The translations under genes and the position numbers were made by a program. Below the pieces are notes generated by a model. That model was given only the letters and a program-made list of their open reading frames with translations. It made no database searches and had not been told where the DNA came from. A stretch of 34,008 bases of DNA from a virus, in the IMG/VR virus record IMGVR_UViG_3300031539_000159; one strand, given 5' to 3'. This document shows positions 1 to 34,008 of the stretch, piece after piece (positions within the stretch are counted from its first letter, which is position 1; each line of letters begins with the position of its first letter).

Positions 1-127
1 GGGGGTTCAAAATGACAATGGGACATTGTAAGCATGGGGAATTCGAACTGACGAAAGGTTGTCCGCAATGTATCGCGGAACGCCAGGCGGCCCAGGAACG
101 GGAAGACGCCGAAGTCAATTCGCCCGA
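1..127. repeat. Terminal overlap: bases 1-127 are identical to 33882-34008, a circular-assembly signature
   Basis: Read directly from the sequence. Both copies start GGGGGTTCAAAATGACAATGG and end TCAATTCGCCCGA. 127 nt equals a commonly used maximal assembler k-mer. Confidence 0.9.
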
Positions 128-1331
128 CAATATCGGGAAGCGAATCAAGGAAGCCGAAGAAGCCGTCGCGGGGAAGGAAGTCCCGCGCCTTATCGTCAAG
201 GTCCAGTACCTTGACAGTTCCGACATTCCAGCGAAGGGGCGGGATTATTCTTACTTCACGGCGGAACCGCTGGCCGTCGGCGATAAGGTCCACGTACCCG
301 TTTATAACCGCGTCCAGAAGGCAATTGTCACAGCGATTGACGTTCCCGAATCCGAAATTGCCGCTTTCAGGGACAAGGTCAAAACCATTCCCGCGGGGTC
401 GAAGCTGACCGACCAGGGACCGACGGCCCAGGCCGCGGAAGAAGGGGCGGCGCGCAATCCTGAAGACGTCGTTCTTTGCGTCCACGGGGAAGACGCGAAC
501 ACTTGCCACGAATGCCAGGTCGAACGTGAACGGGATTGGTTGAATGCGAAGAAGACCGCTGAAGGTTACGGGACCATGTCGGGGTCAATGCCCGAACCGC
601 CCCAGGAAGAATTCAAGGGCGTTCCGTTCGGCGAAGGCGTCGTCGCGACTTCTTCGGAAGAACAAAAGCCGCCCGCCCTGGTCGTTATTGAAACCCAGGT
701 CGGCAAGCCCGCCCCTGAATTGCTTCGACTTTACCTGGAAGCCGCTTCCCTTCTTCGGATTGCGAAAGCGCGGACCATAACCACGAACGAAGACCTGAAG
801 CCCGCGACTGACGACCTGGCAATTATCTTGACTTGTCGAAAGGCCATGTCCGCCAGGAAGACGGAACTATACGGCCCGCTGAAGGCAAAGCTTGACCTGG
901 TCAACCAGTCATTCAACGACATTATGTTTCCCGTCCTGGAAGCCGACCGAATAACCAGGGACCAGGTAAACACCTTTGACAATGAGCAACGCCGCAAGGC
1001 CGCCGAAGCGAAACGTATCGAAGACGAAAAGTTCCGACTGGCCCAGGAAGAAGCAAAGCTGAACGGGACGGGGGAAATAACGGTTCCCCTGGGGACCGCC
1101 CAGGTCCCGCCGCCAGTCCCGAAGAACGTCCGAACGGAAATGGGGACCCTGGGGGGAAGGGACAACTGGAAAGCCCGCGTCGTTGACTTCAAGTTACTGG
1201 ACGACCAATGGAAGATTGCGAACGAATCCCTTCTGAATAGTCACGCGCGGACAACGAAGGGAACGCGCCCGATTCCAGGGGTCGAATTCTACAATGACCG
1301 AAGTGTCACAGTCCGAACCAGGGGGAATTGA
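12..1331 (+). CDS. Hypothetical protein with two Cys/His zinc-ribbon-like clusters and a coiled-coil C-terminal half
   Basis: 439-aa ORF. An AAGGGGG SD lies 7 nt upstream, visible in the duplicate copy at 33880-33892. It carries CKH..CPQC and CVH..CHEC clusters and a Lys/Glu/Ala-rich coiled coil followed by a beta-rich C-terminus. The C-terminal layout loosely recalls Mu Gam-type proteins, but this is unverified. Confidence 0.65.
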   Translation: MTMGHCKHGEFELTKGCPQCIAERQAAQEREDAEVNSPDNIGKRIKEAEEAVAGKEVPRLIVKVQYLDSSDIPAKGRDYSYFTAEPLAVGDKVHVPVYNRVQKAIVTAIDVPESEIAAFRDKVKTIPAGSKLTDQGPTAQAAEEGAARNPEDVVLCVHGEDANTCHECQVERERDWLNAKKTAEGYGTMSGSMPEPPQEEFKGVPFGEGVVATSSEEQKPPALVVIETQVGKPAPELLRLYLEAASLLRIAKARTITTNEDLKPATDDLAIILTCRKAMSARKTELYGPLKAKLDLVNQSFNDIMFPVLEADRITRDQVNTFDNEQRRKAAEAKRIEDEKFRLAQEEAKLNGTGEITVPLGTAQVPPPVPKNVRTEMGTLGGRDNWKARVVDFKLLDDQWKIANESLLNSHARTTKGTRPIPGVEFYNDRSVTVRTRGN

Positions 1332-1332
1332 C

Positions 1333-1470
1333 ATGGCCGACAAGTCGAAAGTCAAAGCGTGGTTGTTCCTTCTTCTGTCAAAAGTTGAAAGCGACGAAAT
1401 CGAAGACGCGAACTTGAAGGAAAGCGGGAAGACAATCACAGTCGAAATAAAATTCAAAAGGGGGAAATGA
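1333..1470 (+). CDS. Small hypothetical protein (45 aa)
   Basis: ATG lies 2 nt after the previous stop. AGGGGGA SD lies 6 nt upstream. It fills the gap before the next gene and falls below the ORF-track length cutoff. Confidence 0.4.
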   Translation: MADKSKVKAWLFLLLSKVESDEIEDANLKESGKTITVEIKFKRGK

Positions 1471-1474
1471 ACCA

Positions 1475-2080
1475 ATGACGAAGAAACTATCCGACCAGGC
1501 AAAGAAGGAAAAGAAGGAAATCAGGAAACAGCAAAAGGCGGCGTCGAAGACCGTCAAAACCGTTACCCAACCGAAGCATGAAGACCCGCCCGCGGAACCC
1601 GTGAATCTTTGCGACGATTGCGCGTACGAATACGGGGAATGTGAAGGCAAGCCGAAGTTCGCTTCCGACCAGGACGAAACCCTGACGGGGCCGGAAGCCG
1701 ACCGCGTTATCGAGTGCCCCGCCTTCGTCAACGTCGCCGCAATGCCGACCGCCCAGGAAGCGGCCGCGCCAGGTCCCGCGGCCGCTGAAGTAAAGGACCA
1801 GGGGGAAGGTCCCGACGCGGCCCATGACGGCGGCGACAAAGGTACCGCCGAAGCTGAAGAAGAACCGGAACCGGAAGTCAAGGTTATCCGGACGGACCTT
1901 CCGAAAGGGCCGGACCCGAAACGATTCCAGGCGGAAGAAGATTTCGGGGCTTGCCAGTCATGCGAAAGGCCCCTGAAGCGGACGGCCTTCAACCGATACC
2001 AGGACGCGGTCCGTTGTACGAACGTCCGTTGTCGGGCTTACCGCGCCGTCGTCAAAACAATATCGTCGGGGGTAAGATAA
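1475..2080 (+). CDS. Hypothetical protein with a Lys-rich N-terminus and Cys-rich motifs
   Basis: 201-aa ORF with AAAGGGGGA upstream. It has a CDDC..C.C cluster and a C-terminal CQSC..C..RC zinc-ribbon-like motif. Confidence 0.65.
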   Translation: MTKKLSDQAKKEKKEIRKQQKAASKTVKTVTQPKHEDPPAEPVNLCDDCAYEYGECEGKPKFASDQDETLTGPEADRVIECPAFVNVAAMPTAQEAAAPGPAAAEVKDQGEGPDAAHDGGDKGTAEAEEEPEPEVKVIRTDLPKGPDPKRFQAEEDFGACQSCERPLKRTAFNRYQDAVRCTNVRCRAYRAVVKTISSGVR

Positions 2081-2081
2081 C

Positions 2082-2993
2082 ATGGCGACCGATAAGAAGA
2101 TATTCCCGAAACAGCAACTTGAAATCGTCCAGGTCCAGGACCCGAAATCATATTCAGGCGGGACGAAGACGCTTCTTCCCGTCATGGCGAAGAACCTTTC
2201 ACTTGCCGAAGGCGACCCTGGATTTGGGAAGTCCTGGAAATATACCGTCTTCAACCAGGACCTTCAGGACCATATCAAGGGCTTGAAGGTTGGGGACCGC
2301 CGCCTTTGTGACATTGAAGAACACGAACGCCCCGACAGCGAATACGGGCCCGACCGGAACATTGTCCAGATATACGTTGAAGGGAAACCAGTATCACAGA
2401 AGAAGGGCGGCGGCGGCGGATATGGCAAGTCGCCCGAAATGATTCGCCTGGAACACGAACTTGACCTGGTCCTGGAAGGCGTGAAGCGCCGGTCCATTGA
2501 AGGGCAAACAGCAATCGCCCAGGTCGGGGCCGTCTTATCTTGTCCGAACCCGATACCTGGGGAAGCCCTGGGAATTGACGAAGAAGGCTGGTTCCGTATC
2601 CTGGACAAATACTGGCTGGCCGTGGAAAGGTCCCTGGACGTTTTCCTGGCCGAACCGAAGGCCCAGGAACCCGCGCCGAAGCGTGACCAGCGGGCCCAGG
2701 ATACGCAAGGGAAGGGTTCAAAGGCCGCGGCGGTAGTTTCCCATGACATACACAATCCGCCCGTCGAAAAGAAGAACCCGCCGCCTGACCCCGTGAAACA
2801 CGTCGGGGACCTTTTGACCAGGTCGTTGAAGTTGAAGCCGCCGGTTACGCGGGACGAACTTTGCGTCGGGGTAAACGTCAATGACCCGAAGGAAATCAAG
2901 GACCTGGAAGCGGCTTGGAAAACCGCCCAGGAATTAAGCGCGTCGAAGGTCCAGGGTAAGCCGAAGGCGGACGAAGAACAATTACCCTTCTGA
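2082..2993 (+). CDS. Hypothetical protein (possible OB-fold DNA-binding protein, speculative)
   Basis: 303-aa ORF starting 1 nt after the previous stop, with GGGGGTAAG SD. The beta-rich N-terminal half is followed by a GGGGGYG linker. Confidence 0.55.
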   Translation: MATDKKIFPKQQLEIVQVQDPKSYSGGTKTLLPVMAKNLSLAEGDPGFGKSWKYTVFNQDLQDHIKGLKVGDRRLCDIEEHERPDSEYGPDRNIVQIYVEGKPVSQKKGGGGGYGKSPEMIRLEHELDLVLEGVKRRSIEGQTAIAQVGAVLSCPNPIPGEALGIDEEGWFRILDKYWLAVERSLDVFLAEPKAQEPAPKRDQRAQDTQGKGSKAAAVVSHDIHNPPVEKKNPPPDPVKHVGDLLTRSLKLKPPVTRDELCVGVNVNDPKEIKDLEAAWKTAQELSASKVQGKPKADEEQLPF

Positions 2994-3002
2994 AAACGGG
3001 GC

Positions 3003-3032
3003 TTGACATTGCCGACACAACGGCGTTACAAT
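3003..3032 (+). promoter_or_regulatory. Sigma70-type promoter P1 (TTGACA-18 nt-TACAAT)
   Basis: TTGACA at 3003-3008 and TACAAT at 3027-3032, in the 65-nt gap before gene 3059. It shares GGGGCTTGACA with P2. Confidence 0.65.
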
Positions 3033-3058
3033 CTGAAAAACGAAAGGGGGGGGTTCAC

Positions 3059-3250
3059 ATGGTAAGCACAGAACACAAAAAGGGAAAGGTTGACCCCGCG
3101 AAGGTCGTTCGGAACTGGCGAATCCTGAAGGCGGTTGACCACAATCTACACTTGGAAGCCGCGAAGCGGGGCTTCAATTCGGTACCCGCCTTCCTGAATA
3201 ACCTTCTGACCCGATTCTTCGACGGCGAAACTATCAAGCGCGACCCGTAA
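3059..3250 (+). CDS. Ribbon-helix-helix-like small DNA-binding protein (candidate transcriptional regulator)
   Basis: 63 aa and the first gene after P1. The pattern WRILKAV (strand), HNLHLEAAKRG (helix), FNS, VPAFLNNLLTRFF (helix) fits the Arc/CopG layout. Confidence 0.45.
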   Translation: MVSTEHKKGKVDPAKVVRNWRILKAVDHNLHLEAAKRGFNSVPAFLNNLLTRFFDGETIKRDP

Positions 3251-3297
3251 ATCAAAAATGCGGGTCGCTTTTCATTTCCGAAAGGGGGAATAATTCA

Positions 3298-3996
3298 ATG
3301 GCAAAGACTGACAAGTCCACAAAGCCCGAACCCAAAGCCACGAAGACCCCGAAGGCCGAAGCGGTCCAACCGCTGAAGGTCGAAATCACCTTCCCGTCAA
3401 TCGCGGACCTGAAGCAAGCCCTGGCGTTCGACGGCGACGGGAACCTTATAATTGCCGTCCAGTTCAAGGCCCGCGTTGACCAGTACGAAATCTTCCGCCT
3501 GGTCAATCTTCTGAAGCAACCACACGGGACCTTGTACGCCATAATCGGAAGCCCGCAATCGGCAATGGACTTCAAGTTCGACACGAAGAAGGACAAGGTC
3601 GAAATAATCAAAGCGGCAAAGGCCCTTCCCCAGGGGAAGACCCAGGAACCGGCCGCGGAAGCGACCGACCAGGGCGGAACCGTTGTCAAGATTCACGCGG
3701 CGACCTTCAACCATATCCCCGACGAAGAAAAGCCGTTCGGCGTATGTATTGATTTCGTCAACGGGGACGGGGAAATCAGAACGGTTGCTGACCGCGGAAT
3801 GAATCCGACCGAAGCGGTCCTGGCGGGCGTGAAGGCGACCAACGCCTTTCCCGACAACGTGAAGGAACCATTCGAAGTCATGGCCGCGCTGGAATTACTC
3901 GACCCGTCGCCTGAAGCTTACAAACTCATTCGGGTACTCGAAGTCGGGTCATTTGACGAAGAACCTGTTCAGGAAGAAGGCGAAAAGGGGGAATAA
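3298..3996 (+). CDS. Hypothetical protein
   Basis: 232-aa ORF with CGAAAGGGGGAA SD. No recognisable motif. Confidence 0.65.
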   Translation: MAKTDKSTKPEPKATKTPKAEAVQPLKVEITFPSIADLKQALAFDGDGNLIIAVQFKARVDQYEIFRLVNLLKQPHGTLYAIIGSPQSAMDFKFDTKKDKVEIIKAAKALPQGKTQEPAAEATDQGGTVVKIHAATFNHIPDEEKPFGVCIDFVNGDGEIRTVADRGMNPTEAVLAGVKATNAFPDNVKEPFEVMAALELLDPSPEAYKLIRVLEVGSFDEEPVQEEGEKGE

Positions 3997-3999
3997 CGC

Positions 4000-4725
4000 A
4001 TGGGGGCCGAAAGTCGGTTACTATACGACGAACGGCCCCTGGTTGTCATTCCCGAACTGGCCGTCGTTGTCGGGCTTAATAGTGCCATTGCCCTTCAACA
4101 AGTCCATTATTGGGTAAGAATCAACCAGCGGGCCGATAAGAATTTTCGCGAAGGTTACTACTGGACATATAATACTTACGAAGCCTGGCGTGAACAATTC
4201 CCCTTTTGGTCCATTTCAACGGTCAAGCGAATCTTCATGGAACTGGAAGCGGACGGCCTTATCGTGACCGGAAGTTATAACCGACTTCCGATTGACCGGA
4301 CGAAGTGGTACCGCATAAATTACGACCGCCTGGGCGAATGTGTCAAATTGATACAATGGTCGGGTCAGAATGAACCAATGGTGAGCTCAAAATGGCCTCA
4401 TGGTCGGCTCAATTTGACCTCACCATTACCAGAGATTAAAACAGAGATTACAACAGAGAATAGGGTTATAGAGATATGGACCGAAACTTTGGAACAACTG
4501 AAGCTTCAAGTCAGCAAGGCGAATTTCCGAACCTGGTTGAAGGATATTGTCCCGCTTTCATTCGACGGCGAAGCTTTCGTCGTCGGGGCCAAAAGCACCT
4601 TCATTGCCGAATACCTGAACCATAATCAGCGGTCCCTTGTTGAAAAGACCTTGACCGAAGTTGTCGGCCAGGCCGTCATATTCGTATGTCAGGTCGCGCC
4701 GGTCAAGGAAGGGATAAAAACATGA
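4000..4725 (+). CDS. Replication initiator/organizer: N-terminal winged-HTH domain plus C-terminal DnaA-domain-I-like domain
   Basis: The N-terminus (ALQQVHYW...YWTYNTYEAWREQFPFWSISTVKRIFMELEADGLIV) matches the phage replisome-organizer/DnaD-like wHTH pattern. The C-terminus (IWTETLEQLKLQVSKANFRTWLKDIVPLSFDGEAFVVGAKSTFIAEYL...VIFV) matches the DnaA N-terminal domain pattern. Confidence 0.7.
   Translation: MGAESRLLYDERPLVVIPELAVVVGLNSAIALQQVHYWVRINQRADKNFREGYYWTYNTYEAWREQFPFWSISTVKRIFMELEADGLIVTGSYNRLPIDRTKWYRINYDRLGECVKLIQWSGQNEPMVSSKWPHGRLNLTSPLPEIKTEITTENRVIEIWTETLEQLKLQVSKANFRTWLKDIVPLSFDGEAFVVGAKSTFIAEYLNHNQRSLVEKTLTEVVGQAVIFVCQVAPVKEGIKT
4342..4418. repeat. 10-bp inverted repeat GTCAAATTGA / TCAATTTGAC flanking the ori-like segment
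   Basis: Arms at 4342-4351 and 4409-4418 are perfect reverse complements. ATGGTCGG recurs between them (about 4356 and 4400). Confidence 0.6.
4430..4476 (+). repeat. Candidate origin iterons: four CAGAGATTA-like direct repeats with 12-12-15 bp spacing
   Basis: CAGAGATTA at 4430 and 4442, CAGAGAATA at 4454, ATAGAGATA at 4468. They lie in an AT-rich patch within the interdomain linker of the initiator gene. Confidence 0.55.
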
Positions 4726-4916
4726 AACCGAAAGTTATTGTCCGCGGCCGCGACCCGAATTGCGTCCATTATTCGGATATAGTCGGTACTATCGGGACGT
4801 GTCGGGAATGCGGTCAAGTCGTTGATTACCGTCCCTGTCAGGAAGGGAAGAACGAATTACTGGCCGCGAAGGGAAGGAAGGGGGGAAAGGCGTATGCCGC
4901 GATTTATAGCGATTGA
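4722..4916 (+). CDS. Small zinc-ribbon protein (64 aa)
   Basis: ATGA overlap with the previous stop. C..H...CRECG motif. The start is moved inward from ORF-track 4686. Confidence 0.5.
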   Translation: MKPKVIVRGRDPNCVHYSDIVGTIGTCRECGQVVDYRPCQEGKNELLAAKGRKGGKAYAAIYSD

Positions 4917-5394
4917 CCCTTCGACGACGTTCACGGGTTGGGCCGTGTTCCAGGACCAGGGGCTTATCGCCTGGGGGAAGATTGATTCCAGGAAGATTCC
5001 GTACGCCGACCGATTCCCCTTCATTATCGGCGAACTGTCAAGGCGGGCGTCGCAATACGGCGCCCAGGAAGTCGCAATCGAAGACGTCAAATTTGCCTGG
5101 CATTCGAAGAACCGGCTTCGGAATATCGCTGGACTTCAGGTCGTCTTCCGGTCAATCCAGGAATGGGCGAAGGGAATGGACTATCCCCTGGCGCCCTATA
5201 ATCCCGCGACCTGGAAGAACGCCGTCGTCGGGGCTTACGCCGCCCCGAAGGAAATCACGAAGAACAATATCCGGTACCGCTTTCCAGCGGTCCCCGACGA
5301 CTTGACCGACCATGAGTACGACGCAATCGCAATCGGGGTTTACCACGGCGGGCTTCGGTTCCTGGAAGCCCTGGCGGAAGGGGGGACGAATTGA
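4894..5394 (+). CDS. ruvC: RuvC-like Holliday junction resolvase
   Basis: FIAIDPSTTFTGWAV (Asp1), VAIEDV (Glu), KNAVVGAYAAPKE and HEYDAIAIGVYH (His/Asp) match RuvC catalytic motifs. AAGGGGGGAAAGG SD precedes the ATG at 4894. Confidence 0.8.
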   Translation: MPRFIAIDPSTTFTGWAVFQDQGLIAWGKIDSRKIPYADRFPFIIGELSRRASQYGAQEVAIEDVKFAWHSKNRLRNIAGLQVVFRSIQEWAKGMDYPLAPYNPATWKNAVVGAYAAPKEITKNNIRYRFPAVPDDLTDHEYDAIAIGVYHGGLRFLEALAEGGTN

Positions 5395-5600
5395 CAGCAA
5401 TCCTTATCACAGCGACCGCCGAACATGATTGCGAACGATATTCCATTTGTCGGAAGCGTATCCTGGTCGGGGACCGCGCAATCAAGGCGACGGCCCGCCG
5501 TTCAAATTGCGGGGAATCCTATCCCGTGACCGTTTACTATCACGAAGCTTGTTATCAGGAACGCTTCGAATCACGAATGAAAGGGGGGAAGACGAAATGA
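5391..5600 (+). CDS. Small Cys/His-containing hypothetical protein
   Basis: 69 aa with a TTG start in a TTGA overlap with the ruvC stop. Carries C..C...C..HEAC residues. Confidence 0.45.
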   Translation: MTAILITATAEHDCERYSICRKRILVGDRAIKATARRSNCGESYPVTVYYHEACYQERFESRMKGGKTK

Positions 5601-5899
5601 ACATATTCGACGAACTGGACGCGGCCCTGGCCGACGTGAAGAAGGAAGCCGCAAAGGTCCAGAATGAAGTCGCCGCGTTGCGTCGGGAACGTGACGGCGA
5701 AGTGTGGTACTGGCAAGGCGACGGGGGCGACAAACTGGAAAGCCTGACTTGTCCCGTTCTTATCGAAGCCGAAGACCTTCGCGCTATATTGGCAAGGACG
5801 GCCAGGTTCAAAAAAGCTATACAGGAATTGGAAGCTGAACAATGTTACGGGTTCCCGTCACTTTGGGAAGCATTGTCGGAAGGGGATAAAAAACAATGA
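5597..5899 (+). CDS. Hypothetical coiled-coil protein (Ea22-like C-terminal motif, tentative)
   Basis: ATGA overlap and AAGGGGGGAAG SD. The WYWQGDGGDKLESLTCPVLIEAEDLR motif recalls the ead/Ea22-like family, from recollection only. Confidence 0.5.
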   Translation: MNIFDELDAALADVKKEAAKVQNEVAALRRERDGEVWYWQGDGGDKLESLTCPVLIEAEDLRAILARTARFKKAIQELEAEQCYGFPSLWEALSEGDKKQ

Positions 5900-6705
5900 T
5901 ATACGAAACCAAAGGGCGCGCCAGGGAATACTTCGAACTGGCGGCGAATCTATATTCGGGTTGCGAACACGCTTGCCGGTATTGTTACGGGGCGGACGTG
6001 ACCCGAAAGGACCCGAAGGAATTCTTCGGGCGGGCGGTTCCCAGGGAAAACGTCCTGGAAGAACTGGAAAAGGACGCGGCCAGGCTTGCCAGGAAGAACG
6101 AAATCCGCCATATCCTTTTGTCGTTCGTGACCGACCCGTATCAACCCCTGGAAGAAAAGCTGAACATTACCAGGCGGGCAATTCAGATATTACACAGATA
6201 CGACTTGCCAGTCGCAATTCTTACGAAGGGGGGCTTTCGGGCGACCAGGGACTTCGACCTTTTGACTACAAAGGATAGGTTAGATATTTTGAGTACGGAA
6301 GACTTATTTGGCGTTACCTTGACCTTCATGGACCCGCGCCGGTCGCGGACCTGGGAACCAGGGGCGGCCCTTCCGGTTGACCGAATGAAAAGCCTGGACG
6401 ACGCACACGCCCGCGGGATTCCGACCTGGGTATCCCTGGAACCCGTCATTGACCCCGCCGAATCGCTGGCCCTGATTGAAGCGACGGCGAAATTCGTTGA
6501 CGTCTTCAAGGTCGGGACCCTGAATTATCCGAACAAGCTTCCCTGGGATTTACGGGACCAGGTAAGGGGGATTGACTGGAAGAACTTCGCGCGGAACGCC
6601 GTCCTTTTGCTGGACCGCCTGGGGGCGAATTACTATATCAAAAAGGACCTGGCGCGGCATATCGGAAAGCCCGAAGGAATAACAAAAGGAAATGTCCCGA
6701 CGTGA
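5896..6705 (+). CDS. Radical SAM enzyme, DNA-repair-photolyase/SplB (COG1533)-like
   Basis: CEHACRYC (CX3CX2C) lies near the N-terminus after an ELAANLYSG segment. The downstream SFVTDPYQPLE motif is typical of the SPL-like family. ATGA overlap at the start. Confidence 0.7.
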   Translation: MIYETKGRAREYFELAANLYSGCEHACRYCYGADVTRKDPKEFFGRAVPRENVLEELEKDAARLARKNEIRHILLSFVTDPYQPLEEKLNITRRAIQILHRYDLPVAILTKGGFRATRDFDLLTTKDRLDILSTEDLFGVTLTFMDPRRSRTWEPGAALPVDRMKSLDDAHARGIPTWVSLEPVIDPAESLALIEATAKFVDVFKVGTLNYPNKLPWDLRDQVRGIDWKNFARNAVLLLDRLGANYYIKKDLARHIGKPEGITKGNVPT

Positions 6706-6811
6706 TAAGGATAAACCGCCAAAACCAAAGCCGCCGAAGAAGCCGAAGAAGCCGAAGAAGGGCGAACTGTCAAGCGGCGCGGGGGCATTGGTTCGGGAAG
6801 GTATAATATAA
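6692..6811 (+). CDS. Possible 39-aa Lys/Pro-rich basic micro-protein
   Basis: ATG with AAAGGA upstream. It encodes MSRRDKDKPPKPKPPKKPKKPKKG... and contains the 9-bp tandem repeat. It would otherwise leave a 126-nt gap. Confidence 0.25.
   Translation: MSRRDKDKPPKPKPPKKPKKPKKGELSSGAGALVREGII
6733..6759 (+). repeat. Perfect 9-bp tandem repeat (GCCGAAGAA) x3
   Basis: Read directly: 6733-6741, 6742-6750, 6751-6759. Confidence 0.9.
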
Positions 6812-6831
6812 CCGAAAGGGGGAATTGAAGA

Positions 6832-7038
6832 ATGGATATTATCGTTTGTTCAGAATGCGGACAAGGCATGGCGCGAATGGAAATGGTAAACGGGGTCGAA
6901 AAGGACTGGTCCAACGATACGCCCGTTTGCCCCGTTTGCCGCGGGGTACCTGGCGCGACGCCGCTGGTCCGGAAGCGCGACGTCCTGGGGGGCTTTCCCT
7001 GGAAGCGGGACCCGTCGGGGAAGAAGGTCGCGAAGTGA
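6832..7038 (+). CDS. Small zinc-ribbon protein (68 aa)
   Basis: CSEC...CPVC pairs. ACCGAAAGGGGGAA SD. Confidence 0.6.
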   Translation: MDIIVCSECGQGMARMEMVNGVEKDWSNDTPVCPVCRGVPGATPLVRKRDVLGGFPWKRDPSGKKVAK

Positions 7039-7151
7039 AGATTTTAGTCGCGTCAATCCTTTTCGCCTTGTGGTCAGGCATTATAATTTATCAGATAATT
7101 GGCGCCAGGCGCGCAAGGCGTCGAATGAATCGGGAAAGGGGGACGAAGTGA
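7035..7151 (+). CDS. 38-aa single-pass membrane peptide
   Basis: GTG start in a GTGA overlap. ILVASILFALWSGIIIYQIIG hydrophobic helix followed by an RRARRR tail. Confidence 0.4.
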   Translation: MKILVASILFALWSGIIIYQIIGARRARRRMNRERGTK

Positions 7152-7669
7152 ATATCGGCGGAAGCATAAGTGGGGCAATCTTCGGCGACGGCCGCCGATT
7201 CCGTTATGCGCTTTGGCGAAGGTGGAAGAATTCCCCGAAGAACCTGGACGCGCTTCTTTTCATTGGCTTGAACCCGTCCACGGCCAACGGGACGAAGGAC
7301 GACCCGACCGTCGTCCGCATGATAAACTTCGCGAAGTCCTGGGGATTCGGCGGCCTATTCGTCGGGAACCTTTTCAGTATCGTTTCGGCCGACCCCGCCG
7401 TCCTTCTGACGGACACGTCGAAGGAATTATACGGCGGTCCGAACGACGCGGCAATCAAGCAAATGCGGAACCTTTGTTCCCTGGTCGTCGTCGGTTGGGG
7501 GGAATTCGGAAAGCGTGTCGGGTACCGGCCCGCGGCGGTCCTGGACCTGGTCGGGGAACCCGTTTATTGTATCAAGTTGAACCGTTCGGGCGAACCGTCA
7601 CACCCGTTATATTTACCAGGTAATTCGAAGTTGATTCGATATTACCGAAAGGGGGCTTGCCATGAATAA
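7148..7669 (+). CDS. DUF1643-like protein
   Basis: RFRYALWRRW...LLFIGLNPSTANGTKDDPTVVRMINFAKSWGFGGLFVGNLF matches my recollection of the DUF1643 signature. GTG start with AAAGGGGGA SD and a GTGA overlap. Confidence 0.6.
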   Translation: MNIGGSISGAIFGDGRRFRYALWRRWKNSPKNLDALLFIGLNPSTANGTKDDPTVVRMINFAKSWGFGGLFVGNLFSIVSADPAVLLTDTSKELYGGPNDAAIKQMRNLCSLVVVGWGEFGKRVGYRPAAVLDLVGEPVYCIKLNRSGEPSHPLYLPGNSKLIRYYRKGACHE

Positions 7670-7868
7670 GGCCCTGAACTTCAGCGAATTACCCGAAGAA
7701 ACGAAGAAGCAACTGGCGGGCGTGATTGGCGTTATCCCTGGGAAGTGGGAAGTTTACGCGAAAGTTTGGCTTCTGCTAATATCGTTGAATTCGCTGGCCG
7801 ACGCGAAGTGGGTCGTCAATAGACTTCGCCGCATACTGGATAACATGGGTAAGAAGGGGGAAGCATGA
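7662..7868 (+). CDS. Hypothetical protein (68 aa)
   Basis: CGAAAGGGGGC SD. Overlaps the previous gene by 8 nt. Confidence 0.55.
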   Translation: MNKALNFSELPEETKKQLAGVIGVIPGKWEVYAKVWLLLISLNSLADAKWVVNRLRRILDNMGKKGEA

Positions 7869-8233
7869 ACACAGATAAAACGGCGGCCATGCCGACCGAT
7901 AACCAACCAGCGGAACAACCCGCCATGAATCGGAAGCAACGCCGACAAATGGCGAACCTGGCGAAGAAGTACCGGCCGCGGGGGAAGTGCCCCTTCCCTG
8001 GTTGCGGGCATACCTTCTTCCAGGAAGACGGACAACCGAACGCGTGTCCTGACCATAGGAAGCTAATCGCCGACGTGTTATACATAGTGAATCATACAAA
8101 GACGGGGGAACCTGAAGCCGTCGGCGGCAAAGACGGGAAGCCGGTAATCTATGTCCCGAAGCCTGGCGTATCAATGCGAACGCTGGAAATTGAATTGGCG
8201 GCCGAAGCCGCGAAAGGGGGTAATAAACCATGA
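7865..8233 (+). CDS. Hypothetical protein with a CPFPGCGH...CPDH zinc-finger-like motif
   Basis: 122-aa ORF with ATGA overlap and GGGGGAAGC SD. Confidence 0.55.
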   Translation: MNTDKTAAMPTDNQPAEQPAMNRKQRRQMANLAKKYRPRGKCPFPGCGHTFFQEDGQPNACPDHRKLIADVLYIVNHTKTGEPEAVGGKDGKPVIYVPKPGVSMRTLEIELAAEAAKGGNKP

Positions 8234-9210
8234 CGGACTTAAAATTCAAACTATCATTCGACGAACGCGGACGGGTAATATATCAACCAGGTGACATTGT
8301 CGGCGTCCGCGGGGGCAAAGGACCGATACCCTGGTTATCTTACCATGCCATTGTCCCGCAAACTCCATTGTTCCATTTCCTTCTTATCGGCGACCGTATC
8401 GGAACGGAAGATTACGTTATCCTGGAAAGTATCGGGAAGGGTACCGCCTTCGGGCGGCTTTCCTGGTATAGGAATCGCGAACACGTTGTCTTCCGCGTGA
8501 ACCACGAAAACGCCGAAGATATGGGAAACCTGGCCGTCAACCTGGCGTCGAAGTTCGGCCGCCGCCGGTACGACTGGAAGCTATATGTCCGAATCTTCGC
8601 CTGGGCCCTGGGTTACTGGTTGAAGGAAATCCTGAAGCTTCACTTCCCGCCGCGGCCAGTTTACCCGACGCAAATCCCATATAAGACCGACCAGGACTTC
8701 ATTTGTATTGAACTGGTCTTCGAAGCCTGGAAGGAAGTCGGCTTCAGAATTCGGGAACACGGACACGCGCCGGTTCCGGCCGAAGTTATCCTGGCCGTGG
8801 ACCGCGGGGACCTGGAAGTCATAGACAACCACGACGGGAATCCCGCGAACTGGCGGAATCATAAGTCCCCGTTATACACGGCGGCCAGGCAAATCGCCGA
8901 AGACCATAAACCGAAAGCGGGCGGCGATATTATCGGACGCCAGGGCGGGCAAAAGCGGAATCGGGCCCATATCTACCGACAACCGTACGGGTACCCGATT
9001 CGCCTTTGCGATTGGGCCGCCGTTGACGTGGAAACAATCGAACGAATCGGCGAAGCCCAGGGACTATGCGGACCGGCGGAATTGCGCGTCCTAGCCGCCG
9101 TCCTGGATTGGGCGGAAGCCACGAAGGGCGCCGTTATCTGTAAGCATTGTCGGGCCCTGGCCAAAGGCGAACGCGGACCGCTTATGGGCGGACCTGGGGG
9201 GTACGCATGA
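8230..9210 (+). CDS. YiiX/YaeF-like permuted papain-fold (NlpC/P60 superfamily) hydrolase with a C-terminal extension
   Basis: GDIVGVRG...HFLLIG...VILESIGKG...RRRYDW...FICIELVFEAWKEVGF resembles the permuted NlpC/P60 order, with the Cys in the last motif. Identified by eye only. Confidence 0.4.
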   Translation: MTDLKFKLSFDERGRVIYQPGDIVGVRGGKGPIPWLSYHAIVPQTPLFHFLLIGDRIGTEDYVILESIGKGTAFGRLSWYRNREHVVFRVNHENAEDMGNLAVNLASKFGRRRYDWKLYVRIFAWALGYWLKEILKLHFPPRPVYPTQIPYKTDQDFICIELVFEAWKEVGFRIREHGHAPVPAEVILAVDRGDLEVIDNHDGNPANWRNHKSPLYTAARQIAEDHKPKAGGDIIGRQGGQKRNRAHIYRQPYGYPIRLCDWAAVDVETIERIGEAQGLCGPAELRVLAAVLDWAEATKGAVICKHCRALAKGERGPLMGGPGGYA

Positions 9211-9884
9211 ACCAACCGGCGAAGAAGTCCCATAAAAAGAAGGTCAAGCCCTGGAACACATATCGGGCCGAAGAACGCCAGGAATACTTCTTCCTGATAT
9301 ACGAACAAATGGGCGTTGGCCGAACCCTGAAGCGATTGTGGGGCCTTGTCCGCGGGGTCGGGGTATCAATATCCCTGAAGACCCTGGAACGGTATTCGTC
9401 TTCATTCAACTGGCAAGTCCGGATACTCGAAAGGGCGGCCAGGCATGAAGCGGCCGACTTCGTGGAAATCCAGGACCAGGTTGACCAAATGACCCAGGAC
9501 CATATTCGAGTATTCCAGGATATAGGGGCCCTGGTCACGGCCGGAATCAAGCATTGGAAGAAGAAGATTGACGACCGTGTCGCCGCGGGCGCGGGGGACG
9601 GCCTGGAAATGGACCTGACCGACATTGGCCGCCTGGCGGACCTGTACCAAAAGGGCGAACGCCTGGCGCGGGGACTTGCCACGTCGAAGGCGGAAGTAAT
9701 TATCGAAGTCCTTCCGCCCCTGGTCAAGGATATATTCGCCGTCTTCCTGGCCGTGAACGTTATCACGAACGACCCGCCGGAACTGGTCCGGAAGCGGCAA
9801 GCCGAATTCATTACCCGCGCCGACGCGGTCATGGTCCTGTATTACGGCGGCCAAAAGCAAATCGGCGAAGGGGGCGGGAATTGA
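9207..9884 (+). CDS. Candidate terminase small subunit (HTH + coiled coil)
   Basis: Basic N-terminus, an HTH-like segment (GRTLKRLWGLV...ISLKTLERYSSSFNWQVR), then helical oligomerisation-like regions. It lies upstream of TerL but is separated from it by 6 genes. ATGA overlap at the start. Confidence 0.4.
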   Translation: MNQPAKKSHKKKVKPWNTYRAEERQEYFFLIYEQMGVGRTLKRLWGLVRGVGVSISLKTLERYSSSFNWQVRILERAARHEAADFVEIQDQVDQMTQDHIRVFQDIGALVTAGIKHWKKKIDDRVAAGAGDGLEMDLTDIGRLADLYQKGERLARGLATSKAEVIIEVLPPLVKDIFAVFLAVNVITNDPPELVRKRQAEFITRADAVMVLYYGGQKQIGEGGGN

Positions 9885-10135
9885 AACAGGAAGGGGACAA
9901 AGTAAATAAACGACCCAAACGATACAAGGAAGTCTTCAAAATGGAAGTTATTTTGGCGAAGGGGCGGGACGGTTCCCCTTTCTTATATCATCTTCAAGGT
10001 TATCAGCGGGGGAAGTGGATTGGGGGAAACTTGAATATCACTTCAAGGCGCGAACTCAACAAGCTTATCCGTCAATGGTTCAACGATATAGAAACGGAAA
10101 TAATGGGAACGGGATTTTGGAAGGGGGTTGAATGA
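9881..10135 (+). CDS. Hypothetical protein (84 aa) starting MKQEG
   Basis: TTG start in a TTGA overlap with GAAGGGGGC SD. An alternative ATG is at 9941. Confidence 0.45.
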   Translation: MKQEGDKVNKRPKRYKEVFKMEVILAKGRDGSPFLYHLQGYQRGKWIGGNLNITSRRELNKLIRQWFNDIETEIMGTGFWKGVE

Positions 10136-10351
10136 ATGAAACAGGAAGGGAATATCTTCATTGCGGAAAGCAAGGCGGACTTCAGCGGTTGGGAAGTAAT
10201 CAGCATTCAACCGGCGTTCAAGCCTGGCGTGAAGCGGGTCACGGTCCGGCATATCCCGCTGACCGTATCGAAGGAAACGCCCGCGGAATGCCGCTTGGTA
10301 TTCTGTAAGGACGAACACGTTCCGACTGAATTCCGAAAGGTCGCGGTATAA
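10136..10351 (+). CDS. Hypothetical protein (71 aa) starting MKQEG
   Basis: AAGGGGGTTGAATGA precedes the ATG. It shares a 14-nt 5' sequence with the previous gene. Confidence 0.5.
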   Translation: MKQEGNIFIAESKADFSGWEVISIQPAFKPGVKRVTVRHIPLTVSKETPAECRLVFCKDEHVPTEFRKVAV

Positions 10352-10881
10352 TGGCCAACTGTAAGCAATGCGGGGCCCCGCTGACGAAGGGGAATATCAA
10401 GTTCGTTCGGAAGCCTGGGAAGCGGCCGTATCGAGTATGTCGGCGTTGTCGGTATCCCGACGAAGTCGAAGTGACTAGGGTCGGCGACAAGCGTCGGTCC
10501 TTCGTTCGCCCGCCGTCCAGGGAAGACGGCCGACCCGACTTGACGGTCCTGGAAGACTTTGTCCAGGCACCTTCGGAAGCTATTCAAACGGTCAAGCTGG
10601 CCGGTAATATCGAAAGCACAGGGAACGCCCTTCAGCGGCCCCAGGTTAGCACAGGGGACCCGCTAGTGGTCGAAGGGATACTGGAACATCTGGACCCGCC
10701 GAAGTACCGTTATTTCGTAACCAGGGCGACGGCCGAAAAGATTCAACGGGCAATCAAGGGCGGTCAAGTCGGGATAACGGTCGAAGTGATTCCCGTCCCC
10801 GAATACCAGGTCGAAGCGGACCCTGACGCCCTGGGGGATTATGTCGAAATCAACTTCAGTCATTACGCCGTTGACCATTGA
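10351..10881 (+). CDS. Hypothetical protein with an N-terminal zinc ribbon (CKQC...CRRC)
   Basis: 176-aa ORF with TAATG overlap. Confidence 0.55.
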   Translation: MANCKQCGAPLTKGNIKFVRKPGKRPYRVCRRCRYPDEVEVTRVGDKRRSFVRPPSREDGRPDLTVLEDFVQAPSEAIQTVKLAGNIESTGNALQRPQVSTGDPLVVEGILEHLDPPKYRYFVTRATAEKIQRAIKGGQVGITVEVIPVPEYQVEADPDALGDYVEINFSHYAVDH

Positions 10882-10882
10882 A

Positions 10883-11062
10883 TTGACCCTGGACGAATGG
10901 TTCCTGATATGGGCCGCTGATAAGACGGCCCGCGCCCTGGGGCTTTCAATGACCTGGGAAAAGACTGAACACGGGGTTATAATAGGCATGGGGAAAACGA
11001 ATGAAGAAGATATATCAAACGACGTTCGGGGGCGTGAACGCGCCCGACGAAGAAAAGGGTAA
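10883..11062 (+). CDS. Possible small ORF (59 aa, TTG start)
   Basis: It fills the 119-nt gap before 11001 but overlaps the next gene by 62 nt. No clear SD. Confidence 0.2.
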   Translation: MTLDEWFLIWAADKTARALGLSMTWEKTEHGVIIGMGKTNEEDISNDVRGRERARRRKG

Positions 11063-11426
11063 TTGCTGGCAAGCTTGCGTCGCATCACTTCTGGAAATAC
11101 CCCTGGAAGAAGCGTTCGACTGTCGCCCTTATTGGGACCAGGGCGACGGGAAATGGTTCGACGATTTCAACGCCTGGTTGAAGGATTATGGCCTGGCCTG
11201 TATCGCCTTCGACCATACGGAAGAAAAGCCCCTTCCAGCGTCGCCTTTCCTGGGTTATCACCTGGGGGAATTCAAAAGCGCAACCTTGAAGAATGGGGAA
11301 ACCCATATATGCGTAATCCACAACGGGGACGTGGTCCATGACCCGAACCCACGGGCCGAAAGGGTTGGCGACGCATTGGGGTTATATCTATTCGTACCGC
11401 TGGACCCCGTGGAGTGGTCGAAGTGA
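11001..11426 (+). CDS. Papain-like cysteine peptidase (C39-like arrangement)
   Basis: GNCWQACVASLL is a candidate catalytic Cys after Asn/Gln. ETHICVIHNGDVVHDPNP is a candidate His/Asp. Size 141 aa. Confidence 0.45.
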   Translation: MKKIYQTTFGGVNAPDEEKGNCWQACVASLLEIPLEEAFDCRPYWDQGDGKWFDDFNAWLKDYGLACIAFDHTEEKPLPASPFLGYHLGEFKSATLKNGETHICVIHNGDVVHDPNPRAERVGDALGLYLFVPLDPVEWSK

Positions 11427-12328
11427 AAGTATTATTGCTTGACGTTGACGGAAAGCTTCCGAATATTGCCCTTCACAAGTTGGCGATATGGCACGAAGGC
11501 CAGGGCGACGAAGTGACCTGGAATATGCCGCTTTTCCTGAACCAGGCCGACAAGGTTTACATTTCAACAATACTGACGAAGTCGCGCCCGAAGGTTGAAA
11601 ACCTGGTTGGATTACGGCCCGACGCCGTCGTCGGCGGAACGGGTACCTGGGGCTGGTTCATTGACCCGCCGCCAAATTTCCTTCCTTGTCTTCCCGCGGA
11701 AGTTGAACTGGTCAAGGCCCGAATCAATTACGGGTTCACAACGCGGGGTTGTATTCGCCATTGTCCGTTTTGCCTGGTCCCGCTGGTTGAAGGAAATATC
11801 CGCGCGGTCGGGGATATATTCGACGTTTGGGACGGGAAGTCGAAGACCTTGACGTTATTCGATAATAATATCCTGGCCCTTCCGGAACACTTCGAAAGGA
11901 TTGTCACCCAACTGGTCGCTGAAGAACTGGTCGTTGACTTCAACCAGGGCCTTGATATTCGCTTGGTTACTTCTGGAATCGCCCGAATGTTATCAAGATT
12001 GAAAACAAAGGATATTCGATTCGCTTTTGATAGCCTATCGTTGGAAAGCGTTTTCCGTCGTAAAATAGACATATTGAGAAGTAACGGATTCCCGAATAAA
12101 TACTTCTTCGTTTATGTCCTGGTTGGCTTTGATACTACATTCGAAGAAGATATGTACCGCCTGGACGTATTGAAGGAATTAAAATGTCGGCCTTATGTAA
12201 TGCGCCATGAAAGAACGCCGAACGAACGAAGGTATAATGAAATGGCTTCATGGGCGAATCAACTATGGACTTTCGCGGAGTATAACTTTAGTGAGTATTG
12301 GAAATTCAGAACGGGGACAAACTTATGA
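11423..12328 (+). CDS. Radical SAM enzyme with an N-terminal Rossmann-like (B12-binding-like) domain
   Basis: TTRGCIRHCPFC (CX3CX2C) follows a KVLLLDVDG...ALHKLA flavodoxin-like N-terminus. GTG at 11423 has GGAG 8 nt upstream and a GTGA overlap. An alternative GTG is at 11414. Confidence 0.7.
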   Translation: MKVLLLDVDGKLPNIALHKLAIWHEGQGDEVTWNMPLFLNQADKVYISTILTKSRPKVENLVGLRPDAVVGGTGTWGWFIDPPPNFLPCLPAEVELVKARINYGFTTRGCIRHCPFCLVPLVEGNIRAVGDIFDVWDGKSKTLTLFDNNILALPEHFERIVTQLVAEELVVDFNQGLDIRLVTSGIARMLSRLKTKDIRFAFDSLSLESVFRRKIDILRSNGFPNKYFFVYVLVGFDTTFEEDMYRLDVLKELKCRPYVMRHERTPNERRYNEMASWANQLWTFAEYNFSEYWKFRTGTNL

Positions 12329-13806
12329 TAACGAAGACGCCGTACCTTTTCAAAGACGCCGCGACCGCGGTCGAAATCCGGCGGGCCGAAGACGTGGCCG
12401 ACTGGACCAGGACGCCCGCGACCCTGGGGAATCACTTGACGAACGGGTCGTACGAACGGATTCGGCATATTGACTTCCTGGCCGACATAATCGCCCAATG
12501 CGCGGAACGGGCCGTCTTCCTGGTAATCAACGTTCCGCCCCAACACGGCAAGTCCGAACTGGTTTCGCATTATACGCCCGTTTGGTTCCTGAAGAAGTTT
12601 CCCTGGAAGAAGGTCGGGCTGGCGTCGTACGAAATGGGATTCGCTTCAGAATGGGGCGGCAAGGCGAAGGACACGATTACCGAACACACCGACGAACTGA
12701 ATATCCAGCTTCGCCAGGACACGAAGGCGAAGGGCCGCTGGAACCTTCGCGGATACGGCGGCGGAATGACCGTTGCCGGTATCGGCGGCCCCTTCACGGG
12801 TCGGGGCTTCGACTTGATTGTCGTTGACGACCCTATTAAAAACGACGCTGAAGCCCTTTCGGAAGTGTACCGGCGCCGGAACTGGAACTGGTATCGTTCC
12901 GTCGTCCGGCCCAGGCTTCAACCTGGCGGGTCCATTATCGTCATTATGACCCGCTGGCATGAACAAGACCTGGCGGGGGCCTTGTTGGGGAACCCGCCGG
13001 AAGACGAAGAAGAACTGCTTATTGAAGAAGACGTCGAACCGGACCCCTGGGAATGTATCAACCTTCCGGCCCTGGCCGAAGAAAACGACGTCCTGGGGCG
13101 GAAACCAGGGGAAGCCCTTTGGCCCACGCGGTACGACGAAACGGCCCTGAAGAAGCTTCGGGTCGCCGCCGGTCCCTTTTGGTGGACCGCGCAATACCGC
13201 GGGAAGCCGCAACCTGAAGGCGGCGGTATCATCAAAACGGCCTGGTTCAAGTCGTACGAAGACGAAGACCTTCCGCCGACCTTTTCCCGCGTCGTCCAGA
13301 TATGGGATACGGCACACAAGGAAAAGCAACGACATGACCGTTCGGCGTGTCTTACCATTGGCCAGGCGAACAACCCGCGCCGGTATTACCTTCTGGACCT
13401 GTACGTTGCCAGGCTTACCTTTCCGGACCTGAATCGGGCGGCCGAAGCGCAATATGACAAATGGGAACCGGACCGCGTCGTGATTGAAGATAAGTCTTCC
13501 GGAATATCCCTTATCCAGCAACTTCGGCGGGATACGAAGGTCCCGATTCGGGCGGTCAAGGCCATTGACGACAAGGTCACGCGGGCCCATACCGTAACCG
13601 GCGTCATGGAAGCGGGCCAGGTCCTTATCCCGCGTCATGCTTCCTGGTTGGCCGATTTCCTGAAGGAAGTCGGGGACTTCCCGACCGGCGCGCATGACGA
13701 TATTGTTGACGTCCTGGTCCACGGCTTGCGCTTCCTGAAGCCGCGATTGAAGGGGCACCGCCAGGGGGTCGAAGTGGAAGCGAAGAAGTCCCGCTGGCGT
13801 GACTGA
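12325..13806 (+). CDS. terL: Terminase large subunit
   Basis: The ATPase shows PPQHGKSE (Walker A-like), LIVVDDP (Walker B) and MTRWHEQDL. The C-terminal nuclease shows IWDTA, VVIEDKSSG and HDDIVD. ATGA overlap at the start. Confidence 0.9.
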   Translation: MITKTPYLFKDAATAVEIRRAEDVADWTRTPATLGNHLTNGSYERIRHIDFLADIIAQCAERAVFLVINVPPQHGKSELVSHYTPVWFLKKFPWKKVGLASYEMGFASEWGGKAKDTITEHTDELNIQLRQDTKAKGRWNLRGYGGGMTVAGIGGPFTGRGFDLIVVDDPIKNDAEALSEVYRRRNWNWYRSVVRPRLQPGGSIIVIMTRWHEQDLAGALLGNPPEDEEELLIEEDVEPDPWECINLPALAEENDVLGRKPGEALWPTRYDETALKKLRVAAGPFWWTAQYRGKPQPEGGGIIKTAWFKSYEDEDLPPTFSRVVQIWDTAHKEKQRHDRSACLTIGQANNPRRYYLLDLYVARLTFPDLNRAAEAQYDKWEPDRVVIEDKSSGISLIQQLRRDTKVPIRAVKAIDDKVTRAHTVTGVMEAGQVLIPRHASWLADFLKEVGDFPTGAHDDIVDVLVHGLRFLKPRLKGHRQGVEVEAKKSRWRD

Positions 13807-13807
13807 A

Positions 13808-14029
13808 ATGGTTACATCATATCAACGGGGACACCTTATCGAGTACGTCGGCGGTCAATGGATTTATGCCGACGATAAAACGCCGATAACGAATGAACGT
13901 CCGTGTATTCGTTGCGGAAGATTACCGACACCGGAAGGATACGACGCTTGCCTGGGATATTTGCCAGGCGTTGAATCGGCTTGTTGTGGACACGGCCGCG
14001 CGACTAGCTTCCCGATTGTATCAACTTGA
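13808..14029 (+). CDS. Small Cys-rich protein (CIRCG...C...ACCGHG)
   Basis: 73 aa, immediately after terL. Confidence 0.5.
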   Translation: MVTSYQRGHLIEYVGGQWIYADDKTPITNERPCIRCGRLPTPEGYDACLGYLPGVESACCGHGRATSFPIVST

Positions 14030-14055
14030 CACTTTCGGGGAAATGGAAGTAAACT
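14026..14055 (+). promoter_or_regulatory. Candidate sigma70-type promoter P4 (TTGACA-18 nt-TAAACT)
   Basis: TTGACA at 14026-14031 overlaps the stop of the previous gene. TAAACT is at 14050-14055. The 18-nt spacer matches P1-P3, and it precedes the portal gene. Confidence 0.45.
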
Positions 14056-14093
14056 TTTGAAAGGCCCGAAATAACCGAAGGGGGAATCGCATA

Positions 14094-15503
14094 ATGGTTT
14101 CAAATAGAGGTTATACACCGCCGGACCCGAATTCCAAACGAAGTCAACGCCGCCGAAAAGAAGGGCGGCTTTCGCGTAATTATCAGAATGAAAGCGGCAA
14201 TATCCGAACCGTGGTCGGCGTCACAGGATTGAAGCATATCGGCGGCCGCATTCGTGAAGAATACCTGAACGCAATCAAAAACTGGTCAACCGAAGTCAAG
14301 CTGTACCTGGAAATGAGGGACGACCCGATATGCGGGGCCCTGGTTGACGGAATCAAACTTCCCCTTCAGGCCGCTTCCTTTGACGTTGAAGCCGCCCCTG
14401 GCGGGTCGCCCAACGACGAAGCCGCGGCCGAATGGTTATGGGAAGTATTGAATAACATGGACGGGCAAACGTGGATTTCCCATGTCGAAGACGCCCTGGA
14501 ATGCCTGGACTTCGGGTTCGCCCTGGGGGAAATGGTCCTGGACAAAAGGGACGACGGCCGCCTTTGGTTGAAGAACATTGACCCGCGCGGCCAGGAAAGC
14601 TTGAACCGTTGGGAATACGACAAGGAAGAACGGGACAAGCTGATTGCCTTCGTTCAGAATGACCCGAATTCCGGCGCGACGTTCACGATTCCGCTTGCGA
14701 AATGCTTACATTTCACATACCGCGGCCGGAAGGGGAATCCCCAGGGACATTCGATATTGCGGGCCCTATATCGCCCGTACAAGTTCGCGCGGAACCTGGA
14801 AGACCTGGAAGGAATCGGTATCGAACGCGACGTCGGCGGTATGCCGTACGCGAAGCTGACCGACGACAACTTCGAAACCGCGGACCTGGACGACTTGAAG
14901 AAGGCATTGAAGGGTCTTCGGAAGGACGAAGAAGTTTACCTTATCGCCCCGCCTGGCGTGGACATTCAAGCGTACGGCGGCGGGTCGAAGATATACGACG
15001 TCAACGTGGTCATTGACCGCTGGCATAAAATAACGCTAATGCGCTTCTTCGCGCAATTCCTTATCCTGGGAATGGGGAACGTCGGGACCCAGGCCCTTGT
15101 CAAAGGTTCCCAGGACTTCTTTTCGCTGGTCCTGGAAGCGGTCCAGCGGTACCTTCTGGAAACCTGGAACCTTCAACTGGTCCCGTACATCTTCAACTTC
15201 AACCAATGGTCCGGCATATCGGGGTACCCGAAAATCGTTTGGGAAAAGCCAGGTCGGGTTGACTTCAACGCCCTTATTACCGCGCTGAATACGGCGGCGG
15301 GCGCGAAGCTATTCACGCCGACCGACATTGACGAAGACCATATCCGAAGCCTTGCGGACCTTCCCGAACTTCCGGAAGAAGAACGGGGGGCCCCGCGTGA
15401 CGTTGAACAACCGCCAATGGGCGGCCTTTTCGACCTTCCGAAGAAGGTTGAAGACATGGGGGCCCGTATCGAAAAGGAACTGGCCCTGGCGGGGAAGAAA
15501 TGA
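14094..15503 (+). CDS. Portal protein (Mu gp29/DUF935-like)
   Basis: 469 aa, between terL and the MuF-like gene. YLEMRDDPICGALVDGIKLPL...WLWEVL is a portal-type N-terminal pattern. Confidence 0.8.
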   Translation: MVSNRGYTPPDPNSKRSQRRRKEGRLSRNYQNESGNIRTVVGVTGLKHIGGRIREEYLNAIKNWSTEVKLYLEMRDDPICGALVDGIKLPLQAASFDVEAAPGGSPNDEAAAEWLWEVLNNMDGQTWISHVEDALECLDFGFALGEMVLDKRDDGRLWLKNIDPRGQESLNRWEYDKEERDKLIAFVQNDPNSGATFTIPLAKCLHFTYRGRKGNPQGHSILRALYRPYKFARNLEDLEGIGIERDVGGMPYAKLTDDNFETADLDDLKKALKGLRKDEEVYLIAPPGVDIQAYGGGSKIYDVNVVIDRWHKITLMRFFAQFLILGMGNVGTQALVKGSQDFFSLVLEAVQRYLLETWNLQLVPYIFNFNQWSGISGYPKIVWEKPGRVDFNALITALNTAAGAKLFTPTDIDEDHIRSLADLPELPEEERGAPRDVEQPPMGGLFDLPKKVEDMGARIEKELALAGKK

Positions 15504-16327
15504 CAACGACAATGAAAAGGTTCGTCGCCCGTCCGAAGGCGGGTCAAAAGCAACGTATCGGGTCGGGGGATTGGGAACAAAAGACGAACCGCCAACAACG
15601 GAAGCTGGTCCGCGTATATGACGAATGGGCCGCGGCCGTGAAGCGGGAAATTGCCAGGCTTGCGAAGAACGGGGCGACAATCCCTGACCTTCAAGCTTAC
15701 CTGGACGGCCAGGTTCCGAAGTTGGAAGCGCGCCTGGTCGAAATCCAAACGGCGGGAATCAAAAGCGCGGTCAAAACGGCCGCCGGTTCCCGCGCTGAAC
15801 TTCCCGCGGTCCTGGGAATGACCGACCAGCAAATCCGCGACAACGTGACCCTGATTCGAAATAACCTGGTCCCGAAGATTCACGAAAAGCTTACCCTGGC
15901 CCTGGCGACCGCGATTCCCCTGGTCGGCATTGGAATAACGGGCCTGGCCATTGACCAACAAAGGGCCGTCGCCCTGGCCATAAAGAACGCGACCGTCGCT
16001 GGCCGTTCCATGCCCGCCCAATATGCGGGCGGATATTGGGTCGCGATATTCGAAACGGAAAAGACCCTGGGCGGCGTTCGTGAAGACGAACGGGCCGCCG
16101 AAGGATTACCGCCTGAACCCGTACGTTGGGACCTGGACCCGCGGGCGGTCCATTGTAAGCCGTCGCCTGGATTTTACGGTTGCCCCGAACTAGCGGGCGA
16201 ATATCCTGGCGGTTGGCGGACCCTTCCGACCGTCCCCGCTGGACAAGTCACTTGCCGCGGGAATTGCCGTTGCCGTGTATCCGTCTTCCGGAACGGCGAA
16301 TGGCGAAGGGGCGTTTATGACGATTGA
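15500..16327 (+). CDS. Head morphogenesis protein, Mu F/SPP1 gp7-like
   Basis: It directly follows the portal with an ATGA overlap. C-terminal HCKPSPGFYGCPELAG...VTCRGNCRCRV is typical of the MuF family. Confidence 0.75.
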   Translation: MTTTMKRFVARPKAGQKQRIGSGDWEQKTNRQQRKLVRVYDEWAAAVKREIARLAKNGATIPDLQAYLDGQVPKLEARLVEIQTAGIKSAVKTAAGSRAELPAVLGMTDQQIRDNVTLIRNNLVPKIHEKLTLALATAIPLVGIGITGLAIDQQRAVALAIKNATVAGRSMPAQYAGGYWVAIFETEKTLGGVREDERAAEGLPPEPVRWDLDPRAVHCKPSPGFYGCPELAGEYPGGWRTLPTVPAGQVTCRGNCRCRVSVFRNGEWRRGVYDD

Positions 16328-16355
16328 CAAAATAAAAACGAAGGGGGAAAAGTCA

Positions 16356-16613
16356 ATGAAAACGAATACGCTGGTAATCGAAAAGAACGAAGGACTGGAA
16401 GTCAAGGTTTACGACGGGAAAGGCGCCGCCCATGATATAACCGCCGCCTTCCGTTCGATAGCCGGAAGTACCACGCCCGCGGCCGTGACGAATACGGTCA
16501 AGGCCCAAAGCGGGAACACGGACGTTGCGATTGACTTCCAGGCGACGTCGAAGAACATGGAGTTCGGGCTCGACCCGTCCGTGGTCAAGCAACTGGTCGC
16601 CCTGGAAGGATAA
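16356..16613 (+). CDS. Hypothetical protein (85 aa)
   Basis: GAAGGGGGAAAAG SD 5 nt before the ATG at 16356. The ORF-track start 16275 lies inside the MuF gene. Confidence 0.5.
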   Translation: MKTNTLVIEKNEGLEVKVYDGKGAAHDITAAFRSIAGSTTPAAVTNTVKAQSGNTDVAIDFQATSKNMEFGLDPSVVKQLVALEG

Positions 16614-16622
16614 GGGGGCGAA

Positions 16623-16826
16623 TTGATAAACGGCGACGTCATATATTGCGATTGTTGCGGAACCGAAAAGCTGGCCCAGGTCGTCGGCGATAACCTGGTT
16701 ATCAAGGACCGCCGACACGGGGAAAAGCACGTCGCCGTCCTGAAGATTTCCGACTTGCTTGACATTTTACAAACCAGGAACCATAATTTAGAAAAGGAAC
16801 GGGCCGCGGAAGCGGCCGAAGCTTAA
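16623..16826 (+). CDS. Small hypothetical protein with a CDCCG motif
   Basis: TTG start with TAAGGGGGCGAA upstream. 67 aa. Confidence 0.45.
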   Translation: MINGDVIYCDCCGTEKLAQVVGDNLVIKDRRHGEKHVAVLKISDLLDILQTRNHNLEKERAAEAAEA

Positions 16827-16872
16827 CAACCGAATACCGGCGGCTTGACCGCCCGCAAGTTGGCCCGACCGA

Positions 16873-16911
16873 CCCCGAAGACGGATTACCGTCCTTCGGG
16901 GTTTCTTTTTT
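16873..16911 (+). terminator. Rho-independent terminator
   Basis: CCCCGAAGACGG-ATTA-CCGTC(C)TTCGGGG forms a 12-bp stem with one bulge, followed by TTTCTTTTTTAT. Confidence 0.8.
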
Positions 16912-16925
16912 ATCGGGGGCCTGAA

Positions 16926-17123
16926 ATGGAGTGCCCGAATTGCGAAAGCGAACTGAAACTGAACCAGGAACTTTCCCGCGGAATGGGGAACCAGTCCTTC
17001 CAGGATTGCCCCGTTTGCGGGACGGTTGCGCTTGTTTCGGGCGAAGTCATTACTCAATACTGGCGCCGTGATAACGGCGTCGAAAAGGGGGTAATTGAAA
17101 ATGCCGTTCGGACCGTACGCTGA
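16926..17123 (+). CDS. Small zinc-ribbon protein (65 aa; CPNC...CPVC)
   Basis: The ATG lies after the terminator with GGGGG 6 nt upstream. The longer ORF-track version (16845) would span the terminator. Confidence 0.5.
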   Translation: MECPNCESELKLNQELSRGMGNQSFQDCPVCGTVALVSGEVITQYWRRDNGVEKGVIENAVRTVR

Positions 17124-18909
17124 CTTTGACACTTGTGTCGCGCAAAATGGGGACAAGTCCAGTCCCGAAGGATTTTGCGCCTGGTTACATCATAAAATCC
17201 TGGGGACCTGGCCGTCGGGTATGTCGGCCGACAAATTCCCCGAATCCTGGTTGAACGCTTACGACGCCGCCCTGGTTGCTCAAAAGTCGGAAGCTGAAGC
17301 ATTCAAGGCCGCCGAAGCCGCCGCTGAAGAAGCGGGCTTCGAAAGGGCAAGCTTCGGTTGGGTCAAACAATACCAGGCCCCGTCCATGAAGTCGGTCAAA
17401 GATATTTACATCTTCGCCCTGGGAACCTGGACCGATAGCGCGGGCAATGAACGGACCTGGACCGGCGAAGAACTGGACCGCATGAAGGCCGCGTTCAAAG
17501 CGGGCGTTCCCGTCATGGTTCCGATAAAATGCGGACACACGTCCGACGACTTCAATCGTAAAATAGCCGAAGCCCTGGAAGTGCCCGTCGAAGTGGTTAC
17601 GGGCGACAATGGCCAGGGTCAAATCAAGATTGGTAACATGACTTCCCTTGAACGCAAAGGCGACTGGTTAGTCGCCGCGTTCGGTAATATCCCCGAACCG
17701 ATAGCCAACCTTATCGAAGGCGGCCAATACTCGAACGTTAGTGTCGAGATTGAAGACAAGGTCGGGGAATACGGTCCCGTCATAACGGGCGTCGCCCTAC
17801 TAGGCGCGGAAGAACCGGCAGTTGAAGGGGCGACCCTGGAACGGGCCCTGGTATTCGGCGGGACCAGGAAAGGCGCGCGGGTATGGTCATTCAAGGTTGG
17901 CGACCAATTACCCGACCCCGCGACGCTTCGGTCGGAGTTCGACGACATTCGAAGCAAGGTCGCGGACATAATCAAGGGGAAGAAAGGGGCGCCTTTATTC
18001 AGGGCCTTGTTCGGTAACATAACCGAACTATTCGAACGAATGGTTGGCGGAAGACATTCCGCCCCAGGGGACAACGCGGAAGTCCCCGAAGAAGTCCGCG
18101 CCATTGCCGACCAGGAATACCAGGGGAACATTCAACCCCTGATTGCCTGGGCGGGAACCGTCGGCTTCGACCAATGTGTCGTTGAACTGACGGGCAAGCC
18201 TGGCATTACCGACCCCGTCCGCGTTTGCGGTTGGTTGAAAGGCCAGGCACATTCACAATCAAAAGAAGGGGGTATCAAAACCATGAAGGAAATCAAGGCA
18301 TTCAAAAACATGAAGGCCGAAGATATTCGGTCGTTGAAGGTCAAGGACCTGGCCGCCAAACTCCAGGACGAAGGGGAAGTCACGATTGGCGAAATCGTTG
18401 ACGCTTTGCCGGAAGAACCGGCGAAGGGCATTGCTGATATAGCCGCCGCCCTGGGCCTGGGCGCTGAAGCGACCGTTGAAGAAATGGTCGCCGCCATTGA
18501 AGCGTTGAAGGCCGCCGCCCCTGAAGGCGAAATGGGGAATGAATTCAAAAAGGCTAATAGCCGAATCGCCGTCCTGGAAGGCGAAAAGGCCGTTCGGGAT
18601 TGGGAAGACAAAACCCACGAATTCAAAGCGATTCCTGGGACCGCCCATGAACACGCCGTCGCCCTGGCCGCCATTGAATCCAAAGCGGGGAAGGAAGCGG
18701 CCGAATCACAGTACGCCGCCCTGAAGGAAGCGAACCGGCTTGCTGAAGAAGCTTTGAAGATTGTCGGTACTTCCAGGTCCGCGGGTCCGACCGACTTCGA
18801 CAACGAAGTTGCGAAGCACATGACGGCCGACCCGAAAGCTACGAAGGCGGAAGCAATCAAGGCCGTATCCAAAGCCCGCCCCGACCTGTATTTTGCCAGG
18901 CGGCAATAG
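17101..18909 (+). CDS. Prohead protease-scaffold fusion (Mu gpI-like)
   Basis: N-terminal PYADFDTCVAQNGDKSSPEGFCAWL motif, then IFALGTWTDSAGNERTWTGEELDRM...VPIKCGHTSD (Mu-like prophage protease I pattern). The C-terminus is Ala/Glu/Lys-rich and helical. AAGGGGGTAATTGAAA precedes the ATG at 17101. Confidence 0.7.
   Translation: MPFGPYADFDTCVAQNGDKSSPEGFCAWLHHKILGTWPSGMSADKFPESWLNAYDAALVAQKSEAEAFKAAEAAAEEAGFERASFGWVKQYQAPSMKSVKDIYIFALGTWTDSAGNERTWTGEELDRMKAAFKAGVPVMVPIKCGHTSDDFNRKIAEALEVPVEVVTGDNGQGQIKIGNMTSLERKGDWLVAAFGNIPEPIANLIEGGQYSNVSVEIEDKVGEYGPVITGVALLGAEEPAVEGATLERALVFGGTRKGARVWSFKVGDQLPDPATLRSEFDDIRSKVADIIKGKKGAPLFRALFGNITELFERMVGGRHSAPGDNAEVPEEVRAIADQEYQGNIQPLIAWAGTVGFDQCVVELTGKPGITDPVRVCGWLKGQAHSQSKEGGIKTMKEIKAFKNMKAEDIRSLKVKDLAAKLQDEGEVTIGEIVDALPEEPAKGIADIAAALGLGAEATVEEMVAAIEALKAAAPEGEMGNEFKKANSRIAVLEGEKAVRDWEDKTHEFKAIPGTAHEHAVALAAIESKAGKEAAESQYAALKEANRLAEEALKIVGTSRSAGPTDFDNEVAKHMTADPKATKAEAIKAVSKARPDLYFARRQ
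18283..18909 (+). CDS. Nested in-frame scaffold protein (208 aa) from an internal start
   Basis: A strong internal SD (GAAGGGGGTATCAAAACC) precedes an in-frame ATG at 18283 ((18283-17101) is divisible by 3). The product is helical and Ala/Glu-rich. Confidence 0.45.
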   Translation: MKEIKAFKNMKAEDIRSLKVKDLAAKLQDEGEVTIGEIVDALPEEPAKGIADIAAALGLGAEATVEEMVAAIEALKAAAPEGEMGNEFKKANSRIAVLEGEKAVRDWEDKTHEFKAIPGTAHEHAVALAAIESKAGKEAAESQYAALKEANRLAEEALKIVGTSRSAGPTDFDNEVAKHMTADPKATKAEAIKAVSKARPDLYFARRQ

Positions 18910-18948
18910 GAACGGGCAAGTAAAATCGAATAAGGGGGTATATCCAAA

Positions 18949-19347
18949 ATGGGACTGAACGAAAAACTAATCTGGACGGAATCCATGAAGACGGCCGCGG
19001 CGCTGGCCGACTATTCGTCCAAACAGTATTATGGCGCCAAAATGAACGACGACCGCGAAATCGTCCTTCCGACCAATGACGCCGATATTCCGGTCGGGCT
19101 TGTCCTGAACAATCCGGCAAATAGTAAGGACGCGCTTCTTCTGATTGTCGGGCGTGCCCCTGGCGTGGTCGGGGAAGCGATTACCGCGGGCCAAAAGGTC
19201 CGCATTGCCAGCGGGGGCAAGGTCATGCTTTGGGAAACCACGGATACCACTTGCCATTGCGTCGGTCAATGCGTCGAAGGCGCTGACGACGACGGACAAG
19301 TGGGGGTCTTCAACTTCTCATTCCCAGGCGCGATTGACACGGCCTAA
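18949..19347 (+). CDS. Head decoration-like protein (DUF2190-like; positional analogue of lambda gpD)
   Basis: 132 aa between the protease/scaffold and the MCP. Gly/Val-rich beta pattern GRAPGVVGEAITAGQKVRIASGGKV. Confidence 0.5.
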   Translation: MGLNEKLIWTESMKTAAALADYSSKQYYGAKMNDDREIVLPTNDADIPVGLVLNNPANSKDALLLIVGRAPGVVGEAITAGQKVRIASGGKVMLWETTDTTCHCVGQCVEGADDDGQVGVFNFSFPGAIDTA

Positions 19348-19387
19348 CCCGTGTCATTGAAAATCTAAATAAGGGGGAAACTCGAAA

Positions 19388-20356
19388 ATGAAACGAATGT
19401 TCGGAAACCCGACCATTGGCGACGTACACGTTGACCAGGCGTTATCTGAAATCGCCATTGCGTATCGGAATAAATCCTTTATCGCGGACCAGGTCTTCCC
19501 GCTGGTCGAAGTGGAAAAGCAAAGCGACAAATACCACGTTTGGGACAAGGGTTCCTGGTTGACCAACCAGGTTGAAACCCGAACCCCTGGGGACACCTAT
19601 CCGGAAGGTCGCATTAAGCTTTCCCAGGACGAATTCTTCTGCGACATCTATCACCTGGGTTACGCGATACCCTGGGAACTCCAAAAGAACCAGGACGCCG
19701 CCGTTCAACTGGAAGAAACGGGGGCCGAATGGTTGGCCCATCAATTCATGCTGAACCGCGAAATCCAAATCGCCGCGGCAATCTTCACTTCGACGGGGCC
19801 AGTATGGGACACGAACCCGACCGTCGGGGCCGACTTTATCGCCTGGGACGATTACGACAACTCCAACCCGCCGGAAGATATTGACACTTATCGCGACACG
19901 GTCCTTCAGAATACCGGCGTGGAACCGAATACCCTGGTTATCGGGAAACAGGTTTACAGCAAGCTTCGCCGACACCCGTTGCTTCTGGATATGTATAAAT
20001 ACACGGGTCGCGGCATTCTGACCGAAGCTGAAGTCGCCGCCGCGCTGGAAATTGAAAAGCTGGTTGTCGGGAAATGCGTCCAGCGAACGTCCATTGAAGG
20101 GACGGCCGTCGCGGTCCAGGCTTTCGTTTGGGGGAAGGACGCGCTTATGCTTTACGTCCCCGAACGGCCCGCATTGCGGGAACCGGCCGCCGGTTATACC
20201 TTCGCCTGGAAGATTGACGATTCCGGCTTGACCGTGAACATTGTCCCGACCGTCCAGGAAAACCGCGACCGCGATTTCCTGAAAGGGAAACACGCGTACG
20301 ACTTCAAGGTCACGGGGGCGGACCTGGGCGTTTTCTTTGAAAGCGTCATAAGCTAA
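19388..20356 (+). CDS. Major capsid protein (lambda gpE-like family, HK97 fold)
   Basis: 322 aa at the expected position. The N-terminal LSEIAIAYRNKSFIADQVFPLVEVEKQSDKYHVWDKGSW pattern is typical of capsid protein E-like MCPs. A hairpin lies downstream. Confidence 0.8.
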   Translation: MKRMFGNPTIGDVHVDQALSEIAIAYRNKSFIADQVFPLVEVEKQSDKYHVWDKGSWLTNQVETRTPGDTYPEGRIKLSQDEFFCDIYHLGYAIPWELQKNQDAAVQLEETGAEWLAHQFMLNREIQIAAAIFTSTGPVWDTNPTVGADFIAWDDYDNSNPPEDIDTYRDTVLQNTGVEPNTLVIGKQVYSKLRRHPLLLDMYKYTGRGILTEAEVAAALEIEKLVVGKCVQRTSIEGTAVAVQAFVWGKDALMLYVPERPALREPAAGYTFAWKIDDSGLTVNIVPTVQENRDRDFLKGKHAYDFKVTGADLGVFFESVIS

Positions 20357-20373
20357 ACGAAGAACTGGCAAAT

Positions 20374-20397
20374 CGGGGCCCTGAAATAAGGGCCCCG
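20374..20397 (+). terminator. GC hairpin after the MCP gene (terminator/attenuator-like, no U tract)
   Basis: CGGGGCCC-TGAAATAA-GGGCCCCG forms a perfect 8-bp stem. Confidence 0.45.
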
Positions 20398-20425
20398 AAA
20401 TCGAACTAATAAGGGGGAAATCGAA

Positions 20426-21382
20426 ATGAAATCACAACCGACGACCCGTTTTCCTGGAAGAAGTATATTCGAAACAATCCAGGCGGACAATTACGAAGGG
20501 TTAGGCGGGATAATTCAGGCCCCAGGCCAGGACTTCTTCGTATCGTCCAATCGGGGCCACAACAACAAGTCGGGCTTGTCCTGGGCGCAACCGAAGGCCG
20601 AAATTCAGGCGGCAATGGAACTGGCCGCAATCGCCCGTTACAAAGGCCGCGGGCTATGCCGTGTCTTCGTCGAAAGCGGCGGATATACCGGCCCAATCCT
20701 TACCCCGACGAATGCCGATTGTCCGTTCGGCGCGTTGATAGGCGTCAACAACAACGGGGAAGGAAACGGGCCCTGGTTACAGGCGTTGACGGCGGGGGGG
20801 ACTATCCTGACCGTTCGGGCGCGGGGCTGGATTGTATCCGGCTTCGAATTCGACCTTCCGACCACGGGCAAGGGAATTGACCTGGACGGTAAGACGGCCG
20901 CCATGAGTGCCCAATATACCAAAATACGGAAGTGCCTTTTCAACGGCGCGAAGAATGCGACTTACGGGATAGACTTCCGCGGGGGTTCGACCTTCGTCGT
21001 CATTGAAGATAATATCTTCTATGACATATACAACGCGGGCGGGCTGGCCCAGGCAATCGCCTGTACCGATAGTTCAACCGACGTCCCGCAATGGGTGAAG
21101 GTCCTGGGAAATTGGTTCGCCAATAACGACAAGCATTTGTCGTTGAATGGACTTCGCGGGTTCAAGAATGGCCAAATCAAGGAAAATACCTTCGTCAAGA
21201 CGGGCAATATAAAGACCGCGACGGTCCTGGTTGACCTGACGGGGGGTTCGAACAACGTCGTCGCCGAGAATTTCAGCGACCATGATTGGTCTATAAATAC
21301 TACGGAAATGAAGGCGGGTACGAACGACATGTGGGGACCGAACCATTGTCCCGCTGGCGTCAAGTACGGCAATCCGGCCTAA
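20426..21382 (+). CDS. Right-handed parallel beta-helix (pectate-lyase-like) structural protein
   Basis: Rung-like repeats occur: GIDLDG..., YGIDFRGGSTFVVIEDNIFYD, VKVLGNWFANN, GQIKENTFVKTG, NNVVAENFS. Confidence 0.5.
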   Translation: MKSQPTTRFPGRSIFETIQADNYEGLGGIIQAPGQDFFVSSNRGHNNKSGLSWAQPKAEIQAAMELAAIARYKGRGLCRVFVESGGYTGPILTPTNADCPFGALIGVNNNGEGNGPWLQALTAGGTILTVRARGWIVSGFEFDLPTTGKGIDLDGKTAAMSAQYTKIRKCLFNGAKNATYGIDFRGGSTFVVIEDNIFYDIYNAGGLAQAIACTDSSTDVPQWVKVLGNWFANNDKHLSLNGLRGFKNGQIKENTFVKTGNIKTATVLVDLTGGSNNVVAENFSDHDWSINTTEMKAGTNDMWGPNHCPAGVKYGNPA

Positions 21383-21393
21383 ACATGGCACCT

Positions 21394-21421
21394 GGGGGCC
21401 CCTGGTCAACCTGGGGGCCCC
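21394..21421 (+). terminator. GC hairpin formed by two GGGGGCCCC units (terminator-like)
   Basis: GGGGGCCCC-TGGTCAACCT-GGGGGCCCC pairs at 8 of 9 positions. The units are part of a 14-bp direct repeat ACCTGGGGGCCCCT at 21390 and 21409. Confidence 0.4.
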
Positions 21422-21496
21422 TTACTCGACAACTGAATAACGGGTTACTGGCCCTTCGGGGGCCGTCCTGAATAAGAATGTAGGGGGTAACGTCAA

Positions 21497-21874
21497 ATGG
21501 TAACACCTTCACGGGACAACCGTTCCGCAAAGCAAATGACCCGAAAAGCCCTTCCGCTTGAAAAGGCGAACGTCCACAATGGCAATAAGAACGCCAATAC
21601 CGACTTCCTGACAACCGCCTTGACCCCTTCCGATTATCCGGTCCTTTTCCGCGTTCAAGTCATGCTTCCGGCCGCGGGAAAGTTCACGGCGAAGATTACC
21701 AAAGCGACCGCGACGTTGACTGGCCATTTCAACGGCGGGGCGAACCTGGCCGCAAGTTGCTTGTATATCTTCGACTTGCTGGTCCATTCGGGGGATTCGG
21801 TCAACTTCCAGTCCGACCAAAACCAGGACGGACACCTTCTTCGGGTCCAGGAAATCACCTGGGGGGTTCAATGA
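21497..21874 (+). CDS. Hypothetical structural protein (125 aa, beta-rich)
   Basis: TAGGGGGTAA SD. Lies in the structural region. Confidence 0.55.
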   Translation: MVTPSRDNRSAKQMTRKALPLEKANVHNGNKNANTDFLTTALTPSDYPVLFRVQVMLPAAGKFTAKITKATATLTGHFNGGANLAASCLYIFDLLVHSGDSVNFQSDQNQDGHLLRVQEITWGVQ

Positions 21875-21875
21875 T

Positions 21876-22439
21876 ATGTCGTACCCGCCCCAGGGACTAG
21901 ACAAGGCCGACGTACTGACGAACCTGGCCGTCGTGGACGCGAACGTTGACGATAGCCTAGCCAATGTCGCGGCCCTTCAACATCATATTCATTCCCGCTT
22001 CCGCGTTTATCCCCAGGACGTCGGGGCGACGATAAGCCTGGCGGCGGCGGAAGCGGCAAACACTTTCGGGGATTGGACACAAATTGTTCCAATAAATACG
22101 ATTGATTTTGTGTATATGGTCATTGGCCTTTTGATTGAAGCCGTGGACGCCCCGACGACTTACTTCGTCCAGTTGGGTTATAGTATCGTTGACGGGACCG
22201 AACCGACAACGGCGCAAATAATAGGGGAAAGGCGTATTCGGCTTGTTACCGTCCCGATAGCAAGGGCGACGGAAATTCTCGGAATACATGCGTCCCATTG
22301 TCCAGCGAATGCGAAGTTGTGGGGCAGATTGAAGACAGCTTCCATTGCCGCCGACGAAGTGGAAGTAAGCATTGCCGTAATACGCCATATAGACATAACA
22401 AATCCGATAGCCAAATTAGCGACGTGGCCGTGGTCATAA
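21876..22439 (+). CDS. Hypothetical structural protein starting MSYPPQG
   Basis: 187 aa, starting 1 nt after the previous stop. Its N-terminus resembles the next gene. Confidence 0.55.
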   Translation: MSYPPQGLDKADVLTNLAVVDANVDDSLANVAALQHHIHSRFRVYPQDVGATISLAAAEAANTFGDWTQIVPINTIDFVYMVIGLLIEAVDAPTTYFVQLGYSIVDGTEPTTAQIIGERRIRLVTVPIARATEILGIHASHCPANAKLWGRLKTASIAADEVEVSIAVIRHIDITNPIAKLATWPWS

Positions 22440-22463
22440 TCCGAATTAAGGGGGTATAGTAAA

Positions 22464-23066
22464 ATGAGTTTTCCGCCACAAGGAACGCAAACTGATATAT
22501 CAAGCCTGGGAACGCTGTCGAATCAGTCAACGTTATTGACCAGGTTATCGGCGGCCCGCGCGGGATACATGGACGCCCTGAACCGCGACCGGCCTTCAAT
22601 GCTTTTCCCGTCGGCCTTGCCGAAGGCGATTATCGCCGTTCCCGCGGTTGGGAACGTCGCCGACCTGGACTTCCCCGACATAATCGTTGCTGGTCTTCCT
22701 TCGGGAATTACGATTGCGCGGGCGGACCTGGTCCTGATAATCGGGGCCCTTCTGGATACTTCGGCGGCTGAAAATCAGGTTGCCGCCGCCAATAAGAAGC
22801 TACGAATCAAGATTTCGACGGGGGCCTGGGCGACCAACGATATTCCCGCATTGACCTTCGTCCTGAATTCGCTTCAATGTGACGCCAGCGCATACCGCGG
22901 CGGGACCGTCCTATTCGGCGCGACCGATATTAAGGCGGTCGTAACCGCTGACGGGACATATAACCTTCGGTCCGTACAAACGACCCGTGAAGACGCCGTC
23001 ATTGCGACAGGGGATACCCTGGAACTTCTGGACGTAAGCGCGGTCATTCGCGTATGGTTCAATTAA
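22464..23066 (+). CDS. Hypothetical structural protein starting MSFPPQG
   Basis: 200 aa with TTAAGGGGGTATAG SD. Carries an N-terminal helix LLTRLSAARAGYMDALN. Confidence 0.55.
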   Translation: MSFPPQGTQTDISSLGTLSNQSTLLTRLSAARAGYMDALNRDRPSMLFPSALPKAIIAVPAVGNVADLDFPDIIVAGLPSGITIARADLVLIIGALLDTSAAENQVAAANKKLRIKISTGAWATNDIPALTFVLNSLQCDASAYRGGTVLFGATDIKAVVTADGTYNLRSVQTTREDAVIATGDTLELLDVSAVIRVWFN

Positions 23067-23078
23067 CGGGGGGAAGAC

Positions 23079-23582
23079 ATGGCAGTTGAAGAACAACTGG
23101 CAGATAACACGGCGCAAAGTTTGAGTGTATCGAACTTCCAGCGGGCGGGCCAAAGGCTTACTATCTCGAATCGGATTGTCTCAAAATTGGCCTTCAATCT
23201 GAAGAAGTCTTTGTCGCCGTCGGGCAATGTGACCTTCACCATTCGAAAGGTAAGCAACGATTCTGTAATTGCTTCGAAGGTATGGGGGGACGCTTCTTCG
23301 TTGCCGACCACTACCGATTGGCAAGAAGTAACATTCGACAGTCCAGTCCTGGTCAATGAAGAAGTAAGAATAAGTTGTGAATACGAGGGGGCGACCCTGG
23401 TTAGTATCAGAATTCAGGGTTCGGACGTCAAGTCGAATGAAGTTGAAACTTATCATAATGAGGGGTCGTGGGTGGACGACGCGAACAAAGACATGGCGTA
23501 CAAATACACTTATGAAGTATATGCGCCGCCTGTCGCTTCGGGGGGCGGACCCGCGGGCCTTGTCGCGGCGGGCATAATATAA
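23079..23582 (+). CDS. Hypothetical structural protein, paralogous to the N-terminal domain of the 1264-aa tail protein
   Basis: Residues 3-105 align at roughly half identity with residues 48-150 of gene 26790 (EEQ..NTA.SL...F.R.GQRLTI..R.VS.LAF....P.GN..F.I.KVS.DSVI..KV.GDAS.L.....W.EV.FD.P...N.EVR). Confidence 0.6.
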   Translation: MAVEEQLADNTAQSLSVSNFQRAGQRLTISNRIVSKLAFNLKKSLSPSGNVTFTIRKVSNDSVIASKVWGDASSLPTTTDWQEVTFDSPVLVNEEVRISCEYEGATLVSIRIQGSDVKSNEVETYHNEGSWVDDANKDMAYKYTYEVYAPPVASGGGPAGLVAAGII

Positions 23583-23595
23583 AGGGGGCTTAGAC

Positions 23596-24108
23596 ATGAC
23601 AGTTGAAGCTAATACTTACGCCGAACATGAAGACGTCGAACGGTTGATTGGCGACATTGTCGAAGACCGGACCTTCACGGAAACCACGGCCCCTTCCCTG
23701 GCCCAGGTCGAAGAAGAACTGGACAACGCCGCCCTGGACTTGAATCGGGAACTGGACCAGGTCGGTTATACCGTCCCCGTGTCCGAAACCGATTACCCGA
23801 CGGCGTACGGATACCTGAAGGCGGCCAATGCTTACGGCGCGGCCGCGGTCCTATTGTCCACAATACCCGCGGACGTTTACGACCCGACGGAAGAAGTCGA
23901 ACAACCAGGGACGACCAGGGCCCAGGTATATTCGAACAAGTTCAAGTCGGCATTGAAGGCAATCAAGGAAAACCGCCTTCGCGCCGGTCGGCGGGTCGGC
24001 CGCCTGGCGAACCTGGCCGCTGGTTCCGCGGTTGACGACGAAGGGAATACGAAGGAACCGATATTTACCAGGCGCGAAGATTCGTACCCAGGGATTGACG
24101 TCTATTGA
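23596..24108 (+). CDS. Putative head-tail adaptor/connector
   Basis: 170 aa and the first gene of the connector block. It has an acidic helical N-terminus. The call is by position. Confidence 0.4.
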   Translation: MTVEANTYAEHEDVERLIGDIVEDRTFTETTAPSLAQVEEELDNAALDLNRELDQVGYTVPVSETDYPTAYGYLKAANAYGAAAVLLSTIPADVYDPTEEVEQPGTTRAQVYSNKFKSALKAIKENRLRAGRRVGRLANLAAGSAVDDEGNTKEPIFTRREDSYPGIDVY

Positions 24109-24193
24109 CCGAAATAATGACAGCGACGAGCTGGCAGCCGGCTGAATTTTTGAAGCTAAACGAAGATACAAACGGCGAAAGGAAGGGTATAAA

Positions 24194-24634
24194 ATGGGCC
24201 AGGCGACAATCGAAGCGGGAATTATAGCGACCATTATCAAACACGCTGACTTCGACGCTGATAATACGAAGCTATACGACCGGCGGCCAATGGGAAAGGG
24301 GAAGGCCCGCGTCGTCGTCGTTTCTTATAATTCACACCGCAAAGAACAAATCACCTTGAAAATGGAAAGGCGTATCTGGACCTATAACGTGGACGTCATG
24401 GTCCCCTGGCGGGGCGACTTGACCGAATTGGATACCAGGGTCGGGACCGAAACGCAAAAGGTCATTGATACCCTGGCCGCATACCCGAAGCTGAACGGGG
24501 TCGCGGGGGTCCAGCGGACCGACGTCACAATGGCGAATACGCCTGACCTTATCCAGGAAAAGAAGGGCGGGTATCGGGGTCGAAGACACTTCCTTGAAGT
24601 TCGGGAAATCGTTGACCCAGGAAGGGTTGAATAA
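24194..24634 (+). CDS. Putative head-closure/head-tail joining protein
   Basis: 146 aa. The call is by position only. Confidence 0.35.
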   Translation: MGQATIEAGIIATIIKHADFDADNTKLYDRRPMGKGKARVVVVSYNSHRKEQITLKMERRIWTYNVDVMVPWRGDLTELDTRVGTETQKVIDTLAAYPKLNGVAGVQRTDVTMANTPDLIQEKKGGYRGRRHFLEVREIVDPGRVE

Positions 24635-25137
24635 TGGCCGAAATGGAATTCGATTATCACGAACTGGAAGACCTGGGCCGCCGCGTGAATGAAGCGGGGG
24701 ATACCGTGACGCGTATTTCGATAAACGAAGGGTTCCGGAAGTTGGGTCGGCTTATCGTACCGGCGACGGGGACTGGTCCATTGGCGAACGCGACCCCGAA
24801 GGTATCCGGCAAGCTGGCCAGGTCAACCGTCTTCCAGATAATCGGCGGGCCCATGAACCAGGTCCTTGAAATCCGCCAGGCGGCCCGTTCCGCCCTGGGG
24901 GTATTTTACGGCTTCATTGTCCGCGAAGGTCGCGGGCCGGTCTTCGCAATAAACGCGAAGGCCCTTCACTTCTTCATTGGGGGCCAGGAATTCTTCCGGA
25001 AGTCGGTCGGGCCCGCGAAGCCGAACCCGTACCATAGGCGCGTATTCGCACAACTGAAGCCGCAAATACAAACGATAGTCAATGATATGGGGAAGCGGAT
25101 TATCGCCCATATCAGCGGGCAAGGGGGCGCACAGTAA
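24634..25137 (+). CDS. HK97 gp10-like tail completion protein
   Basis: TAATG overlap. The GFRKLGRLIVPATGTGPLANATPKVSGKLARST...FFRKSVGPAKPNPY pattern resembles the gp10 family. Confidence 0.45.
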   Translation: MAEMEFDYHELEDLGRRVNEAGDTVTRISINEGFRKLGRLIVPATGTGPLANATPKVSGKLARSTVFQIIGGPMNQVLEIRQAARSALGVFYGFIVREGRGPVFAINAKALHFFIGGQEFFRKSVGPAKPNPYHRRVFAQLKPQIQTIVNDMGKRIIAHISGQGGAQ

Positions 25138-25174
25138 GCCTTCCGCCCAGGTTATAAAAAGGGGGTAATTGGAA

Positions 25175-25615
25175 ATGACAGAAGTATTCGTTGATTCCCA
25201 GGAAAGCGCATTCCTTATTGACAATGTGGGGGCCGTATCAAGTGACTTGTCGCCGTACATTGTGTCGGTTGACGGGCTTCCTGGGCCCAGGGAATTGTCG
25301 GACGCGACCGCGCTTGGCGCGGGCGGCCGGAACTGGCACCCGTCCCTTGAAAACGTGATAATCAACCTTGAACTCATGTGGTCGGACGACGTTGACGTCG
25401 GACCCGATACGGTCCTGGGGCCGCTTCGGACCCACACGGCCGCGGTTGACTTCAATTATGGTCCGGAAGGTCAAACGGCTGGCGATATTAAGTATTACGG
25501 CAAATGTTGGGTCCGGAACTATAAGATAACGTCCAGGGTCGGGAACCTGGTCATGGCGTCCGCTGAACTTCAGGTCAATGGAACGGTATCCAGGGGCACC
25601 TTTCCCGTAACGTAA
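25175..25615 (+). CDS. Major tail (tube) protein
   Basis: 146 aa, directly before the chaperone/TMP genes. Beta-rich C-terminus YYGKCWVRNYKITSRVGNLVMASAELQVNG. AAAAAGGGGGTAA SD precedes the ATG at 25175. Confidence 0.55.
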   Translation: MTEVFVDSQESAFLIDNVGAVSSDLSPYIVSVDGLPGPRELSDATALGAGGRNWHPSLENVIINLELMWSDDVDVGPDTVLGPLRTHTAAVDFNYGPEGQTAGDIKYYGKCWVRNYKITSRVGNLVMASAELQVNGTVSRGTFPVT

Positions 25616-25639
25616 AATCGAATAAGGGGGGAAGACGAA

Positions 25640-26098
25640 ATGAAGACAGTCAAAATTGACTTGCCCGACGGGAACACGGCCGAACTGTACGCTGAAATGA
25701 AGCATAAGACACAGGTGGCCGTCGAAGGAATAACCCGCCAATACCTGACATATCCCGAAGGCGTCGGGAAGCTGAAGGTTTCCCAGGGGGAAGACGGCGG
25801 ACCCATTCGAACGAAGGCCGTCGAAGAAGTGGAAGTTACCGTTGACCTTGAACGAATAGATTGGACCGCGGTCAACGAAATAATCATCTTGAACCAGGTC
25901 GTTTCCTGGTCCTTCGGCGAAGTGACGGCCGAAGTCCTGGGCGAACAATCCGAAGCCGTGTTCGAAGCTTTGAAACGGAAGGTCAACGAACTTTTCAGGG
26001 ATAACTTCCCTTTACAAAAAAGCGGCGCCGTGAACTCGGCGAAGGGCTGGCCCTTGCTTTCAAAGTTCCGACACGTTTTCGCGTTCCGCCGCAATTAA
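25640..26098 (+). CDS. Tail assembly chaperone (gpG analogue)
   Basis: 152 aa between the tube and the TMP. The MKTVKIDLPDGNTAELYAEM opening is typical of this family. A slippery run lies near the 3' end. Confidence 0.6.
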   Translation: MKTVKIDLPDGNTAELYAEMKHKTQVAVEGITRQYLTYPEGVGKLKVSQGEDGGPIRTKAVEEVEVTVDLERIDWTAVNEIIILNQVVSWSFGEVTAEVLGEQSEAVFEALKRKVNELFRDNFPLQKSGAVNSAKGWPLLSKFRHVFAFRRN

Positions 26099-26235
26099 GG
26101 GAAGCAATGCTGGTTACGGAAACGGGCTTCCCGCCGGACGTCCTGGGGGAAATGCCCGAACGGTTACTGGACGAAATTGTAATATATCGGGGCGTCAAAA
26201 ACGTCGTCCAATTCGGCGGCGATTGGCAACCATAA
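25640..26235 (+). CDS. Predicted -1 frameshift fusion product (gpGT analogue)
   Basis: The -1 frame continues ...KKRRRELGEGLALAFKVPTRFRVPPQLREAMLVTETGFPPDVLGEMPERLLDEIVIYRGVKNVVQFGGDWQP and stops 10 nt before the TMP start. Confidence 0.45.
26015..26022 (+). promoter_or_regulatory. Candidate -1 programmed frameshift site CAAAAAAG
   Basis: A six-A run plus G lies 75 nt before the gpG-like stop. The -1 frame is open from 26005 to 26235. Confidence 0.5.
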
Positions 26236-26244
26236 GGGGGAATT

Positions 26245-26790
26245 ATGGCCGACGAAGTTTCAACTGTAATGGTCCTTCGAATGAGGGACGAAGCTTCAGC
26301 GCAAATGAAGAACTTCGCGGGGACGACTGAACAAGCGACCCTGGCGTCGCTGGATTTCAAAATGACGCTGACGGCGGTCGGGGGCGCATTGACCGCGGTC
26401 GGGGCCCTGGTCAATCAGATTGACAACCCGACGGCGAAGCTGGCCGCGACCTTCCTTATGACCGGCGGGGCAATGATGACAACCGTGTCGGCGATTATTT
26501 CAATGATACCTTATATTCGGACCCTTATTACTTCCCTTCGCGCCCTGGCCATTACCCAGGCCATTGTCAAGGCCCTTTCGGGGCCCGTCGGTTGGGCCCA
26601 ACTAGGAATCGGCCTGGCAATCGCGGGGGCGGCAACCGCCGGTATCGTGGCAATGACCGGCGGCTTCGGCGGGGCGAAAACGGTCGAAATCAAGGGCGGC
26701 CCGCTTATCATGGAAAACGACGCGCAAATGCGCCGGTTCGCCAGCGCAATCACCGAAGCGCAACGCCGTGAAGGAAAGGTTGGTCGGTAA
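26245..26790 (+). CDS. Tape measure protein, unusually short (181 aa)
   Basis: It lies immediately after the chaperone pair. It has a helical N-terminus and a Gly/Ala-rich hydrophobic core (TAVGGALTAVGALV...LGIGLAIAGAATAGIVAMTGGFGG), as in TMPs. Confidence 0.5.
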   Translation: MADEVSTVMVLRMRDEASAQMKNFAGTTEQATLASLDFKMTLTAVGGALTAVGALVNQIDNPTAKLAATFLMTGGAMMTTVSAIISMIPYIRTLITSLRALAITQAIVKALSGPVGWAQLGIGLAIAGAATAGIVAMTGGFGGAKTVEIKGGPLIMENDAQMRRFASAITEAQRREGKVGR

Positions 26791-29700
26791 TGGTTGATTT
26801 AATTTCCGTTCGTTTCAATAGTGGTAATGTAAAAGACAATGAACTTCGGACTTACCGAATAAGGGCGACTGGAGTTTGGACTGATAATGAAACCTACGAT
26901 ATGTGTTACAAATATCGCTATGGTGTTAGCTCGGAAGAACAGATTATTGAAAATACTGCGAATTCTTTGTTTCCTACTTCAACATTTGATAGAGAAGGGC
27001 AGAGGCTTACCATACCTGGTCGAACTGTATCAAGACTAGCTTTCTACATTTTAAAAGTTGGTAATCCCACAGGTAATATCCTTTTTGGTATTAACAAGGT
27101 TTCCGACGATAGCGTCATTATGCGCAAGGTCCTGGGCGACGCCAGCACTTTACAAACGGTTAAAACTTGGGAGGAAGTAATCTTTGATACTCCTACATTT
27201 ATCAATGACGAAGTTAGACTGTATATTGAGTTTCCTTATATTCATCTCGCTACTGTAATAACGCAATTATGTACCGCCATTGACCATGATTCGGGGATTG
27301 GTCATGGTAACGTAACCGACCTGGGGGATTCGGCGGTTACGCAACACGGCCATTGTTGGAGTGAAGCCCACGGCCCGACCACGGCTGACGATAAGACCGA
27401 AAACGGGGCGAAGGTGGCAACGGGGCCCTTCACTTCAGCGATAACGGCCCTTGACCCTAGTACCACTTATTACGTCCGCGCTTACGCAACGAATACTGAA
27501 GGGACCGCGTACGGCGCGGAAGTCGAATTGACTACATTCGCGGCGGGGGCCCCGACGGTCCTGACGCTGGAATGTACCGACATTCAATCCACAACGGCGA
27601 CGGGTAACGGGAATCTGACCGACATTGGCGATTCCGCCGTTACCGAACACGGGCACGTTTGGGCGACCGACCCGAACCCGACGACCGCTGACTTCAAAAC
27701 GACCCTGGGGGCTAGGGGCGTCGGCGTCTTCGAATCCGACCTGGTTGGCCTTACCCCTGGCGAAACGTATTACGTCCGCGCGTATGCGACCAATACCCAG
27801 GGGACCGCGTACGGCGACAACGTCGTCCTGGAAACGCCGACAGCCAATCCCCCGACCGTTACGACCCAGGCTTGTTCGGCGATAAGTCCGGAATCGGCAA
27901 CCGGCCACGGGAACATTACCAGCTTCGGCGACGCTTACGTTTCCGTATATGGCCATTGTTGGTCAACCAGTCAATACCCGACGACGGCCGACGATAAGGC
28001 AGAACAAGTCTTACCGTTCGCGCCAGGGGCCTTCACGTCGGCGATTACTGGACTTCTTCCCGATACCAGGTATTACATTCGGGCATACGCGACGAATGAA
28101 TATGGGACCGCGTACGGGAACCAGGTTTCAATTTACACTTACCCAGGCGGGGCCGTTATCAATCCCGAAAACCCCGTCGGCGTTGATTGGGCCGACGACG
28201 GCGTCTTCGTTGACATAGCCGCGGACATAATGGAAGCTTATATCGAATGGGGGAAGGACCGCGAACTGAACGAAGCGACCCCTTCTTTGATAGCTTTGAC
28301 AATGGACAATTTCGACCACAAATACAGTCCGCCGAATGCGGCAAGCCCCTATAACACGGGCGGGAATACGGTTCGGGCTGGCCACAGAATCCGATTGTCG
28401 TTCGGGTACCCGTTCGACAACTTCAATGACGTTGACGGCGTCGCCATTGAAAACCACGCCGTCCCGAAGGATAGTCAATTCACCTGGTCGGAAAAGTCGG
28501 GGACCTTCTCGATATACGATAACAAGCTTCGGGAAACCGGCGGAAGCGGCGGTATCGCCGTAATTGACTTCGGGGAACCGGACGCGCATATCGAAGTCAA
28601 ATTCACCAAAGGCGCGAACAACGATTGTATTATTGTCTTCAGGTATTTGAACGCGACCAATTACCTTTACATTCGGACTGACGGAACCAACCTGGAAGTC
28701 CGAAAGGTTGACGGCGGGGCCGATTCCCTGGTTGACGAAGAAGCCCTGGCCTGGGCCAACGATACCACGAAGACAATCAAGGTTATACTTCACGGCGCCT
28801 ATATTTACGTCGTCGCTGATAATACGCTGGTCGTTAAAACCAGTTCAACCCATAACCAAACGGAAACGAAGCATGGGGTCGGCGGACCGACTATTGATAC
28901 CGACGCCAGGTACGAAGACTTCGGCGGAATCTATTCCCTGTTTTACGGGACCATTGACCGAATCATTCCGTACCCGAACAAGGTACGTCAAACGGCCCTG
29001 ATTGAAGCCAGCGACGACTTGAAGATTCTGGAACGTCATACCCTTTACAGAAGGGCATACTCATATACCGGATACCCTGGCGGAATGCGGGCGTTTATCC
29101 AGGAAGTCTATAAAAACACGGCCAACGTGTCACAGTTGGGCGAAATCATGGACATTGGCGAATCAATCAGCACGTCGCCTTATAAGTCATGGTGGGGGAT
29201 TTCGGGCTTGCGGGTATGCCGGAATGTCGAACGGGAAGAAAACGGCTTCTTCTATCAGGACCAGATTTCCTTTTGGCGGTTCGAAGCGAAGGGCCACAGG
29301 GCCGCCGCGCCCCATAACGCGTCGCGTTGTACGTTTTATCAGGATTACGAAACGAACAACCTGGCGTTTACCGGCCTGAAATGGGAAAGCGGGGAAGAAG
29401 ACGTTTTCAATATGGTTTCGGTCCATGTCGAAAAGTCCCAGGCCGACCCGTTGAACCTGGCGACCGGCGGTCAAGAGGTATGGCGTTGCGCTGAAGCGGA
29501 CGTACTGGACGCTGGCGTGACAAGCCAACTGGTAATTCCGGCCACTTCAAGCGTCGTAATCTACTTCGAATCGAAGGACTTCGATTGCCTGGAAGACTTG
29601 ATTACGCCAGCAATCGCTTCGAACGTTTACAAAATTGAAGGGAAGGTAACGGGCGGCCCCTTCCTGGAAGGCGAAACCGTGACGGGGTCCGTTTCGGGTC

Positions 29701-30584
29701 ATACGGGAAAGGTCCTGGAACAAGGCGGCGGTTACATAATCCTGGGCGATTCTTCAGGGGCTTACGACGCGGCCGATATATGGGTCGGGGCGACTTCAGG
29801 GGCGACGATTGCCATTGGTTTCAAAATCAAAGGCACGATTACCAATGGCCCGTTCCTTTTCGGCGAAGGTATTACGACCAACATTTCAACCGACACGGGT
29901 ATTGTTCGAGAGGTCGGCCAGGACTTCGTCTTATTGGAAAGTTGTTCAGGGGTCTTCAATGCTGGCGATACGGTAACGGGGACGAAGTCGGCGGCGACAT
30001 TGAACGGGACCGTGACGATAACGGTCGTCGGTTCAAAGGCGCTGATTTCCGATTACCAGGCCAACGCCGCGGCCGACGGGTCCGGCGCGGATAAGACCGC
30101 CAACCTGACCGTCGCGTTGTCTTATCCGGTTTATAATTCGTATGGCAAGGGCGGGAAGCTGACCCTGACCAATGACGACGCTTCCCCAATTTACGTCACG
30201 CGATTGCTGGTCCGCGGCGACGGGTACAATATTCAGGACCGCGGTTCCGTGTACGTTGAAGACGCCGCTTCAAAGGTGGCTTACGGCGAACATTCGTACG
30301 ACGTCAAGGCGGAAATCCTGACAAGCCTGGCCGAAGCGAAGACCCTGGCCGACGACGTGGAATCGAAGGAAGACACGCCGCGGGCGAAGGTTGAAATTAC
30401 CCTGGTCAATGCCAATAAGGAAATGCTGACGAAGATTCTATCCCTGAAGGTATCGGACCGGATTACAGTCAATTATTCCGACATGGGGATTGACGAAGAC
30501 TTTTTTATCAACAAAGTCGGTTATAACATTGGCGAAGGCGGCTTACTTGTCGAATCCGTCCTGAAGCTGGAAGAAGTATCTTGA
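26790..30584 (+). CDS. Giant multidomain distal tail protein (evolved-Dit-like) with receptor-binding-type modules
   Basis: 1264 aa with TAATG overlap with the TMP. It comprises an N-terminal domain paralogous to gene 23079, three Fn3-like repeats, a Dit-like core (N-terminal part about aa 455-545, C-terminal ...ITVNYSDMGIDEDFFINKVGYNIGEGGLLVESVLKLEE), a LamG/ConA-like insertion (about aa 560-700) and twin 62-aa repeats. Confidence 0.65.
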   Translation: MVDLISVRFNSGNVKDNELRTYRIRATGVWTDNETYDMCYKYRYGVSSEEQIIENTANSLFPTSTFDREGQRLTIPGRTVSRLAFYILKVGNPTGNILFGINKVSDDSVIMRKVLGDASTLQTVKTWEEVIFDTPTFINDEVRLYIEFPYIHLATVITQLCTAIDHDSGIGHGNVTDLGDSAVTQHGHCWSEAHGPTTADDKTENGAKVATGPFTSAITALDPSTTYYVRAYATNTEGTAYGAEVELTTFAAGAPTVLTLECTDIQSTTATGNGNLTDIGDSAVTEHGHVWATDPNPTTADFKTTLGARGVGVFESDLVGLTPGETYYVRAYATNTQGTAYGDNVVLETPTANPPTVTTQACSAISPESATGHGNITSFGDAYVSVYGHCWSTSQYPTTADDKAEQVLPFAPGAFTSAITGLLPDTRYYIRAYATNEYGTAYGNQVSIYTYPGGAVINPENPVGVDWADDGVFVDIAADIMEAYIEWGKDRELNEATPSLIALTMDNFDHKYSPPNAASPYNTGGNTVRAGHRIRLSFGYPFDNFNDVDGVAIENHAVPKDSQFTWSEKSGTFSIYDNKLRETGGSGGIAVIDFGEPDAHIEVKFTKGANNDCIIVFRYLNATNYLYIRTDGTNLEVRKVDGGADSLVDEEALAWANDTTKTIKVILHGAYIYVVADNTLVVKTSSTHNQTETKHGVGGPTIDTDARYEDFGGIYSLFYGTIDRIIPYPNKVRQTALIEASDDLKILERHTLYRRAYSYTGYPGGMRAFIQEVYKNTANVSQLGEIMDIGESISTSPYKSWWGISGLRVCRNVEREENGFFYQDQISFWRFEAKGHRAAAPHNASRCTFYQDYETNNLAFTGLKWESGEEDVFNMVSVHVEKSQADPLNLATGGQEVWRCAEADVLDAGVTSQLVIPATSSVVIYFESKDFDCLEDLITPAIASNVYKIEGKVTGGPFLEGETVTGSVSGHTGKVLEQGGGYIILGDSSGAYDAADIWVGATSGATIAIGFKIKGTITNGPFLFGEGITTNISTDTGIVREVGQDFVLLESCSGVFNAGDTVTGTKSAATLNGTVTITVVGSKALISDYQANAAADGSGADKTANLTVALSYPVYNSYGKGGKLTLTNDDASPIYVTRLLVRGDGYNIQDRGSVYVEDAASKVAYGEHSYDVKAEILTSLAEAKTLADDVESKEDTPRAKVEITLVNANKEMLTKILSLKVSDRITVNYSDMGIDEDFFINKVGYNIGEGGLLVESVLKLEEVS
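27270..28142 (+). repeat. Three tandem ~100-aa Fn3-like repeats within the giant tail gene
   Basis: The units start at aa 161, 262 and 362. Each contains GxGNxT..GD..V..(H/Y)GH(C/V)W...PTTAD...G.F.S...L.P.T.YY(V/I)RAYATN..GTAYG. DNA-level similarity is also visible (TATTACGTCCGCGC at 27469 and 27769). Confidence 0.85.
29628..30008 (+). repeat. Two tandem ~62-aa repeats (YKIEGKVTGGPFLEGETVTG... / FKIKGTITNGPFLFGEGITT...)
   Basis: Read from the translation, aa 947-1009 and 1011-1073. Confidence 0.7.
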
Positions 30585-30597
30585 AGGGGGAATGAGC

Positions 30598-30888
30598 ATG
30601 GCCGTTGAAATCATAATTGCTGGTTCAAGCCTGGTTGTCGCCGTGGTCGCCGCGGGCGGGGTCGTTATGACCTGGCGGCGAAATGGGAAGGACCAGGCCG
30701 CGCGGGACCAGGAAATCAAGGACAATCAAAGCGAAATAATCAAACGCCTGGACGACAAGGAAACGGGCTTGTCCGGCCTGAATGAAAAGATTCACGGCTT
30801 CGAAGTGAATTGCGCTAGGACGTCTTCAGGATTCGACCAGCGTATCCTTGCCGCCGAACGCGACGTCAAGGACCTGAAGCATAAGTAA
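30598..30888 (+). CDS. N-terminal transmembrane + coiled-coil protein (holin/lysis-associated candidate)
   Basis: AVEIIIAGSSLVVAVVAAGGVVMTW transmembrane helix, then a charged coiled coil. The ATG at 30598 lies 7 nt from AAGGGGG, while the ATG at 30592 is too close to it. Confidence 0.4.
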   Translation: MAVEIIIAGSSLVVAVVAAGGVVMTWRRNGKDQAARDQEIKDNQSEIIKRLDDKETGLSGLNEKIHGFEVNCARTSSGFDQRILAAERDVKDLKHK

Positions 30889-30921
30889 GCCCCTTTATGG
30901 GGGACCTGGCATTTTGCCAGG
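30889..30921 (+). terminator. Two adjacent short hairpins after the last late gene (weak terminator candidates)
   Basis: GCCCC-TTTAT-GGGGG and CCTGGC-ATTTT-GCCAGG. No clear U tract. Confidence 0.35.
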
Positions 30922-30937
30922 CGTCTTCCTTTCGGAC

Positions 30938-30974
30938 GGACCCTGGGGATTCAATCGGGCAATTCCCAGGGTCC
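30938..30974. promoter_or_regulatory. Long inverted repeat GGACCCTGGG...CCCAGGGTCC
   Basis: 10-bp perfect arms at 30938-30947 and 30965-30974, extendable to 14 bp with one G-T pair. Confidence 0.6.
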
Positions 30975-31033
30975 TATTATTTGCCCTTACCAGCGGCCCC
31001 AGGGCGGCCAACACGGGGCCCCAGGACCTTCGC

Positions 31034-31042
31034 TGGTATAAT
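31034..31042 (+). promoter_or_regulatory. Extended -10 element TGGTATAAT (candidate promoter without a -35)
   Basis: A perfect TGnTATAAT at 31034-31042 inside the non-coding hub. Confidence 0.35.
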
Positions 31043-31104
31043 CCCTTCCAGGTCCCGACAATTTCAATCCTGACGCGACGTCACCTTCGTTTACAAAAGT
31101 CACC

Positions 31105-31127
31105 TTTGTCAACCACACGTTGACAAA
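31105..31127. promoter_or_regulatory. Palindromic operator-like site TTTGTCAAC-N5-GTTGACAAA
   Basis: Perfect 9-bp arms at 31105-31113 and 31119-31127, flanked by GTCACCTT(C/T)GT direct repeats at 31080 and 31099. Confidence 0.55.
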
Positions 31128-31210
31128 AAATCACCCAAAAGAATGACCCGAATCGCCCGAAAGTATGACCCTTTCGGATAACCAATTCAGCTTCAATTCG
31201 ATATAGGGGC

Positions 31211-31240
31211 TTGACAAGGGCAATACATATCCTTTATACT
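31211..31240 (+). promoter_or_regulatory. Sigma70-type promoter P2 (TTGACA-18 nt-TATACT)
   Basis: TTGACA at 31211-31216 and TATACT at 31235-31240. The 19-mer CTTGACAAGGGCAATACA is identical to P3. Confidence 0.65.
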
Positions 31241-31281
31241 GATAATGGTCGGGTTGACTAGCCCGCCGGAAGGAAGACAAA

Positions 31282-31512
31282 ATGAACATACCGTTGGTTG
31301 AAATACTGAAGTTGGAAACCAGGCTTCCGTTGCGCCTGGTCGAAATCAACGCCGCCCTTCTGGAAGACATTCAGAAGAACGGTATCCTGGAACCCGTCGA
31401 AATCAGGATTCGGGAAGACGGGTCGCGGATACTTTGGGACGGTCTTCACAGGGTCAAGATTGCCGCCGCCCTGGGCCTGGGATTCGTACCCGTATTCTTC
31501 AGGGAAATGTAA
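31282..31512 (+). CDS. Stand-alone ParB/Srx-like N-terminal (nuclease) domain protein
   Basis: 76 aa. LEDIQKNGILEPVEIRIREDGSRILWDGLHRVKIAAALG matches the ParB N-terminal domain pattern (G.l.Pi.v...y.li.G.HR..Aa..lG). No HTH or dimerisation domains. Confidence 0.6.
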   Translation: MNIPLVEILKLETRLPLRLVEINAALLEDIQKNGILEPVEIRIREDGSRILWDGLHRVKIAAALGLGFVPVFFREM

Positions 31513-31521
31513 AGGGGTCAC

Positions 31522-31704
31522 ATGGAAGAAAAGATAATCGCCGGAATGGAAGAAGCCGAACGGAAAGCCTGGGAAGCCCTGGGCCGGTACAAGTTTCAAG
31601 TGTTCGGATACTGGTCCGGAATCTGGATTCACCTAAACAGGATTTCGGGCCTGAAGAAACCGAATCCGTTCAAAGACCTGGTCGCATTGGCAAGGACCAG
31701 GTAA
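31522..31704 (+). CDS. Small hypothetical protein (60 aa; KFQVFGYWSGIWIHLN motif)
   Basis: AAAGGGGTCAC precedes the ATG. Confidence 0.5.
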   Translation: MEEKIIAGMEEAERKAWEALGRYKFQVFGYWSGIWIHLNRISGLKKPNPFKDLVALARTR

Positions 31705-31709
31705 TCAGC

Positions 31710-31727
31710 GCGGGGTTCCTTCCCCGC
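31710..31727 (+). terminator. Short GC hairpin after gene 31522 (weak terminator/processing candidate)
   Basis: GCGGGG-TTCCTT-CCCCGC. No U tract. Confidence 0.25.
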
Positions 31728-31799
31728 CGTCGTGGTCCGAAAGGTCGGGTCCCGACGGGGCGGAAGAAGCCCGAAATAAACGAAAGGGGGCGAAAGGAC

Positions 31800-32003
31800 A
31801 TGGCGAAAATAGGTAACGAAGCGAAGCTTATCCTGAAGCTGGCCGAAGAACGTATCCAGGCCAAAGTCAAAACGCATGGCGACGAAGCCGCAAACGCGGA
31901 CGGCCAGGATAGCAAGCTGGCCACGGCATACCGGAACAAAGCCGCGGGCATGGAAGAAGCTTTGGCAATCCTGAAATCAATATACCTTGAACTGGAAAGC
32001 TAA
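31800..32003 (+). CDS. Small helical hypothetical protein (67 aa)
   Basis: CGAAAGGGGGCGAAAGGAC precedes the ATG at 31800. The upstream part of ORF-track 31434 is Arg-rich out-of-context sequence. Confidence 0.5.
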   Translation: MAKIGNEAKLILKLAEERIQAKVKTHGDEAANADGQDSKLATAYRNKAAGMEEALAILKSIYLELES

Positions 32004-32030
32004 CGAAATAAAAACCGAAAGGGGGAACAA

Positions 32031-32432
32031 ATGATTATTTGCGAAACCGAATTCCAAGTACCCGACCGGAACGACCCCGAAATCGCCTTGACCGAAGTGG
32101 ATTATTACGCCTGGATACCACAGCCCGCGGACGTACCCAATCACCGGCTTTCATTACGCTTCCGATTCGCGACCGGCCATTACGAACTATATCGGAAGTA
32201 CGTTACAACCCACGTGGCGGCCATTGTGGGGCCCCGTGGGGGCGGTATCTTCGGGGTCCAGCATAAGCCCGACGGTAACGAACAAACTATCTTCACCGAT
32301 AAGGACCTGGGGAAGGTGATTGACTATGCCGAAGGCGAAGTGAAGAAATACCACGGATACGACAAAGCGAAGGACCAGGTTTGTAACCATGAAGGCCGCG
32401 GTCGCGCCTTCGGTTGTAAGGTGGGGAAATGA
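32031..32432 (+). CDS. Hypothetical protein (133 aa), translationally coupled to the Topo VI-A-like gene
   Basis: ACCGAAAGGGGGAAC SD. ATGA overlap with the next gene. Confidence 0.6.
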   Translation: MIICETEFQVPDRNDPEIALTEVDYYAWIPQPADVPNHRLSLRFRFATGHYELYRKYVTTHVAAIVGPRGGGIFGVQHKPDGNEQTIFTDKDLGKVIDYAEGEVKKYHGYDKAKDQVCNHEGRGRAFGCKVGK

Positions 32433-33289
32433 AGTACGAAGCAACCGTCGCCGCCGTCAACCGTGTAATCAACCAGTATTCAATCCCGCTGACCCTTCGA
32501 CAAATCTATTATCGGCTTGTCGCGGCGGGTCTTATCCCGAACCGCCGTTCCGCTTACAACGGGCTTTCGTCCCAACTGGTCACGGCCAGGGAACGGGGCG
32601 AAGTGGACGAAAACCGAATCAACGACCGTTCCAGGTCCATTGAAGACCGCGCGTTCAATACTCCAAACGACTTCCTGGACGCGATAATCTGGACCGCGGA
32701 AAACAAGTTCTTCCGCCGTTACTGGACAACCCAGGAAGTCTATTGCGAAGCCTGGGTCGAAAAGGACGCCTTGTCCCAGGTAATCGCGGGGGCCGTCGAA
32801 GACCTGAATACAATCGTCGCGCCGTCCAGGGGATATTCTTCGTTTTCCTATATCCGCGCCGCGGTCCGCCGATTCCAGGGGAACCACAGAAAAGCGAAGC
32901 GGGTCGTCGTTCTTCACTTGACCGACCATGACCCGTCGGGCCTGGATATGACCAGGGACCTTCAAACGCGCTTCAGGGCTTATTCGTCGCGCCAGGTAAT
33001 CCAGGTCAAGCGGATTGCGCTGACCTGGGACCAGGTCCAGGAATACAACTTGATTCCGAACCCGACGAAGATTACCGATTCGCGGGCCGCGGGATACATG
33101 GAAAAGTACGGGGACGAATGTTGGGAACTGGACGCAATCGAGCCCGACGAACTGGTCCGCCTGGTCCAGGACGCCGTCGAAGGGGAAATCACGGACCGCG
33201 AAGCCTGGGAAGAAGCGAAACAAAACGAAGCTTCGGAACGGGAAGAACTGAAGGACCTATTCGACGAACTGAAGGACAAGTATCAATGA
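32429..33289 (+). CDS. Topoisomerase VI subunit A/Spo11-like protein (5Y-CAP + Toprim, mini-A-like), no B subunit
   Basis: LTLRQIYYRLV (candidate catalytic Tyr27/28 in a wHTH), AWVEKDAL (Toprim Glu111), LTDHDPSGLDM (DxD 166-168) and CWELDAIEP. The spacing is similar to Topo VI-A. Confidence 0.6.
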   Translation: MKYEATVAAVNRVINQYSIPLTLRQIYYRLVAAGLIPNRRSAYNGLSSQLVTARERGEVDENRINDRSRSIEDRAFNTPNDFLDAIIWTAENKFFRRYWTTQEVYCEAWVEKDALSQVIAGAVEDLNTIVAPSRGYSSFSYIRAAVRRFQGNHRKAKRVVVLHLTDHDPSGLDMTRDLQTRFRAYSSRQVIQVKRIALTWDQVQEYNLIPNPTKITDSRAAGYMEKYGDECWELDAIEPDELVRLVQDAVEGEITDREAWEEAKQNEASEREELKDLFDELKDKYQ

Positions 33290-33456
33290 AAACAATCTTG
33301 AAAATCGAATGTATGTATTGCCGAAAGGCAATGGGTGAAGTGGACGGCAAGGGGACCGAAGGAATCAGTCATTCCATTTGCCCGACGTGCTGGTCCGAAT
33401 GGTTCCCTGGTATCCCTTACCCCGAAAATAAAACCGAAAGGAAGGTATCAAAATGA
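33286..33456 (+). CDS. Small zinc-ribbon protein (56 aa; CMYC...CPTC)
   Basis: ATGA overlap with the Topo VI-A-like gene. Confidence 0.5.
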   Translation: MKTILKIECMYCRKAMGEVDGKGTEGISHSICPTCWSEWFPGIPYPENKTERKVSK

Positions 33457-33809
33457 AACCGACTTATAGTGAACTTCAAGATTACCTGGCGCGTCAATTC
33501 TGTATCGGTTGTCCTGACCAGGGGCCCGACGGCGCCGGAAGTGGGGAAGGTTGCGAAGATTGTCCGGTAATGGACGTTCCGACTGAACCTTATCCCGACA
33601 AAGAACCAGCGGACAAGCCCCTGGGCCTGGACGCTTTGGCGATTGCGGGGCTTGAAACGCCCCACGAAATCATTATCGCGGTCGCCAACCTTTCCAGGGA
33701 AGGCGAACAAATTATGCTTCGGAAGCTTGCCTGGGCCCTGGCAGAAACGGGCGAACTCGAAAACCGCCGAATGCTGAAGGAAGCATTGACCGCCGCGTCC
33801 CTGGTATGA
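33453..33809 (+). CDS. Hypothetical protein with a CIGC...CEDC motif
   Basis: 118 aa with ATGA overlap. AACCGAAAGGAAGG SD. Confidence 0.55.
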   Translation: MKPTYSELQDYLARQFCIGCPDQGPDGAGSGEGCEDCPVMDVPTEPYPDKEPADKPLGLDALAIAGLETPHEIIIAVANLSREGEQIMLRKLAWALAETGELENRRMLKEALTAASLV

Positions 33810-33810
33810 C

Positions 33811-33840
33811 TTGACAAGGGCAATACAAAGGCGTTACAAT
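33811..33840 (+). promoter_or_regulatory. Sigma70-type promoter P3 (TTGACA-18 nt-TACAAT)
   Basis: TTGACA at 33811-33816 and TACAAT at 33835-33840. It drives gene 12..1331 across the circular junction. Confidence 0.65.
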
Positions 33841-33865
33841 GGGGGCCTGGGGATACCAGGTCCCC
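33841..33865 (+). promoter_or_regulatory. Hairpin at the predicted 5' end of the P3 transcript (or operator)
   Basis: GGGGGCCTGG-GGATA-CCAGGTCCCC forms a 10-bp stem with one G-U pair, immediately after the -10. Confidence 0.45.
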
Positions 33866-33881
33866 AAATAACCGAAAGGAA

Positions 33882-34008
33882 GGGGGTTCAAAATGACAAT
33901 GGGACATTGTAAGCATGGGGAATTCGAACTGACGAAAGGTTGTCCGCAATGTATCGCGGAACGCCAGGCGGCCCAGGAACGGGAAGACGCCGAAGTCAAT
34001 TCGCCCGA
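33882..34008. repeat. Second copy of the 127-nt terminal overlap
   Basis: Identical to 1-127. Confidence 0.9.
33893..34008 (+). CDS. Duplicate 5' fragment of gene 12..1331 (assembly overlap, not a separate gene)
   Basis: Same sequence as 12-127. Confidence 0.85.
   Translation, partial: MTMGHCKHGEFELTKGCPQCIAERQAAQEREDAEVNSP

Follow-up and report, generated by a model that had tools for sequence, protein, structure and literature searches.

Sharp is said to have described restriction-site avoidance in virulent dsDNA phages in 1986, and Staphylococcus phage K is reported to be without GATC. Phage T7, facing the Type III enzyme EcoP15I, is reported to carry all of its sites in one orientation. 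Elimination of one or two host sites has been found in about one in ten phage genomes (Rusinov et al. 2018; PMC6286503). It concerns mainly the orthodox Type II sites of non-temperate dsDNA phages, and the same study saw phages avoid the sites of Type I, IIG and III enzymes rarely or not at all. Here we analyse a stretch of 34,008 nucleotides from an uncultured virus (IMG/VR record IMGVR_UViG_3300031539_000159), referred to throughout as the window. Like the known virulent phages it has wholly lost short palindromic Type II sites, by synonymous change and without a protecting methyltransferase. It differs from them in that at least 20 independent motifs are involved, that 31% of testable REBASE specificities are depleted more than 10-fold, that one quarter of all hexamers has gone, and that asymmetric tetranucleotides and a trinucleotide are among the words avoided, with recoding of the ribosome-binding sites; its avoided words match known REBASE specificities at large. 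In the literature that we searched we found no precedent for this clade, or for avoidance of multiple motifs at such a scale.

A complete genome without GATC or TGCA

The two ends of the window overlap exactly over 127 bp and it is therefore a complete circular assembly, with a genome of approximately 33.9 kb. It belongs to a tailed dsDNA phage with genes for terminase, portal and capsid, and all of its genes lie on a single strand. The features that concern us are these:

1..127, + strand: exact 127-bp terminal overlap, identical to the last 127 bases (33882-34008)
3284..3288, + strand: rewritten Shine-Dalgarno sequence AAAGGGGGAA, upstream of the gene at 3298
4000..4725, + strand: DnaD-like replication initiator with a DnaA_N domain
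4383..4477, + strand: residual GAG/CTC cluster inside the replication-initiator gene
5896..6705, + strand: radical-SAM protein (PA0069/Rv2578c-like), not a methyltransferase
11414..12328, + strand: second radical-SAM protein (phrog_9298), directly upstream of the terminase
12298..13806, + strand: large terminase (TerL), the clade-defining gene
14094..15503, + strand: portal protein (Mu / P23-45-like)
19388..20356, + strand: major capsid protein

No integrase-family domain was detected in the window, many of whose open reading frames are unannotated, and on this basis the phage is probably virulent. The window yielded no tRNA genes, and no close cultured relative was found, a comparison of the portal with 50,697 phage records giving 33% identity at best. 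An identical portal protein was recovered in five independent JGI/ENA assemblies, so faulty assembly does not account for the absence of words described below.

Neither GATC nor TGCA occurs anywhere in the window, on either strand and with the circular junction included, as an earlier note made from the letters alone had claimed. Base composition predicts 127 copies of each and a maximal-order Markov model predicts 71.5 copies of GATC and 20.5 of TGCA. We also made 1000 synonymous-codon permutations that keep all of the proteins and the genome's own, already skewed codon usage; these yield 99.8 +/- 7.9 copies of GATC (minimum 74; z = -12.7) and 49.1 +/- 5.2 of TGCA (minimum 31; z = -9.4), and the depletion is significant. 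Both words are missing from all three reading frames. The lesser statements of the earlier note were also borne out: the other 14 tetranucleotide palindromes are present, CTAG is rare (14 copies), GATG was counted once and the codon pair CTC-CAG does occur at 18361. The note had recognised no methyltransferase, and in agreement with this we detected no DNA methyltransferase in the window by Pfam, PHROGs, NCBIfam or catalytic-motif scans, nor any homologue of the methyltransferases of its relatives when these served as tblastn queries. The two radical-SAM proteins and a DUF1643 protein have no assigned function and might conceivably introduce an unrecognised modification; a sequence search of the PDB with these proteins gave no matches.

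Breadth of the avoidance and its distribution in the clade

The earlier note spoke of two eliminated sites and called this unusually extreme. GATC and TGCA are in fact two among at least 20 independent eliminated motifs, and phages that lack one or two host sites make up about one in ten of the genomes surveyed (Rusinov et al. 2018), so that this alone is not extreme. The features that stand out most, namely the GAG/CTC depletion, the GGGGG ribosome-binding sites and the missing quarter of hexamers, had escaped the note. Besides these two words, approximately 20 motifs occur in the window at 0-1 copies where the shuffle expects 20-131 of each. CCSGG (0 observed/131 expected), CCWWGG (0/45), CASTG (0/37), GTMKAC (0/37) and CYCGRG (0/29) have disappeared, and GCWGC (1/59) and CTNAG (1/49) nearly so. 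GTCGAC and CTCT are absent, TTAA is rare (18 copies), the asymmetric words GATG, GCAG, GGTG, GTAG and CAGAC have mostly been removed, and 964 of the 4096 hexamers are missing. The fully eliminated words are mostly palindromes. When the testable REBASE specificities were compared over the first 17 kb of each genome at a threshold of >10-fold depletion, the proportion depleted was 31% for the window, 27-36% for the core clade and only 0-3% for eight distant relatives. With all GAG/CTC-containing sites set aside the figures are 21% for the window and 0-4% for the distant relatives, and for palindromic sites alone they are 22% and 0-8%. The depletion does not depend on reading frame and extends to non-coding DNA, and on the single coding strand it affects a word and its reverse complement alike; the effect therefore acts at the level of DNA.

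Among 29 depleted asymmetric word pairs, 12 show strand skew at p<0.05 (for example, CCACC 0 vs GGTGG 8 and GATG 1 vs CATC 13). The residual words thus tend to one strand, which may be an orientation bias of the kind seen for the EcoP15I sites of T7, but the signal in the window is a statistical one only, to which coding bias outside the shuffle may contribute, and GAG/CTC is not skewed (41 vs 32). CCWGG goes the other way, with 435 copies and a 2.9-fold enrichment. We rejected the idea that this is purely a by-product of the forbidden words: a constrained synonymous-swap simulation that excluded 26 of them raised CCWGG from a baseline of approximately 150 to 259-279, which explains only about half of the enrichment.

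An uncultured phage clade carries the same avoidance signature as the window. Avoidance of GATC is old and clade-wide, being found in most of the clade with exceptions, and absence of TGCA is recent and limited to the window's own sub-lineage (TGCA = 0 only in the window and L012). The palindromes GGWCC, GANTC, CCGG, GTAC, CATG, TGCA and GATC switch on and off among relatives whose gene order is near-identical, and GTMKAC and CCWGG/CCSGG belong to the same all-or-none mosaic. GGWCC, for example, is close to zero in nine relatives and is enriched 2-2.5-fold in the window's subgroup; GANTC is close to zero only in L008, L014 and L025; CCGG is absent from L012, L014, L058 and L025, and GTAC from L014 and L027; CATG is close to zero in L025. 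L063 is the opposite of the window, lacking CCWGG, TCGA and CGCG and retaining CCSGG. These differences arise through synonymous changes. Where the encoded residues are conserved and L023 keeps the site, the window has GACC for GATC in 16 of 23 cases and GAA for GAG in 21 of 36. Such an on/off, synonymous and lineage-specific mosaic is what strain-variable restriction-modification pressure predicts, and we think it likely that the phage has passively evaded host restriction-modification by losing the recognition sequences of many enzymes over time.

Sister lineages include phages with orphan methyltransferases in or adjoining the packaging module. L023 and L063 carry N6/N4 methyltransferases beside the terminase, and avoidance is relaxed in the first and concerns a different set of words in the second; L028 has a PAPS-reductase protein in or adjoining this module. 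The window, unlike the methyltransferase carriers, has a radical-SAM protein directly upstream of its terminase and no methyltransferase. L023, with 85% TerL identity to the window, encodes a C5-methyltransferase-like protein in addition and has no REBASE site depleted >10-fold. A host switch, rather than the methyltransferases, could lie behind its loss of avoidance. In L058 a recently acquired IS1595 element and its cargo have normal word content, with canonical GGAGG ribosome-binding sites and 82 copies of GAG/CTC. We considered whether L058 might be a prophage flanked by host DNA and rejected this, as the region of normal composition is the IS1595 element and cargo within the phage genome, with the DUF1643 gene directly after it.

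GAG/CTC depletion and the ribosome-binding sites

GAG occurs 41 times in the window against 736 expected and CTC 32 times against 442, a depletion of approximately 16-fold overall that is similar whichever frame is read and persists outside coding sequence. A codon or tRNA cause was rejected, because out-of-frame and non-coding copies are equally depleted. Clade members with TerL identities as low as 57% have GAG/CTC ratios of 0.02-0.18, and at 52% the ratio is still 0.24. The ribosome-binding sites read AAGGGGG instead of GGAGG, as upstream of the gene at 3298: in the -20 to -4 region GGGGG is found in 27 of 42 genes and GGAG or GAGG in only one, and GGGGG ribosome-binding sites are found across the clade. 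No precedent for a phage trinucleotide depletion tied to the Shine-Dalgarno site was found in the literature searched. The only cluster among the 73 residual copies (4383..4477) comprises CTCA four times with 11-bp spacing and then (C/T)AGAGAT four times with approximately 12-bp spacing; these repeats are probably an iteron origin that has been retained through functional constraint.

The most likely explanation for the scarcity of GAG/CTC is that the avoidance of many GAG-containing recognition sequences adds up. A considerably less probable one is a separate and older pressure on GAG/CTC alone, exerted by a conserved defence of the host lineage whose target is no longer than GAG/CTC or some very short degenerate core. 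This might be a nickase or nuclease that cuts frequently, a phosphorothioate-type system, or a set of Type I enzymes whose shuffling, combinatorial specificity subunits have the half-site in common. GAG/CTC depletion is the deepest shared trait of the clade, GGGGG ribosome-binding sites occur throughout it, and none of the 16 NGAGN contexts is depleted less than 5-fold in the window or less than 7-fold in the pooled clade; a half-site model would, moreover, account for a strong yet incomplete depletion being sufficient. At the level of heptamers, on the other hand, the depletion is very uneven: the window has 8 copies of TCGAGTA where 3.5 are expected, and the pooled clade has 0.87x the expected number, but GGAGG and CGAGG are at approximately 0.01-0.02 of expected. 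The 73 sites left and the normal GAG content of the L058 module also argue against a single factor, GAG depletion across relatives broadly climbs with the number of other avoided motifs, and avoidance of Type I sites is not general in phages (Rusinov et al. 2018; PMC6286503). Were such a defence real, it would have forced a whole clade to recode approximately 95% of its GAG/CTC, GGAGG to GGGGG included. Phage translation-initiation signals remodelled by a defence system would then be on record for the first time, as would trinucleotide-level avoidance in a dsDNA phage.

It is much more doubtful that GAG/CTC, and possibly TAG and CAC, were lost as the PAMs of type I CRISPR-Cas systems of the hosts. 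A duplex motif of 2-3 bp read in either orientation fits the symmetric loss of GAG and CTC, and PAM depletion in phages has been reported (Kupczok and Bollback 2014; PMC4246573), which resembles our case in being a loss of 2-4-bp motifs tied to host defence. The reported effect is weak, unlike the context-dependent, approximately 16-fold depletion in the window with its many wholly lost palindromes. One protospacer suffices for immunity, so a 16-fold cut that leaves 73 copies would give little protection; strong dependence on heptamer context is unexpected for a 3-bp PAM, and the palindromes and the on/off mosaic are left unexplained.

Host, origin of the pattern and significance

The host is probably a bacterium of the Chloroflexota, as is weakly suggested by binning with a Dehalococcoidales MAG and by the relatives of an IS element. 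MAG binning was set aside as a route to the host, since Dehalococcoidales and Omnitrophota assignments conflict and both consist of whole phage-sized contigs, and so was the prophage P0201/L061, a relative with 45% TerL identity on a contig of 5.46 Mb, which shows no depletion, has 38% GC and so falls outside the phenomenon. Enzymes with Cau and Hgi names come from Chloroflexi. Comparison of their sites with the window gives a mixed result: CCSGG and GTCGAC are absent, GGYRCC, GRCGYC and GRGCYC are not depleted, and GGWCC is absent in nine relatives and not in the window.

A chromosome segment with the same GC content from one candidate host lineage, the Chloroflexi, is normal for GAG, GATC, TGCA, CCSGG and palindromes, and the phage pattern is therefore not simply copied from such a genome. 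We regard mimicry of host oligonucleotide usage, or a context-specific mutator that erases words, as a remote prospect. It would be in keeping with the most enriched trinucleotides (GAA, TTC, CTT and AAG, the C-to-T and G-to-A products of GAG/CTC) and with a 2.2-fold enrichment of CCWGG in the sampled Chloroflexi chromosome, but the host-derived DNA in L058 is as normal for these words as the Chloroflexi segment, the TC dinucleotide is undepleted, and mutational bias cannot make the all-or-none states of single palindromes seen among close relatives.

Selection on RNA or translation, through avoidance of MazF-type RNase motifs, rare codons or internal Shine-Dalgarno-like sequences, has very little to recommend it. 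RNA phages are reported to deplete ACA and so escape the MazF RNase (PMC12151602), and there, as in the window, the avoided word is a trinucleotide. The window's genes are all on one strand, and fewer GGAG/GAGG inside genes could lessen ribosome pausing. The ACA case is strand-specific and concerns RNA, whereas the window loses both complementary words from duplex DNA (GAG and CTC alike on one transcribed strand), in all frames and in non-coding DNA, and strand- and frame-independence largely refute this explanation. The fully eliminated words are, besides, mostly palindromes, and the true ribosome-binding sites have also lost GGAGG, the opposite of internal-only avoidance. Chloroviruses attack the DNA of their hosts with frequent cutters, among them TG^CA and ^GATC enzymes; that the phage, too, degrades host DNA with nucleases of its own and is spared because it lacks their sites is barely credible. 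Although many window proteins lacked a recognised function in profile and motif searches, nucleases for more than 20 specificities would not fit into 34 kb, the only nuclease domain detected in the window is that of a RuvC-like resolvase, and relatives that differ in the mosaic do not obviously differ in having gained or lost nuclease genes.

Passive evasion of restriction-modification is the best-supported mechanism, as the earlier note had proposed, but its framing in terms of two sites was too narrow. The depletion and its statistics, its spread over the clade, the synonymous nature of the differences and the lack of a methyltransferase are observations; we infer that restriction enzymes were the selective agent, and likewise which enzymes these were and which host carries them. 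Faced with many restriction enzymes, in a repertoire that kept changing, the phage lineage would have removed, by synonymous substitution, all copies of GATC, TGCA, CCSGG, CCWWGG, CASTG, GTMKAC, CYCGRG and GTCGAC, nearly all of GCWGC, CTNAG, CTAG and TTAA, and most of the asymmetric GATG, GCAG, GGTG, GTAG and CAGAC. GATC would have been lost early, in most of the clade, and TGCA recently, in the window's sub-lineage; depletion of GAG/CTC would have advanced until GGGGG replaced GGAGG as the ribosome-binding site.

Some observations sit less easily with restriction. Several of the avoided words are asymmetric tetranucleotides and one is a trinucleotide, which is partly outside the documented range. 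A GAG-specific nuclease would still cut a genome with 73 GAG/CTC sites, L058 tolerates a foreign module with 82, and about half of the CCWGG enrichment is not accounted for by the forbidden words.

Avoidance usually concerns one or a few host sites, and the window pushes this strategy near to its limit. It is an empirical measure of the reach of synonymous recoding, and as such of interest for the design of restriction-proof DNA; the recoding is extreme, yet TerL is 57-100% identical across the clade. The signal for host prediction seen by the earlier note is not that of one enzyme pair; it suggests hosts that as a population possess a very large number of restriction specificities. From the avoided set follows a prediction of the restriction repertoire and methylome of that uncultured, probably Chloroflexota, population. 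The clade is a natural experiment: metagenomes would allow one to measure how fast sites are lost and at what cost, and how passive anti-restriction is traded against the active kind.

Word loss across the window

The 34,008-base window contains no copy of GATC or TGCA, as the earlier note had claimed, and the remaining 14 tetranucleotide palindromes are all present, CTAG (14) and TTAA (18) being rare. Base composition predicts 127 copies of GATC and 127 of TGCA, and a maximal-order Markov model 71.5 and 20.5, respectively. The absence also withstood 1000 synonymous-codon permutations that preserve the proteins and the genome's own codon usage, where the expectations were 99.8 +/- 7.9 for GATC (z = -12.7) and 49.1 +/- 5.2 for TGCA (z = -9.4). 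The terminal 127 bases are identical at both ends of the window, which is therefore a complete circularly assembled genome of ~33.9 kb, making the absence genome-wide. An assembly artefact is excluded because an identical portal protein is found on contigs of five independent JGI and ENA assemblies.

By themselves the losses of GATC and TGCA would be ordinary, but they form a small part of a far wider depletion pattern. The reading in the earlier note is partly supported: restriction escape is probably the right mechanism, while the frame was too narrow. Among REBASE specificities, 457 have an expectation of 8 copies or more in the window, and 93 of these are depleted >10-fold; 79 pentamers have zero copies, and 964 of the 4096 hexamers are absent, compared with ~130 in shuffles. 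There is no copy of CTCT, GAG is found 41 times vs 736 expected and CTC 32 times vs 442, and TAG/CTA, GTG/CAC and GCA/TGC stand at 0.16-0.37 of expectation.

Table. Words in the window: copies observed, and copies expected under the codon-preserving null
CCSGG: 0 observed, 131 expected
CATCG: 0 observed, 64 expected
CAGAC: 0 observed, 47 expected
CCWWGG: 0 observed, 45 expected
CATCC: 0 observed, 45 expected
GTMKAC: 0 observed, 37.5 expected
CASTG: 0 observed, 37.5 expected
CYCGRG: 0 observed, 29 expected
GTCGAC: 0 observed, 20 expected
GCWGC: 1 observed, 59 expected
CTNAG: 1 observed, 49 expected
GCAG+CTGC: 12 observed, 206 expected
GATG+CATC: 14 observed, 178 expected
TTAA: 18 observed, 97 expected

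CCWGG is in excess, with 435 copies vs 151 expected (2.9x over the codon-shuffle expectation), and across the core clade it lies 4-6.6x above base composition. It reached only 259-279 in a synonymous-swap simulation in which 26 hard-depleted words were forbidden, so roughly half of the surplus comes as a side effect of the restricted vocabulary. Where depleted asymmetric words survive, they often do so on one strand (12 of 29 pairs skewed, p<0.05), examples being CTGCC 0 / GGCAG 8, CCACC 0 / GGTGG 8, GATG 1 / CATC 13 and CTCT 0 / AGAG 9. In site orientation, these strand-confined residual asymmetric 4-mers recall phage T7, which reportedly escapes EcoP15I.

The depletion of GAG/CTC is independent of reading frame. 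In frame there are 23 GAG codons vs 712 GAA, and CTC supplies 12 of 793 Leu codons; the counts are 5 GAG (87 expected) and 6 CTC (46) in frame +1, 11 GAG (68) and 11 CTC (115) in frame +2, and 2 GAG (68) and 3 CTC (25) in non-coding DNA. Word and complement are lost equally in a genome whose genes all lie on one strand, which points to recognition of duplex DNA, not RNA. All 16 NGAGN contexts are at least 5-fold depleted, with GGAGG, CGAGG and GGAGC at 0.01-0.02. At heptamer level the depletion varies strongly with context: with 997 sites expected, the window leaves 210 of the 256 NNGAGNN combinations unused, and TCGAGTA occurs 8 times vs 3.5 expected in the window and at 0.87x in pooled clade sequence (235 kb). 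TGGAGTT is another of the spared contexts. Because of this unevenness and the 73 surviving GAG/CTC sites, the sum of many GAG-containing recognition sequences would seem to fit better than a pure 3-bp recogniser. The sole cluster of residual GAG/CTC, at 4383-4477 within the DnaD-like initiator gene, is an array of four CTCA at 11-bp spacing followed by four (C/T)AGAGAT at ~12-bp spacing; it is probably an iteron origin of replication, retained by functional constraint.

A clade-wide signature with a mosaic of single sites

A terminase search returned 52 IMG/VR loci, and further homologues came from ENA, NCBI and Logan assemblies; L numbers denote loci or genomes and P numbers individual proteins. 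Members with a large terminase (TerL) at least 57% identical to that of the window, mostly contigs of ~30-40 kb, have in common the depletion of GAG/CTC, CCSGG, GCWGC, CTNAG and CYCGRG, and likewise the excess of CCWGG. The breadth of depletion falls with TerL identity.

Table. Breadth: percentage of the testable REBASE sites with >10-fold depletion, taken over the first 17 kb of each genome
Core clade, TerL 57-100%: 27-36%
L062, TerL 62%: 17%
L063, TerL 55%: 15%
L064, TerL 52%: 7.5%
L065, TerL 48%: 1%
Eight more distant relatives, TerL <=45%: 0-3%

With all GAG/CTC-containing sites left out, the share was 21% in the window vs 0-4% in controls, and for palindromes only it was 22% vs 0-8%.

Single palindromes are all-or-none between clade members. 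GGWCC is ~0 in nine relatives and 2-2.5x enriched in the window, L003, L008, L011, L012, L014 and L025; GANTC is ~0 in L008, L014 and L025 only. CCGG is 0 in L012, L014, L058 and L025, GTAC is 0 in L014 and L027, CATG is ~0 in L025, and GTMKAC is found at about the expected level in L028, L018 and L029 and is missing elsewhere. Besides the window, L012 alone has TGCA at 0; L003 stands at 0.04 and the others at 0.08-0.5. Most relatives have no GATC, but L017, L028 and L023 have it at 0.2-0.7, and it is enriched 4-fold in L026/L027 (57% TerL identity; 63 vs 16 and 203 vs 49 expected), whose density of ~1 site per 65 bp is the opposite state to that of the window. GAG/CTC, CCSGG and GCWGC are nonetheless depleted in L026/L027, and no Dam-type gene was seen in 13 kb of their sequence. 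The avoided set of L063 (NCBI GCA_041890195.1) reverses that of the window, with CCWGG 0.00, TCGA 0.00, CGCG 0.02 and CCSGG 1.48. Where the amino acids at orthologous sites are conserved, GATC in relatives is mostly GACC in the window, and GAG is mostly GAA.

Gene content and methyltransferases

The window holds ~48 genes, every one on the + strand, which cover 93% of it, and no tRNA genes; its portal is at most 33% identical to those of the closest cultured phages.

Features of the window
4000-4725, +, DnaD-like replication initiator
4822-5394, +, RuvC
5896-6705, +, radical-SAM protein, PA0069/Rv2578c-like
7070-7669, +, DUF1643 protein
11414-12328, +, second radical-SAM protein, directly upstream of the terminase gene
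12298-13806, +, large terminase
14094-15503, +, portal, Mu/P23-45-type
17095-18909, +, head protease
19388-20356, +, major capsid protein
1264 residues, +, tail protein

The earlier note recognised no DNA methyltransferase gene, and this stands at the sensitivity of Pfam, PHROGs and NCBIfam, in which no window ORF matched a DNA-methyltransferase family; catalytic-motif scans of the window were negative and tblastn of the relatives' methyltransferases against it gave no match. Sister lineages do carry such genes. L023 (85% TerL identity, 48% GC) has an N6/N4 methyltransferase (11470-12708) between terminase and portal, also encodes a C5-methyltransferase-like protein, and has zero REBASE sites depleted >10-fold. 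L063 has two N6/N4 methyltransferases (870-2594, 7903-9906), one immediately upstream of the terminase, and C5-methyltransferase-like ORFs are present in L017, L058 and L062. The enzyme flanking the terminase differs by lineage, being such an N6/N4 methyltransferase, the radical-SAM protein directly upstream in the window or a PAPS-reductase-domain protein in the same place in L028 (3447-4637), which suggests that the packaging module is a hot spot into which DNA-modification or anti-restriction genes are swapped.

Other genes also vary within the clade. L008 (14337-14410), L011 (14355-14428), L014 (14441-14514) and L058 (11000-11073) each have a tRNA-Met gene downstream of the portal region, which is missing from the window, L023, L007 and L028. 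Inteins or LAGLIDADG homing-endonuclease domains occur in the terminase homologues P0133, P0152 and P0200, such terminases having ~825 residues vs 493 normally, and, for L062, in the gene that follows the portal (13243-14853). A head-associated protein of 275 residues in the window (15500-16327) has a homologue in L027 (4957-6222) that bears an additional 2H-phosphoesterase / LigT / Acb1-like domain; this may be an anti-CBASS function fused onto a virion protein.

Ribosome-binding sites, host and probable selection by restriction

The Shine-Dalgarno sequence is GGGGG, typically AAGGGGG, at 27 of 42 window genes (e.g. 3284-3288, 1460-1464), and GGAG/GAGG at only 1 of the 42. GGGGG is used clade-wide and GGAG/GAGG in distant relatives. 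The sites of L023 are still mostly GGGGG, and may be a relic of an avoiding ancestor.

A genome collection gave two close matches, both whole phage-sized contigs in MAGs, from Dehalococcoidales (47 kb) and Omnitrophota (40 kb). In the Dehalococcoidales contig, L058 (DAOULS010000041.1), the first 2.65 kb (1-2650) are normal in word content, and their ribosome-binding sites are the canonical TAGGAGG and GAGGTGA.

Features of L058 1-2650
302-784, PEP-utilising-domain ORF
871-1563, C5-methyltransferase-like ORF
1619-2515, minus, IS1595 transposase

We rejected this segment as host flank, since these contents mark a recent insertion in a depleted phage genome. A second transposase (P0008), 90% identical, lies on the same contig, and the module may be a composite transposon. 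Its canonical sites argue that the host anti-Shine-Dalgarno is probably ordinary and GGGGG probably the phage's own adaptation, in which pairing would go through G-U wobble.

Named relatives of the L058 transposase are mostly from Chloroflexota or Dehalococcoidales, with one from Omnitrophota. A Chloroflexi chromosome segment (L066; 56% GC) with a 64%-identical IS copy has normal GAG (667/695), TGCA (74/75) and CCSGG (66/71), mildly depleted GATC (44/75), CCWGG enriched 2.2x and canonical ribosome-binding sites; the phage pattern was therefore not copied from such a genome. Our best guess for the host, held with low confidence, is Chloroflexota. Many related transposases lie on 28-47 kb contigs, which may be further phage genomes. 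The single one checked, L067 (Chloroflexi RBG_13_48_17 MAG contig MGMO01000074.1), looks phage-like and has an IS1595 copy, its clade membership not being obvious; there GATC (2 vs 37 expected) and GGCC (15 vs 42) are low and GAG is normal.

Strain-variable restriction-modification systems would select for site loss in such a phage lineage. Six observations match the restriction-site elimination proposed in the earlier note: many Type II-type palindromes have been lost completely, the losses went by synonymous substitution, single sites are present or absent in a mosaic between relatives, the signature weakens with phylogenetic distance, avoidance is relaxed in the methyltransferase-bearing L023, and the window lacks a methyltransferase. 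Near-complete site elimination is found in ~1/10 of phage genomes, almost solely for orthodox Type II sites (Rusinov et al. 2018; PMC6286503). The number of motifs, the asymmetric 4-mers, the near-abolished trinucleotide and the recoded ribosome-binding sites are outside this documented range; we found no precedent for such avoidance in a literature coverage that was incomplete, and hence no proof of novelty. Taken as a whole, the pattern is an extreme form of a strategy already known, and the clade of the window is a promising natural system in which to study the arms race of phages with restriction.

Follow-up and report, generated by a model that had tools for sequence, protein, structure and literature searches.

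The gene at positions 4000 to 4725 (plus strand) of the virus DNA analyzed here (IMG/VR record IMGVR_UViG_3300031539_000159; 34,008 nucleotides, hereafter "the window") raises the question of whether this phage carries its origin of replication inside the coding sequence of its own replication initiator. An earlier note on this DNA had proposed that the part of the gene encoding the interdomain linker contains an origin-like repeat array arranged as in phage lambda. The repeats themselves are present and go well beyond chance expectation. The core claim is supported by every computational test available, and we consider it likely that positions 4338 to 4477, inside the disordered linker of the initiator gene, are the theta-replication origin of the phage. 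By analogy, the best reading is an origin of the ori-lambda/SPP1-oriL type, which would consist of iterons and an unwinding element.

The replication initiator assignment of the gene is based on its open reading frame, PHROG and Pfam matches, an AF2 model, and Foldseek comparisons. In the 241–amino acid (aa) product, a disordered linker connects an N-terminal winged-helix domain to a C-terminal DnaA-domain-I fold, the layout read from the sequence earlier and borne out by Pfam, AF2, and Foldseek. In the AF2 model, residues 15 to 121 and 153 to 232 form confident domains, and linker residues 123 to 149 have a pLDDT below 50. The profile of phrog_6493, an N-domain family annotated as "DnaD-like helicase loader" or phage replication initiation, matched aa 5 to 155 with an E value of 1.6e-41, which places the protein in this family; several "replication initiation" families matched as well. 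A large protein search returned 681 homologues, and searching PDB sequences with the profile of the family yielded PadR-like matches alone (E value of 0.2). We propose that the N-terminal winged-helix domain is origin-binding.

The C-terminal domain (aa 153 to 232; coding region 4456 to 4695, plus strand) matched Pfam DnaA_N (PF11638) over aa 158 to 218 with 36 bits (cutoff, 24.6). Foldseek aligned it with domain I of Bacillus subtilis DnaA (4tps_D/B; E value of 7e-6, TM-target of 0.90 to 0.93, rmsd of ~1.0 Å); other matches were Helicobacter pylori DnaA domain I (2wp0) and DciA. The DnaD/DnaB_2 C-terminal domain (PF07261) is not present in the window protein, which carries PF11638 together with its close relatives; more distant members of the phrog_6493 family have a C-terminal PF07261 or Phg_2220_C. 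The AAA+ domain III and DNA-binding domain IV of DnaA were absent from the 241-aa protein in the Pfam scan. A scan of 28 window proteins turned up no gene for a helicase, loader, or primase, and the initiator gene is followed by a small Zn-ribbon–like open reading frame (ORF) and a RuvC-like resolvase gene. Close homologues of the N-domain in Geobacillus and Staphylococcus phages adjoin genes for a G39P-like loader and a DnaB-like helicase. The C-terminal domain is proposed to be a helicase-recruitment module.

Repeat finding and TRF revealed four units of exactly 22 bp in the linker DNA, with starts at 4338, 4360, 4382, and 4404 and a total span of 4338 to 4425. They are located between the N-terminal domain, which ends at approximately aa 113 to 121, and the C-terminal domain, which starts at aa 153, the first unit overlapping the last helix of the N-domain. 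All four are on the plus strand and were scored with a position weight matrix (PWM) built from relatives only (background, −33 ± 10.6 bits): iteron 1 (4338 to 4359, ATGTGTCAAATTGATACAATGG, with the palindromic core GTCAAATTGA(C)) scored 27.1 bits; iteron 2 (4360 to 4381, TCGGGTCAGAATGAACCAATGG), 26.6 bits; iteron 3 (4382 to 4403, TGAGCTCAAAATGGCCTCATGG), 21.2 bits; and iteron 4 (4404 to 4425, TCGGCTCAATTTGACCTCACCA), 24.9 bits. The clade consensus is tcGggTCAAaaTGAcccnATgG, and the last iteron of distant homologues also takes the form TCAATTTGA or TCAACTTGA. The cores of iterons 1 and 4 are reverse complements of each other; together with its flanks, iteron 4 forms a ~27-bp palindrome. Since 22 is not a multiple of 3, the exact 22-bp spacing means that the units are read in three different frames.

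This main repeat had been missed in the earlier note, which recorded fragments of it. The inverted repeat described there, GTCAAATTGA (4342 to 4351) and TCAATTTGAC (4409 to 4418), is located as claimed and is 100% complementary; the duplicated ATGGTCGG was found at 4356 and 4400, with one more window copy at 31245. Both belong to the 22-bp units. Matches to the iteron core with up to two mismatches occur ~30 times per 68 kb (both strands), and their sole phased cluster is formed by the four iterons. An isolated fifth iteron (AAGTGTCAAGTTGATACAATCG; 14013 to 14034, minus strand; 25.6 bits; 19 of 22 positions identical to iteron 1) lies 60 bp upstream of a probable portal gene. It is kept in place in three relatives (L224, L226, and L228) although the adjacent segment 13804 to 13998 is replaced or deleted there, and we tentatively regard it, from its sequence, as a candidate second initiator-binding site. 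A weaker isolated site, ACGGTTCAACTTGATACAATAA (7564 to 7585, minus strand; 16.6 bits), is tentatively iteron-like.

The linker DNA was also said to be atypical in composition and codon use. GC content indeed drops to 0.33 to 0.43, and the 15-codon window at 4420 to 4464 has the worst codon adaptation among 7959 windows from 27 genes. The specific rare codons were read correctly in part: ATA occurs in frame at 4351, 4468, and 4474; no AGA is in frame, and AGG is found at 4462. The GAGCTC site noted earlier is present at 4383, within iteron 3, and is unique in the window. GAG/CTC trinucleotides are depleted ~16-fold genome-wide (73 observed versus ~1156 expected), and 9 of the 73 fall within 4383 to 4473, the densest cluster in the window. 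Glutamate is encoded by GAA 567 times and by GAG 15 times in the genome, compared to 17 and 4 times in the initiator gene; all four of these GAG codons are inside the 12-bp repeats described below.

Directly 3′ of the iterons lies a region of low duplex stability (4427 to 4476; GC of 0.34, top strand 68% purine), which we propose to be the DNA unwinding element (DUE). By nearest-neighbor free energy, positions 4437 to 4476 are the least stable 40 bp in the 34-kb window (−45.4 kcal/mol versus a mean of −59.0, SD of 4.2). The 4427 to 4476 region is the second least stable 50-bp window overall and the least stable within positions 1 to 11000 at every window size tested. Further low-GC stretches at 26.8 to 27.3 kb and 12.0 to 12.3 kb have no iteron array. 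A 390-bp intergenic region at 30.9 to 31.28 kb could host an origin but also lacks an iteron array. There is no switch in cumulative GC skew at 4.4 kb, though skew carries no information for phages of this kind. Matches to the DnaA box with up to one mismatch were at the chance level (4 versus 4.8 expected), with none near 4.4 kb, and a search for internal promoters and terminators gave weak consensus matches alone, none of them at the repeats.

The proposed unwinding element contains a 12-bp array, CAGAGAwTAnnA, with units at 4430, 4442, and 4454 and a degenerate copy near 4470. The direct repeats listed earlier are in place: CAGAGATTA is exact at 4430 and 4442, CAGAGAATA is at 4454, and TAGAGATAT is at 4469 to 4477 (plus strand), giving spacings of 12, 12, and 15 to 16 bp; the last, degenerate unit is not conserved in close relatives. 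The junction CCATTACC and the units CAGAGATTAAAA, CAGAGATTACAA, and CAGAGAATAGGG together occupy 4422 to 4463 (plus strand) and correspond to a cross-family CAGAGAyTACnA array, proposed to be the specific part of the unwinding element. AGAGA is as rare as had been reported, with five copies on the plus strand and none on the minus strand versus ~29 expected per strand, and four of the five fall within 4431 to 4474. The designation of the CAGAGATTA repeats as initiator-specific iterons, however, was probably a mislabeling. The 12-mers are common to many subfamilies; the 22-bp units vary by subfamily. The palindrome-cored 22-bp units, not the 12-mers, probably act as initiator-specific iterons, and the CAGAGAyTAC 12-mers would, by analogy, probably correspond in position to the AT-rich unwinding region of lambda.

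According to the earlier note, the origin reading would fall if the repeats were merely the consequence of a conserved peptide repeat. This explanation fails: the reading frame changes from unit to unit, giving three frames in all, and the DNA is kept across frames in homologues. The observed self-identity at a lag of 22 (44 of 66 positions) was never reached in 3000 synonymous resamplings that preserved the protein. Periodicity at a lag of 12 was reached by 8% of resamplings, and the DNA-level character of the 12-mers therefore rests on codon choice rather than periodicity. In homologues from Staphylococcus, Bacillus, and Providencia phages (33 to 40% aa identity), the core GGTCAAAATGACC recurs at the same place with 22/23-bp spacing and is read as GQND in one copy and as SKW in the next.

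Conservation despite synonymous freedom, the check suggested earlier, showed that codon choice is constrained both in close relatives and family-wide. Among eight close relatives (77 to 89% aa identity), invariant codons make up 12 of the 16 conserved degenerate codons within 4340 to 4480 compared to 35 of 110 outside (P = 0.0016, the sequences being phylogenetically related so that this and the other Fisher tests overstate independence); within 4420 to 4452, the proportion is 8 of 8. The longest nucleotide-invariant stretch of the gene in these relatives is 4422 to 4450, broken by a 1-nt deletion in one of them (L054) and one substitution in another (L052). Family-wide, the glutamate of linker [TP]E[ITN] tripeptides is encoded by GAG 58 times and by GAA 6 times, versus 6 and 36 times elsewhere in the same loci (peptide-matched Fisher P = 6e-16, with the same overstated independence); in 59 of 64 cases, the codon before this glutamate is ACA or CCA. 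A pooled count of all linker glutamate codons gave a weak effect (P = 0.047) because many homologues have poly-Glu tails, and the peptide-matched test was used instead. Thus, the segment is under DNA-level, not peptide-level, constraint. The 12-mer units share one reading frame in 88% of cases, and there is conservation of the peptide T-E-I/T-T as well, which leaves room for a peptide-level role of the linker alongside the DNA-level one.

The same layout was found in distant homologues with GC contents of 0.35 to 0.65 from phages of Gram-positive and Gram-negative hosts. In these, the iterons vary by subfamily, and the CAGAGAyTAC array is nearly universal. Two or more AGAGA copies 10 to 12 bp apart occur just after the iterons in 31 of 44 non-redundant homologues, compared to 2 of 825 control windows. 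The 12-mer arrays share the same codon phase in 78 of 80 cases; units in another reading frame number 11 of 90. The exact 22-nt pattern was found in at least 120 IMG/VR contigs, every time downstream of an iteron array, and a 49-nt consensus matched 139 phage records, nearly always in a gene annotated as replication initiator, O-like, or DnaD-like. A Bacillus plasmid carries iterons and three copies of ACAGAGATTACT in DNA that contains no ORF. Hundreds of unrelated phages, whose hosts include Bacillota, Pseudomonadota, and Cyanobacteria, conserve the 12-base repeat at the DNA level in their initiator genes.

The array joins N-domain families phrog_6493, 9773, 678, 270, and 391 to varied C-terminal domains, among them DnaA_N, DnaB_2/DnaD, Phg_2220_C, and lambda-O-C–like domains; in total, it ranges over at least seven PHROG initiator families and at least four kinds of C-terminal domain. 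It directly follows, on the 3′ side, iteron arrays of many different and unrelated sequences. A tie of canonical 12-mer arrays to Pfam Phage_rep_O was considered and rejected: six motif-bearing initiators belong to other families and have no PF04492 match. Likewise, the "O" of an E. coli prophage (L109 type) was ruled out by BLASTP as lambda-O–like. Full-text searches for GTCAAAATGAC and 12-mer variants gave primers and unrelated genes alone; in the literature searched, whose scope excludes the review of Weigel and Seitz (2006), there is no description of the 12-mer, and the lambda, SPP1, and 80alpha precedents were all that was found. It is quite possible, if slightly on the doubtful side, that the CAGAGAyTACnA array is a previously undescribed cis-element of origins located in or derived from phage initiator genes and conserved across phyla. 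Its upkeep at the nucleotide level across these systems, despite the 16-fold GAG avoidance of the present genome, implies recognition by something common to all of them. The recognizer may be a conserved initiator-superfamily surface acting on single-stranded DNA or a universal part of the host replisome, such as the replicative helicase or primase.

We infer the following course of initiation. Dimers of the N-terminal winged-helix domain would bind the four 22-bp iterons, whose palindromic core is of the GGTCA-N3-TGACC type; spaced two helical turns apart, the iterons would lie on one face of the DNA. The resulting nucleoprotein complex would destabilize the adjoining CAGAGAyTAC 12-mer array, the least stable duplex in the genome. 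The C-terminal DnaA-domain-I–like domain would then recruit the host replicative helicase, and replication would start at 4.4 kb.

Iteron-binding initiators commonly autoregulate, as those of iteron plasmids do, and the repeats could be initiator sites for autoregulation only, acting as a transcriptional roadblock or in translational repression, with the origin elsewhere, for example in the intergenic region at 30.9 to 31.28 kb. The isolated iterons at 14013 and 7564 fit this explanation, in that the protein probably has non-origin sites, as do direct repeats at 31129 to 31171 beside an early promoter, which share the half-site AATGACCC. Yet, an operator needs no adjoining 12-mer array of minimum stability, let alone one conserved across initiator families; the only phased multicopy array of the window is the one at 4338 to 4425, and its position and polarity agree with the experimentally defined lambda and SPP1 origins. 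We therefore regard autoregulation without origin function as unlikely. An explanation with about the same low probability assigns the 12-mer block no part in initiation and treats it mainly as a recombination joint, an in-frame linker for swapping origin-specific N-terminal and host-specific C-terminal modules. It would account for the linking of different N-domain families to different C-terminal domains by the same DNA block and for the near-uniform codon phase of the arrays, which in-frame exchange requires. Second-order selection is, however, unlikely to fix codons across such a range of GC contents and phyla or against the avoidance of GAG, and the array coincides with the duplex-stability minimum and is also found beside iterons in noncoding plasmid DNA. 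The two roles of the 12-mers are not mutually exclusive.

Less probable than either is that the repeats have no DNA function and derive from an mRNA hairpin or from the linker peptide (EIKT-EITT-ENRV), which is repetitive or of low complexity; this explanation is largely refuted here. The peptide does contribute, as the lag-12 resamplings and the conserved T-E-x-T peptide indicate, and RNA folding predicts a hairpin at 4355 to 4427 (z = −3.07). Resampling nevertheless never reproduced the mutually out-of-frame 22-bp units, and codons are constrained in the 12-mers, some of which are in other frames or, in one case, in noncoding DNA. The hairpin, although stable, shows no covariation in eight relatives (term, +0.84) and has no Rfam match; it was rejected as an RNA element and attributed to the palindromic iterons, of which it is a by-product.

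The origin reading of 4338 to 4477 finds a close counterpart in ori-lambda, which lies in the middle of gene O and consists of iterons and an AT-rich tract (PMC7466680). In lambda and Stx phages, the origin is located mid-gene between the regions for an N-terminal DNA-binding and a C-terminal recruitment domain, the position proposed for it in the window; in both, four dyad-symmetric iterons are spaced about two helical turns apart (gene nucleotides 348 to 433 in lambda and 339 to 426 in the window), and an easily melted purine-rich tract follows on their 3′ side. Both N-domains match overlapping positions of the phrog_678 profile (lambda O aa 1 to 172, E value of 1.7e-35; window protein aa 28 to 154, E value of 5e-7). 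In contrast, the window protein has no match to Phage_rep_O (PF04492) at E ≤ 0.01, and direct comparison with lambda O gave a BLASTP E value of 5.9 and an hhalign probability of 0.2%. The iteron type also differs (GGTCAAAATGACC in the window and TCCCTCAAAACGAGGGA in lambda), as does the C terminus, which has the DnaA domain I fold where lambda O has its P-binding domain; a P-like loader gene is absent. The lambda AT-rich tract contains, by eye, at most degenerate 12-mer copies.

SPP1 oriL lies within gene 38 and combines AB boxes with a DUE; in vitro, it is sufficient (PMC5737612). It shares with the window the presence of iterons (the AB boxes) and an adjoining DUE, a proposed one in the window, in the initiator gene, with identical polarity. 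G38P also binds a second distant site, oriR, whose counterpart may be the conserved isolated iteron at 14013. The differences are that G38P gave a BLASTP E value of 0.34 and an hhalign probability of 0.4%, that the window protein does not contain Phg_2220_C, that the box sequence is another one, and that SPP1 has loader and helicase genes of its own (for G39P and G40P), neither of which is found in the window. Because no direct homology to lambda O or G38P was detected, the analogy with lambda and SPP1 is architectural. In Staphylococcus phage 80alpha, the origin has been inferred to be inside ORF20, whose initiator is not complemented in trans, and ORF20 and ORF21 suffice for replication (PMC5499656). 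The suggested location inside the initiator gene is the same as in the window, but ORF20 is reported to be G38P-like, from another family, and its origin sequence is undefined.

A further counterpart is bacterial oriC. The DUE of E. coli oriC holds 13-mers, and domain I of DnaA is its helicase-contacting module. Like the proposed origin, both oriC and the origins of iteron plasmids have initiator-binding repeats beside a DUE with short tandem repeats, 13-mers in E. coli and 12-mers here. Unlike DnaA, the window protein has no AAA+ domain or domain IV; DnaA boxes are absent from the vicinity of the site, the proposed origin is intragenic, and the 12-mer and 13-mer sequences are unrelated. The likely new part of the system is the cross-family 12-mer.

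These results place the probable origin of an uncultured ~35-kb phage lineage, as judged from sequence, to within ~140 bp; no nucleotide similarity to known phages was found among 50,697 phage records. The genome serves as a natural control in that it is almost without GAG/CTC and yet keeps nine in one segment, which separates DNA-level and protein-level selection unusually cleanly. The fusion of an origin-binding domain to a DnaA-domain-I fold, together with the lack of a phage helicase or loader, suggests direct capture of the host helicase. If functional, the 12-mer would offer a way into the mechanism of origin melting or helicase loading as well as a practical motif for annotating phage origins, and, if its proposed role as a cis-element is true, such origins could be predicted from the array as a portable sequence signature.

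The gene at 4000-4725 (+), encoding a 241-aa protein, is the sole long ORF across the repeat region. The repeats that an earlier note had reported there were all found in place: a 10-bp inverted repeat with arms at 4342 and 4409, duplicated ATGGTCGG (4356 and 4400), CAGAGATTA at 4430 and 4442 followed by CAGAGAATA at 4454 and a degenerate unit at ~4470, and a unique GAGCTC site at 4383. AGAGA is scarce in the genome, as had also been claimed: it occurs five times on the + strand, four of them in the repeat region, and never on the − strand, while ~29 occurrences per strand are expected. What had been overlooked is that 4338-4425 consists of four units of exactly 22 bp, with starts at 4338, 4360, 4382, and 4404 (hereafter, iterons 1 to 4). 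The inverted repeat and both copies of ATGGTCGG are pieces of these units. The unit consensus in eight close relatives is tcGggTCAAaaTGAcccnATgG, and every unit has a palindromic core of the GGTCA-N3-TGACC type. The core of iteron 1, reverse-complemented, equals the core of iteron 4, which accounts for the inverted repeat. The CAGAGAyTACnA units from 4430 on are referred to as 12-mers.

Since 22 is not divisible by three, adjacent iterons are translated in different frames. We held the protein constant and redrew all codons from the genome's own usage in 3000 versions. Identity at lag 22 (44 of 66 positions) was reached by none of them; their maximum over lags 9 to 30 averaged 32.8 ± 2.4, with 41 as the largest value. 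The 12-bp period by itself was reached in 8% of the synonymous versions, and the peptide EIKT-EITT-ENRV therefore contributes to that period. The peptide explanation does not fit codon choice. The 27 phage genes contain 567 GAA and 15 GAG codons. In the initiator gene, GAA is used 17 times and GAG four times; the GAG codons, at 4432, 4444, 4456, and 4471, are consecutive among its Glu codons. The 15 codons from 4420 show the worst codon adaptation among 7959 genome windows, in agreement with the atypical codon usage described previously. Genome-wide, GAG and CTC were observed 73 times compared to ~1156 expected (~16-fold depletion), and 9 of the 73 fall in 4383-4473, the densest cluster of the window.

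GAG/CTC depletion is common to five relatives (L005 and L049-L052). Other short words are also strongly depleted throughout the window: GATC (0 versus 144 expected), CCCGG/CCGGG (0 versus 70), GATG/CATC (14 versus 139), and GCAG/CTGC (12 versus 121), while CAGAC, CACTG, and many 6-bp palindromes (GATATC, GTCGAC, CCATGG, ACCGGT, and TCATGA) are absent. From these counts, the depletion looks like massive restriction or defence avoidance.

Eight metagenomic relatives (L005 and L049-L055; 77-89% amino acid identity, matching domain layout) were aligned. Conserved degenerate codons are invariant in 12 of 16 cases within 4340-4480 compared to 35 of 110 outside (Fisher p = 0.0016) and in all eight cases in 4420-4452; 4422-4436 is the gene's longest run of invariant nucleotides. 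The repeat-region codons are thus conserved despite synonymous freedom, a check that the earlier note had proposed. The possibility it had named as refuting its reading, that the repeats merely follow from a peptide repeat, is contradicted by the resampling, the codon choice, the off-frame units, and the invariant codons of the relatives. A reading based on mRNA structure is contradicted by the analysis of relatives and by the codon and resampling tests. The window's own iterons stray further from the consensus than those of relatives (e.g., GGTCAAAATGACC in L050). In L054 (525-674), a 1-nt deletion within the first 12-mer (CAGAGA-AAAAA) frameshifts the initiator gene, which may reflect either faulty assembly or a defective gene copy.

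The initiator matches phrog_6493 (PHROG phage replication initiators) at aa 5-155 (E = 1.6e-41) and Pfam DnaA_N at aa 158-218, exceeding the curated threshold. In an AlphaFold2 model built from an alignment of 24 homologues, the N-terminal (~aa 15-121) and C-terminal (aa 153-232) domains are both confident, and pLDDT is below 50 across the linker (aa 123-149); because of this, iterons 2-4 and the first 12-mer are placed in a coding segment of predicted disorder. Foldseek matched the C-terminal domain to Bacillus subtilis DnaA domain I (4tps; TM 0.90-0.93, rmsd ~1 Å, E = 7e-6) and also to Helicobacter pylori DnaA domain I and DciA; matches of the N-terminal domain were weak and of winged-helix type (MarR/PadR-like, TFE-alpha, and DnaD N-terminal domain; E = 0.01-0.1). 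Pfam, BLASTP, and hhalign did not show the window protein to belong to the lambda O or G38P family; phrog_678 matches the N-terminal region of both the window protein and lambda O, a transitive link. Among the 28 window proteins scanned, none was recognised as a helicase, helicase loader, or primase, nor was a polymerase recognised in the window. Most close relatives carry a ~60-aa extra acidic tail (ETINDKIR...EEQLEAWFKELT) on the initiator. As seen from comparison of 4686-4916 with L005, L049, L050, and L052, the window initiator is without the tail and its gene ends at 4725, where a different 76-aa ORF with a CxxC...CxxC pattern overlaps or follows it; the 3′ end of the gene looks like a module replacement.

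Nearest-neighbour free energies place the least stable 40-bp duplex of the whole window at 4437-4476 (−45.4 kcal/mol versus a mean of −59.0, SD 4.2), and 4427-4476 is the second least stable 50-bp segment. Within 1-11000, the 12-mer region is least stable at all window sizes tested; the top strand of the low-stability region is 68% purine. One gene holds, in this order, a predicted N-terminal DNA-binding domain, iterons, a low-stability tract, and a putative C-terminal recruitment domain. Likewise, ori-lambda within gene O comprises iterons followed by an AT-rich tract (PMC7466680), the four iterons lying at gene nucleotides 348-433, and SPP1 oriL within gene 38 comprises AB boxes and a DNA unwinding element that suffice for in vitro replication (PMC5737612). 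In 80alpha, an embedded ori was inferred from failed trans-complementation (PMC5499656). Because the arrangement matches ori-lambda and SPP1 oriL, we interpret 4338-4425 as putative initiator-specific iterons and 4427-4476 as a candidate unwinding element. The initiator would bind the former; the latter would melt, with the CAGAGAyTAC units as its specific part, and recruitment of the host helicase would fall to the DnaA-domain-I-like domain. The lambda-like origin proposed earlier is thus supported, except that the 22-mers are likelier to be the initiator-specific iterons than the CAGAGATTA units to which this role had been given.

A PWM built solely from relatives' iterons gave 21-27 bits for the window's four iterons (background, −33 ± 10.6). 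It revealed an isolated copy at 14013-14034 (−), 60 bp upstream of a probable portal gene (25.6 bits; 19 of 22 positions identical to iteron 1), and a weaker iteron-like site at 7564-7585 (−; 16.6 bits). The 14013 copy is kept at the equivalent position in three relatives (L224, L226, and L228). There, the adjoining segment 13804-13998 is replaced or deleted, being absent in L228 and substituted by unrelated sequence in L224; by this comparison, it is a variable insertion site. The 14013 copy may be a second initiator-binding site, reminiscent of SPP1 oriR, a second G38P site distant from oriL (PMC3485210). The variable segment 13804-13998 holds a small 76-aa ORF (13799-14029), which is flanked by genes for a probable terminase and a probable portal protein.

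The only sizeable intergenic region of the window, 30890-31280, is probably an early promoter/operator region. It contains a near-consensus promoter (TTGACA-N18-TATACT, ~31211-31240) and, directly upstream, two 22-bp direct repeats (AATCACCCAAAAGAATGACCC and AATCGCCCGAAAGTATGACCC; 31129-31171), whose right half, AATGACCC, resembles an iteron half-site. Accessory early genes (4822-5394, 5896-6705, 7070-7669, 11414-12328, and 32429-33289) include a RuvC-like resolvase, two radical-SAM proteins, DUF1643, and a match to PHROG "DNA topoisomerase" (phrog_6247). No tRNAs or Rfam matches were found in the window. Contigs of relatives are 34.4-35.0 kb long, and the window is therefore close to a whole genome.

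No nucleotide similarity to known phages was found among 50,697 phage records; the N-terminal domain, unlike the nucleotide sequence, is widespread. Homologues with 33-40% amino acid identity from Staphylococcus phage fPfSau02, Bacillus phage BhaS-171, and Providencia phage PSTCR8lys carry GGTCAAAATGACC-cored repeats at the equivalent position, 22, 23, or 46 bp apart, with consecutive copies encoding GQND and then SKW in another frame; PSTCR8lys also has four AGAGAnTAC units 12 bp apart. In 44 non-redundant homologues (GC 0.26 to 0.65; array carriers 0.35-0.65), the conserved DRTKWY motif is always followed first by an iteron array, whose core varies by subfamily, and then by a nearly universal CCAATACC-AGAGAyTACnAC-AGAGAyTAC block (unit logo, C-AGAGA-n-T-A-C-n-a-C). 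At least two AGAGA copies spaced 10-12 bp occur there in 31 of the 44; among 825 control windows of these loci, the count is 2. A different codon phase is seen in 11 of 90 12-mers. The Glu codon of the tripeptide [TP]E[ITN] is GAG 58 and GAA 6 times in the linker versus 6 and 36 times elsewhere in the loci (p = 6e-16; such tests count related sequences as independent, which makes p-values optimistic, but the effect itself is clear in both direction and size). When restricted to loci of GC below 0.45, the GAG:GAA ratio is 20:2 in the linker versus 2:11 elsewhere.

At least 120 IMG/VR contigs contain CAGAGAYTACNACAGAGAYTAC as an exact pattern, and 80 loci (L103-L182) were fetched and examined. 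A window-type N-domain lies upstream of the array in 34 of the 80 loci; ~40 have no match to its HMM at E < 1e-3, and almost all of these contain a different iteron array directly upstream of the 12-mers (the remaining six are too near the locus edge to judge). The initiators belong to PHROG families 9773, 678, 391, 270, 428, 1347, and 6493. Of these arrays, 78 lie within ORFs and share one codon phase. Loci L113 and L182 have the look of tandem or peptide repeats that are unrelated to the array. A 49-nt consensus matches 139 phage records (including H103-H162), with hosts including Acinetobacter, Bacillus, Staphylococcus, Klebsiella, Pseudomonas, Burkholderia, Vibrio, and Synechococcus, as well as Stx prophages; nearly all phage matches coincide with genes whose annotation is replication initiator, O-like, or DnaD-like. 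It also matches 66 plasmid records (including H163-H187). The 8.4-kb mobilisable Bacillus velezensis plasmid pBamNAU-B3a (NC_022531.1) carries four CCTACAGGGAAA iterons and three ACAGAGATTACT at 7257-7380, within a 1.4-kb stretch in which no ORF reaches 64 aa; hence, the array is not confined to intact genes. A second repeat set, three copies of ATGTGTTGAC, is located 120 bp downstream of the first, and no recognisable initiator of the window kind was found on the plasmid. Possible explanations of this array are decay of a former initiator gene, a plasmid origin that is served in trans, and a phage-origin decoy.

Were the repeats purely an autoregulatory operator, there would be no need of a conserved low-stability array. 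The 12-mer block could also be a recombination joint for module swapping, which fits with the arrays sharing a codon phase and with their C-terminal domains being varied. Its nucleotide-level constancy across phyla, its constancy in the face of GAG avoidance, and the non-coding plasmid copy are hard to explain in this way; a recombination joint may be a secondary consequence.

Overall, these comparisons support assignment of the window system to a known kind, an origin within the initiator gene. Two results are less ordinary. The avoidance of GAG/CTC in this genome exposes selection at the DNA level. The other is the cross-family 12-mer: the CAGAGAyTACnA array, of which we found no description in the literature searched, trails the iteron arrays of many unrelated sequences in at least seven PHROG initiator families, across phyla.

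Follow-up and report, generated by a model that had tools for sequence, protein, structure and literature searches.

Which tail-tip role belongs to the 1264-aa protein encoded directly after a tape measure gene in this phage, and why does no separate Tal/hub gene accompany it? The first-pass annotation of the window (the whole 34,008-nt stretch of viral DNA analyzed here) had read the protein as a distal tail protein (Dit) with a Dit-like core. The open reading frame was confirmed at 26790–30584, on the + strand and with an ATG start, and the modules ascribed to it are real, but the identity of the scaffold as a Dit did not hold. On the basis of the translation, the AF2 model and Foldseek searches, we consider it likely that the protein as a whole is the tail-tip hub (Tal/BPH-like) of a small phage of the siphovirus type, whose tube is non-contractile. 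It would be equivalent to Tal, to the baseplate hub protein and to the gp27/gpJ class. No separate Tal/hub gene would then be expected, because the protein itself is the hub. Since its structural matches are hubs and not Dit, the puzzle is inverted: the Tal/hub is present, and it is Dit that was not found. What the analysis shows directly is the fold, where the domains begin and end, the order of the genes and how the homologues are distributed, whereas the oligomeric state, the docking of the tape measure, the binding of glycans and the host are inferred.

Tail genes surrounding the hub

The tail genes run on the + strand from the major tail protein through the chaperone and the tape measure protein (TMP) to the hub. 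The major tail (tube) protein (25169–25615, 148 aa) matches phrog_10528 'major tail protein' (E 1e-22), and its homologues, 48–59% identical, adjoin hub homologues at at least 26 loci. The tail assembly chaperone (25640–26235) comprises a 152-aa frame at 25640–26098 and, spanning 26005–26235, an open –1 frame. A –1 frameshift is plausible, since the slippery heptamer C CCT TTA lies in phase at 26008–26014. Chaperone homologues hold the equivalent position in the relatives L003, L044 and L046. The TMP (26245–26790) is very short, with 181 aa and hydrophobic Gly/Ala-rich segments. Both of its ends align to a 279-aa protein of L003 that matches nine tape-measure PHROGs, and it is 75% identical to a 183-aa gene at the equivalent position of L046. 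The stop of the TMP gene and the start of the hub gene overlap. TMP and hub genes are likewise adjacent in L002, L003, L044, L045 and L046, and PHROGs confirm the TMPs of L002 and L003.

As noted before, no tail lysin, further hub/Tal or fibre gene follows. The next gene (30592–30888, +) does encode a membrane protein, whose TM helix is N-terminal and whose charged tail is probably helical, but its length is 98 aa, not the 96 aa reported earlier. In the relatives, small genes likewise lie directly downstream of the hub; no sequence similarity was detected between these and the 98-aa protein. A 318-aa beta-helix protein (20426–21382, +) is encoded just after the major capsid gene, its Pfam Beta_helix match (E 1.6e-5) lying just under the cutoff. 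Only its N-terminal ~100 aa are conserved in L046 (30% identity), which is otherwise 75–96% identical. It is a candidate variable surface, spike or decoration protein.

The 33.9-kb genome is complete, as shown by its 127-nt terminal direct repeat. Apart from the hub gene, none of its ORFs gave a Tal, Dit, lysin or fibre family match, and a recognizable Dit was found neither there nor in five related phage contigs.

Modules accreted on the hub

The reading of a large tail-tip protein with several accreted binding-type modules was supported. The N-terminal module (26790–27251, ~155 aa), which had been described as a domain of ~150 aa, is a paralogue of a stand-alone 167-aa gene (23079–23582, +) with its segments in permuted order. 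BLASTP gave 51% identity over 111 aa (E 3e-36), with hub aa 4–46 corresponding in the alignment to the C-terminal strands of the stand-alone protein. The AF2 confidence is low for this module (pLDDT 26–75). The 83%-identical relative P0003 has unrelated sequence in its place, and in L046 an unrelated 212-aa ORF replaces the paralogue gene.

The next 27252–28145 encode three tandem Fn3 domains (aa ~155–251, 255–351 and 356–452), in agreement with the three ~100-aa Fn3-like repeats previously proposed. They are visible at the DNA level as repeat family D1 with a spacing of 300/303 nt, and share 45–53 identical residues per ~95. Pfam fn3 scored 26 bits, the AF2 pLDDT exceeded 90, and Foldseek matched tandem FnIII arrays at E 2e-12.

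A LamG/ConA-like, CBM66-like lectin module (28413–28922) occupies aa ~542–711, slightly more than the aa ~560–700 originally assigned to it. It matches the CBM66 structure 4b1m (Foldseek E 1.3e-8, TMt 0.72). This module is a true insertion in the hub scaffold: relatives of ~490 aa lack exactly this block, aligning with a gap at aa ~542–711, and all of the 26 close homologues contain it. The twin repeats form another insertion (29610–30038, aa ~941–1083), which is absent from minimal family members. These all-beta repeats ('GPFLxGExVTG...SGxFxAGDT') had been noted as twin 62-aa repeats and were confirmed at ~60 aa each, with 23 of 54 residues identical in the self-alignment. Homologues contain zero, one or two copies; P0018 has a single copy of this type at its N-terminus. 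The repeats weakly matched the Ig-like extender repeats of MpAFP RII (4p99, E 5e-6). The 1264-aa protein contains no lytic domain.

The scaffold resembles tail-tip hubs

The remaining ~500 aa constitute the scaffold, which is divided into three segments. Segment 1 (28152–28412, aa ~455–541) bears the motif 'VDWxDDG...N.DHKYSPPN', is kept in all homologues and matches phrog_5313; in L003, it is a separate 140-aa ORF. Segment 2 (28923–29609, aa ~712–940) is mixed alpha/beta according to DSSP of the model and aligns with all family members. Segment 3 (30039–30584, aa ~1084–1264) is the most conserved block. This block ends the protein, so that a distal fibre shaft is lacking.

The AF2 model of aa 455–1264 (mean pLDDT 90, pTM 0.81) predicts that the three segments together have a gp27/VgrG-like hub fold. 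Hub or spike proteins made up 16 of the best 50 PDB Foldseek matches, and Dit structures none. Matches with prob 1.0 included HFTV1 tail chain BD, which we take to be gp44 (953 residues, E 1.7e-6), MuSo2 3cdd (TMt 0.54), Neisseria 3d37 (TMt 0.61) and phage 7-7-1 9rku_Af (TMt 0.57). AlgoCIS 7aef_q, Streptomyces CIS 9gtr_q, PVC 9qgm, Anabaena CIS 7b5h and VgrG1 (7q5p/4mtk) reached the same probability; lambda gpJ was retrieved at a lower one. In BFVD, the model matched a 716-aa viral protein (E 6e-62, TMq 0.68) and 'minor tail/structural' proteins of Bacillus, Rhodococcus and Arthrobacter phages. TM-scores normalized to the 810-residue query are low (0.24–0.29) and the rmsd values high, because the inserted modules and the domain orientations differ. 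The case for the hub fold therefore rests on how compact hubs score after normalization to the target and on a consistent list of matches. Compact gp44-type hubs align over ~640–690 columns of the model.

Sequence searches yielded no significant match to any hub family in Pfam, NCBIfam, PDB sequences or hhalign against HFTV1 gp44. The sub-threshold hints all point to hubs. PF06605 Prophage_tail matched aa 1146–1247 at E 0.014–0.1 (13–16 bits vs a cutoff of 31.3 bits), PF22255 Gp44-like_2nd also appeared below threshold, and the motif 'SDRITVNYSDMGIDEDFFI' of segment 3 aligns, not significantly, to HFTV1 gp44 270–335. The profile of the basal family retrieved just two PDB sequences, a VgrG and a phage 'hub protein', both marginal and both matching a region within segment 2.

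Homologues of the hub form a large family outside the coverage of Pfam and NCBIfam, and related families are annotated in PHROGs as 'tail fiber' or 'tail protein' instead of hub. Each of the 37 genomic loci that carry homologues belongs to a Dehalococcoidia/Chloroflexota MAG, and this holds for all ~650-aa family members found in genomes. This distribution suggests such a host, which is probably a Dehalococcoidia-like member of the Chloroflexota. Counting from the TMP of Microcystis phage Mae-JY09, a basal-family homologue comes fifth, so that a family member need not be the only protein of the tail tip.

Alternative readings

A dit gene normally lies directly after the tape measure gene (PMC7291167), which is the position of the hub gene here. 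The LamG/galectin-like beta-sandwich also gives galectin-type Foldseek matches (e.g., 1oq1 and 2d6n) that could pass for a Dit C-terminal domain. Both observations would suit an evolved Dit, i.e., a heavily decorated hexameric Dit ring plus galectin-like domain, the phage lacking any Tal/hub. We regard this as extremely improbable. The galectin-like matches map to the optional insertion missing from the ~490-aa relatives, the best PDB matches are the hubs and spikes counted above, neither PF05709 nor any other Dit family was matched in Pfam, PHROGs or NCBIfam, and the residual sequence hints concern Tal and hub families. Structure prediction, which the first-pass annotation had itself named as the check on its Dit-like core, revealed none and returned hub/spike matches instead, so that this reading is largely refuted. 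A central or side tail fibre (RBP) with a mere hub-like attachment domain, the tube being closed by another, unrecognized protein, would follow the model of lambda gpJ-type proteins, which have separate M/L/K/I-like partners. It would agree with the 'tail fiber protein' and 'tail protein' labels of related PHROGs, with the presence of gpJ among the Foldseek matches and with the lambda-like H-M-L-K-I-J order in Mae-JY09. It is nonetheless very unlikely: the complete genome has nothing between the TMP and the hub and just the 98-aa membrane protein after it, the scaffold being the end of the protein leaves no distal fibre shaft, and the gpJ matches are weak (prob 0.2–0.54, TM ~0.1) vs prob 1.0 for gp44/VgrG-type hubs.

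A fusion or functional merger of Dit and Tal, in which one polypeptide does both jobs and the separable segment at aa ~455–541 supplies the tube-adaptor role of Dit or the HFTV1 BTC, appears unlikely to us. It draws on the size of the scaffold, ~100 aa above a minimal Tal of ~380–400 aa, and on the separate 140-aa ORF of L003, which carries the N-terminal scaffold segment exactly at the dit position. It would also account for the lack of a Dit-sized gene between TMP and hub in the window and five related contigs, and of a Dit family match in any ORF of a complete genome. However, the ~640–690-column alignments suggest that the N-terminal segment is part of the hub fold and not an additional domain. 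A hub alone may also suffice, as the Hcp tube of the T6SS is generally regarded as capped by VgrG with no Dit involved, and one of the small ORFs at 21497, 21876 and 22464 could be a divergent adaptor.

Comparison with known tail tips

HFTV1 gp44 (PDB 9H4P/9H7V) forms a trimeric hub that includes a carbohydrate-binding domain; the TMP termini dock into this hub, and the fibres attach at its N-terminus (PMC12494034). The hub of the window resembles it in structure (~690 aligned columns), in its large size (1264 vs 954 aa) and in combining a carbohydrate-binding-type domain with the lack of a lysin domain. Both belong to short-tailed siphovirus-type virions with short TMPs (181 aa vs 341 aa in HFTV1). 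Where the HFTV1 hub attaches fibres, the window protein has a built-in arm. In contrast, the sequences show no significant similarity (hhalign prob 1%), the CBM is C-terminal in gp44 whereas the window modules are internal insertions or N-terminal, and the HFTV1 host is archaeal, whereas that of the window phage is probably one of the Chloroflexota. In addition, HFTV1 has its baseplate-tail connector (gp41, a trimer) and its fibre (gp42) as separate proteins, and counterparts of these were not detectable in the window.

Evolved Tals carry CBMs inserted in the gp27-like domain (PMC7291167), and those of Streptococcus thermophilus pac-type and related siphophages share with our protein, whose module is CBM66-like, the insertion of such a module in a gp27-like scaffold (PMC7533335, PMC7291167). 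They follow Dit, usually extend C-terminally and match PF06605, whereas the window hub has no Dit gene, extends N-terminally, places the scaffold at the end and scores far below the PF06605 cutoff. Evolved Dits with CBM insertions in lactococcal and streptococcal phages (PMC6669499, PMC7291167) share the position after the TMP and the carbohydrate-binding-type decoration, but differ in the scaffold fold. The best target-normalized matches are hubs of the Mu gp44/P2 gpD type (3CDD, 3D37 and 9RKU; TMt 0.54–0.61), grouped here with the T6SS/CIS VgrG spikes; the marginal profile matches, too, concern a VgrG and a phage hub protein. These ~330-aa proteins of contractile systems are bare hubs, or hubs joined to a spike, and carry neither lectin nor Fn3 nor repeat modules. 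The window hub lacks a spike or needle domain. Lambda gpJ and T5 pb3 are large siphophage tail-tip proteins that join hub domains with FnIII domains, and gpJ chains (8iyk_F, 8k35_A and 9e7m) account for the weak matches weighed above. Their FnIII domains come after the hub and extend towards a receptor-binding tip at the distal end, whereas those of the window protein precede the hub; the partner genes that lie between TMP and hub in these phages (gpM/L/K/I, pb9) have no equivalent here.

Proposed assembly of the tail tip

If the tip is built like those with solved structures, three copies of the hub would form a pseudo-hexameric plug at the distal end, closing the tube and receiving the C-terminus of the 181-aa TMP encoded directly upstream. 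Hub, tape measure and chaperone may jointly constitute the tail initiator complex. The LamG/CBM66-like domain and the pair of small beta domains sit in surface loops of the scaffold, and one N-terminal module with three Fn3 domains makes up an N-terminal arm. Such a trimer would display three lectin modules, six small beta domains, nine Fn3 domains and three N-terminal modules around the tail tip. These may serve as built-in adhesins for cell-surface glycans of the probable Chloroflexota (Dehalococcoidia-like) host, and glycan binding could lead to opening or loss of the hub and release of the tape measure and DNA. Both CBM insertions in Tals and Fn3 domains in hubs have precedents; the most interesting point is the apparently Dit-less tail tip.

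Fold and Family Assignment of the Tail Gene

The gene at 26790–30584 was confirmed as an ORF of 1264 aa on the + strand with an ATG start. The first-pass annotation had read its product as a distal tail protein (Dit) with a Dit-like core and stacked binding modules. Homologue alignments delimited a conserved scaffold of ~500 aa, which is split into three segments (aa ~455–541, ~712–940, and ~1084–1264). An AlphaFold2 model of aa 455–1264 was calculated from a 26-sequence alignment (mean pLDDT 90, pTM 0.81). Comparison of the model with the PDB using Foldseek returned hubs or spikes for 16 of the top 50 matches, at a probability of 1.0, and no Dit chain among these 50. The compact hub matches were the MuSo2 gp44-like 3cdd (TMt 0.54), the Neisseria prophage protein 3d37 (TMt 0.61), and the hub of phage 7-7-1 (9rku, TMt 0.57). 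Further matches included 9h4p_BD, which we take to be HFTV1 gp44, the spike or hub chains of AlgoCIS, Streptomyces, Anabaena, and PVC, and VgrG1; lambda gpJ matched more weakly (probability 0.2–0.54). In the BFVD, a viral protein of 716 aa stood out as a strong analogue (E 6e-62, TMq 0.68), alongside ‘minor tail/structural’ proteins of Bacillus, Rhodococcus, Gordonia, and Arthrobacter phages.

A Dit fold combines an N-terminal tube-like beta-sandwich ‘belt’ with a C-terminal galectin-like or OB domain. The galectin-like Foldseek matches mapped to an optional inserted module and not to the scaffold. No match to PF05709 or to a Dit model of PHROGs or NCBIfam was obtained for the full protein, its segments, the 26 homologues, or the basal relatives. 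The gene does lie directly downstream of the tape measure gene, as a dit gene would, but this position alone is not diagnostic; a hub gene, too, lies downstream of the gene for the tape measure protein (TMP) in the tail module, and it was found there in the window and in the related phage contigs L002, L003, L044, L045, and L046. The predicted structure contains no Dit-like core. The Dit identity, which the first-pass annotation had made to depend on such a core, is therefore refuted. The annotation was correct in noting the lack of a separate Tal/hub gene, because the hub is 26790–30584 itself. According to the model, the scaffold is a hub of the gp27/Tal/BPH type, and the protein belongs to this class as a divergent and heavily decorated member.

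Sub-threshold sequence hints agreed with the hub assignment. PF06605 (Prophage_tail) aligned at aa 1146–1247 with 12.7–15.6 bits against a cutoff of 31.3, PF22255 (Gp44-like_2nd) reached a sub-threshold E of 0.05 in one relative only, and the profile of the basal family touched just two PDB sequences, a VgrG and a phage ‘hub protein’ (E 0.2). Beyond these hints, membership in a curated hub family of Pfam, PHROGs, or NCBIfam was not reached by the protein, its segments, its homologues, or its neighbours, with NCBIfam returning nothing. Profiles built from two family alignments (A2 and A5) found no significant match among the PDB sequences, and the hhalign comparison of HFTV1 gp44 and gp41 with the family profile was not significant either. 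A cell-wall-degrading lysin domain is optional in Tals. We detected no peptidase, lysozyme, or glycosidase domain in the Pfam and PHROG scans, and the Foldseek matches listed included no lysin-type catalytic fold.

With aa 455–1264 as the query, a word-indexed search found 26 homologues, all of them metagenomic; the sole one with a source name was called ‘Tail protein’. A full HMMER scan with the family profile collected 13,068 clusters (50% identity) at E ≤ 1e-3, 634 of them at E ≤ 1e-30. No family member scanned reached a Pfam or NCBIfam threshold. Among deposited phages, tblastn with the basal-family member P0092 matched one only, Microcystis phage Mae-JY09 (PP395641), at 8803–10101. Gene order in Mae-JY09 is lambda-like (H-M-L-K-I-J), and the homologue occupies the fifth position behind a tape measure gene of 1554 aa.

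Modules Attached to the Scaffold

The accretion of modules reported in the first-pass annotation proved to be real. Inserted in the hub are a lectin-like module and the twin beta domains, and the N-terminal arm consists of one module and three Fn3 domains. The segment aa ~542–711 is a clean insertion, which is missing from many family members of ~490 aa. Within it, aa ~567–705 matched CBM66, a LamG/ConA-like lectin fold (PDB Foldseek, 4b1m: E 1.3e-8, TMt 0.72). This CBM66-like module of carbohydrate-binding type sits inside the hub structural domain, which is the mark of an ‘evolved Tal’. A further clean insertion at aa ~941–1083 is missing from all minimal members, and its ~60-aa repeat occurs in zero, one, or two copies among the close homologues. 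What precedes aa 455 is swapped freely in the family: homologues have varied N-terminal domains, Fn3 domains numbering zero to three, or kelch/beta-propeller-like repeats there.

AlphaFold2 modelling of aa 1–460 gave three Fn3 domains at pLDDT >90, which Foldseek matched to tandem FnIII arrays (E ~1e-12), and left the first ~150 aa without a confident fold (pLDDT 26–75). This N-terminal module (26790–27269) is 51% identical to the product of a stand-alone 167-aa gene at 23079–23582. The segment order is circularly permuted between the two, with the C-terminal strands of the 167-aa protein aligning to hub aa 4–46. A PDB sequence search with the 167-aa paralogue returned noise only, including a CBM70 hyaluronate lyase at E 0.39.

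If the hub behaves as in solved tail tips, a trimer of it would plug the tube and hold the C-termini of the TMP. Such a trimer would present three lectin modules, six small beta domains, nine Fn3 domains, and three N-terminal modules as built-in adhesins.

Genome and Tail Module

The ends of the window are joined by a perfect direct repeat of 127 nt (1–127 and 33882–34008, 100% identical). The repeat marks the window as a complete genome (~33.9 kb, ~33,881 bp) that is either circular or terminally redundant. No close relative emerged from searches of INPHARED (50,697 deposited phage records) at the DNA and protein level, and the matches were confined to the Fn3 region. All genes are on the + strand, and no tRNA or Rfam element was found in the window. 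Gene order was assigned by PHROG and Pfam scans, which placed the genes for the large terminase (start 12298), portal (14094), protease (17095), scaffold protein (18949), and major capsid protein (19388). A 318-aa beta-helix protein (start 20426) and six small ORFs (21497–24634) come next, followed by a tail completion/Neck1 gene recognized by a weak match (start 24634) and the gene for the major tail protein (MTP, 25169–25615; phrog_10528, E 1e-22). The early/auxiliary region (4000–12328) encodes a DnaA N-terminal-domain protein (4000–4725), a RuvC-like resolvase (4822–5394), a DUF1643 protein (7070–7669), and two radical SAM proteins (5896–6705 and 11414–12328). Behind the hub gene, the stretch at 30889–31433 (~0.5 kb, 3′ of a 98-aa gene) is without a convincing ORF.

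Between the MTP and hub genes lie two ORFs. The first starts at 25640 and encodes 152 aa; behind it the –1 frame is open at 26005–26235, with the in-phase slippery heptamer C CCT TTA at 26008. A G/GT chaperone pair with a –1 frame upstream of the tape measure gene is a classic arrangement, and we infer from the sequence that 25640–26235 is G/GT-like, with putative frameshifting. The second ORF (26245–26790) yields a hydrophobic, Gly- and Ala-rich product of 181 aa. It aligns at both ends with a 279-aa protein of L003, which matches nine tape-measure PHROGs, and can thus be identified as a very short TMP. Its stop codon overlaps the start codon of the hub gene. The C-terminal ~40 aa of the TMP are conserved between the window and L003, which is consistent with docking in the hub but is no proof of it. 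In HFTV1, a TMP of 341 aa accompanies 11 tube rings and a 56-nm tail (PMC12494034). Scaled from these values, the short TMP suggests a stubby, non-contractile tail of ~20–27 nm.

We compared the window with its 83%-identical relative L046 (20426–23582 of the window against 482–3774 of L046). Most structural genes were 68–96% identical, and four pieces were swapped or diverged. The beta-helix protein had diverged in its C-terminal two-thirds, with ~100 N-terminal residues still 30% identical, and the 187-aa protein encoded at 21876 had diverged in its body, with 47 N-terminal residues conserved. The 167-aa gene at 23079 was replaced outright, and the N-terminal module of the hub (aa 1–154) was swapped. 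Receptor-binding or surface proteins are usually recognized by such a pairing of a conserved N-terminal anchor and a variable distal part. On this pattern, the candidate fibre, spike, or decoration genes would lie upstream of the hub (20426–23582) and not after it. The heptapeptide MS(Y/F)PPQG stands at the N-terminus of the products of both 21876 and 22464. We also compared the swapped N-terminal module in the hub of the relative (P0003) with the replacement cassette of that phage; paralogy of the two would have pointed to co-variation, but they were not paralogous.

Composition of the Tail Tip

The TMP–Dit–Tal triad is reported as a conserved feature of all siphophages, dit being located between tmp and tal (PMC7291167). 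In HFTV1, a trimeric two-domain connector, gp41, stands in place of Dit (PMC12494034). In the window, no gene separates the 181-aa TMP from the hub. Nothing lies between the two in L046 (TMP of 183 aa), L044 (195 aa), or L002 (395 aa) either; a 77-aa ORF is found there in L045 (TMP of 389 aa) and a 140-aa ORF in L003 (TMP of 279 aa). The ORF of L003 (9567–9989) is no Dit: it matches phrog_5313 at positions 169–217, which correspond to the N-terminal segment of the hub scaffold. By the same match, the L003 hub, with its 1269-aa main part at 10001–13810, is a split hub. A DUF1353/phrog_1158 ‘tail assembly chaperone’ gene follows it. In the complete genome of the window, no ORF matched a Dit, Tal, lysin, or fibre family. 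A truly Dit-less tip is possible; we grade it no higher, because a divergent adaptor could hide in the small ORFs at 21497, 21876, and 22464.

MTP–Hub Loci in Dehalococcoidia and the Probable Host

When GTDB was scanned with one genome per species, homologues appeared in 37 loci, all in Dehalococcoidia/Chloroflexota MAGs. Each locus encodes a minimal hub of ~650–657 aa, which has the LamG module and lacks the Fn3 domains and twin repeats. A homologue of the window's tube protein (48–59% identical) lies 0.8–1.4 kb upstream of the hub in at least 26 loci. The widely common unit consists of MTP, an ORF of ~169 aa, in some cases one of ~100 aa, and the hub, and its flanks differ between loci. In L005–L037, the unit is located at around 8600–12200 of each locus, in dozens of species-level genomes. 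Loci of the L015 type have the MTP directly abutting the hub. L001, L015, and L028 also have genes for an S78 protease, a capsid protein, a connector, and a tail terminator, but the scans of loci of this type revealed neither a portal nor a terminase. These mini-modules could be decayed prophages or domesticated tailocin-like or GTA-like devices.

The restriction of all 37 loci to Dehalococcoidia/Chloroflexota suggests that the window phage infects Chloroflexota. An archaeal host, which was raised by the PaREP1 neighbours in L001, was rejected on the same 37 of 37 loci and on the DnaA_N-domain protein encoded in the window. A preprint on a Dehalococcoides virus, which deals with IME1, concerns an unrelated element. 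Dehalococcoides itself is not known to have peptidoglycan. In some Chloroflexi genomes, the pathway for peptidoglycan synthesis is missing, and S-layer glycoprotein genes are encoded in one of these (PMC3971608). Speculatively, a lysin-free, lectin-rich hub would suit host cells that have an S-layer and hardly any peptidoglycan, or none.

Discussion

In HFTV1, the TMP termini dock in a trimeric hub, which has a carbohydrate-binding domain and to whose N-terminus the fibres attach (PMC12494034). The Tal trimers of Gram-positive siphophages behave similarly, and in ‘evolved Tals’ carbohydrate-binding modules (CBMs) are inserted in the gp27-like domain (PMC7291167). Like the hub of HFTV1, an archaeal virus, the window hub has no lysin and carries many modules of glycan-binding type. 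Lambda gpJ and T5 pb3 carry Fn3 domains as well. In proteins of this type, the hub domains are followed by FnIII domains and then by a distal receptor-binding tip, and M/L/K/I or pb9 serve as partners. The window hub also has FnIII domains, which are N-terminal; its structural match to gpJ is weak, and the partner genes are absent. Since both CBM-bearing and Fn3-bearing hubs are known, the accretion itself is only moderately surprising. What stands out is the apparent lack of a Dit or connector, the very short TMP, the large family without a curated model, and the stand-alone MTP–hub modules.

For annotation, the case exposes a trap: a big gene with lectin-like domains right after the tape measure gene need not be an evolved Dit. 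A modular anatomy is now defined for a very large tail-hub family, and through phages and prophage-like modules the family is tied to Dehalococcoidia/Chloroflexota, a host group with barely characterized viruses. It is rather unlikely that the non-contractile tail tip of this phage clade is made of TMP and hub only, without a Dit or connector ring, and that the MTP–hub pair, with no capsid, portal, or terminase genes close by, is a stand-alone mini-tail module spread through many Dehalococcoidia chromosomes, perhaps as a domesticated device. If true, the Dit-less tip would break the rule of a TMP–Dit–Tal triad conserved in all phages. VgrG is generally held to cap Hcp directly. Should the absence of Dit be real, a gp27-like hub could likewise cap a siphovirus-type tube directly, and the tip would offer a minimal model for tail initiation.

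Follow-up and report, generated by a model that had tools for sequence, protein, structure and literature searches.

Mini-A and the type IIB topoisomerases

Mini-A is a subfamily of the A subunits of type IIB topoisomerases, described by Takahashi, Da Cunha, Krupovic, Mayer, Forterre and Gadelle (NAR Genom Bioinform 2020; PMC7671362). [quoted passage not shown] Known examples are found in Roseobacter phage RDJL Phi 2 (gp23), Pseudomonas phage NP1 (gp49), Pseudanabaena phage Pam3 (Pam3_41) and Listeria phage LWP01. Mini-A is the sole branch of the Topo VI/Spo11 group without any partner subunit, and its activity, once known, would bear on the origin of type IIB topoisomerases and of the meiotic break-maker Spo11, as well as on the purpose that the enzyme serves in phages. 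No experimental or biochemical work on any Mini-A was found in the literature searched up to mid-2026, and no assignment of function in that searched for 2021-2026. An earlier note on the DNA analysed here had stated that bioinformatic work had noticed mini-A proteins in mobile elements without assigning them a function, which is correct (PMC7671362).

The phage genome and the seven-gene stretch

The window, by which we mean the whole stretch of 34,008 nucleotides in IMG/VR record IMGVR_UViG_3300031539_000159, has a 127-bp terminal direct repeat and therefore represents a complete circular genome, 33,881 bp in length. Its genes for terminase, portal, capsid and tail proteins identify an uncultured tailed phage of about 33.9 kb. 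The mini-A gene (32429-33289, plus strand; 286 aa) is placed in the early/DNA-metabolism arm of this genome, which also encodes a RuvC resolvase and an initiator-like protein that matches DnaD-like/replication-initiation PHROGs (E 1.6e-41) and has a DnaA_N domain. No polymerase, helicase or primase was detected among the predicted proteins of the phage, and no SMC-like genes or JetA, JetB or JetC partners were found in the genome. The earlier note had stated that the genome encodes no GHKL ATPase (B subunit), and this holds at the sensitivity of Pfam: none of the 46 predicted proteins of the complete genome matched a GHKL/HATPase model (E<=1e-3). A non-canonical partner could nevertheless be encoded, since the 439-, 303-, 326- and 232-aa proteins of the genome carry no annotation.

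The mini-A gene was originally noticed as one of four open reading frames joined by ATGA overlaps, encoding proteins of 133, 286, 56 and 118 aa. This arrangement is confirmed: all four lie on the plus strand, and the overlaps are located at 32429-32432, 33286-33289 and 33453-33456. The gene for the 133-aa protein (32031-32432) precedes mini-A, and a zinc-ribbon-like 56-aa gene (33286-33456) and a 118-aa gene of no known family (33453-33809) occupy a variable slot downstream. These genes do not form a separate unit; they close a stretch of seven genes (31282-33809), which is bracketed by two promoter-like elements. The three genes that precede them, also on the plus strand, encode a 76-aa protein (31282-31512) with a weakly ParB-like N-terminal region (phrog_26387, E 5e-4; phrog_7527, E 5e-5) and proteins of 60 aa (31522-31704) and 67 aa (31800-32003), both called as genes on identical contigs and both without a PHROG match or a known family.

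Both elements are sigma-70-like. The upstream one, P1 (31210-31241, plus strand), reads TTGACA-18-TATACT, and P2 (33810-33841, plus strand) reads TTGACA-18-TACAAT; each has 11 of 12 matches. The first 18 nt of P2 are the same as those of P1, and the window contains exactly two copies of this 18-mer, CTTGACAAGGGCAATACA, against 0.03 matches expected by chance. The copy in P2 is kept exactly, at the equivalent position, in a relative (locus L007) whose Mini-A is 78% identical. P2 begins the next unit, with the 439-aa gene that starts at 33894 and runs on to 12-1331 of the circular genome.

Motifs and family membership

On sequence grounds the 286-aa protein belongs to Mini-A and is typical of that family, which has already been described in phages and is also called DNA topoisomerase in phage records. 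All four of the published Mini-A motifs were found in it, and they stand where the earlier note had placed its tyrosine, Toprim glutamate, DxD and ELDA motifs. The R24-Q-I-Y27-Y28 motif (32498-32512, plus strand; Y27/Y28 codons at 32507-32512) lies within LRQIYYRLV, and Y28 is the predicted catalytic tyrosine. The Toprim acidic residue is E111 in VEKDAL (32759-32761, plus strand), at the end of a strand predicted at residues 104-110, and the DxDxxG metal-binding motif of the Toprim domain is D166-H-D168-P-S-G171 (32924-32941, plus strand). Finally, the T2BI box of the Mini-A type, with its xWELDAL signature, is represented by W232-E-L-D-A-I237 (33122-33139, plus strand), which is preceded by C231 and forms part of WELDAIEP (residues 232-239, from nt 33122).

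The predicted catalytic tyrosine, the Toprim glutamate and the DxD are conserved, in agreement with the reading of the earlier note. In an alignment of 93 diverse homologues with 33-69% identity (A2), the invariant residues are R24, Y28, R54, E111, G135, D166, D168 and G171, and the position of Y27 is sometimes occupied by F. The E, L, D and A of the C-terminal box are each conserved in at least 90% of the same sequences, and WELDA is invariant in a further alignment (A1).

The family is a large one. The sequence search scored over 7,700 homologues, and the metagenomic homologues fall into 6,892 clusters (50% identity, E<=1e-3); these numbers and the invariant motif residues show that this is a genuine gene rather than a chance open reading frame. 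All of the relatives with at least 70% identity are metagenomic. Among cultured phages, 79 records contain proteins 36-44% identical to the 286-aa protein over 84-98% of its length, many of them named 'DNA topoisomerase' or 'DNA topoisomerase VI', and the PHROG 6247 family, "DNA topoisomerase", matches the protein over its full length (E 1.7e-71). The novelty of the protein had thus been over-rated in the earlier note, given the size of the family and its existing annotation.

Fold and relationship to Topo VI-A

The AF2 model of the protein (pLDDT 87.3, pTM 0.80) has an N-terminal helical/winged domain, with helices at residues 3-15, 23-32 and 40-55, and a beta-alpha-beta Toprim-like core at residues 104-197. 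The domain plan is that of a partial 5Y-CAP winged helix, a Toprim domain, a C-terminal T2BI box and a long C-terminal helix. When the model was compared to the PDB with Foldseek, the sole significant match was the Topo VI-A of M. mazei (9o0g_C; E 4.5e-4, probability 1.0), with a global TM-score of just 0.36, and no JetD structure was returned. Among the viral models of BFVD, Foldseek returned no named Mini-A or topoisomerase.

Profile comparisons point in the same direction. A profile of diverse Mini-A proteins ranked 1d3y (M. jannaschii Top6A) first among PDB sequences, at E 0.3, with DHDPSG paired with DGDPYG; phmmer and a profile of close homologues gave no match to PDB sequences. A low-scoring, non-significant stretch pairs RQxYY with TLREAYY of M. 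jannaschii Top6A; residue 35 of the 1d3y chain is presumably the catalytic Tyr103 of that enzyme. With hhalign, Mini-A matched a profile of the Top6A Toprim domain (E 3.3e-5, probability 72%), and DHDPSG aligned to DxDPYG. This comparison spans the Toprim half alone, because the Top6A sequences were retrieved with an 81-aa fragment of 1d3y, which returned just Toprim fragments of at most 141 aa. Searches of the 133-, 286-, 56- and 118-aa proteins with Pfam, NCBIfam and PADLOC gave nothing significant, and the Pfam models TP6A_N (PF04406) and TOP6A-Spo11_Toprim (PF21180) did not match this Mini-A even at E<=1. Sub-threshold Pfam matches do recur among the 93 homologues, to DUF2399 in 15, TP6A_N in 9, TOP6A-Spo11_Toprim in 5 and JetD_C in 3.

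Mini-A is thus linked to Topo VI-A remotely but consistently, and the motifs of the two are in register. Together, the Foldseek match, the 1d3y profile and hhalign support the view, already expressed in that note, that the protein is a short, stand-alone and distant homologue of Topo VI-A/Spo11.

Gene neighbourhoods

The neighbourhoods sampled were the 80 viral loci closest to this Mini-A, dereplicated to 35 lineages, and they are a sample of near relatives rather than a survey of the whole family, since all 35 lineages were drawn from those closest loci. No conserved neighbour ('Mini-B') was found across the 80 loci and 35 lineages, and there was no GHKL ATPase among the neighbours in the 35 lineages. 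The commonest neighbour families, which resemble an HTH protein and an SNF2-type helicase (sequences judged by eye), occur in at most 17 of the 80 loci, many of these from the same few samples. Recognisable neighbours in the 35 lineages are mostly DNA-metabolism genes, none of them widely shared, and in cultured phages the mini-A gene adjoins genes for DNA polymerase, ligase, Sak4 recombinase, Cas4-type exonuclease and helicases. The 439-aa protein is encoded downstream in both of the closest relatives, yet it is present at just 3 of the 80 loci. A DUF1643 gene lies within 6 kb of mini-A at two of the 80 loci, and among ten long homologues there was a single case of domain fusion, DUF1643+Mini-A (P0174). 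This fusion was judged to result from reading through a frameshift between two neighbouring genes, because the DUF1643 domain is truncated, the linker is seemingly out of frame and the name of the contig (ctg666396_2x_l) seems to denote 2x coverage.

The small genes coupled to mini-A proved to be no more constant. In L007, one of the two closest relatives, other genes are found on both sides and an unrelated 337-aa gene replaces the 133-aa gene; L008, the second of them (Mini-A 73% identical), keeps only the 133-aa gene of the three neighbours, with the same ATGA overlap. Homologues of the 133-aa protein also occur in a different gene order; at L088 one is encoded two genes away from Mini-A, whereas those of L090-L092 lack a Mini-A in the surrounding 4 kb. 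Contigs with an identical Mini-A are the only ones to carry the 56-aa and 118-aa genes. Both of their products have a CxxC...CxxC arrangement (C9/C12 and C32/C35 in the 56-aa protein, C17/C20 and C35/C38 in the 118-aa protein); the former shows a weak, below-threshold resemblance to DZR_2 (Pfam, E 0.024), and the latter belongs to no Pfam or PHROG family.

The 133-aa protein belongs to a small family of 39 clusters, in which D12, E22, D24, W28, N37-H-R-L40, R43, E52, Y54, H108, C118 and C129 are invariant. It has no match in Pfam, PHROG, NCBIfam or PADLOC, and its AF2 model (pLDDT 87.8), a beta-sheet with one helix, has no match in the PDB (best E 0.32). This protein was rejected as a partner on account of a confident fold without a PDB match and its inconsistent co-occurrence with Mini-A. 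The three small early genes next to mini-A (133, 56 and 118 aa) are specific to their lineage and are neither obligate partners nor parts of a conserved system. The functional four-gene cassette that the earlier note implied is accordingly not upheld, since the neighbours differ in L007 and L008 and 133-aa homologues also occur without a nearby Mini-A.

A possible role in phage DNA metabolism

The explanation that we favour, and hold to be probable, is that the protein is a viral stand-alone Mini-A acting as a tyrosine-mediated DNA breaking and rejoining enzyme in phage replication/recombination, with its neighbours not being obligate partners. By analogy with Top6A/Spo11, two Mini-A protomers would dimerise on duplex DNA, and the tyrosine of one protomer, together with its partner's Mg2+-bound Toprim site, would attack the backbone to yield a 5'-phosphotyrosyl link. 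The reaction would probably be ATP-independent, because there is no ATP-operated gate, and could consist of breakage and rejoining or of a programmed nick or double-strand break. The enzyme would then serve replication, recombination or resolution of phage DNA, and would not act as a strand-passage topoisomerase.

Several other explanations can be considered. Mini-A could be a replication initiator whose site-specific, tyrosine-linked nick primes rolling-circle/sigma replication in the manner of an HUH endonuclease. The tyrosine and metal site fit such chemistry, this phage has no detected polymerase, helicase or primase, and the same role was already proposed for Mini-A in skuldviruses, which encode it and no other recognisable replication protein. 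However, the phage already encodes an initiator-like protein of its own, the dedicated DnaD-like/DnaA_N one mentioned above, many Mini-A phages have full replication modules of their own, and an HUH Rep and Mini-A are reported in the literature to occur together in one wyrdvirus; we therefore regard an initiator role as unlikely. Less likely still is a true type II topoisomerase in which Mini-A provides the cleavage core and the ATPase is borrowed, either a host GHKL protein (GyrB/ParE/MutL-like) or an unrecognised phage 'Mini-B'. That possibility was left open by Takahashi et al. (PMC7671362), and unannotated phage proteins are available for the part, including the 439-aa protein, which both of the closest relatives also encode downstream. 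It is countered by the lack of a GHKL protein in the genome (Pfam, E<=1e-3) and among the neighbours in the 35 lineages, and by the scarcity of the 439-aa gene.

JetD presumably cuts DNA by hydrolysis, and the weak similarity of Mini-A to JetD-type Toprim domains leaves some room for a purely hydrolytic nuclease. Such a JetD/OLD-like enzyme, working without religation, might attack host or competitor DNA or act as a counter-defence factor. The sub-threshold Pfam matches favour DUF2399 and JetD_C over the Top6A Toprim model (15 and 3 against 5 of the 93 homologues), and the predicted consensus sigma-70-like promoter is shared with small early genes. But JetD-type hydrolysis would leave the invariant tyrosine and arginine of RxxYY (n=93) unexplained, since neither is needed for pure hydrolysis; PADLOC gave no JetD match, Top6A is the one PDB structure that Foldseek matched significantly, and the gene context is one of replication and recombination, not of anti-defence islands. 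We give this alternative little credence, and less again to the proposal that the four coupled genes make one machine, in which the 133-aa and/or zinc-ribbon proteins regulate or target Mini-A in this lineage. Three ATGA junctions, the overlap retained in L008 and the 133-aa homologue two genes from Mini-A in L088 speak for that proposal, but such overlaps are frequent in compact phage operons, the 56-aa and 118-aa genes are missing from L007 and L008, the 133-aa gene is supplanted in L007, and its homologues in L090-L092 have no Mini-A nearby. It is likewise very improbable that the 133-aa protein is a new type of functional 'Mini-B', a subunit other than GHKL that regulates or targets a DNA-breaking machine working independently of ATP; this idea draws on its confidently predicted fold without a PDB match, on the conservation of acidic, His and Cys residues in it and on the coupling kept in one relative.

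Comparison with known systems

Mini-A shares with Top6A and Spo11 the plan of a CAP-like winged helix with the catalytic tyrosine and a Toprim domain with E and DxD. The distance from the tyrosine to DxD is similar, 138 residues here as compared to 146 in the chain numbering of 1d3y if the tyrosine is taken from the low-scoring stretch. Unlike Top6A proper, this Mini-A falls below the Pfam thresholds for TP6A_N and TOP6A-Spo11_Toprim; it is about 100 residues shorter than Top6A and has only about 20 residues before the tyrosine-bearing helix, without the Top6B-binding N-terminal segment of 5Y-CAP, an absence that is general in Mini-A (PMC7671362). Its C-terminal box is WELDA and not of the Topo VI type, and, whereas Topo VI and Spo11 proper have a B or Top6BL-type partner, none is seen for Mini-A in this genome or in the 35 lineages. 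Topo VIII is a plasmid-borne type IIB topoisomerase in which B and A are fused, with a GHKL/transducer half and an RVELNAM box (PMC7671362), both of which are missing from this Mini-A; its C-terminal half belongs, like Topo VI-A, Spo11 and Mini-A, to the type IIB A-subunit family. The Wadjet JetD/DUF2399 proteins have broadly the same type of Toprim domain, and weak Pfam matches to them recur among Mini-A homologues, but both the JetABC partners and a PADLOC match to JetD are absent.

The closest comparison is with Mini-A itself. As another typical member this copy adds little, and as an experimental model it would have no advantage over those of cultured phages (NP1, RDJL Phi 1/2, LWP01, Pam3); what the locus does document is the absence of a conserved gene neighbour in the 35 lineages from the 80 closest loci. 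In size, motifs, viral origin and missing B subunit the protein is like the known Mini-A proteins, to which it is 36-44% identical, and there is no substantial difference from them beyond its origin in an uncultured phage and its lineage-specific neighbours.

Identity and relationships of the 286-aa protein

The 286-aa product of the plus-strand open reading frame (ORF) at 32429-33289 is a member of the Mini-A family, named by Takahashi et al. for proteins of about 300 aa from bacterial and archaeal viruses and proviruses (PMC7671362). The published definition comprises conserved RxxY/FY, E and DxDxxG motifs, a subfamily-specific C-terminal "T2BI" box (xWELDAL) and a neighborhood without a B subunit (PMC7671362), and the 286-aa protein carries every one of the sequence features. 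The motifs recognized in the earlier note were confirmed as LTLRQIYYRLV (Y27, Y28), WVEKDAL (E111), LTDHDPSGLDM (D166, D168, G171) and CWELDAIEP (232-239). The 30 homologs that are 48% or more identical share 54 invariant positions, including R24, Q25, Y28, D166, H167, D168, S170, G171 and W232-A236. In a wider alignment of 93 representatives (33-45% identical to the Mini-A query, plus one at 69%), R24, Y28, R54, E111, G135, D166, D168 and G171 remain invariant, and conservation reaches 90% or more at each of E233, L234, D235 and A236. The earlier note had staked its assignment on conservation of the motif residues, and both alignments leave that assignment standing. Since Y27 is sometimes replaced by F, Y28 is the candidate catalytic residue.

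Mini-A gave no match in Pfam, NCBIfam or PADLOC; PHROG 6247 ("DNA topoisomerase") matches it along its whole length (E 1.7e-71). Relatives were detected by tblastn in 79 cultured-phage records (36-44% identity across 84-98% of the length), many of them annotated as "DNA topoisomerase" or "DNA topoisomerase VI". The phages include Roseobacter RDJL Phi 1/2, Pseudanabaena Pam3, Pseudomonas NP1/PaMx25/JG054, Listeria LWP01 and the Flavobacterium FPSV phages, as well as phages of Xylella, Salmonella, Brevundimonas and Microbacterium. More than 7,700 homologs were scored in a 90%-identity database, and clusters at 50% identity numbered 6,892 with E<=1e-3 and 794 with E<=1e-30. These thousands of homologs, and an identical protein on 10 public contigs, show that the ORF did not arise by chance. 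Four homologs (P0076, P0084, P0093 and P0112; 51-58% identical) lie on contigs binned as Dehalococcoidia/Chloroflexota or, in one case, Candidatus Asgardarchaeum, which could be a hint of host range or the mis-binning of viral contigs.

The AlphaFold2 model of Mini-A is confident (pLDDT 87.3, pTM 0.80), with an N-terminal helical/winged domain, a beta-alpha Toprim-like core and a long C-terminal helix (257-285). Its single significant PDB match in Foldseek is 9o0g_C, the Methanosarcina mazei Topo VI A subunit on DNA (E 4.5e-4, probability 1.0). The global TM-score reaches just 0.36, perhaps because the domains are arranged differently. When the PDB was searched with the 93-homolog profile, the top-ranked sequence was M. 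jannaschii Top6A (1d3y), with a non-significant E value (0.3) and with DHDPSG aligned to DGDPYG. A separate, negative-scoring stretch of the same comparison lines up TLRQxYY with TLREAYY, whose tyrosine we take to be the catalytic Y103 of Top6A. Alignment by hhalign to a profile of Top6A Toprim fragments placed DxD on DxD (E 3.3e-5, probability 72%). In separate Pfam searches with each of the 93 homologs (E<=1), at least three members matched DUF2399 (15), TP6A_N (9), DUF7281 (5), TOP6A-Spo11_Toprim (5) or JetD_C (3); of these families, all except DUF7281 are CAP or Toprim relatives. A 371-aa protein in contig L093 is matched by the Mini-A profile at E 2e-5 and also gives a weak hit to the Pfam model of the Top6A Toprim domain. 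The fold search and profile comparisons together support the Topo VI-A/Spo11 relationship proposed in the earlier note, as genuine, distant homology.

The C-terminal helix (33197-33286), which follows the WELDA box, is highly charged, and its W260 and R271 are invariant among close homologs. Top6A is not known to have a counterpart; the helix may be a dimerization or partner-binding element.

Genome and gene arrangement

Bases 1-127 of the window are identical to 33882-34008, so the assembly closes into a circle and represents a complete phage genome of 33,881 bp. A scan of 46 plus-strand ORFs against Pfam and PHROGs identified large and small terminase subunits, a Mu-type portal, a head protease, the major capsid protein, tail proteins and a 1,264-aa fiber-like protein, together with a DnaD-like replication-initiation protein with a DnaA_N domain (4000-4725, plus strand) and a RuvC-like resolvase (4894-5394, plus strand). 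At the thresholds of these databases, the 46 ORFs contain no GHKL/HATPase domain, DNA polymerase, helicase or primase. The claim that no ATPase partner exists anywhere in the genome is supported at this profile-HMM sensitivity for the plus-strand ORFs, with proteins of 439, 303, 326 and 232 aa lacking annotation. Two radical-SAM proteins (5896-6705, Pfam Radical_SAM E 8e-12; 11414-12328, phrog_9298 E 1e-66) and a DUF1643 protein (7148-7669, E 6.6e-34), all on the plus strand, sit in this small phage without nucleotide-metabolism genes. Several cultured Mini-A phages carry base-modification or nucleotide-metabolism annotations (aGPT-Pplase in Pam3; NP1 is placed in Queuovirinae).

The Mini-A gene is preceded by a 133-aa ORF (32031-32432) and followed by 56-aa (33286-33456) and 118-aa (33453-33809) ORFs, each with two CxxC pairs; all four are on the plus strand where the earlier note placed them, and all three junctions are ATGA start/stop overlaps. 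The 439-aa ORF at 12-1331 truly begins at 33894, directly after this unit, an order confirmed by contig L001. The genome holds exactly two copies of the 18-mer CTTGACAAGGGCAATACA, which contains a perfect -35 hexamer (0.03 copies expected by chance): one at 31210-31227, with TATACT 18 nt on, and one at 33810-33827, followed by TACAAT. Judged by consensus alone, both copies would form near-consensus sigma-70-like promoters. Seven genes (31282-33809) lie between them, the four coupled genes being the last. A leader repeat, AA(A/T)AACCGAAAGG(G/A)(G/A)G, lies at 31775-31790, 32010-32025, 33423-33441 and 33867-33882, just upstream of the start codons of the 67-aa, 133-aa, 118-aa and 439-aa genes, and looks like a shared ribosome-binding region.

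Neighboring genes

The view that the four coupled genes form one system gained no support when 80 viral contigs encoding Mini-A relatives, out of at least 571 confirmed, were compared. Contigs carrying the identical Mini-A are the only ones with the 56-aa and 118-aa genes. In contig L007 (Mini-A 78% identical), an unrelated gene of 337 aa precedes Mini-A and one for a hydrophobic protein of 54 aa follows it, and L008 (73% identical) retains the 133-aa gene and its overlap and lacks both small Cys genes. The 133-aa family (39 clusters) has a homolog two genes downstream of Mini-A in L088 and one 3 kb from a distant Mini-A-like gene in L093, and in L090-L092 no Mini-A was found within 4 kb of the homologs. 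Its predicted fold, a beta-sheet plus one helix, is confident (pLDDT 87.8) and found no match in the PDB. The second CTTGACAAGGGCAATACA copy is exactly conserved at the equivalent place in L007 (7046-7063) although the genes between Mini-A and the element differ. The stretch between them therefore behaves as a slot in which small accessory genes vary. Such a slot explains the presence of the two small Cys genes better than a functional complex would, and a lineage-specific complex of Mini-A with its coupled small proteins is disfavored because the small genes are not conserved.

The sole gene near Mini-A common to the window, L007 and L008 is the 439-aa gene farther downstream (33894-34008 plus 12-1331; counterparts at 7151-8551 and 7281-8327, respectively). 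Its product, larger than any other non-structural phage protein without annotation, has a zinc-ribbon-like C-x-H-x(10)-C-P-x-C motif at the N-terminus and no match in Pfam or PHROG.

Dereplication of Mini-A at 60% identity gave 35 lineages. With two genes taken per side, no Pfam family recurred in more than two lineages, and the recognized neighbors act mostly in DNA metabolism (AAA_24/Sak4, DNA methylase, SNF2, UvrD and ResIII helicases, PDDEXK nuclease, ligase, Pol A and ThyX). No GHKL protein was among them, in keeping with published work, which likewise did not find a "Mini-B" partner. In contig L096, DUF1643 lies directly upstream of Mini-A and a DNA methylase directly downstream; the 457-aa "DUF1643 + Mini-A" protein there (P0174, 5001-6374) most likely results from a frameshift that lets two neighboring genes be read as one, and the contig name suggests 2x coverage.

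Possible mechanisms and comparison with known systems

Mini-A thus has the domain composition described, invariant catalytic-type residues, no detectable ATPase and a place in DNA-metabolism modules. By analogy with Top6A and Spo11, a homodimer would form two composite sites, with the tyrosine acting in trans to the Mg2+-Toprim site, and would break DNA through 5'-phosphotyrosyl links. Without an ATP gate, the more likely outcome would be either breakage followed by rejoining, independent of ATP, or a nick or break made in a programmed way, and the product would feed replication, recombination or resolution. RuvC is also encoded by the phage. We consider this scheme reasonably probable.

A rival arrangement would have Mini-A work with a borrowed host ATPase or an unrecognized phage ATPase. 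A rolling-circle-type initiator role, as proposed for skuldviruses, is less needed here, as the genome already encodes the DnaD-like initiator. A JetD-like hydrolytic nuclease or counter-defense factor is disfavored by the invariance of the tyrosine and arginine in Mini-A.

Described in 2019/2020, the family has since been cited in reviews and in papers on viruses; the literature searched up to mid-2026 yielded no experimental characterization, and the earlier note was right to recognize a known family. The functional question concerns the family as a whole, for which cultured phages are the better setting. Compared with Top6A and Spo11, Mini-A lacks the B-binding N-terminal segment and the B subunit; it also lacks the Topo VI-type C-terminal box of Top6A and falls below Pfam thresholds. 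It is a genuine but distant homolog of these proteins rather than an ortholog.
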